A DNA stretch of 38,652 nucleotides from Octopus bimaculoides (GCF_001194135.2 NC_068985.1:34910385-34949036); one strand, 5' to 3'. Shown: positions 1 to 38,652, counted from the first letter of the stretch. Notes: a model not told the origin generated them from the sequence alone. Program-made: numbers and translations.

Positions 1-829
1 ATATATATATATATAAATACAAAATGGGACAAGAACGCAAAACATCCAGGCAGTTAGGTGATACAAAAAAGGGACAACAAAACATCCAGATAGACGATAC
101 AAGGAAAACCAGGACGGGTCATTTGGAGTTTTCTTTCCTCAGTTGAGTTCCAGATTATCTTTGCAATTTCGGCTGATTATACTCGAGATTGCTCCAATCT
201 GGCCAGCAACAAGGAAAAACAAAGCTAAGAGCATTAGATTCCTTGGAAGAAAGCAGCGAATGTATATGAAAACAAGGACGGAAAAAATGGAGAATGTTAC
301 ACAAATACAAATAACGTACACATAAGTATACACATGATAAAGGGGTAGGTATGCACATATACATACACATGCACATAGGAGACACACAGTCAACTACCTT
401 AACATACAGTCTGTACACTTATAAATACACATATGTTTGCAGATATATACATTTACACACACAATATAGACATACATATGTACATATTTAAATAGACACA
501 GGTGTGTAAGGAAACACAGACAACTGCCTCTACATGTTACCAGTGAAAAATTGTGCATGTATGTATAAAACATTAATGTATACCAAATGCAGTGATTGTA
601 CATGTACCTAAGTAAATGACAAAATACATCTAATTTATGAGTACAAAACTCTAGACACAACCCCACATATAGAACTTAATCATTATAGTACAAACTGAAG
701 GCATTGCAAGACCAACTCACCAATTACCTTGCATCCCAACACTTTTCATTCAGCTTTTCCCTAACAATATTATATTATATTATTTTATTTTATTTTATTA
801 TTCACTTTTCTCTGGTTTCATATGCCAAG

Positions 830-1620
830 CCGCTATAGATTCTGACGTATTGTTCCATGATTGATCTTATCAAAGGCCTTTGTAAAATTGATATATATCA
901 CATTCAATGTTGAGTGATTCTTTGTTTCTGCACCCAGTTATAATGCTGCAAAATCTGTGTAATGCAGCTTCTTCTTGAGTGGAAGCCATGCTAGGTGTCA
1001 GGGAACAATTCATTATCTTCAAGGAATGTGTTCAGTTTCCTCTTGACAATGCGTTCCATGATTTTGTTGACATGGAAGGTTAGAGAGACAGGCCTATAAT
1101 TTTTAGCATCTGCTCTACTACCTTCCTTATGGCTAAGGTATTTCTTTAACTTTTTGGGAAGTTTTTTTGTTGCAAGGAAACTCAGGAAGAGAATCTGTAG
1201 TGGTCTTGCTAGAACCCCTTTACATTTCTTCAAGAGGATTGCTGGGAATTGATCAAGGCCTGAGGCTGAGTTTGAGCTCACTTCATCAATGGTTGATATT
1301 ACATGTTTCCTCCATTTTGATGCTATCAAAAATTGTCATTTCTCTGTATGAAGCTGTGGTACTGAAGAACTCATCAGGCATAGCTACTTGCAAGTGCTCC
1401 AATGAAGCACATTCAGTATTTCATTGCTGTTCTGGGTGTCTGAAGCCAGTGAGCCATTTTCATTGAATAGTGGCCCTATCTTGTACCTTACTAAAGCAGA
1501 CTCTTTTGCTTATCTAGAGAAAGCTTTAGGGTTTGTCTTAATATTTTTGACTACCCTAGCTTCTTTTTCTGCTCTCTCCCTATCACGGGAGTGTTTGAGT
1601 TCATTTTCGATCTTGAGCTT
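830..1620 (-). mobile_element. Degenerate CR1/L2-like LINE, ORF2 fragment (linker plus N-terminal RT)
   Basis: Minus-strand translation gives VKNIKTNPKAFSR..IGPLFNENGSL, SASGLDQFPAILLKKCK, NYRPVSLTFHVNKIMERIV, HGF and VIYINFTKAFDKINHG. These are standard non-LTR RT motifs, broken by stops and frameshifts. Confidence 0.85.
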
Positions 1621-1759
1621 GAAAAGAGAAGCCGTCATAAGAAAACTTACATTAAAAATAATATGCACACGATTTTTTTTTTCTCAATAGAAGTAAATTC
1701 CAAAGTAAACGTTTCTAGTAGAGAAGTAGAAGAGAACAGAAGCAGCATATTACTTCATT

Positions 1760-2140
1760 AGAAATCTACGGATGCACATACGCACATAATAGAGAAAAAT
1801 GAATCAATTATGGACGACTTGTTCCCAAACACCACCGAGTGGGGAACACTTCTCAAAAATAACTTGCAGTTGTTTCCTTCAAAATTCCTACATGCTCGAA
1901 ATGTACATACATCAAGGTATATTTGTAGAAAATTTCACGAAAAAAATATTCATTTTCCTGAAAGTTAAGAGGAATTTAAGTGGACTCTGTTGGAATTTCC
2001 GAAAATTGCCCCCCACCCCCATTCCAAAACACTTTCACCGAAAATTTTTGTATATTCGGAATCTACATAATAAATACTATATGCATAGAAAATTTCATTA
2101 AAAAATATTCATTTTTCTGAAAGTTATGACCTTCCAAATC
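1760..2140 (+). repeat. Interspersed repeat with internal ~160-bp subrepeat; homologous to 19095-19460 and, inverted, to 37740-38340
   Basis: Shared blocks with 19095-19460 (atggacgacttg/atggacaacttg, gtggggaaca, aagtggactctg, gaatctacat, gaaaatttcattaaaaaatatycatttt). The gaaaatttca..cattttcctgaaagtt block occurs twice, near 1927 and 2088. Confidence 0.7.
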
Positions 2141-2539
2141 TGGTGGGTACAACTCTGTAGTTATGCCAATCATCCTTTATTAATGAAATGCACTAAAATA
2201 TTTAATGAAACTAAGTATTTTGTAAGCAATCTCTCCTGTTTTATTTGCTTTCTTTATGTAATTTGTGACATGCCCCACTATAGCTTCTAACCAAATAATA
2301 TGTGGAATCCTCCTCTCGGCTCCATCCAGATATATAGGAATAGATATGGAGTTCTAAATACTGTTTATTTGTCCTGCAAGTTAAACTTTAAATTGCACTA
2401 TCTAAATATTTGTGGATGTGTAAGTACACACACACACACGGTCTGTGTAAAAGTAATGTAAAAGTGAGTGTAACTTTATATTAATTGACAAAGGTCATTT
2501 AGATTGCACATGTTTGTTGAGTAACTCTTTTCTCCGTTC

Positions 2540-2875
2540 ATCACTGCAGTTAAATAAAGAATTTCAATTAGAAGTAATGTTTATCATTGAGTTCTTAACA
2601 AAGGAAGGGTGCAGACTGTCCAATATGTACAGGAGGTTGCATATTGCTTAAAGAAGGGGAAACCAGGATTTAAAACAAACTTTGCAGTGGAAACCCATCA
2701 TCCACTGCAACAACTGATGTGAATCACCAGTGAGTGAATTAATTCATTTTCTCAGACAGAAGAAACACAATCAGTGAGCTTACTGCATTATAGAAGAGAG
2801 TGGATGACTTAGGGTACAAGTAAGTGTGTGCAAGCTGGGCACATCAGTAGTTGACATCCAATATGAAGATTCCCC
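2540..2875 (+). mobile_element. Highly decayed mariner transposase N-terminal remnant
   Basis: Translates with stops to EVMFIIEFLTKEGCRLSNMYRRL...SGNPSSTATTDVN...DRRNTISEL...LGYK*VCASWAHQ*LTSNMK. This matches the mariner HTH region ending in the LGYRKVCARWVP-type motif. Confidence 0.6.
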
Positions 2876-3929
2876 TGAGAAGGGATGACAAAATACAAAG
2901 ATGATTGGCAATTTGCTGTGTTTGAGGGGACCCATACATTCACAGTAAAATGATATCCCAAAACCATTTGGTTACATTTGTATGTGTGACGCCTTGACCC
3001 CTCTCACTCTTCCCCATCAAGCATTTCTCCCAATTCTCATCTCTTAACAATTATCACACCCCTATCTATGGTACTACTCAGCTGCTGTGATCTCCTAAGA
3101 AAAGAACTAGCACATCCTCCTCTCTTCTGATTACCTTTCTCCCTTTTCTACTTCCTAGCCTGGAACCACTTCTACTTCTGATTATCAGCCCTGCCCACAC
3201 TATTTCCACCTATCATCTCCTTTTGTGCCTTTAGCCACTGTTGTGTCTCCTCAGCTATACTCCATTCTTAATACCTCTTATCTGCTGTCATTCTCAATGC
3301 CCTCTCATATCTACCCTCATGCCTCACTTACTATAACCCCTTATTTACTTCCATATCTCCCTCTTCACTACTCTTACACTTTGCACATCATTCTGCTACA
3401 TTCTGATCTATCCTCCTTCCTGAGCCATTCCTATATCTCCCACCTTACTCTTCTCCATATTAGAGTTTCCCTTCAACTGCACTTCCACCCTTGTTCATCA
3501 CTCACTCCATTCATCTCTACCCCCATCTCTAATCATCTGTTACTCCCTCCTTAAACTCTCATAAATGTTTTCACTCTCTCCTCTCCACCCATGAACCACT
3601 GTCCATATCCTCTCTTATGCTCACTTTCTTGTATCTTGAAAGTTTTCTCTGGTACTTCACCCTAACTTCGGCTACTCCAACCCACCTCTAAAATGGGGTA
3701 GCCATATATTTCCTCTATCGAAAGACACCAGTGTTTGTTCCTCTATCATACTTTAAGCCTTTCAATACCTGACACAAATCAAGCTACACCTCAAATACTC
3801 CCCACTTAGTAGGGAGAGATTTTACTTTTTACTTTTTCCATGTTCTTTTTCTGACTTGCAAGTTAACTAGCTAACTCAATAGTGTCAGTGACATGATAAT
3901 TAAAAAAAAAAAAAAGACAGTATACCCTG

Positions 3930-4080
3930 AAAAGTAGCTGGTGTTGGGAATGACATCCAACTGCAGAAACCATGCAAGAGCTGAATTTGGAGCTCAACAT
4001 GGTTCAGTAGCTTGCTAGATTCAACCAAACCATTCAACTCATGTTTAGCATGGAAAGTGAACATTCAATAATGATGGTGA
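3930..4080 (+). mobile_element. Old 3'-tail fragment of the RTE/RTE-derived SINE family
   Basis: Diverged match to the tail at 7080-7220 (gacatccaactgcagaaacc...tagcatggaaagtgaacattcaataatgatg). Confidence 0.6.
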
Positions 4081-4244
4081 AACAAAAACGTTACACGAAG
4101 AAAAAATTAGCATATTTTCTAGATATAATTTGGAAATATCATCATTGTAGAATCTATTTTTATCTGAGAAATAGTTTGTTTCAGATATCATGCACCACAC
4201 ACACAAGCAATAAATATATTAATTTTTCATTTTCTTTTATGAAG

Positions 4245-4286
4245 ATGTGGAAGATGTTTATGCAACTATTTCATCTGAACCAAGCA
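4245..4286 (+). CDS. Micro-exon A1 (42 nt, phase 1-1) of host gene; xVEDVYATISSEPS
   Basis: Pyrimidine tract ttttcattttcttttatgaag, then 42 nt, then GTAAGT. Open in phase 1. Paralogous to the other cassettes, and flanks are shared with 9729. Confidence 0.75.
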
Positions 4287-4338
4287 GTAAGTATAATAAA
4301 TACAATTAATAAATAGCATTACATTTCATATCATTTTC

Positions 4339-4385
<47 letters not shown>

Positions 4386-5040
4386 TTAGCTGAAATACCT
4401 AGCATTGCCTGACTCAGAAAATTAACAGAAACATTGCAAAGCTCTTTATCTAACTTTTTAGTAAATATTTTCAAAGAAAAAAAAAAAAAAAACACTCAAG
4501 GAAATTTCAGACAAAGAACACTTTGTAGACCTTTTCATTTTTCTTCTTTTAAGGCTATAATTTGATTTCTATATTCCAAACATATGCAAGTTCAATTCTG
4601 TAAAAATTTGTACACAAATTCAAATCTTTTGAATCCCTTTTCTATTTCAGTTTAAACTAACCCTTACCCTAACTCAAAATTGTAATCCTAAATGTAATCC
4701 TAACTCGAAACCCTAATGTTAAATTCTAACCCTCAGCTCTTACTTTAAAACTTAAGATCCTAATCCTAATTTTATCCCTAAAATCTAAACTACAATACTA
4801 ACCCTAATATTAAATCCTAAACCCAATCCCCAAAGCTAGCCCTTAATTTTTGTGTGGAATCATGATCTCCTATATTTGAAACATACTTCTAAAAAAAAAT
4901 TGAGAACATTAAAATAGTTACCGTATATAACTTTAAAATTAAGCAGAACAAAAAGTGATAAGCAATTGCAATTTTGAAAAACATCTTATTCGCAGAATTG
5001 TAATATCTGCTATTTAAAACATAGAAAGTGGAGAAGTACA
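4386..5040 (-). mobile_element. Probable decayed non-autonomous Helitron
   Basis: The left end ttagctgaaatacctagcattgcctgac is a degenerate form of the Helitron 3' end seen intact at 25519 (ctagcagaaatacccggcgttgcccggg). Internal (aaccct/aatcct)-like repeats. Right boundary uncertain. Confidence 0.4.
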
Positions 5041-5047
5041 CACATGC

Positions 5048-5088
<41 letters not shown>

Positions 5089-5339
5089 CACACACACACA
5101 CACACACATATGACATAGCTACCATCCAATGACTATCATCCTGTAACACATATAGCCTAAAAGCTGCTTCTCTATTCAAAGCACAAACATAACCATCAAC
5201 AGTTTGAAGGTAGATAAAAAATGTAGGACCACAAATTTCATGGAGAAAATAAACGTAAATAAAAACATTCCTGTTGAGTTGGATACACAGTATAAACTCT
5301 TCCCAGAACATTGTTAAATTTGATATCAGGATAACCATC

Positions 5340-7220
5340 AACCTCAGTTCCCCGATCCCTTATCTGGTGGTCAATGAGGAAACTAGGGATAGATGAATGG
5401 TTAGTGAGAGCTGTGTGAGTCAAGTACAGGGACGCTGTCAGTAAGGTGAGGGTTGGTACCGAGTACAGTGAAGAATTCTGGGTAGAGGTAGGGGTCCACC
5501 AAGGTTCAGTCCTCAGCCCCCTCCTATTTATCATAGTCCTCCAGGCAATAACAGAGGAATTCAAGACAGGATTCTCCTGGGAGCTCCTCTATGCTGATGA
5601 TCTTGCTTTAATTGCTGAGTAACTATCAGAACTAGAGGAGAAGTTTCAGGTGTGGAAGCAAGGATTAGAATCAAAGGGCTTTAGAGTCAACCTAGCTAAA
5701 ACCAAAATCCAAATAGGTAGGAAGGTAGACAAACCAAAAACCCCTTCAGGTAGATGGCCCTGCTCGATCTGTAGAAAAGGCATTGGTAGAAACTCTATAA
5801 GATGTACCCAGTGTAAGCTACGGACACATAAGAGGTGCAACAATATCAAAGGACAGTTAACTAGGAAGATAGTTTTTGTATGTGGCAGATGCTCAGGAGC
5901 AATAAACACTGAAAATGTGCAGAGAACAACTTCTGCCACATTCCAGGGAGAAAAACTAGAAGTAGTTGATACCTAGGTGACCAAGTCAGTAGTAGGGGAG
6001 GGTGCACTGAAAGTGTATCTGCTAGAATAAGAATAGCCTGGGCAAAATTCAGAGAGCTCTTACCTCTGCTGGTGACAAAGGGCCTCTCGCTCAGAGTAAA
6101 AGGCAGACTGTATGACTCATGTGTACGAACAGCCATGCTACATGGCAGTGAAATATAGGCCGTGACTGCTGAGGACATGCATAAGCTTGCAAGGAATGAA
6201 GCCAGTATGCTCCGATGGATGTGTAATGTCAGAGTTCATACTCGACAGAGTGTAAGTACCTTGAGAGAAAAGTTGGACCTAAGAAGCATCAGTTGTGGTG
6301 TGCAAGAGAGACGATTGCACTGGTATGGTCACATGGCGAGAATGGATGAGAATAGCTATGTGAAAAAGTGCCACACCCTAGTAGTTGAGGGAACCTGTGG
6401 AAGAGGTAGACCCAGGAAGACCTGGGATGAGGTGGTGAAGCATGATCTTCAAACATTAGGCCTCACCGAGGCAATGACTAGTGACTGAGACCTTTGGAAA
6501 TATGCTGTGCGTGAAAAGACCCAGCAAGACAAGTGAGACCATAACCTGTGGCTTTTAACATGGGTGTAGCCAGCCCACTTATGCGTACCTTTCCTTCTTT
6601 GGACACATAACTCAGCTTCAAAGACCTGTTGATGCAAGTGAAATCGAAATCGAACCAAATTCAACAACTGGCACCCATGCCAACCTTCCTTCATTGGACA
6701 CTAAACTCTGCTTGCAAAGACCTGTTGGGGGAAGTGAAATCAAAATTGAACCAAATTCGATGACTGGCACCCTTGCCAGTGGAGCACTAACAGCACCATC
6801 CGAGTGGGATCAATGCCAGAGCAGCTGTCTGGCTTCTGTGCCGGTGGAACGTAATAAAGCACCATTTGAATGTGATCATTACCAGCATTGCCTTACTGGC
6901 ACTTGTGCTGGTGGCAAGTGAACACAACATTCAAGCGAGGTCGTTGCCAGTGCTGCTGGACTGACTTCTGTGCAGGTGGCACGTAAAAAACATCATCTGA
7001 GCATGGCCATTGCCAGTACCGCCAGACTGGCCCTCTCGCCGGTGGCACGTAAAAGCACCCACTACACTCTCGGAGTGGTTGGCATTAGGAAGGGCATCCA
7101 GCTGTAGAAACTCTGTCAGATCAGATTGGAGCCTGGTGCAGCCATCTGGTTCACTAGTCCTGGGTCAAATCGTCCAACCCATGCTAGCATGGAAAGCGGA
7201 GGACGTTAAACGATGATGAT
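5340..7220 (+). mobile_element. 5'-truncated RTE-clade LINE: RT C-terminal half, 3' UTR and (GAT)n tail
   Basis: VGVHQGSVLSPLLFIIVL, WELLYADDLALIAE, VNLAKTK, a Cys-rich insert (CSICRKG..CTQCK), EASMLRWMCNV and RGRPRKTWDEVV. Tail ...ccatgctagcatggaaagc..gttaaacgatgatgat. Several stops and frameshifts. Confidence 0.9.
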
Positions 7221-7367
7221 AGAAAATGAAAAGTAAGAAATATAAAAATCAATATAAAAAATAATAAAAGAATACGCAATATAAATACATGTGTGAAAAA
7301 GAAGAAAAAAGAAAAAGATGGAGAAAAAAAGGGAAGCAAGAGGAAAGAAGGAGGAAAGTAAAGAGTA

Positions 7368-7638
7368 GTGTGTGTGTGTGCATGTGTATGCATATAAGTA
7401 CTTATATATGTATACAAGTGTGTGTATATGTATATATGCATGTGTGTGTGTATATGTATGTATATATGTATATGTATGTATATACATGTGTGTATATGTG
7501 TGGTTGTGTGTGTGGATATTTGTCTATAGGCATGTGCACGGATGTATGTGTATGGTTATATGTATAGGTATATATGTATATGTATATGTATATGTATATA
7601 TATGTGTGTGTGTATATGTATGTATACATGCGTGTGGA

Positions 7639-7674
<36 letters not shown>

Positions 7675-7675
7675 A
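7368..7675. repeat. Compound (TG)n/(TA)n/(TATG)n microsatellite
   Basis: Directly visible. It generates the spurious Y/V/C/H/T-rich ORFs. Confidence 0.95.
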
Positions 7676-8099
7676 TTGAGTGTAGGCACACTGTACCAGC
7701 TGTGAGTGATGAATAAAATGACAGCAAATCAAAAGATTCACAAAGGTCATCTTTTTACAAGAACTCAACATTTTTTGACCACTCCTAACATATTCCATTT
7801 CTTTATTCCTGTTAAATTAATCTCTTCTTGGTACCATTTTCAACTACTTTTTGTCTTCTTCCTCTTACCCTTTACCTTCCTCCTTCCTTCCTCTTGCTTT
7901 TCTTCTTGTTCTTTCTTTCCCCTTTTTTCCCCCTTTTTCTTTTTTTCTGTTTTTCTTTTTTATTCTTTTTTCTTTTTCCACACATGCTCTTGTACTTACA
8001 TTCAGCTCAGTAAACTTTCTTGATGTTAACTTTAACTTACTCACAGGTATCCAATCACCACATCATAAACCCAATTCTAAATTGACATATATAAATATA

Positions 8100-8880
8100 G
8101 AAAGTAATCATCCAAAAACAATCACAAATTGCTTAGTTAAGAATATTTAACATAGAATTAACTGTCATCCAGTCAAGAGATTTCCAATATAAATAAGGAC
8201 CATTATAACATAGCATAGCATTAACAGGATATAAACAAAAGATTAAATTTGACCCACAAAAAGATAATCTACAGACTAACAAGCAGATAAATGAAAATTT
8301 GATAGTAATCATCTTTTAATAATGTAAAACTTGATACATATTACACAAATAGAAATAACCCCACCTCCAAATACCAACTCAAATTATATCCAAACAAACA
8401 TAAATGCCAAACATATTATATCTAGACAACACATGAACAATAATACAAACACAAATAACACATCTAATAACTATTTAAGTGATTTCTGAAATTGTAGGGT
8501 TAAAGAAAATTGTAAATTTAAGAATTATTGTAAACGTAAAAACCTAGTATACCAAGCAACTGTTGAAGTCGAAGGCAAATATTTCTATTATGCTGGAGTA
8601 ACCTCGTGTAATGTGAAATCTAGACTTGCAAACCATCAGACCTCCTTTAGAAATTCCAATAAATGAAATAGCACTGACCTTAAGTAAACTAAACTAAAAG
8701 ATAGCAATATAACTTATAAAATTAAATGGAAAATTCTAAGCAATGCTTGTGTGTATGAACCAAAACCTGTCACTTTGCCTAGATAAGACATACAATATTT
8801 TATTTTCGAAGCATAAACTTTTAAATGATAGATCAGAGAAAATTTTCCAATGCTTACATGCACACAAATATATTTTTTCT
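8100..8880 (+). mobile_element. Penelope-like element remnant (GIY-YIG endonuclease region)
   Basis: CRVKENCKFKNYCKRKNLVYQATVEVEGKYFYYAGVTSCNVKSRLANHQTSFRNS...IKWKILS. This is a Cys-cluster plus GIY-YIG-like pattern homologous to 27200-27436 and 28660-29030. Confidence 0.7.
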
Positions 8881-8951
8881 AAATATAAATAATTCCCCAC
8901 TTCTTTTCTGGCAAATAATAATAATATATAATACATCTGATATAAATATTC

Positions 8952-9095
8952 GGCACTGTCATGGTATTAGCTATCAGAAGTGAAAGTAGAAAAAGGTGGA
9001 AAGTATGTATAATTAGAGTTGTTAGGTCTATATAGAATATATTAGAATATTTGGCACTATCATGGTATTAGCTGTCAGAAGTGAAATAGAAAAAT
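8952..9095. repeat. Local direct duplication, ~40 bp unit, period 101
   Basis: ggcact(g/a)tcatggtattagct(a/g)tcagaagtgaaa at 8952 and 9053. Confidence 0.8.
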
Positions 9096-9109
9096 CTAAA
9101 CAAGGAATG

Positions 9110-9220
9110 TTAGACAGTTTGATTGGAACTGGTAAGCCGGAGAGCTGTACCAGGTTCCAATCTGATTCGACTTGGTTTCTACAGCTGGGTGCCCTTCTTT
9201 ATGCCAACCACTCTAAGATA
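9110..9220 (-). mobile_element. Antisense RTE-tail fragment
   Basis: accaggttccaatctgat...tttctacagctgggtgcccttc..gccaaccactc is a diverged reverse complement of ~7070-7190. Confidence 0.65.
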
Positions 9221-9318
9221 ATTAAATTTACTATGTGCTCCTATATATATCAATTGTTTTTGTTTTTTCAGCATATGTTATAGTCTGAGATTTTATTATA
9301 TCATATCATAAATAGTGA

Positions 9319-9620
9319 AGGTGTGTCATATAGTGGTTAGGGTATATGGCTCATAATCATAAAATTTTAAGTTCAATTCCCAGTGGTACCTTGTATTCTT
9401 GAGCAAGATACTTTATTCCATGTCATTCCAGTTCACTCAGCTGGCAAAAATGAGTTGTACCTGTATTTCAAAGGGCCAGGCTTGTCACATTCTGTGTCAC
9501 ACTGAATCACCTTGAGACCTATGTTAGGGGTACATGTGTCTGTGGAGTGCTTGTACTTTAGTTTCATGAGCAGGCTATTCCAGTGATCAGATCAACTAGA
9601 AACCTTGTCATCTTAAGTTA
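9319..9620 (+). mobile_element. tRNA-derived SINE
   Basis: A-box-like tcatatagtggttag, B-box gttcaattccc, then a CORE-like cttgagcaagatacttt segment. Confidence 0.6.
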
Positions 9621-9728
9621 TGGAGTAATAGTTTACATCACAAATGTTTTTCAATATGTCTTAGAAATGATTCATACCATGCACCACACATACAAGTAAT
9701 AAATAACTTTTTATTTTCTTTTTTAAAG

Positions 9729-9770
9729 ATGTGGAAGGTAATTATGAAATTGTTTCGATCAAGTCAAACA
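9729..9770 (+). CDS. Micro-exon A2 (42 nt, phase 1-1); xVEGNYEIVSIKSN
   Basis: tttttattttcttttttaaag, 42 nt, GTAAAT. Open. Upstream (catgcaccacaca..caag.aataaat) and downstream flanks align with A1. Confidence 0.7.
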
Positions 9771-10119
9771 GTAAATAGAATTAATATCATTAGTAAATAA
9801 TGTTCTATTTCATATTACTTTCAGAATTATATATATAGTTAATATATATATATTATATAATATATAGAGTACACACACATCCCTACTCTCACATGCATGC
9901 GTGCATGCATGCACTCACACATGCATGCACGCATGTACACACACATGCACACATATCAAAACAGAAGGATGAAAAAGTTTGGTATACTTTTAATTCCATG
10001 TTATACATGTTTCTTTACACAATTCTCCAACATTAGTATGCTGATGGTTCTGTCAGTTTGTTACCTTCATGATGATAATAATAATGCTAATAAAAAGAAG
10101 ATGAATAATAATATGCATG

Positions 10120-10515
10120 CATAAATAACAAAGAACTAGAAAAGATGGAAAAGTACAGACTACTGAAAGATGAAATTGTAAGAATGTGGACTATGAAGAG
10201 AGTGTCTGTAATTCCAGTAGTTGTAGGGGCACTCGGAGCACTAACAACCAAGTTCGAGAAATATGTCAGAGAAATCTAAATTGATATGAGAGCAGAGCAA
10301 GCCCCAAAAACTGCACTGCTGGGTACAAGTAACATTTTGAGATTGGTACTTAGATGTTGAATGTCTCCCAAGATAGTTAACAACCAACTAACAAAAGTTC
10401 TAATGTGCAGAAAGAGACCCTGTGCGACCTCTGACAGCTGGCTGCTGTCTGTTCTTACAGAATTTACTGGAGCAAAGAAGATCGAGCACTCTGAGAAGTA
10501 AAACAATAATAATAA
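10120..10515 (+). mobile_element. R4/Dong-like (RLE-type) non-LTR retrotransposon, 3' end
   Basis: KELEKMEKYRLLKDEIVRMWTMKRVSVIPVVVGALG...KTALLGTSNILRLVL*. Ends at an (AAT)n tract. Confidence 0.75.
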
Positions 10516-11435
10516 TATATTGAAAGCAGAGGTAAAAAGAAAAACAAAGGAAGAAGTACAAAAAGGATATGTAGAAGAATTACACAAGAAGGGACTACAC
10601 AATCAATTCCATATAGCCACAACAGAAGTTACTACAATAAATAGGTGGAATTTGCTGATGAAAAGACCCCCCCCCAAAAAAAAAAGAGACCGAGAGCACT
10701 ATACTGGCAGTGCAAGACCAAGCTTTGACCACGAACTGGAGGTGGGGTCAACCTTAGGAATGAGCAAGTGTCTCCACTGCACTGCATCTGCAATAGAGTG
10801 TATAAAACCATTGCCCATATTACAAACGAATGCCCTTGACTTGCCCAAAACCACTACAAGGTACAGCGAGACAATCAGGTAGCAAAAGTACTACATTAAG
10901 AACCGTGTGAAAAGTGGGGGTTAGAGAGAGGAAAGATGTGGCATGAGCACAAACTACAAAGAGTGGCGGAGTAGGAGACTAGCAAAATCCTCTGGGATTT
11001 CCCAATCCAAACAGATCAGGTGCTAGAACATAACAGACTGGACATAGTGGTGATGGACAAGGTGCACCACATATGCTATATAGTTGATGTTGCATGCCCA
11101 TTTGACCCACAAATAATCAAAAAGAAAGGCCCAAAGATAGGTATCTACAACCCTCTTAGGTACGAAATAGCCCAGCAATGGAAAATGAAGAAGGTGAAGA
11201 TAGTTCCAATTATTGTTGGGTCTTTGGGAACAGTATACGAAGGCATCAAGGGGAATATAAAGGAAATTGGAGCTGAGTGCCCAGTAGAACTGTTACAAAA
11301 GGTTTGCCTCCTTGGTATGACCAGAATACCCAGGAAAGTATTACATAGCTGAAAAGTACGTATAGCATGGTACTGTAGGCTGTAGGTAGCAAGCCTGTTA
11401 CACTTGTAAGAATCCAGGAGCTCCAACAAAACCTA
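10516..11435 (+). mobile_element. Second R4/Dong-like element: post-RT region, zinc-knuckle remnant and restriction-like endonuclease
   Basis: ETESTILAVQDQALTTN, KILWDFPIQTDQVLEHNRLDIVVMDK..CYIVDVACPFD (PD-(D/E)xK-type RLE) and VPIIVGSLG..LQKVCLLGMTRI. Confidence 0.85.
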
Positions 11436-11444
11436 TAATAAAGA

Positions 11445-11505
11445 GAAATATTATTATTATTGTTGTTGTTGTTGTTGTTGTTGCTGTTGCTGCTGCTGCT
11501 GCTGC
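11445..11505. repeat. Graded trinucleotide microsatellite (ATT)n to (GTT)n to (GCT)n
   Basis: Directly visible. Confidence 0.9.
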
Positions 11506-11509
11506 CATT

Positions 11510-14140
11510 CCTGAGAGTGAAATACAAAAATGCTTTGGGTGCGTGTAGGAACCAAAGACCCACATCACCTAAGGAAAGAAGTTTGGAACTATAGAGCTGA
11601 GATTTGGGACAGAAGAAGAAGCTAGGTGTAATTCCTCAACCACTCTGAGGAATACAACTTTTTCTTAATCCCCAGCTATTGTGGCCAATGCCTTGCCAAG
11701 ATTAGGGTGCTGAATATGCTGCCAGAAATATCCATTACCTGGTTAGTGGCAGCCATCTTGGCAGGTTTAGAAGATGAAATCACAATATTGGAGGTCAAGA
11801 AACTACCTAAGCAAAACTGGTTAGGTATAGGTATGGAACTGACCTTGCAATGCAACCATATTGACCAGCTGCTCAATCTAATCGATCTCCCAGATGGTAC
11901 TCACCTGTCAGTGTTCATGGAGGGTAAAAAGCCGAGATGCCACACATGTGAATCTGTACTTCATTTAAAGGCTTCCTACCCTGAAACAAGGAAAAATAAA
12001 GTCCCACTGTTGCCAACATTACAAACACCATAAGTGCAAAATCATGAACAAGTACTCAAGATTCGTATACCTACGCCCACACCCATGTGCACACCCACTC
12101 CCAAACCAAGACAGAGAAGAAGTCTACCCCTGGTTGCCATGGAAAAGCAAGTTTCTCCTGAATGCTCTTCCTCCCAAACCAACAACAACTGCAATGACAT
12201 GGAGAAAGACGAGCTGAATGATCCATGGATCACATAGACAAAATGGAGTTGGTGAAAGAGGAGGAGAGTACATAACCCTATTCCAAGAAATCAACAAAAT
12301 CTTATTCTGAAATCACAACTGCAACACAATTCACAACCACTCCAACAAAAACTGCAAGAACAAGATCAACAACTTCAAAAACAGCAACACCATCAACAAC
12401 AGCATGAAATCACCGAAACACAGAAACCACCGATTACAGAACTTCAAAAATATTCATCAGACAGTAGATGAAATGTACCCATCAATTTCACTGTTGTGAA
12501 CAAGTGTAACAGTGAATTGATGGATTTTATAAGTCAAAAACAAATGCAAAATAGAGACAGAGGGAAAGGAATTTGAGGATTTTATCCTCAGATCCCTCAA
12601 GGACAGACCTTTAATTAAAACATCGTCAGATGTTTATAAAACTATAATAGAAAAATTCTCTGGTAGTGTGGCGATTTTTAAAATGTCAGTTGATATAAAG
12701 GCTTTCTCCAACTAGCATGGCTGTGCTGAAAATGGGATGTATGAATGTGCATGGCCTGGGATCATCTTGGAAGCAGGGTCACTTGCTCAATAATTTCAGG
12801 TCACTTGATCTGGATGTGGCTGCCATAAGCAAAACAAAGATCTCCAGAAAACATGCTCTAGCATCCATTTTTAAGGACTACGAGGTATTCTCATCTTGTG
12901 GTCTATCAGGAGCGGGTGATGGTGTAGCAGTGCTACTCTGGAAATCCTTAGACCTCCAAGTATGGATTATCTTTCTGGACCCAGATGGTAGGGTGGTGCC
13001 TTTAGACTGGTAGTGGTTTATGTTCCAACAGGGGCTAGAAGGCCAGATTTCTTCAGGTGTTTAGAAACATTCTTGGGAATGTCTTGCACTTCAATACTAG
13101 TGGGGGACTAGAATAGTATTTTGGATGCATGGAAGGACTGTGTGGGTTTAATACAAAGCAGAAGTGGGTGTAAAAGCCTCGAAAACCTGCTCAGGACTTT
13201 TCAGGTTTCTGACAGGTACTGACTGGATTTCCCTGATGTGCCAGTGTGGGCATGGAGCAACCACAGCAGGTCATTCAGATTGTATTTAGATAGAGTATTT
13301 GTTAGGTCAGAGGATAGGGATAGCATAGGTTGTCCACAATTTAAATTGGTCAGCTACACAGATCACAAATTTGTAATATGCTCAGTTGAAAGATGACAGG
13401 GACTGAAGTAGCAAACGAGTTAAGTGGCAGTTGAAGGAGGTTATCGTCAACAACCGATGGTGGATCGCTCTGAAGAGAGTGATTAGAGTAGCACCAATGG
13501 TGGTTAGCAAAGATTTAGCAACAGAAAGAAATAGATTTGAGGGGGAACTAGTTAGCAAACTAGAAAAGACATTGTGACCACCGTGTTAGTGGCGAGAATG
13601 ATCCTTGACCATGTCTTTGAGGTGAAACACAAAGGGTGCATTGTCAGAGCTAAGGCCTGTATGCTAAAACATGAAGAAACTAAAGCTGTCCAATGGGCCT
13701 AAAAGGTAGAAACATGACGTGGAAACAAAGCCACGATCAAGTCTTCGACAGATCAGGATGGATGCATGCTACTCTGTTCTCAGCAAATGTGTGCAGCTTT
13801 TCAGCAGCACTTTGCTTCATACCTAGATGACCTACCATGGCTCTTGGTGATGGACGCAAGATTCTGCAAAAACCCGATTACAGCCTCTGAAATATGGGAG
13901 GCGATGAGTGGTTGCACAAGTTGGAAATCCCCCAATTTGGATGGTCTGCCCTACGAATTCTATGTTTTCATGCCAGATTTGTTTGGCAGCTTCTTGGCGG
14001 ATATCTACAGTAACTGGCAGCAGAATGGGAGAATTCCTAGTGCTGTTAGCTGGGGTGTAGTAACACTGCTCAGAAAGGATGCTGACAATGAGGATGTGCT
14101 AAGGGATTTTTGGCCCATAAATCTGCTAAATGTGTTTATA
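11510..14140 (+). mobile_element. Tx1/L1-like LINE: ORF1 remnant plus ORF2 (AP endonuclease and start of RT), 3'-truncated
   Basis: ORF1 has a zinc-knuckle remnant RCHTCESVLHLKASY. ORF2 has MGCMNVHGL..DVAAISKTK..GVAVLL, YLDRVFV and SYTDHKFV (APE), then KSPNLDGLPYEFY..GVVTLLRK..DFWPINLLN (RT start). Many lesions. Ends at (TG)n. Confidence 0.85.
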
Positions 14141-14149
14141 CTGATGTGA

Positions 14150-14156
14150 GTGTGTG

Positions 14157-14222
<66 letters not shown>
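14150..14222. repeat. (TG)n microsatellite
   Basis: Directly visible. Confidence 0.95.
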
Positions 14223-14223
<1 letters not shown>

Positions 14224-14342
14224 ACGTGTGCGCGTTCATGTGTCGAATCTGTCTCATTAGTAATCTGATAGTCTCAGACAGCCCAATATATTTTAGATGT
14301 TGTTTATAGCCATATATTATATTCATTATTTTAATTTCTTAG

Positions 14343-14379
14343 GACAATGCTTACGTTAACTTTTCCAAGAAACCTGATA
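14343..14379 (+). pseudogene. Frameshifted cassette A3 (37 nt), DNAYVNFSKKPD remnant
   Basis: ttaatttcttAG, 37 nt, GTAAGC. Homologous to the 17851 and 23374 exons and their flanks, but with a deletion across the acceptor. Phase-1 entry reads xGA CAA TGC TTA CGT TAA. Confidence 0.65.
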
Positions 14380-14430
14380 GTAAGCATATAAGCATGTCTT
14401 TAATAAAATTACTTTCATTAAAGCACAAGT

Positions 14431-14500
14431 TCATCTTTTTATTTTATTTTATTTTCAGTCAGAGGTTGTCACCATACTGGGGCCCACCATTAGTGTTAAT
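14431..14500 (-). mobile_element. Antisense 3' fragment of the SINE family at 24435/36745
   Basis: ttttattttattttcagtcagaggttgtcaccatactggggcccacc resembles the reverse complement of ggtggtgctccagcatggccacagtc...tgactgaaa. It is absent from paralogous introns. A possible aagtt target duplication brackets the whole insert (~14428 and ~14550). Confidence 0.55.
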
Positions 14501-15395
14501 ACTTTGTTTTGAACTCATTTTCCAGCCCTGTCTCTGGAATCAGTCCTGTTGAAGTTAGCAAAGTTTCTTTCTTCGTGTAAAATATACAGTTTAATAACAT
14601 GTGTATGCATGTACTTAAATAGAATACTGAAAATGTTGAAAATTCTACACATAATTTACACCTTTATTGATGCTTATTAACAATTCAGCCCATAAATATT
14701 TCTTGTAAGCCTTAGTTGTACAAATAAATCAAACAATGATATATTTCACATTAAATTCACTAGATGTTTACTCAGGCAAGAGACATAAAGTATGGAAGAG
14801 ATTTGCAATGGTGAATATGTCACATTATGATCAGTTGTTGTTGTTGATAATTAACCATAATGAGGCCTGTTTTTGAATATCTCTAGCTTGAAAGGGATTA
14901 TGAAAAATATCTTATTTCTCCAGCCATATTTAGGAATGGCTTTTAATGGTAACGTGACAGAAATAGTAGAATCAATATTCTGAGTTCAAAAACCATAGAA
15001 GTAAATTTTATTCTGTGAACCACCCTATATGTAGTAACTTTCATATCGTTTCTCTAATAAAATTAGCATTTTGATTATGGAATAAAATTTTGAATGCCAA
15101 TTTACTGAAGAACTTTCTCTCCATGCACTAATTTCGAAATGCCATTTTACCAAAATTACTCTTTGTTTCCTTTTGTTCATACAAAATGAATTTATTAAGC
15201 AATTCTTTTCTTTTTCCCAATACATCAGTTAGAGGATGAAAAACTTATACTATACATTCAGTTTGGTTGTATATATATATATGACATGTACAATATGTTT
15301 TACTATATTTTTAGTTACTTTCTGTGCAATATCAAAATATTTAAATCATCCTCTCCAAACAATAAATATACCTATTTTTATGTAATTTCTTGAAG

Positions 15396-15455
15396 CTGTG
15401 GAAGATCAGGATGCTGAAATTAGTGATCCCAGATATTTATGTATGAGACACCTAA
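15396..15455 (+). CDS. Micro-exon B1 (60 nt, phase 1-1); xVEDQDAEISDPRYLCMRHL
   Basis: atttcttgaAG, 60 nt, GTAAGT. Open. 46/60 nt identical to B2. Confidence 0.7.
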
Positions 15456-15787
15456 GTAAGTATAATCAATATTGATAGTACATAGTATGATCTTAGAAGA
15501 ACAAAAACAGATAACTAACAATCATGAAATATGTCACCCTTGAACTTTTGCATGTATGTGTGTGTGAGAATGTTTGAACCTATTTCATTAGTATTTACTA
15601 TGGCCGTGTCAGCGCAATACTAACATAATTTAAATATTATTTCTAGCCATGCTATTTATTCTTTGTTCAGTTTCAATTCACTTATAACTTTCTTTTGTCT
15701 CTTCCAAAACTTTTTGCTGCTTTTGCAACCTTGTCAATGGGTACAAAAATAAAGAATATGTACATTATATATATATATGTATGTGTA

Positions 15788-15824
<37 letters not shown>

Positions 15825-15903
15825 NNNNNNNNNNNNNNNNNNNNNNNNNNNNNNNNNNNNNNNNNNNNNNNNNNNNNNNNNNNNNNNNNNNNNNNNNNNN
15901 NNN
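15825..15903. other. Assembly gap (79 N) within a microsatellite
   Basis: Run of N between (TA)n and (TG)n. Confidence 1.
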
Positions 15904-15926
15904 TGTGTGTGTGTGTGTGTGTGTGT

Positions 15927-17227
15927 AAGGGTAAAAGGTGGTGGAACAATACTGTAGACAGGGCCATTAGAGCAAAGAAACAGGCCTGGAATGCCTGGAA
16001 GAGTGGGGGTGGCAGGAGAATGTATCAGATAGCCAAAAGGGAAGCTAAGGGACAGGTATATATAGACAAGGGAGTAGCAGAAAAGAAGTTTGCCAATGTT
16101 CAGTGACTTGAGGACCCAAAAACTGAAGTATTTTGGATTGCAAGAAAATGTGTGAGAGAAAACTGTGAAGTCATAGGAGAAAAATGTGTCCACATGGATG
16201 ATGGTGCACTTGCTTTTAATGATTCTAAAAAGAAAGAGGCTTGGAGAAGCCATTATGAAAGATTGCTGAATGTGGAGAATGAATGGGAGGAGGAGAGTCT
16301 GCCAAAGGTTGACCAAATTGAGTGACTAACTATACGAATTGACAGTACCCAGGTAGATAGAGCAAACAAGGATATGAAAACAGAGAAAGCACCTGGCCCA
16401 TCAGGAATCACTGCTGGAATACTTAAAATATTGGGTGATGTGAGTTATGCTCTTGTCACATGCATCATAAATCAGTTAGTTCATGAAGGAGTCATACACA
16501 ATGACTAGTGTAGCAGCACCATAGTCAACTGCTACAAGGGAAAAGGTGATGCTTTAGATAGAAATAACTACAGGGGTATCAAATTATTGGATCAGGTGAT
16601 GAAAGTTACAGAGAGGGTCATAGCCCAACTAATTAGGGAGAGGGTTATCCTAGACGAGATGCAGATCGGTTTTGTGCCAGGCAGAAGCACCACTGATGCT
16701 ATATTTCTGGTAAGGCAACTGCAGGAGAAATACCTAGCCAAAGATAAACCTTTGTACTTGGCTTTTATCGACTTGGAGAAAGCCTTTGACAGGTTCCTCC
16801 AATCCCTTATCTGGTGGTCAATGCGGAAACTGGGGATAGATGAGTGGCTAGTAAGAGCTGTACAAGCCCTGTACAGGGATGCTGTCAGTAAGGTGAGGGT
16901 TGGCAATGAGTATAGTAAAGAATTCAGAGTAGAAGTAGGGGTTCACCAAAGATCATTATAGTCCTCCAGGCAATAACAGAGGAATTCAAGATAGGCTGCC
17001 CCTGGGAGCTCCTTTATGCTGATGAACTTGCTCTAATAGCCGAGTCACTGCTAGAAATGGAGACGAAGTTTAGGGTGTGGAAGCAAAGTCTAGAATCAAA
17101 GGGTCTTAGGATTAACATAGTCAAAACCAAAGTCTTAGTAAGTAGGAAGGCTGTCAAATCACAACTCCCTTCAGGTAGATGGCCCTGCTCAATCTGTAGA
17201 AAATGCATGGGCAGAAACTCCATATGA
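15927..17227 (+). mobile_element. RTE-clade LINE internal fragment (linker and RT)
   Basis: WWNNTVDRAIRAKKQAW, KAPGPSGIT, KGKGDALDRNNYRGIKLLDQVMKV, GFVPGRSTTDAIF, AFIDLEKAFD, GVHQ and WELLYADEL. Same family as 5340-7220. Confidence 0.9.
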
Positions 17228-17586
17228 TGTTACCTGGTATGTTGATTTTTCTGTTTATTTTTATGTGTCTTGATTATGCCTGCACTGACGATTAGAAAGT
17301 GTATTTTGTACACTAGCTATGAAATCATATATGATTTGCTGCTGAATCTGTTTTTAAGAGTTTGGTTCAAGATTTGCATTCCTTCGCATTTAGTACACTG
17401 TATTCATTATGGTAGTTTTGACTTTAAGAGTCCCTCATAGGATGAGGCATTTACGTGCAGTAATGCCCTTAATATAAATAAAAATACACACACACATATA
17501 TTGCTACATTCCATGCAACATCAAAACATTAAAAACATCCTCTCCAAATAATAAATATACCAAATTTTTAATTTAATTTTTTGAAG

Positions 17587-17646
17587 CTGTAGAAGAGCAA
17601 TACGCTGAAATTAGTGAGCCCAAATATTTAGAAATGAAGCAACAAA
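17587..17646 (+). CDS. Micro-exon B2 (60 nt, phase 1-1); xVEEQYAEISEPKYLEMKQQ
   Basis: tttaatttttttgaAG, 60 nt, GTAAGT. Open, with two Tyr motifs. Confidence 0.8.
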
Positions 17647-17850
17647 GTAAGTACAATTGATATTGCCAGTACACAACTCTCAAGAAATATGTCACTCTCT
17701 AACTTTTATCTGTTAATTTGTATACATGTATGTTTGTGTCAGTATGAGTCTATATCATTTTTGTTTATTATGCTAGTATCAGCACAGTACTAACATAATA
17801 TAAATGTTATTTATAGCCATGCTATTTGTTCCTTTTTTAATTTCTCAAAG

Positions 17851-17892
17851 ACATGGATGGTGCTTATGTTAACATTTCAAAGAAACCTGGAG
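17851..17892 (+). CDS. Micro-exon A4 (42 nt, phase 1-1); xMDGAYVNISKKPG
   Basis: ccttttttaatttctcaaAG, 42 nt, AG|GTAAGT. Open, with a 204-nt intron from B2. Confidence 0.8.
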
Positions 17893-18416
17893 GTAAGTGT
17901 GTAAGCAATTTATTAACAAAAATTACATTCATTAGAGCAAGTAAGAAAATATTTTGGCTCATTCTTTCTTTGAGTAGAATATACAGCTTAATATATATAT
18001 ATATATATGATTGAAATTAAAACTTTGAAAATTTTAAAATTTTATTGCACATACGATAAATTTCTTGCAGATATTCATATGCGATTCTCATATTTTACCC
18101 TTTTATTAATCCATACACTTAATAATGCAGTTTATAAGTGTAGATATTTATAATCCTTATTAGTACAAATAAACCAAATATATGACTAATATTGAATTAA
18201 ATAGATATTTGCATAGACATGAGATTATTAAAGAGATTTGCAAAGGTGAATGTGATCAGCTGTTGTTGTTGAGTATCCAAATTCACTCCTGCTTATGGAT
18301 AACTCTAGCAAGAAAGTAATCTTAGAAAGAAACCTATTTCTGTACACTAAAATAGTCAGCATTCATTGGTCTCAACAGTCCATGGACCAATTGAAAAGCA
18401 CACTAAAATAAGAATA

Positions 18417-19460
18417 ACAAGAGCACTCAGAGAGCGCAAACCTCCACCAAAGCAATATCAGTGTCATTTCAACAATTAACCTGAGATGATTTTTAAATTG
18501 AGAATATCTGAAATAAACTCGAAAGCTTTTACAAACGAGAATACTAAAAATGAACCCAACCACACTCAAAAATTAAGTAAAAAAAAACAGGAAAAATTCA
18601 CAAAAAAGTTAAAAATTGAATATTTGGTGGTGAGTGAGGAATTTAAAATTTTGAAAATGTGGTTTTTTTGAATCTCCATCATCAAAGACCTAGGAATCCA
18701 CTGGGGAAAAAAAAAAAAAATTCCGAAAGCTCGGTTCTAGTGGTGGGGTGACTGTCCTCCAGTTCCACCGAATATACTCGCACAATTAAATATAGAAGTG
18801 TAAAGTATAATTTATTACATAATCTCTATAATAAACATGATACTGAGTGGAATAATTTCCTGTTTGAACTTTTTTCATTATATATATATGTGTATTATAT
18901 ATATATGTGTGTGTGTGTGAAGACATTGAGAATAAGCATGCCATCCCTTTGTGCTTTTTTTTTCTATAGATTTCGACCTTGTCTCCATCGGAGATTCTGA
19001 ATATGCAAAAAAAATCTACTATTAGATTTTTTAATATACCCACTCATTAACATTTCAATTTTTTTCCCGAAATTTTACAACTAGGGTTAAAGGTTATATA
19101 CAGATGCACAAACGCACAAAATGGAGAAACTGAAACAGATATGGACAACTTGATCCAAAATAGTGGGGAACAGTTCACGAAAATAACTCCCAATTGTTTT
19201 TCCCCCAAATTCTATATGCCTGAAATCTATGTAGTCCGAGGTATTTTTGTAGGCAATTTCATTAAAAAATATCCATTTTCCTGAAATTTAAGACATTGAA
19301 GTGGACTCTGGTGAATTTTCCAAAAATCCTCTCCACCCCACTCATGAAACACTTCCCCAGAGAATTTTGTATATTCAGAATCTACATGATATAACATATT
19401 CGTAGAAAATTTCATTAAAAAATATCCATTTTACTTTTCTGAAAGTTTTCATCATCCTAA
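18417..19460 (+). mobile_element. Non-autonomous interspersed element, possibly Helentron-associated (HINE-like)
   Basis: Inserted into the duplicated intron (absent from the paralogous copy). Starts aacaagagcactcagagagcgcaaacctccaccaaag. The 3' part is homologous to 1760-2140. The class assignment is from recollection of HINE ends and is uncertain. Confidence 0.45.
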
Positions 19461-19489
19461 GTCGATTGGAGGGGGGGGGGGCAGAAAGC

Positions 19490-20660
19490 CTGTGGTGAGA
19501 TGGTACCAACTGTCAATGATCTCATAATGCATGTGCTCCCCAAACATTGCACAAAACTTCAGCAACAGTCAATGACTCTTAGCTCCATGTAATGATGCTG
19601 TCAACAAAATCAACTGGGATCTCTTGCAGCCATTGCCTGGACAAGAACAATCTTTCAAATCCTTTGACACTGTCATTGATCATGACCAGGCTGTAGTTTT
19701 TCTGAGTTCCTGAACTCTCTACAGCCATCTGGTAAGCTATCTCACCACCAAACACTTAAAAAGGGGGTCCCAATCATGCTGCTCAGGAATCTGGATCCAC
19801 ATCGTCTGTGTAATGTCACCAAACTGGTGGTGAAAGCAATGCAACTCCATGTTCTAGAGGCCACAATTATGACTGGGAACTATAAGGGTGAGGATGTCTT
19901 CATTCCACGGATCCTGTGAATCCCATATGACCTCCCCTTTGAATTTAAACGGTTCCAGTTCCCAGTGAAACTAAATTTCGCTATGTCAATAAACAAGTCT
20001 CAAGAACAGTCTCTCAAGGTTGTTGGACTTCACCTTGCTTCTTTCATGGGAAATTATTTGTAAGATGTTCGGGAGTTGGAAGTCCCCAAAATCTTTTCAT
20101 TTATACACCAATTAAAGGACACATTGTATATTTAGAAGCTCTAGATAATTAAACTGTGATTGATTTCTGGATTTGTTTCAGTACATTTGTTTACACTCAT
20201 GCCATCTGATAGAATTTTTGTTAAATGTTCTCATTAATAGGAGGGGAGGTCCCGCAGACCAGTTCTTCTCAAATTTATGCATTTATGTTCAATGTATTTC
20301 AAATAAGTACTGATAACTGAAGGTAATTGCAAAGACAAAGAACTACCAGGTTTTTTAACAATTTTAGTAGTGAGAACATTAGATAAAACATGTTATTGAC
20401 ATTAATAGTTTGTACCTTAGTTAATTACTGTTGAGAACTGCATAATCCATGTTTCATTTTACTTAGAGATTTAAAAGGCATAATTAGATTTCATTATTTT
20501 CAACAACCTGAGAAATGCTGGGTTATTAACGTATAAAATAGGTATCTCAGCTACTAGGAGGTAAGACCTACGTAGTCTATGTTTCATGTTAGAGATCTAA
20601 AAGGCATTTTTAAATTCCACTATTTTCTTTAACCCAGGCAACACCAGGTATTTCTGCTAG
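19490..20660 (+). mobile_element. Helitron 3' fragment: PIF1 helicase C-terminus to CTAG terminus
   Basis: LAPCNDAVNKIN..LPG..EFLNSLQPSG..KKGVPIMLLRNLDP..LCN..FIPRI..FKRFQFPVKLNFAMSINKSQEQSL (PIF1 motifs, decayed). Ends aacccaggcaacaccaggtatttctgCTAG|t at 20660. Confidence 0.85.
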
Positions 20661-20676
20661 TGCATGTATGTATGTA

Positions 20677-20718
<42 letters not shown>

Positions 20719-20721
<3 letters not shown>

Positions 20722-21205
20722 TCATCATCATCATCATCATCATTGTTTAACGTCTGCTTTCCATGCTAGCAAGGGTTGGACGATTTGACTGAGGACTGGT
20801 GGACCAGGAGGTGACACCAGGCTCCAATCTGATCTGGCAGAGTTTCTACAGCTGGATGCCCTTCCTAACGCCAACCACTCCGAGAGTGTAGTGGGTGCTT
20901 TTACGTGTCACCGGCATGAGAGCCAGTCTGGCAGTACTGGCAACAGCCACGCTCAAATGGTGTTTTTTACATGCCACCTGCACAGGAGCCAGTCCAGCGG
21001 CACTGGCAACAACCTCGCTCAAATGCTTTTTCACATGCCATTGGCACAAGTGCCAGCAAGGCAACGGTGGTAACGATCACGCTCAGATGGTGCTATTTAC
21101 GTGCCACTGGCATGGAAGCCAGGCACCTGCACTGGCAATGATCATGCTCGGATGGTGCTGTTAGCGCTCCACTGGCATGGGTGCCCGTCATCGAATTTGG
21201 TTCAA
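20719..21205 (-). mobile_element. Antisense RTE 3' UTR and tail
   Basis: (CAT)n then tgtttaacgtctgctttccatgctagc... It is the reverse complement of the 6800-7220 type sequence. Confidence 0.85.
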
Positions 21206-21234
21206 TTACGATATATATATATGTCTAAAATCGA

Positions 21235-22330
21235 AGGCCTATATTGGTCTAGAATCAAAGGGCCTTAGAGTTAACCTAGCAAAAACCAAAGTCTTAGTAA
21301 GTAGGAAGGCAGACAGTTCACAAATCCCTTCAGGAAGAGGTCCTGCTCAATCTGTAGAAAAGGCATAGGTATAAACTCCATACGATGCACCTGGTGTAAG
21401 CTTTGGACACATAAAAGGTGCAACAATATCAGAGGAAGGTTAACAGGGAAAATAGCTTTTGTGTGTGGTAGATGCACAAGTAAACATCAAGAATGTACAG
21501 CAAAAAGACTCCATCAACTGCCAGGGGACAAGCTAGAGGTAGTAGATAACTTCTGTTATCTAAGTGACCAAGTTAGTAGTGGAGGTAGATGCTCCGAGAG
21601 CATAGCTGTGAGAATAAGATTAGGCTGGGCAAAATTCAGAGAGTTCCTACCTCTGCTGGCAACAAAAGGCCTCTCTCTCAGAATGAAAGGCAGATTGTAT
21701 GATGCCTGTGTGTAAACAGCTATGCTACATGGCAGTAAAACATGGGCTGTGACAGCTGAAGGCATGTGTAAGCTTGAAAGCAATGAAGCCATTATGCTTC
21801 GCTTGATGTGCAATGCCAGTGTGCATGTTCAACAGAGTGTAAGCATTTTCAGAAAAAAGTTGGGAGTAAGAGACATCATATGCAGTGTGCAAGAGAGATG
21901 ACTGCTGTGGTATGGTCATGTGATGTATATGGATGAGGACAGCTGTGTAAAGAAGTGCCAACCTCTTAGTGTGAAGGGAACCTGTGGAAGAGGTAGACCC
22001 AGGAAGGCATGGGACGAAGTGGCGAAGCATGATATTCGAACTTTGGGTCTAACAGAGGCCTTTGGTGATGTGCTGTGCCTGAGAGGATCCATCAAGCCAA
22101 GTGAAATTGTAGTTGTGACTGATGTTGGTGTCATATAACTAGCACCCATGCTGGTGGTACATAAAAAGCACCTTTCAAGTGTTAGGAAGGGCATCCAGCT
22201 GTAGAAACTCTGCCAAATCAGATTGGAACCTGGTGTAGCCATCTGGTTTCACCAGTCCTCAGTCAAATCGTCCAACCCATGCTAGCATGGAAAGCGGACG
22301 TTAAACGATGATAATGATGATGATGATGAT
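21235..22330 (+). mobile_element. 5'-truncated RTE LINE 3' end
   Basis: ESKGLRVNLAKTKVLV, LGWAKFREFLPLL and RGRPRKAWDEV, then tail ccatgctagcatggaaagcggacgttaaacgatgat. Confidence 0.9.
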
Positions 22331-22400
22331 GATATATATATATATATATATATATATTACTACTTTCTGTGTAATGTCAAAATATTTAAAACATCCTCTT

Positions 22401-22928
22401 NNNNNNNNNNNNNNNNNNNNNNNNNNNNNNNNNNNNNNNNNNNNNNNNNNNNNNNNNNNNNNNNNNNNNNNNNNNNNNNNNNNNNNNNNNNNNNNNNNNN
22501 NNNNNNNNNNNNNNNNNNNNNNNNNNNNNNNNNNNNNNNNNNNNNNNNNNNNNNNNNNNNNNNNNNNNNNNNNNNNNNNNNNNNNNNNNNNNNNNNNNNN
22601 NNNNNNNNNNNNNNNNNNNNNNNNNNNNNNNNNNNNNNNNNNNNNNNNNNNNNNNNNNNNNNNNNNNNNNNNNNNNNNNNNNNNNNNNNNNNNNNNNNNN
22701 NNNNNNNNNNNNNNNNNNNNNNNNNNNNNNNNNNNNNNNNNNNNNNNNNNNNNNNNNNNNNNNNNNNNNNNNNNNNNNNNNNNNNNNNNNNNNNNNNNNN
22801 NNNNNNNNNNNNNNNNNNNNNNNNNNNNNNNNNNNNNNNNNNNNNNNNNNNNNNNNNNNNNNNNNNNNNNNNNNNNNNNNNNNNNNNNNNNNNNNNNNNN
22901 NNNNNNNNNNNNNNNNNNNNNNNNNNNN
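22401..22928. other. Assembly gap (528 N) with a duplicated ~100-bp flank
   Basis: aaacgatgataatgatg..(ta)n ttactactttctgtgtaatgtcaaaatatttaaaacatcctctt occurs both before and after the gap. Confidence 0.95.
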
Positions 22929-23083
22929 ATATATATATTTATATATATAAACGATGATAATGATGATGATGATATATATATATATATATATATATATTAC
23001 TACTTTCTGTGTAATGTCAAAATATTTAAAACATCCTCTTCAAACAATAAATATGCCCATTTTTTAAATTTAATTTCTTGATG

Positions 23084-23138
23084 TTGTGGAAGAACTAAAT
23101 ATTTAGTGAGCCCAAATATTTAGAAATGAAACAACGAG
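23084..23138 (+). pseudogene. Dead cassette B3 (55 nt)
   Basis: Paralogue of B2 (TTAGTGAGCCCAAATATTTAGAAATGAA shared). Acceptor gaAG changed to gaTG, donor GTaagt changed to GAaagt, and a net 5-nt loss removes the first Tyr. Confidence 0.8.
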
Positions 23139-23373
23139 GAAAGTACAATTGTTATTATTAGTACACATGATCTTAGGAACTATCTTTAAAACGGACAGGG
23201 AGCTAACTCTTATGAAATATGTCACTTTAACTTTTGTCTATTAATATGCATGTAGTATGTGTGAGTGTGTTTGAGTCTATCTCAGTATTTATTATGGTAG
23301 AATCAGTACACAGCTATCTTAAATTAAATACTATTTATAACCATGCTATTTGTTCTTTTTTAATTTCTTAAAG

Positions 23374-23415
23374 ATGTGGAAGGCACTTACATTAACGTTT
23401 CAAAGAAACCTGGTG
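23374..23415 (+). CDS. Micro-exon A5 (42 nt, phase 1-1); xVEGTYINVSKKPG
   Basis: ttcttttttaatttcttaaAG, 42 nt, GTAAGT. Open. 33/42 nt identical to A4. Confidence 0.8.
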
Positions 23416-23506
23416 GTAAGTATATAAGCAATTTATTAACAAAAGTTACGTTAATTTGAGCAAGAGTTAGCAAATATTTTGGCTCATTCTTTCTTTGAGT
23501 AGAATA

Positions 23507-24295
23507 AGGTGAATTACTCCTTTGCAATCCCACCAGATAGAGAGAAGAACCTTTTTCCCATGAAGTTCTCTTCTCAGTTGTGGTTGAGCTTTTTCCTTTT
23601 TACCAAGCCACTGTTTATGACGTTTAACATTTCAATAGAAGATCCATTTTCTGTCACCAGTCACAAGTCTATCCAAAAAGGGTGAAATGAGTGTGCAAGA
23701 ATGGAGAGAAGAGCAGATGTCAACTCGGGTTTTGCGGTTGCTTTTGGACAATTCATGAGGCACCCATTTTCCAAGTTTAGGAACCTTTCCAAGTTGTTGG
23801 TGACGACGATGAAAAGTTGTATGGTTTGAACTCAGCTTTATTGCCAATTCTTCAACTGATAATGCAGGATTTTCTCCAAGTAATGCCTCAACGAGCTTAT
23901 CGTCAAACTCAACTGGACGTCCTGTTCGATCTTCATCTTCAAGGCCAAAATCTCCACTTCTGAATTTTGCAAATCATCTTCTACAAGTTCTTTCATTCAA
24001 GCATTCTTTCCCATAAACTGAGTGTATGTTTCGAGTCGCTTCGGCTGCAGAGTTTCCTTTTTTGTACTCATAAAGCATTATGTGCCTCAAATGCTCTTTG
24101 GATACTTCAATGTTAGAAAGGGTTTTAATCCAAGAAATTTTAATTCTATTATTCTGTAAAATAATATTTAATTAGTTTAAATGTACACAAATGCATAAAA
24201 ATAATTTTTAATTTCATTCAACATTCTAAAATACTATTGAATTTCATTCAATTTTAAAAAAGGTAAAATCAGCCAGAACTTTTGGGATGACCTGA
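23507..24295 (-). mobile_element. Mariner (Mos1/Hsmar-like) element, 3'-truncated, with 5' TIR
   Basis: EVSKEHLRHIMLYEYKKGNSAAEATRNI..RTGRPVEFD..GKWVPHEL..LVTGDRKWIFY..WWDCKGVIH. The 5' end tcaggtcatcccaaaagttctggctg is next to TA. It interrupts the duplicated host intron. Confidence 0.9.
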
Positions 24296-24434
24296 TATAT
24301 GTATGATTGAAATTCAAACTTTGAAAATTTTAATGTTGCTAACATTCATATGTAAGTCTGATATTTTACCCTTTTACTAATCCATACCCTTCGTAAGCAT
24401 ATATCTTGTAAGCTTTATTTATACCAATATAAGT

Positions 24435-25110
24435 GCAGCCTTGGCTGTGTGGTGAGAAGCTTCTTTCCCAACCACATGGTTCCAGTTTGAGTTTCACTTT
24501 GTGGCACTTTGGGCAAGTGTTTTCTATTATAGCTTTAGGTGAACCATAGCCTTGTGAGTGGATTTGGTAGATGAAAACTGAAGGAAGCCCTTTACATATA
24601 TATCATCATCATCATCGTTTAACATCCGTTTTCCATGCTAGCATGGGTTGGACGGTTTGACCGGCGTCTGGGAAGCCAGGAGGCTGCACCAGGCTCCAGT
24701 CTGATCTGGCAGTGTTTTTACAGCTGGATGCCCTTCCTAACACCAACCACTCCGTGAGTGTAGTGGGTGCTTTTTACGTGCCACCAGCACAGGGTCCAGA
24801 GGAGGCAGGAAACGGCCACGATCGGTTGGTGCTATATATATATATCATCATCATCATCATCATCGTTTAATACACATGTATGTTTTTGTGTGTTTGCTTG
24901 TGTTTATCCCCCCACTATCACTTGACAACCAATGTTGGTTTTTTTATGTCCCTGTAACTTAACGGTTCGACCATAGAGACCAATTGAATAAGTACCAGGT
25001 TTACAATGAATAAGTCCTGGGATCAATTTGTTTGACTAAAACCCCTTAAGGTGGTGCTCCAGCATGGCCACAGTCAAATGACTGAAACAAGTAAAAGAAT
25101 AAAAGAACCA
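24435..25110 (+). mobile_element. tRNA/CORE-type SINE with internal microsatellite carrying a nested antisense RTE tail (24603-24835)
   Basis: Head ggctgtgtggtgagaagc..tttgggcaagtgtttt..gtggatttggtagatgaaaactgaaggaagccc and 3' part ..ggtggtgctccagcatggccacagtcaaatgactgaaacaagtaaaagaat. The same element lies inverted at 36745-37195. Confidence 0.8.
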
Positions 25111-25242
25111 AATAATTATATGCACAATATTGAATCAAGTAGATATTTGCCTAGACATGAGAGAGTTTTGAAGAGACATGCAATGGTGAATATGATCAGC
25201 TGTTGCTGTTGAGTATCAAAATTCACTCCTGATTATGGTTAA

Positions 25243-25518
25243 CAGAAACAATTCCTATCATAGTAGGCACCTTAAGTATGATAAAAAAAATATTCAGACA
25301 AATACATAACAAAAACACCAGGACTTACAAATATATATAACATACAGAAAATTGCACTACTGGGCACTGCACACATCCTACGCAAAACACTTTCAATACA
25401 GTAACCATAAGAGCATCACAGCAAACCACAGCACATACCCAAGGCACACAGAGCTGCACTCGGTAGTGAAGTGAAAGCACGCTATAAAAATAAAACTACT
25501 GAATAATAATAATAATAA
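25243..25518 (+). mobile_element. R4/Dong-like 3' end with (AAT)n tail
   Basis: ETIPIIVGTL...IQKIALLGTAHILRKTLSIQ*, homologous to the C-termini at 10120 and 11200. Confidence 0.7.
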
Positions 25519-25609
25519 CTAGCAGAAATACCCGGCGTTGCCCGGGTTAAAGAGAATAACGAAATCTAAAAACGCCGTCTAGACTACGCATCATCTTTAT
25601 ATATAGAGA
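25519..25609 (-). mobile_element. 91-bp complete non-autonomous mini-Helitron
   Basis: Minus strand runs 5'-TCTCTATATATAAAG...AACCCGGGCAACGCCGGGTATTTCTGCTAG-3': 5' TC, subterminal hairpin, 3' CTAG, flanked by A and T. Confidence 0.8.
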
Positions 25610-25678
25610 TGTATATACACACACGCACCCAAGCACACGTATATATATGTATATCAATATAAATATATGAAAGTCAAT

Positions 25679-26444
25679 NNNNNNNNNNNNNNNNNNNNNN
25701 NNNNNNNNNNNNNNNNNNNNNNNNNNNNNNNNNNNNNNNNNNNNNNNNNNNNNNNNNNNNNNNNNNNNNNNNNNNNNNNNNNNNNNNNNNNNNNNNNNNN
25801 NNNNNNNNNNNNNNNNNNNNNNNNNNNNNNNNNNNNNNNNNNNNNNNNNNNNNNNNNNNNNNNNNNNNNNNNNNNNNNNNNNNNNNNNNNNNNNNNNNNN
25901 NNNNNNNNNNNNNNNNNNNNNNNNNNNNNNNNNNNNNNNNNNNNNNNNNNNNNNNNNNNNNNNNNNNNNNNNNNNNNNNNNNNNNNNNNNNNNNNNNNNN
26001 NNNNNNNNNNNNNNNNNNNNNNNNNNNNNNNNNNNNNNNNNNNNNNNNNNNNNNNNNNNNNNNNNNNNNNNNNNNNNNNNNNNNNNNNNNNNNNNNNNNN
26101 NNNNNNNNNNNNNNNNNNNNNNNNNNNNNNNNNNNNNNNNNNNNNNNNNNNNNNNNNNNNNNNNNNNNNNNNNNNNNNNNNNNNNNNNNNNNNNNNNNNN
26201 NNNNNNNNNNNNNNNNNNNNNNNNNNNNNNNNNNNNNNNNNNNNNNNNNNNNNNNNNNNNNNNNNNNNNNNNNNNNNNNNNNNNNNNNNNNNNNNNNNNN
26301 NNNNNNNNNNNNNNNNNNNNNNNNNNNNNNNNNNNNNNNNNNNNNNNNNNNNNNNNNNNNNNNNNNNNNNNNNNNNNNNNNNNNNNNNNNNNNNNNNNNN
26401 NNNNNNNNNNNNNNNNNNNNNNNNNNNNNNNNNNNNNNNNNNNN
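25679..26444. other. Assembly gap (766 N)
   Basis: Run of N. Confidence 1.
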
Positions 26445-26750
26445 AGTATCGAAATGTGATTGTTTCAGTTAGTGGAATAGTTTCATTTTTAAAGTGAAAG
26501 TATTTGACATGAGTGTTTTTGTTTCACTTTTGACACGTAATACTTAAATAGTGGAGGAGATATTATGTTGCCGTGTGCTCGAACTCTGCAAGAAGTTAAT
26601 AATTTTTTTTGACTAAAACACAACTGGAAGCCTAAGTAAGGCATGTGTAAAATTTGAATGAAATTGATTGCGTAGTTCTCGAGTTTTAGGGATTCACACA
26701 GACAGACAGACAGACAGACAGACACACATTCTCATTTTTATATATATAGA
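26445..26750 (-). mobile_element. 5' part of a non-autonomous Helitron with (GTCT)n microsatellite (Lep1-like architecture)
   Basis: Minus strand begins A|TCTATATATATAAAAATGAGAATGTGTGTCTGTCTGTCTG. The 3' end is presumably in the gap. Confidence 0.65.
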
Positions 26751-26799
26751 TAATAATAATAAGAAGAAGAAGAATAATAAGAATATTAATGATAATGAT

Positions 26800-27436
26800 A
26801 ATGTTAATACATTATACCATATATTCGAATGGGTGACCATCTAATAAAAACCACCATACCAATAAGAAGCACAATAATAACATAATTTGGATTATATTTC
26901 CTTTTGCTAAACATTTGAAATCTAATTTTATAAAGTCTATTCGTTCTATTGTTAAATCAAATTTTAGTAAATCTAGGTATGCTCGGATATTCAATAACAG
27001 AATGATTAGATTTGGCTTTTTTGTTTCTCCTAACTTATTTAGGATTATTTCTTCCCTTAACAATAGAAAACTAGATCTTTACTACAAGAATTTAACCTCC
27101 TCTACTACTAATACTAACCCTAATTATTCAAATAGCTCTGTATCTTCTACCAACGATTCCCATGCTCACACAAACTCTATCTCTATCAATACATATACAC
27201 ATAACAATAGTACATCTAACATTAGCAACAATTGTAACTGTAGAAACGTTAACAACTGTGAGGTTAAAGGTAATTGCAAAATGAAAATTGTTGTATATAA
27301 AGCTACTATTACAACACATGATCTCTCTAGGTTTCATTATATAGGTTGCATGCAGACCCCTTTTAAATTATGTTTGAATAATCATAAATCATCTTTTAAT
27401 GATCCTTGGAAAGAAAGTAGTTTTGCATCACATTAA
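26800..27436 (+). mobile_element. Penelope-like element C-terminal fragment (GIY-YIG)
   Basis: IWIIFPFAKHLKSNFIK..IFNNRMIRFGF..PNLFRIISSLNNRKL, then NCNCRNVNNCEVKGNCKMKIVVYKATI..HYIGCMQTPFKLCLNNHKSSF. Confidence 0.75.
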
Positions 27437-27449
27437 AAGACCATAAACC

Positions 27450-27750
27450 CAACTTGTTAACCAATACATCCAGGGTGTAGGAGTTCCTTGTTTTGTCCAA
27501 GTGAACAATAATTCCGTTCTGTGATTTGAGCTTATATAGCAGGTCTTTTAGGTTCTTTTGGTAGCTGTTATTCCTTAGTGGGTGTCGCTTGAATTTTAGG
27601 CTCTTTATGGTATCTCAGAGTTTATTTCCAAAGGCTTCTAGGTGGCTATTTGGTGGAGGTGTTTTCCTAGTTTTGAATACTCCTTTGGTGAATTCATTTT
27701 TGTTGTGATGGTGTTGTGGCTCAGGTTGAGCTTTTCTGTCATGATGTAAG
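27450..27750 (-). mobile_element. Inverted N-terminal fragment of a Penelope-like ORF
   Basis: Minus strand gives GVFKTRKTPPPNSHLEAFGNKL*DTIKSLKF..YQKNLKDLL..IIVHLDKTRNSY, resembling the pre-RT region (V.ADKT.N.Y motif). Confidence 0.55.
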
Positions 27751-29850
27751 GCTTTGGCCCTAATCACCATACAAGTAGCCCAAATAACAGAAACCCACTC
27801 ACTAATACAATTAACACCAACCACACACCATACTTCACCACAAACTACACTAACAATAAGAACAGTATGGGTAACCCCAATAAAAACAACACCAAGGCCC
27901 ATACACAAACCACTAATAACAGCAAAAATAACCACAACACTAATACCGATAAAGTGATAATCAATAAAATTAACAATATTAACAAAACTAATAACACCAA
28001 GTACACAAATAAGCCCCAAAATAACATTAGCAACAAAAATAATAGTATAAACCTACACATCTGTATGAATAAAACTAAAGCAACCCAACGAATCAATATC
28101 AACCCTGTTAATAACAAGAAAACCAAGCAATCTAGCCAACATGAGCCCTATGAAAATAACACCAATATAACAGACAAGAGTAACAGGAAAGTGAAACCTA
28201 ACTATAGAAATAAGCAAGATAGCCACAACCATATCTTCACATGACTCACAAACAAGGAGGGTAGCTTCTATACTAGTAAAAACAATACAAAAAATAAACA
28301 ACATAGTGATAATATCTGGCTCGTAATCCCCTACACCATGCACCTCAAATCAAACATAGTTCGCTCATTAATGAAAGTCATAGATAAACACCTAAATGTT
28401 AATAATAAATAAGCAGAATTGTTTAGGAATAAAATTAGAGTAGGCCACAGCCTGACAAATAACTTAGCTGCAATAATAGCCTCAATAAATAATAAAAAGC
28501 TAGACAAATTCTATGAAACTAGAAAGATTGTGAACAATAAAAATAATAACCAACCAATTAATAGAACTAAGCCCACCACTAACGTAGCACCTTCTGCTAA
28601 CTTAGATATAGACCTGAATAATAATAGCCCCCTACAATATGATATGAACACACATATACCTAATAATTTATGTGGCTGAAGGGATAGAACAAAGTGCCAT
28701 TTTTCAAATAGATGCAAGACAAATAATGTAGTCTATCAATGTCACGTGCACACAAATAGCCAGATGAAATCATACATAGCCGCCACTAAGAACCAAATGA
28801 TTCTTAGATATAACGTGCACCAATCAAGCTTTAGAAATAGGAGTAAGGCTAACTCAACAGGGCCCAGTACATATATTTGGGAACTTAAGGATAAAAAAAT
28901 AGATTATAGATTAAACTGGCGTATACTTGCAAAAACAACCTCGTGCAACACCGCCAATAGACGCTGTGATCTTTGTTTAACAGAACACCTAGCTATACTA
29001 ACGGCTAAACAACCCCTCCTCAATAGAAATTTGAGAACAACATTTTTCTCTTCATGTGGTCCTATTATCGGTAAAATAATAGGACCCTTTACAAGTCCCA
29101 CACTAGCATGTCCATCTATATAAGTCTAATTAGCTGGGAACCACCTTAAACACTTACACATAAACAGTTACCTCGCAACCCCATTTGCCCTCTACATTCC
29201 ATAATAATTTATTTTGCACCTACATAGAGACCCTTTATCACTATGAACTTCCTAAACTTTAGCTTTAATATAATTTTTAGCCATAGTACAGTTTTAAATC
29301 ACCTTACCTAGTCAAATTAAACTGGTATGAGTTAGTTCCCTTGAACCCTAAGTTATCCCCCTTGACATACACTATCAAATTAAACTAATATGAATTAGGT
29401 CCCTTTCATCCTAAGTTAGAGTTACGCCCCTTCACTTACACTGTCAGTAACTAAAACTCACCACTGGTTTAAATCAATTTGATACATGTGCGGAAAAAAT
29501 GTGCTTAGTCAAACTTGGGATTCCATACCAAAATAATATACACCCCACTCTAATTGCCCAATGGAACCATAAACTAACCTATCTACTACAATGAAATCTC
29601 TCCCCAGCAAAATAACCAACTTAAGAACAAAATATAAAGTAAGACTAACAAATTTTGCCTCGATTACCATTACCTATGTATCAATTATTTTCGCATTCTG
29701 ACCGATGTATCAATGTATTTTTTGCATTCGGAAATTATTTACTAAAACTAGTAAATTGGAATGATCGTAAATGCTACCTTCTTGGTTAATTAATTAAATT
29801 AAAGACATACCAGTGAAAACGACGAGTTTCTCCTTGTTATTTACATCCAT
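27750..29850 (+). mobile_element. Penelope-like element: N/T-rich linker, GIY-YIG domain and 3' region
   Basis: IWLVIPY, KIRVGHSLTNNLAAIIASINNKKL, NVVYQCHV..SYIAATKNQMILRYNVHQSSFRN..STYIWELKD..LNWRILAK..RRCDLCLTEHLAIL. Confidence 0.8.
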
Positions 29851-29859
29851 TTTCTTCTC

Positions 29860-29895
<36 letters not shown>

Positions 29896-29949
29896 NNNNN
29901 NNNNNNNNNNNNNNNNNNNNNNNNNNNNNNNNNNNNNNNNNNNNNNNNN
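29896..29949. other. Assembly gap (54 N) next to (TA)n
   Basis: Run of N. Confidence 1.
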
Positions 29950-30974
29950 TATACATACATTTATACATCTCATGTGAATACGTACTCTCTTTTATTACTT
30001 TATTTTGTTTGTATCTGCCCTTACACATGCACCCTTGAATGTGTGAATGTATGCACGTGTGTATGTATGTATCTATGTATATCCTAACTGTATATATTTT
30101 TCTATTACTTGTAAATTAATAATAATTTTTCTCTTTCATATATTCGTTTTTGTTCTTATTCTTTTTTTATTGTCTCCCTACCTGGGCTAGTTTTTGAGTA
30201 AGAGAACTCTTTTGAATACACTGGCCTGTCTTGTCTGTAAGTGTGGCTTTTCATCGTTAAGTTTTTTTTGTTTTTTTTTCTCTGCTTGTATGTACATTTT
30301 TACTTAAATATTTCAAACAGTCTTGTCTCTCAGCTTTAAGCCTCTTGTAAAATATATATTTTTTCGTTTTTCATTATTAATATGTATATGTATAACTCTA
30401 TGGCTTTTTTTCTGCTAGTGTACCTGTTACATTATATTCTACTGGAGTTCATTAATTTCGGTAAAATATTATTTATTTATTTACTTTTGTTTTAAACTAA
30501 GAGGAGAAAGTGAAAGATATATGTATGTGTATATGAAATGGACATGTGTGTGTGTGTGTGTGTGAAAGAAAGAGAGACAGAGTGAGTGAAGGGGTGTGTT
30601 GTTGGGTATATGTACATACATCAATATATATGTGTACATCTTTTTTGTATGTTCATGTATGTGTGTGAGAGAGAGGGAGTGAATGCGTGAGTGGGTAAAC
30701 GTGTGTGTTCTCATGTATGTGTAAGTAGCACTCTCTCTCTCTCTTTCTCACAAAACACAAACACGTCCATTTCATATACATTTCACTTTCACTTTAAAAC
30801 AAAATCAATAGGTGGTTTCCAGGATAAAAATTAAGAAAAAGATTCTATTCACTAGAAATTTATTACTATTGTTTGGATAGTTCCAATTCAATAAGTCCAG
30901 AAGTTAGGTTAAATATATATACATGAATAAGTACCATGGATTCCCATTCTACAAACTGGCACACAATTCTGTGA

Positions 30975-31009
30975 ATACTTTACTGGGCAAGGCTGGGTAG
31001 TAAGTCTAG
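30975..31009 (+). mobile_element. Decayed Helitron-like 3' terminus
   Basis: actgggcaaggctgggtagtaagtCTAG|t resembles acccgggcaacgccgggta...CTAG|t. Confidence 0.4.
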
Positions 31010-32037
31010 TGCTAAACTAAAACCTAAGCCTATGCTTTTATTTAATTGAACTATATATAATAAATAAATTAATTTCTTTTTATCCTTTTTCTTCGTTATG
31101 GTGATATATGTACAGGATTTGTACTCTATCATTTCATGCACATTCATTGATGAAGCTTGGATTTTTCATAGATTTCTAAGAATACTTATGGAATTAGAGG
31201 AATTAGATTTATTTTAATTTCATCATTTTATGTAACTAAACTTATCTTTAAGAAAGGTGAATTTTTCATTCCGTGTATAGTTCTGATATTTTTCTCTCTT
31301 CAAAATAGTTTTAGGTTGAATTATATTTAGATATTTAAGTTTTTATTCATTTACTTACCATATTTCCCAGCATTGAAGACACTACTTTTTTCCTAAAATA
31401 AGTCTCAAAAATCTACTATGTGTCCTGGAGGACAAAGGTTGCATTTTTCATAGGCATATCCTAACCCTAGAGGAAAATTATTAATGCTAGGCAGTAATCT
31501 GAATCCCTGTATATGACTGCTCAGTGAAGTGTATAAATTATATTTTGTTAAAGTAGTAAATAAACAAAAGTATCATAAGAAATTCTTTAAATATGCACAA
31601 TCACAAAAATTCATTCCTGTATGGGCAGTGTGTGTTAGATGAGACAACTGACAAGTGATATTTTACATGTGTATCTATATTGCCAGTATTGTCACTCTCT
31701 TCAAACAAACTGACTTTAAAGGAACATTATTAAGTGACGAAAGAAGTAAAACTGCGTTATGTTAAAAGGGTTTACAAGCAAATATTAATAACAATACTAT
31801 CATAATCACTTACTTTCTGTGATGAAACATGTTGCATTCAGTCACCACTTACTCACTCTCTGTGATGAAACTATTGTGTTCAGATTGCAACATAGGCTTC
31901 CTCCTTGGTCTTAACCAGTTCATGGTCTTAACCATGAAAGCCATGGTCTTAACCAGTTCAAGCCAGAACTTGCTGATGTCAGGAGTGATCTGCAAATTCA
32001 GAAGATTTTACTTAAAATTTTTAGCCCAACTGTTATT

Positions 32038-32212
32038 ATGGCAACTTCAAGTAGAAGATACTCTTATACAATCGGCTATAAGCTACAAGTGATTGGATAT
32101 GCCAAACAGCATGGTAACAGAGCTGTAGAGAGGTATTTTGGAGCACCACCAACTGAGAAAATGAACCACCACTGGAAGAAACAAAAGGACCTGTTGAAGC
32201 CCGCATCAAGAC
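32038..32212 (+). mobile_element. pogo/Tigger-like transposase N-terminus (DNA-binding domain), interrupted by piggyBac
   Basis: MATSSRRYSYTIGYKLQVIGYAKQHGNRAVERYFGAPPTEKMNHHWKKQ fits the RRSY..FKL.V..YA..GNR.A.R.F pattern of pogo-type transposases. Confidence 0.65.
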
Positions 32213-32216
32213 TTAA

Positions 32217-34400
32217 CCCTTTAGTGTTGTAACTGGCCAAAATTAATTCCCCGTTATTTGTTCAAGCTTGCCGTTATCGAATTCTCGTAGCTTTGAGATA
32301 ATGTGAGATCCTTTATGCAAATATAAATACTGTGAAGTTGTTTAGACTCATGATTTTTTTCAACGTTTGAAGAGAAGAGTTTACCTTGGTTGTGAAAGAA
32401 ACAGCATCAGCAAGTAGCGATTCCAACTTTGAAGGATTTACAATTGATGATATTGAAAATATAAATGAAAACAAAAGTATTTTGTCTTCGGATGAATCCG
32501 ATATCAATATCAGTGATTATTCGTCGGATGAGGAAGATTTTAATAATGAAAGTGATGAAAATGATATCATAAACATGGCAACATGGTCAAAAATCACAAC
32601 ACCAAACACTATTTCTGATTTTACAGAAAACACTGGTCCACAACACAATTTACCTCCTGATGCTCAACCATTAGACTATCTGTTTTTATTTTTACCAGAA
32701 AGTTTTTTTGAAAATGTTGCGGAGGAAACAAACAAATATGCGCAACATTTAATTACAGATCATGGAAGAAACGATCCACTATGGAAGTCAACTAATACTG
32801 CAGAAATGAGAGCGTTTTTTACAATTAAGATTATGTTTGGTGTTAAACAGCTTCCTCGACTGTGGAACTATTGGAGTCCCGATGTAAGGTATGGCGATCC
32901 ATATATTTCGTATATAATGTCGAAGAAGAGGTATTCGAAAATATCTCAGAATTTGCATTTAACTGATTCTGCTAATGCCCCCAACAAAAACGACCCAAAC
33001 TACGATCCCCTCTACAAAGTATGTCCTGTAATCGATTTACTTGTTAATAATTATAAAACTGTGTATCTACCTGGGAAAAATCTCAGTGTAGATGAAGCCA
33101 TGATAGGCTGTAAGGGCAGAGTACATTTTCGGCAGTACATGCCTGCCAAACCTACTAAATGGGGGATCAAGGTATGGGAAGTTTGTGAATCAGAGACGGG
33201 ATATTGTGTAAACTTCAAGGGAAAAAATATAATGGGAAAAGACCGCATGGATTGGGGCATGATGTCGTATGGTCTCTTACACAACCATTTCACCATCAGC
33301 ACTGACACCTCTATTTCGACCGGTTTTTTTTCTTCAGTGGTTTTGGCTGAAAATCTTGCCTGTGTAAGTACTTACATGTGCAGTACTGTTATGGGAAACC
33401 GTAAAGGTTTACCCCATGAAATAAAAATAAAATTTTAAAAAAGAGGGGACTTTTTACAAATGCAAAAAGAAAATTTATTGATTACTGCTTTTAAAGACAA
33501 AAGACAGATTTTATTTCTGTCTTCTAATGAACAACCTGGTGTTAGTGCTGAGGGGAAACCCCTCGTGAATATTTGTTATAACAAATATATGGGTGGGGTT
33601 GATAAATCTGATCAATATCGGGAATATTACCTAGTTGGTTGACCTGGGAAGAAATGGTGGAGGTACATTTTGTGGTTTTTAGTTAATTTAACTATAGTAA
33701 ATTCATATATTGTATATGTAAAAAGCCACAAAGTACCTCCGCCACCAAAAGACTATGACTACTTGAAATTTTGGGTTGACATCGCATCTCAGTTACGTGA
33801 GGGCTTTTCTTCTAGAAAGCACAGAACTGGGAGAAAAGCAAAATTAACTGAGGTGGATGTCAGCAGAGAAAATATTGACTTCCATCAAGTCAAAAAGATA
33901 GTTTGCAGACTGTGTTCGCCGCAAAAAAGAAAAACTGCAAAAGGATTCCAGGTCGAGACTGCATATATGTGTTCGTTTTGCAAAGTGCCCTTGTGTAAAG
34001 GGTGCTTTGGACAGTTTCACGACAGAAATATGGCATAAGTGTATAATTTTGTATATTCCTTTTCATTTTATTATATAATATGTGAAAGTGAGAAATATAT
34101 ATTAATTTTCAGTATGTTACACACCTGTATTCACCTTCGTTTCACCTGTTAATGAGATTTTTTTATTAGATGCATTCTGTTATGTAAATGAATTTGTTAA
34201 ATTGTATAAGAGTGCATAGCCAATGGTATATTGAGTAGTAAAAGAGTTTTGTACTTTATTTTCAATGATAATTTTTGAATGAAATATAGAAAAAGAGTAA
34301 AATCTTCTACCGATTACACTTGTATTTTAATTAATTCAAATTAATGTACCTCATCTAGATTCAAAGTAGTTTATTTGACAGTTGTATTAAAGCAATGGCA
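32217..34400 (+). mobile_element. piggyBac element with near full-length but inactivated PGBD4-like transposase (~32386-34038)
   Basis: TTAA at 32213-16 followed by CCCTTTAG. Acidic N-terminus, LSVDEAMI, YMPAKPTKWGIKVW, YFDRFFSS (shifted frame), YNKYMGGVDKSDQ and C-terminal CRLC..CSFCKVPLCKGCF..FH. Frameshifts near 33220 and 33430 plus stops. Right TIR not clearly seen, so the end is approximate. Confidence 0.9.
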
Positions 34401-35335
34401 TAGTGGTTAATGAATAAGGCATTAACCATTATGCTATATGTAGACTATTCTTACTAAATATTTGCACCAACACTTGGTATAAAATAAAGAAAAGTGTCCT
34501 ATCTTCATTCATAGATTTATCCCCAGGTTTTAGTTAAATGTCGAACTTATTGTTAGAGAACTGCACACACACACACCCAAATGTATTTTACTTACATGAC
34601 CCTAGTAAATTGGATGAAAGAAATAATAAGTAAAGCTGGTGATCATAAGAGTTAAGTCCCCATGTGGGAATGAACTAAGCAGGAAAATGAAAAAAAACGA
34701 TTAGAATTGAACCTCTCCCTCATGATTTCATGGTGCATTAACTATTATATGACAGCTGGTAACTCAAATTCAACAGTGAAATAAGCCAATTCATAGCTAA
34801 ATTTCGAAATATCCTATTTGAATCCATGCATATGAATGAGAAAGGAAAGGGTGATGGCAAACTGGTAGTGGGATCATTTCAACTGTGTGTGAGTATATGT
34901 GTGTGTATGTATGTGTGTATGTGAGTATGTGTGTGCGTGTGCAATGGAAGTGAACATTCAATACTGAAAAGAAAAATCAAACAGCGTTTCAACTGTATGT
35001 GAATATATGTGTGTATGTGTGTGCATGTACAAGGGAAGTATGTGTGAACCAGCATTCTTTCAGTAACAAATGACGATCAATGTCACATCTCAAAAGACAA
35101 CCACTAGATAACATTGACAAGTGCATTAATTTGATTTACCATCCGTATTTATATATAAAATACTACAATTAGCCATCATTTTTGATGGCAGGGGGCCAGC
35201 GAGTTGTTTAATATTTAATTATTTTTATGCAAAGCACGTAATCATTTTCACTAACAACAAGCATTAAATAACTGTTTAAGAAATCAAGATCTCATGACAA
35301 TATCCTATGTACATTTTTATTATTTTATTTTTCAG

Positions 35336-35346
35336 ATTACCAGTGA
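35336..35346 (+). CDS. Candidate terminal coding exon of the micro-exon gene (xYQ-stop), followed by ~200-nt 3' UTR
   Basis: Strong acceptor tttttattattttatttttCAG. Phase-1 entry gives xAT TAC CAG TGA. AATAAA at 35531-35536. Confidence 0.45.
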
Positions 35347-35530
35347 TGGTCTGTGTCAGTCTCATTGTCATCATTTCATGGACTCTTCTTGCAAGGTCTA
35401 CAGATTTGGACTAAATATCTGATACTACCATAACGTTATTGATCTCTGTCTTATTTTTGTATTTAATGCATTGACAAATTCTCAATTTATTTTCAATCTT
35501 TATAAATGTCTATAAGTAAACATTTGCATC

Positions 35531-35536
35531 AATAAA
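35531..35536 (+). promoter_or_regulatory. Candidate polyadenylation signal
   Basis: AATAAA ~185 nt after the stop, followed by a T-rich tract. Weak evidence in AT-rich DNA. Confidence 0.3.
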
Positions 35537-36239
35537 GTAAACCCAGTTAAATTTCTGTATTTCTTTCCTTTTATATGAGTCACCATCATCTAAACACAGT
35601 ATGGATATTTAGCAACATGGCTATGAGTATCATTGATTTTTGAAACATTTTGGAACAGTCCCTTGAAAAATTTTTAGAATTTGAATTCACAACAATCTTC
35701 AACAAATGAGCTGCAATTATGATGGGGTTTTTTTTTTCCACATTAAACATATTCTTGAAACCATTTACAATTTCATGATCAAAGTTTGTGATGTTCACTT
35801 TATATATTTTCTGTCAATTTACTTCACTTGGATCAATGTATTCAGATTTCATTGTCACATTTATATATACATAATTTCAGAATTATTATAGTCCTTGATG
35901 TTATCAAGTTTTAAAAATAATTGTTTCAGCCCTTTTGAATCCAGGGTCAGTTTTCTTTTAAATACTCAATATATATATACACCAGTTATTTTTTACTTCT
36001 TGGTGATTGTGAGGCTATCTTTTCTGTTAACAATTTCAATAGAATTTTATTTTACTCTTTCCTAAGATACAAGAACATCCAAATCTAAATTGTTAGAATA
36101 CATAGATGTAAAAGAAACCAAACTTACAGTTTGTACATAGGTAAATGCATGTGCAAATATTTATCAAGACCCAGCAGTATCCCTCTTATATCTTATTACA
36201 GAAGGAATAAATGAATTGTTATATGAATGATATCTTTTT

Positions 36240-36730
36240 GCGGTTTAGTTCGATGAAGGGGTGTGCTTTTGGTATGCATTGCAATACTGAATAATTTGTT
36301 CCAGTCTTGTGAGCTGTTGGTAGCAAGTGCCTAGTGTATGAATAATGCTTGAGCATCAGCCACAAAAGCACAAGTAGCCTTGTAGATGCTAATGCTGATT
36401 CTCTGTAACTGCCTGAGATAGGAGATCGATGCGAAGACTTCGTCCAGACAGAGCAGGTTCAAGTCACCATCATGTTGCACATCTCTGTCTGCCTTTAGTA
36501 TTGAGAGAGATATACCCCTCTGGAGGTTAAGCAGCTCGAGCAGTGCCACTGGTGCAGGGAATTTGAGATGTAATGAATGAGTTTGACTCAAGAGACATGG
36601 AAGAAAATATTCTTAGAGTACTTTCTTCTCGCCTTCCGCCTATTGTGTGTGGCACAGGAGTGACATTTCTCATTTCTAGCATTATGGAGGACTGGGGAAA
36701 GGACATTCATGGAAAAGCTTTGGGCATAAC
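36240..36730 (-). other. Unassigned GC-richer, coding-like remnant (possibly retroelement)
   Basis: Composition differs from the flanks. The minus frame reads ...KFPAPVALLELLNLQRGISLSILKADRDVQHDGDLNLLCLDEVF... with one stop over ~120 codons. Not recognised. Confidence 0.25.
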
Positions 36731-36744
36731 CAGATCCGTGTCTG

Positions 36745-36962
36745 TTTGTGTGTTACTCTTTTACTTGTTTCAGTCATTTGACTGTGGCCATGCTGGAGCA
36801 CCGCCTTTAGTCAAGCAAATCGACCCCAAGACTTATTCTTTGTAAGCCTAGTACTTATTCTATCGGTCACTTGTGCCGAACCGCTAAGTTGCAGGGACGT
36901 AAACATGCCAAAATCGGTTGTCAAGCGATGTTGGGGGGACAAACACACACACACAAACATAT

Positions 36963-37035
<73 letters not shown>

Positions 37036-37195
37036 CGACGGGCTTCTTTCAGTTTCCGTCTACCAAATCCACTCACAAGGCTTTGGTTGGTCTGAGGCTA
37101 TAGTTGAAGACACTTGCCCAAGGTGTCATGCAGTGGGACTGAACCCAGAACCATGTGGTTGGTAAGCAAGCTACTTACCACACAGCCACTCCTAT
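36745..37195 (-). mobile_element. Full-length tRNA/CORE-type SINE with central microsatellite
   Basis: Reverse complement of the 24435-25110 element (cttttacttgtttcagtcatttgactgtggccatgctggagcacc ... cttgcccaagg..accatgtggttgg..accacacagcc). Confidence 0.85.
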
Positions 37196-37739
37196 GCCTA
37201 TAAAACTAATTTTGAATGGAATTGAAATTATGCCAGTATTCGCAAAAGTAAGTGACAAGAAACAGAAAAGTTTTTTTAAAAATAGATATTTGATTTTTGC
37301 TATAACAATACAACAGCTCAGTTTGTTTTCTTAGCACCATTGTAGGCTATATATTAACTAACTCAAAAATGCAGTCATTGTTTTTAAATAGTGCAATTGT
37401 TGCATGGAAAATGTGAAAATAAAAATTTTGTATTAAAGATTGATGTGAGAAAGATTATGCGTGCAACTGATATCGTTTCATTCACCGATTTTTCACATCA
37501 TCCATCTGAAGCATGCAAAAGAAAGCACGAAAAAAGAGAAAAATGTTATGTCTCAAGATAAACAGGAAAGGCAGAACTGTTATAGAAAGATATTCTAAAT
37601 TTAGGAAGTGTCTTGCTTGGTTCATGCTTTTCCTAATAGAGAAAATGGTTGATATATAGTTTAACTCCTGGTCACCAAAAACAAAAAAAGAAACCCAGTC
37701 TAATAGGTGTAAAATAATGTGTTTAAAATGAATATGAAT

Positions 37740-38345
37740 ATAAAAATTTGTGCAAATGGGGGTTGGTGTAGAGAGGACTTTTGGAAAATTCACAAGGTTT
37801 GATTTTTCCCTCATAACTTTCAGGAAAATGGATATGTATCGATGAAATATTATAGAAATACCGTTTAAATGGCATAGATTACGACTATAAAGAAATATGT
37901 GGGGAAAATGTTTTCTGAAGGGGTTAGGAGAATATTTCGGAAAATTCACATGATCCAATTTTTTTCCTCATAACTTTCAGGAAAATGATATCTTTTAATC
38001 AAATTCTATAGAATCACCTTTCAAACAGCTTAGATTACAGTTATAAAGAATTATGTAGGGAAAATGTTTCTGGAAGTGGGGAGGAGAGGTCTGTTGGAAA
38101 ATTCACACAATCCGTTTTTTTCCCACATTACGTTCAGAATCTAGTTTTTAGCACCCAGCCACCAAAAAAGTAAAACAAAAAATTTTAAAAAAAACAGTCT
38201 ACTAGGTGTAAAAAAAAATGTGTAGGAAACAAATATGAAAACAAAATTTTGTGCAAATGAACTGGCGTTGGGTGGGGAGGTTACATTCAGAAAATTCACA
38301 TGATCTGCTTTTTCCCTCATAACTTTCAGGAAACGGGATATCTTT
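37740..38345 (-). repeat. Tandem ~157-bp subrepeat array, inverted relative of the 1760/19095 family
   Basis: The gaaaattcaca...cataactttcaggaaa block recurs near 37783, 37940, 38096 and 38290. Confidence 0.75.
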
Positions 38346-38608
38346 TCATGTAGATTAATTGAAACCATAAATTATATGGTTTCATATTTTAATGATTGCA
38401 TTAGGAGGATATCTAACTGAAAATATTTACTCTAACAATTCTCCCAGATTAGTTCATATAGAACGAAATAAACTAAGCTTGAAGGTACAGCAGATGAAAT
38501 AACAGCTAGAAAAAGAAAACAACAAAAATACATTCACTTTTTACATATATACGTGTATCTGTATGTATTATCACAACTGTACATGTAGGTATAAATACTT
38601 TACATACA

Positions 38609-38652
<44 letters not shown>

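Follow-up and report, generated by a model that had tools for sequence, protein, structure and literature searches.

The window analysed here, a 38,652-nucleotide stretch of the Octopus bimaculoides genome (NC_068985.1:34910385-34949036), contains an array of very short exons on its forward strand (Table 1). A first-pass annotation had described six of these segments, and their coordinates, lengths, AG and GT boundaries and phase 1-1 open frame were borne out. Its spliced translation of the six, with eight tyrosines, was reproduced, as were a tyrosine at codon 6 in five of the six (Asp in 15396) and an acceptor at 35336 that leads to D-Y-Q-stop. Stop-free segments of 42 or 60 nt between AG and GT are frequent in the window, with 110 on the forward strand and 103 on the reverse. 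When a strong splice signal was required, defined as a donor matching GTAAGT at at least five of six positions and at least 70% pyrimidines at -20 to -3, exactly the six annotated segments were retained on the forward strand (6/110) and none on the reverse (0/103).

Homology between the cassette units runs past the exons (72-78% over 190-500 nt), indicating that the units are tandem duplicates. The 42-nt cassettes have the consensus D-M/V-D/E-G-x-Y-V-N-I/V-S-K-K-P, with a YxN site, and the 60-nt cassettes E-E-Q-(Y)-A-E-x-S-E-P-K-Y-L-x-M, with a YxxM site and a less conserved YAEI site. All six segments are real, but the list was incomplete: two decayed copies (14343-14379 and ~23084-23139) had been missed, as had an RNA-supported 89-nt alternative exon. 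In the first decayed copy, a 7-nt deletion took the acceptor together with five exon bases, and the 37 nt that remain would break the frame.

Table 1 Exons, cassettes and assembly gaps in the window
Feature	Position	Strand	Description
42-nt cassette exon (D)VEDVYATISSEPS	4245-4286	+	Phase 1-1; first tail cassette within the window; sequence and RNA
42-nt cassette (N)VEGNYEIVSIKSN	9729-9770	+	ORF intact; donor weakened (GTAAAT); apparently not included by splicing
Decayed 42-type cassette DNAYVNFSKKPD	14343-14379	+	Comparison with intact cassettes and O. vulgaris
60-nt cassette exon (T)VEDQDAEISDPRYLCMRHL	15396-15455	+	First motif Tyr replaced by Asp, YxxM retained; RNA junctions
Assembly gap	15825-15903		Intron between exons 15396 and 17587; TA/TG microsatellites on flanks; bridged by 15455>17587
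60-nt cassette exon (T)VEEQYAEISEPKYLEMKQQ	17587-17646	+	YAEI and YLEM; alternatively skipped in RNA
42-nt cassette exon (N)MDGAYVNISKKPG	17851-17892	+	YxN; RNA junctions
Assembly gap	22401-22928		Intron; bridged by 17892>23374
Decayed 60-type cassette	~23084-23139	+	Acceptor changed from AG to AT; 5 nt deleted; stop codon in frame; no donor left
42-nt cassette exon (D)VEGTYINVSKKPG	23374-23415	+	YxN; RNA junctions
89-nt alternative exon GKISQNFWDDLIYV-stop	24263-24351	+	RNA junctions; translation
Assembly gap	25679-26444		Last intron; bridged by 23415>35336 and 24351>35336
Assembly gap	29896-29949		Last intron; bridged by 23415>35336 and 24351>35336
Terminal exon (D)YQ-stop	35336-35555	+	TGA 35344-35346; ~210 nt 3' UTR; AATAAA 35531-35536

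Splicing of the array in octopus RNA

Same-species RNA shows five of the six segments spliced to one another and to the terminal exon, through junctions 4286>15396, 15455>17587, 17646>17851, 17892>23374 and 23415>35336. The first of these, supported by an X25 contig and eight X38 reads, bypasses exon 9729. The proposed use of 9729 as a spliced tail exon found no support in RNA: its depth was zero in eight RNA runs, including several in which neighbouring exons are represented by reads or words, and its words occurred in 0 indexed RNA runs. Junctions 17646>17851 and 17892>23374 were seen in X24, X25 and X26, and RNA contigs and reads cover the terminal exon from 35336 to ~35567. RNA depth was zero at the decayed cassette 14343. 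Reads placed at ~23084-23139 were rejected as expression of that copy and attributed to cross-matches from exon 17587. Expression is low, with a few reads per 2 Gb read.

Within the window, the transcript observed in RNA runs 4245 > 15396 > (17587) > 17851 > 23374 > (24263-24351) > 35336 and ends in DYQ-stop. Exon 17587 is included through 15455>17587 and 17646>17851 (X25 contig depth 19.5; X24 reads) and skipped through 15455>17851 (X25 contig depth 13.2; X26). The 89-nt exon is joined by 23415>24263 (X25 contig and four X24 reads) and 24351>35336 (X25), and is either an alternative C-terminus or a poison exon. The array had been proposed to allow any subset of its exons to be skipped. This is possible in principle, all of them being phase 1-1, but in the runs read only exon 17587 was seen both ways. 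Inclusion of exons 4245, 15396, 17851 and 23374 appears constitutive in those runs, where depth is low, and the remaining variation, which involves the 89-nt exon and a 77-nt upstream exon, alters the frame or the C-terminus without shuffling modules. Combinatorial cassette shuffling is weakly supported.

All four assembly gaps are intronic, and the exons flanking each are joined by spliced reads or contigs, so exon order, orientation and frame are independent of gap length. The gap at 22401-22928 has an identical 99 nt on both flanks (22302-22400 is repeated at 22948-23040) and is therefore probably spurious, an un-merged contig overlap.

Upstream exons and reading frame

Extending the transcript in the 5' direction, as the first-pass annotation had suggested, uncovered an upstream in-frame coding exon. 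Two alternative joins to exon 4245 were seen, one from the 77-nt exon and one straight from a 19-nt micro-exon; both of these exons lie outside the window. In an X25 unitig, AAAAAAAGAG and GTGTAAAACACAATAAAAA are joined directly to exon 4245; they correspond to the last 10 nt of the TM exon of the O. vulgaris ortholog and 18/19 nt of its micro-exon, and encode KKRGVKHNK (compare GVKNNK in P0006 and GVKRNK in P0004). The unitig lengths, 136 (29+77+30) and 59 (29+30), match a bubble whose two arms differ by the 77-nt exon; depth is 21.8 with this exon and 7.9 without it. Upstream of the window, the observed transcript runs TM-exon end > 19-nt micro-exon > 77-nt exon > 4245.

Only the tyrosine frame reads without a stop across every used exon and the 32 nt known from the upstream exon; phase 0 meets a TGA within those 32 nt, and the third frame stops within exon 4245. 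The segments are coding micro-exons of one forward-strand transcript. Among the annotated proteins searched, none joins the presumed TM exon to the window tail and none represents the window locus.

The orthologous locus in O. vulgaris

The window has a collinear counterpart in O. vulgaris, locus L002. Four Ig exons lie upstream there on the same strand, together with a TM exon (14811-14915), a micro-exon of 19 nt (21154-21172) and a 77-nt exon (38101-38177); the ortholog of exon 4245 lies at 53783-53824, and no second terminal-exon homolog occurs in L002 before 88.9 kb. The orthologs of both decayed cassettes are intact, that of 14343 at its full 42 nt (MDDTYVNFSKKPD) and that of ~23084 (VVEEQSAEVSEPKYLEMEKR) in use in model P0002. 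The terminal exon is 92% identical. Nothing in the O. vulgaris locus corresponds to the block around exon 9729 (8936-14261), and the closest copy of exon 9729 is a cassette of the paralog LOC106874547, with a GTAAGT donor.

These comparisons bear on whether the array is a transcribed, decaying remnant or partial duplicate of a receptor gene, its RNA non-functional or an NMD substrate and its ORF inherited from a recent duplication. In favour of a remnant are two dead cassettes and a silent one in the window gene and the loss of one motif tyrosine in each species (Tyr to Asp in 15396, where O. vulgaris keeps VEDQYAEIS, and Tyr to Cys in O. vulgaris at its ortholog of 17587). Selection on the window gene is weak: dN/dS is 0.57, not significantly below 1 (7 synonymous, 17 nonsynonymous; Fisher p = 0.28), and exon identity (83-95%) is barely above flank identity (73-94%). 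The acceptor of the family's 17-nt micro-exon is lost in the O. vulgaris ortholog. A frameshifted isoform without the 77-nt exon, the stop in the 89-nt exon, low RNA depth and a locus without protein annotation point the same way. However, the phase of the 77-nt exon (2>1) exactly suits replacement of the lost micro-exon, and this exon, the 19-nt micro-exon and the five used exons share one open frame with the two others closed. The splice sites are near consensus, and the 89-nt exon is 94% identical in O. vulgaris with its stop conserved. The orthologs of the used exons are intact despite ~16% synonymous divergence, and their YxN and YxxM cores are mostly unchanged between the two species. 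We consider a decaying remnant unlikely.

An Octopus family of Ig-domain receptors

A profile search of 1.84 billion proteins returned 14 matches, 13 of them Octopus family members; the 12 of these looked up by name were all Octopus, and P0015, the weakest of the 14, has no cassettes. In this library no relatives were detected outside Octopus. In P0005, P0006, P0008 and P0017, cassettes follow Ig domains, a TM segment and a basic stop-transfer sequence, and full-length members are ordered as signal peptide, sequon-rich Ig domains, 23-residue TM, basic stop-transfer (HKIRAVKCKK or KCHKKRG) and cassettes. Each cassette of O. sinensis LOC115212119 is a separate 42- or 60-nt exon after the TM exon, the paralog LOC106880794 likewise has one such exon per cassette, and one 14-aa cassette is all that separates O. 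sinensis isoforms X2 and X3. P0005 ends in ...PGDYQ, like the DYQ of the window's terminal exon.

The paralogs, all named 'uncharacterized protein', are LOC106880794 and LOC106874547 in O. bimaculoides, LOC115212116/115212119/115229375 in O. sinensis and CAI9722591/2 in O. vulgaris. They share with the window gene cassettes that are homologous (63% identity to P0001) and each occupy a phase 1-1 exon, as well as the [60+42] unit, juxtamembrane micro-exons and a DYQ/GYQ end. The window gene differs in being a separate locus (no overlap with L001 or L003), in carrying the 77-nt exon instead of the 17-nt micro-exon and in its own pattern of dead and silent cassettes. Among 39 unique 42-type cassettes, Tyr is present in 37, Asn at +2 in 29 and the Ser of N-x-S in 33; 31 unique 60-type cassettes have the second Tyr in 30, Met or Leu at +3 in 28 and the first Tyr in only 18. 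The YxN and YxxM motifs, which had been named as Grb2-type and p85-type, occupy conserved positions across the family. The N-x-S in YVN(I/V)S doubles as a sequon for N-glycosylation, which would be relevant if the tail were lumenal.

The window is probably the 3' part of an unannotated Octopus gene and encodes the tail array of an IgSF type I receptor belonging to an Octopus-restricted family. The earlier proposal of a receptor or adaptor tail holds for the homologous cassettes, which form the post-TM tail of Octopus Ig-domain type I receptors; the window gene's own Ig and TM exons, however, lie outside the window, and RNA shows only 10 A-rich nt of the presumed TM exon. In O. vulgaris, what follows the TM exon has diverged, and no coherent linker frame could be reconstructed there without the micro-exon. 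The cassettes are best read as the cytoplasmic tail of an IgSF receptor.

Among the annotated relatives, several are short 'tail-only' models (100-173 aa) that lack Ig domains and whose N-termini are doubtful. By analogy, the locus could encode a small protein (~100 aa) from an internal promoter, a soluble or lipid-anchored multi-tyrosine adaptor or decoy without an Ig ectodomain. RefSeq models LOC106874547 and LOC106880794 suggest such a form for paralogs. The start Met of P0011 lies within a homolog of the 77-nt exon (MNPLEAVQQVSVYGSNASLAE followed by DVEGNY...), an in-frame Met is also found in the O. vulgaris 77-nt exon, and the hydrophobic N-terminal exon of P0001 is its own, with no relation to the family TM exon. 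Yet the N-termini of the models look like pipeline artefacts: the start of P0014 is translated conserved intron flank of a 60-type exon, the first exon of P0002 sits among Ig exons, and LOC106874547 is nested within a 980-aa Ig gene call. Upstream of the 77-nt exon, moreover, RNA of the window gene reaches the 19-nt juxtamembrane micro-exon and what looks like the end of a TM exon, and a tail-only product is decidedly unlikely.

We judge it highly improbable that the acidic, tyrosine-rich repeats are extracellular or lumenal, in a secreted or type II protein, and subject to tyrosine sulfation and N-glycosylation instead of cytosolic kinases. Such a location would suit the acidic residues upstream of Tyr, the conserved N-x-S of the 42-type cassettes and the short N-terminal hydrophobic stretch of P0001, which could be a cleaved signal peptide; phase 1-1 exons are also typical of shuffled extracellular modules. 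The domain order of full-length members nevertheless puts the cassettes in the cytoplasm, and the residue at -1 to the cassette Tyr is seldom acidic.

Proposed mechanism and comparison with known systems

If the cassettes form a cytoplasmic receptor tail, their motifs suggest phosphotyrosine docking. Ligand-driven clustering would allow Src-type kinases to phosphorylate the cassette tyrosines, which could then recruit SH2 domains of the Grb2/drk type (pYxN), PI3K p85 type (pYxxM) and Src type (pYAEI); pYxxM reportedly binds p85 (Songyang et al. 1993). The number of docking sites would be set over evolution by cassette birth and death and in the cell by skipping of exon 17587, and whether the whole tail is retained would depend on the 77-nt exon, which sets the frame, and the 89-nt exon, which carries a stop.

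FCRL, CD22 and Siglec-type proteins are type I receptors with multiple Ig domains, encoded in tandem gene clusters; their tyrosine-motif tails come from several small exons, and splice isoforms differ in tail length (PMC4950983). Their tails are ITIM- or ITAM-like and belong to vertebrate lineages, whereas the octopus tails are without canonical ITIMs and ITAMs. With the transmembrane adaptors LAT, NTAL (LAB) and LAX, the octopus tails have in common several YxN sites per tail, and the motif YVN(V/I)S is similar to YVNV, the sequence of the distal LAT sites. In the adaptors' multivalent tails, several pYxN sites bind the Grb2 SH2 domain, and valence sets signalling assemblies (PMC3291652, PMC2803307). 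In these adaptors, however, the ectodomain is very short and a juxtamembrane CxxC serves as palmitoylation motif, whereas octopus members have multi-Ig ectodomains and no CxxC. The octopus tail had no Pfam LAT-family match, and the resemblance to LAT is a convergent short linear motif, not homology.

By analogy, the closest known counterpart of the octopus tail appears to be that of PECAM-1 (CD31), whose disordered cytoplasmic domain is encoded by eight short, alternatively spliced exons and loses an SHP-2 phosphotyrosine docking site with exon 14 (PMC5664058, PMC5314882). Both are IgSF type I proteins with one short exon per docking module and with splicing that edits signalling, the docking and the editing being putative in the octopus. 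Pfam and PDB searches revealed no sequence homology to PECAM-1, giving generic Ig domains only. PECAM-1 has two ITIMs (VQYTEV, TVYSEV), whereas the octopus YxN/YxxM cassettes match neither the ITIM nor the ITSM pattern; and the octopus tails consist of recently duplicated homologous cassettes with birth and death between species, whereas the PECAM-1 tail exons are not tandem duplicates. The octopus tail of tiny, duplicated tyrosine-motif exons nonetheless follows a design already known in vertebrate receptors such as PECAM-1.

A tandem array of tyrosine-motif micro-exons

The first-pass annotation had described six AG/GT-bounded segments of 42 or 60 nt, and a direct sequence check reproduced all of them at their positions, lengths and boundaries, together with the 99-residue spliced translation containing eight tyrosines (an example peptide of the predicted tail translation is DVYATISSEPSTVEDQDAEISDPR). 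Each of these cassettes, named here by its start position, is preceded by a pyrimidine-rich tract and AG, has phase 1-1 and is open. The donor is GTAAGT at five of the six and GTAAAT at 9729, and the acceptor at 35336 leads into a (D)YQ-stop end. Stop-free AG..GT segments of 42 or 60 nt are frequent by chance, with 110 on the plus strand and 103 on the minus strand. With a strong splice signal, defined as a donor matching GTAAGT at 5/6 positions or more and at least 70% pyrimidines upstream, just these six were found on the plus strand and none on the minus strand.

The proposed mutual homology was borne out at 72-78% over 190-500 nt. Because it reaches into the flanking introns, the segments are tandem duplicates of exon-plus-intron units, which are partly arranged as pairs of a 60-nt and a 42-nt exon. 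The membership of six held for the intact segments but was incomplete: two further copies had been overlooked because they are decayed. A tblastn search of the window for transmembrane (TM), Ig or additional cassette exons found none besides these eight copies. In the window, in the O. bimaculoides paralog LOC106880794 (locus L001) and in O. sinensis LOC115212119 (locus L004), each 42- or 60-nt exon has phase 1-1, encodes a single cassette and is bounded by aag before and gtaagt after. As had been claimed, the array is absent from ORF-based tracks, and it is likewise missing from current annotation; close reading of the bare sequence can reveal a genuine array of micro-exons that escapes both.

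Coordinates of the tail exons, their relatives and neighbouring features (window positions unless a locus is named; junctions as donor-side end > acceptor-side start)
Feature	Position	Strand	Remarks
Cassette exons, 42 nt	4245-4286, 9729-9770, 17851-17892, 23374-23415	+	direct sequence check
Cassette exons, 60 nt	15396-15455, 17587-17646	+	direct sequence check
Decayed cassette	14343-14379	+	7-nt deletion took acceptor, 37 nt left
Decayed cassette	~23084-23139	+	acceptor and donor lost, 5-nt deletion, stop
Last exon	35336 to ~35555	+	AATAAA at 35531-35536, RNA coverage
Linker micro-exon ortholog, 19 nt	L002 21154-21172		outside window; O. vulgaris
Linker micro-exon ortholog, 17 nt	L001 15725-15741		outside window; LOC106880794
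Gap-bridging junctions	15455>17587, 17892>23374, 23415>35336, 24351>35336		RNA
TA and TG/CA microsatellites (long)	15764-15824, 15904-15926, 20676-20722, 29860-29895, 36954-37030, 38604-38652		
piggyBac-type transposase remnant	32386-33438, 33670-34038	+	last intron; two split ORFs
Reverse-transcriptase/LINE-like ORF fragments	16587-16961, 5650-6488, 12717-14149	+	introns; RVT_1 confirmed for 16587-16961
Reverse-transcriptase/LINE-like ORF fragment	991-1329	-	intron
Short RNA patches	17406-17436, 3600-3774, 15530-15682, 36277-36309, 9450-9510, 23509-23900		95-99% alike, mostly partial fit

Splicing of the array in octopus RNA

Reads and contigs were placed on short microsatellite-free stretches, and junctions were mostly read from loose ends. 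Exon words occurred in same-organism RNA runs at a proportion of 0.13, which is the expectation for exon-only transcription. The junctions sought in RNA were found: 17646>17851 was seen with GT..AG ends, and loose ends prove 4286>15396, 15455>17587, 17892>23374 and 23415>35336. Splicing of all six cassettes in order had been proposed; five are joined in this way, but exon 9729 is bypassed. Eight reads of run X38 carry 4286>15396 and pass over it, its depth is zero in eight RNA runs and its words are absent from every indexed RNA run. The two decayed copies showed no expression in the RNA placed there.

Run X25 contains exon 17587 both included (15455>17587, contig depth 19.5) and skipped (15455>17851, depth 13.2), while X26 skips and X24 includes it, making it a true cassette exon. 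The idea of a receptor tail built from micro-exon docking modules is supported, free combinatorial shuffling weakly so; 17587 is the one cassette of the window seen in both states. The C-terminus varies too. An 89-nt exon at 24263-24351, joined by 23415>24263 and 24351>35336, swaps the DYQ end for GKISQNFWDDLIYV-stop, and both exon and stop are conserved in O. vulgaris.

All four assembly gaps are intronic and spliced RNA bridges the exons flanking each, so that exon order, orientation and reading frame are independent of the unread letters. At the 528-N gap (22401-22928) the 99 nt to its left (22302-22400) recur to its right (22948-23040), differing by one ATG microsatellite unit, and the gap is probably an un-merged contig overlap and not missing DNA.

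Relatives of the predicted tail include Octopus Ig receptors

Searching for relatives with the spliced peptide, as the first-pass annotation had recommended, recovered Octopus cassette-tail proteins. The only matches were small "uncharacterized" Octopus proteins with 46-63% identity, and phmmer against family members P0001-P0004 gave E-values of 1e-27 to 4e-19. The window cassettes fit two family profiles, of 14 aa (DMDGxYVN[IV]SKKP) and 20 aa (xxEEQxAExSEPKYLxMKxx). A profile search of 1.84 billion representatives returned 14 matches, 13 of them family members; the weakest, P0015 (E about 1e-3), has no cassettes. All 12 matches checked by name were from Octopus (12/12). The tail and proteins P0001, P0002 and P0004 had no Pfam match at E<=1, the window locus had no corresponding protein in a 5.8-billion-cluster collection, and the literature searched contained no published description of the Octopus cassette-tail family.

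Several long relatives begin with a signal peptide and Ig domains (Pfam Ig_3, I-set, C2-set_2); next come a TM segment, a stop-transfer sequence of basic residues and then the cassettes. This type I topology contradicts a reading of the array as an extracellular sulfated or glycosylated repeat, which we regard as very improbable. In O. sinensis LOC115212119 every cassette is a separate 42- or 60-nt exon downstream of the TM exon, and LOC106880794 has the same one-cassette-per-exon layout plus a 17-nt micro-exon. Isoforms X2 and X3 of O. sinensis LOC115229375 differ by exactly one 14-aa cassette; the isoform pair P0008/P0016 differs at the N-terminus only, with no cassette difference. The C-terminus of family protein P0005 reads ...PGDYQ. 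The window probably holds the cytoplasmic-tail region of an unannotated gene from an octopus-restricted family of Ig-superfamily (IgSF) receptors, in which each duplicated micro-exon cassette carries one or two tyrosine docking motifs.

Individual gene models in this cluster call for caution. A hydrophobic N-terminus in P0001 was considered as the family TM segment and rejected, since it is not homologous to the Ig-receptor TM exon. The 26-cassette tail of P0005 is doubtful as the product of one gene, because the call overlaps LOC115212119, and we used it for architecture only. This 1220-aa model spans the whole LOC115212119 locus (L004; O. sinensis CM016863.1:39880019-39938722), and a 980-aa Ig gene call spans LOC106874547 (L003; O. 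bimaculoides CM046605.1:34628937-34676406). Such overlapping calls reflect either very long receptor genes across several arrays or read-through models that merge neighbours, and annotation of the Octopus receptor cluster is unreliable. On CM046605.1 the O. bimaculoides paralogs fall within 34.6-35.3 Mb.

Upstream RNA leads toward a presumed transmembrane exon

The collinear O. vulgaris locus (L002), 81-93% identical to the window, includes, upstream and in the same orientation, four exons encoding Ig domains and one encoding a TM segment, and no other homolog of the terminal exon lies ahead of the orthologous one. We infer that the window gene would likewise be physically continuous with an Ig/TM 5' half in O. 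bimaculoides. The suggested 5' extension of the transcript was achieved in part: RNA reaches a 77-nt exon, a 19-nt micro-exon and 10 nt of a TM-exon-like end, but the window itself contains no signal-peptide, Ig or TM sequence.

Two alternative sequences precede exon 4245 in RNA, both lying outside the window. One of them, ...TATTTATGGAATCAATGCAAGTTTGACAGGAG, comes from the 3' end of the 77-nt exon, whose O. vulgaris ortholog is at L002 38101-38177. It is open in the frame that yields the tyrosine motifs (..IYGINASLTG|D); the other two frames are closed, one by a TGA within the known 32 nt and the other by a stop in exon 4245. The second, from an X25 unitig, abuts exon 4245 and reads ...AAAAAAAGAG+GTGTAAAACACAATAAAAA. 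Its first 10 nt, AAAAAAAGAG, match the last bases of the O. vulgaris TM exon without a difference, and GTGTAAAACACAATAAAAA is a 19-nt micro-exon matching its O. vulgaris ortholog at 18/19 positions. That ortholog lies downstream of the TM exon and upstream of the 77-nt exon and is bounded by cag and gtaagt. We also considered read-through of the TM-exon donor as the source of the second sequence and rejected it, the intron alignment being no better than background; a separate 19-nt micro-exon is favoured. Together AAAAAAAGAG and GTGTAAAACACAATAAAAA encode KKRGVKHNK, similar to IIRGVKNNK in P0006 and GVKRNK in P0004, and this stretch is the family juxtamembrane linker (GVKxNK) between TM exon and cassettes. 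Orthology is the basis for the presumed TM-exon identity and for the frame steps upstream of 4245; RNA covers just 10 nt of this exon.

A tail-only adaptor transcribed from an internal promoter is an unlikely alternative given the linker and TM-like sequence in RNA. When proteins were searched for an O. bimaculoides Ig/TM ortholog, the sole find was a Logan genomic contig belonging to a different paralog, and there was no full-length model.

The X25 unitigs of 136 and 59 nt (29+77+30 and 29+30) have the lengths that a de Bruijn bubble would give if the 77-nt exon is present in one path and absent from the other. When it is present (depth 21.8) the frame is continuous from linker into cassettes; when absent (depth 7.9) a frameshift places a stop inside exon 4245. 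Across the family the linker comprises two frame-shifting micro-exons, of 19 nt (phase 1>2, GVKxNK) and 17 nt (phase 2>1, xTSSAK), and omitting just one shifts the frame of the entire tail. In the window-gene lineage the 17-nt exon lacks an acceptor and the 77-nt exon, of the same phase, stands in its place. These frame-setting exons might serve a regulatory role.

Tyrosine motifs in the cassettes

Among 39 unique 42-type cassettes across the family, the tyrosine (37/39), Asn at +2 (29/39), Ser at +4 and a K-K-P are near-invariant. The 31 unique 60-type cassettes retain the second tyrosine in 30, Met or Leu at +3 in 28 and an E-x-S-E-P core; the first tyrosine is kept in just 18/31. Such conservation is the pattern expected of YxN and YxxM docking sites, and phosphorylated YxxM binds p85. 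The SH2 domain of Grb2 depends predominantly on Asn at +2, and that of c-Src prefers an acidic residue at +1 and Ile at +3 (PMC10065799). The expressed window-gene tail has two YxN sites (YVNI and YINV). If translated, it would be predicted to undergo tyrosine phosphorylation and recruit SH2 proteins.

The ITIM and ITSM patterns of inhibitory IgSF receptors such as PECAM-1, Siglecs and LILRs ((S/I/V/L)xYxx(I/V/L) and TxYxx(V/I)) match none of the cassettes; read from the translation, position -2 relative to the tail tyrosines is occupied by D, G, E, P, G and G. Against the ITAM pattern of activating receptors and adaptors (Yxx(L/I)-x6-12-Yxx(L/I)), YAEI and YLEM are 4 residues apart within one cassette and the second ends in M. 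YVNI-x10-YINV, across 17851 and 23374, fits the spacing, ends in V and is at best ITAM-like.

Cassette turnover and selection

Cassettes are born and die between species. The two copies that have decayed in the window have intact counterparts in O. vulgaris, where the ortholog of 15396 keeps a tyrosine replaced by Asp in the window and that of 17587 has lost its second tyrosine. The block 8936-14261, containing exon 9729 and LINE-like ORFs, is absent from the collinear O. vulgaris locus, which points to a lineage-specific insertion or deletion. The closest copy of the 9729 unit is a LOC106874547 cassette (L003 1486-1851, 79.5% over 391 nt) with a GTAAGT donor.

Between the window gene and O. 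vulgaris, dN/dS is 0.57 (7 synonymous and 17 nonsynonymous changes; p = 0.28) and exons are conserved just slightly above their flanks; selection on the gene is weak. It may be, with a probability that we put as low but appreciable, that the locus is a transcribed remnant of a gene in decay; against this stands an alternative C-terminal exon whose stop is conserved. We continue to favour the receptor tail.

Comparison with vertebrate receptors

In mode of working the closest system is PECAM-1, a member of the IgSF whose ectodomain has six Ig domains and whose tail comes from eight short alternatively spliced exons; SHP-2 no longer binds once exon 14 is lost (PMC5664058). In motif content, with multiple YxN and predicted Grb2-type sites, the octopus tail resembles LAT, LAB and LAX, which have multivalent Grb2-binding tails (PMC3291652). 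However, it has no sequence homology to PECAM-1 or the LAT group, no ITIM and no TRAP architecture: TRAPs (LAT/NTAL/LAX) have a very short ectodomain and a juxtamembrane CxxC, whereas the octopus family has multi-Ig ectodomains and no CxxC after the TM segment. By sequence, then, the window gene is assigned to the uncharacterised Octopus family represented by LOC115212116, LOC115212119 and LOC106880794 and to neither vertebrate group. The underlying principle was already established from vertebrates, where IgSF receptors can have phosphotyrosine tails encoded by several exons and edited through splicing.

More tentatively, octopuses may have independently evolved lineage-restricted Ig receptors with splice-programmable arrays of Grb2-type (YxN) and PI3K-type (YxxM) micro-exons. 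Valence would be set by leaving out individual cassettes and by their rapid gain and loss between species, and the whole tail switched on or off by the 19-, 17- or 77-nt micro-exons and the conserved stop exon, yielding an invertebrate functional analogue of LAT/CD19/PECAM-1-type co-receptors in immune or neural recognition. Little is known of the receptors that cephalopods use in immunity and cell recognition. Our data point to a cluster of uncharacterised Ig-domain receptors, confined to octopuses, whose predicted signalling tails are duplicated tyrosine-motif exons. With predicted multivalent Grb2/PI3K-type tails and fast cassette turnover, this family is a concrete candidate for signalling at the surface of hemocytes or neurons. 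The biochemical function of these tails is inferred; as a case of short linear motif evolution through exon duplication, decay and alternative splicing, the locus is clean.

Repeats in the introns

Several of the TA and TG/CA microsatellites directly adjoin assembly gaps. The piggyBac-type remnant matches Pfam DDE_Tnp_1_7 (E = 3e-49) and zf-Tnp_2, and repeats resembling the LINE-like fragments occur in paralog loci at 85-97% identity. RNA depth is very high at the patches 9450-9510 and 23509-23900, and the short RNA patches probably stem from transcribed copies of these repeats at other genomic sites and not from exons of the window gene.
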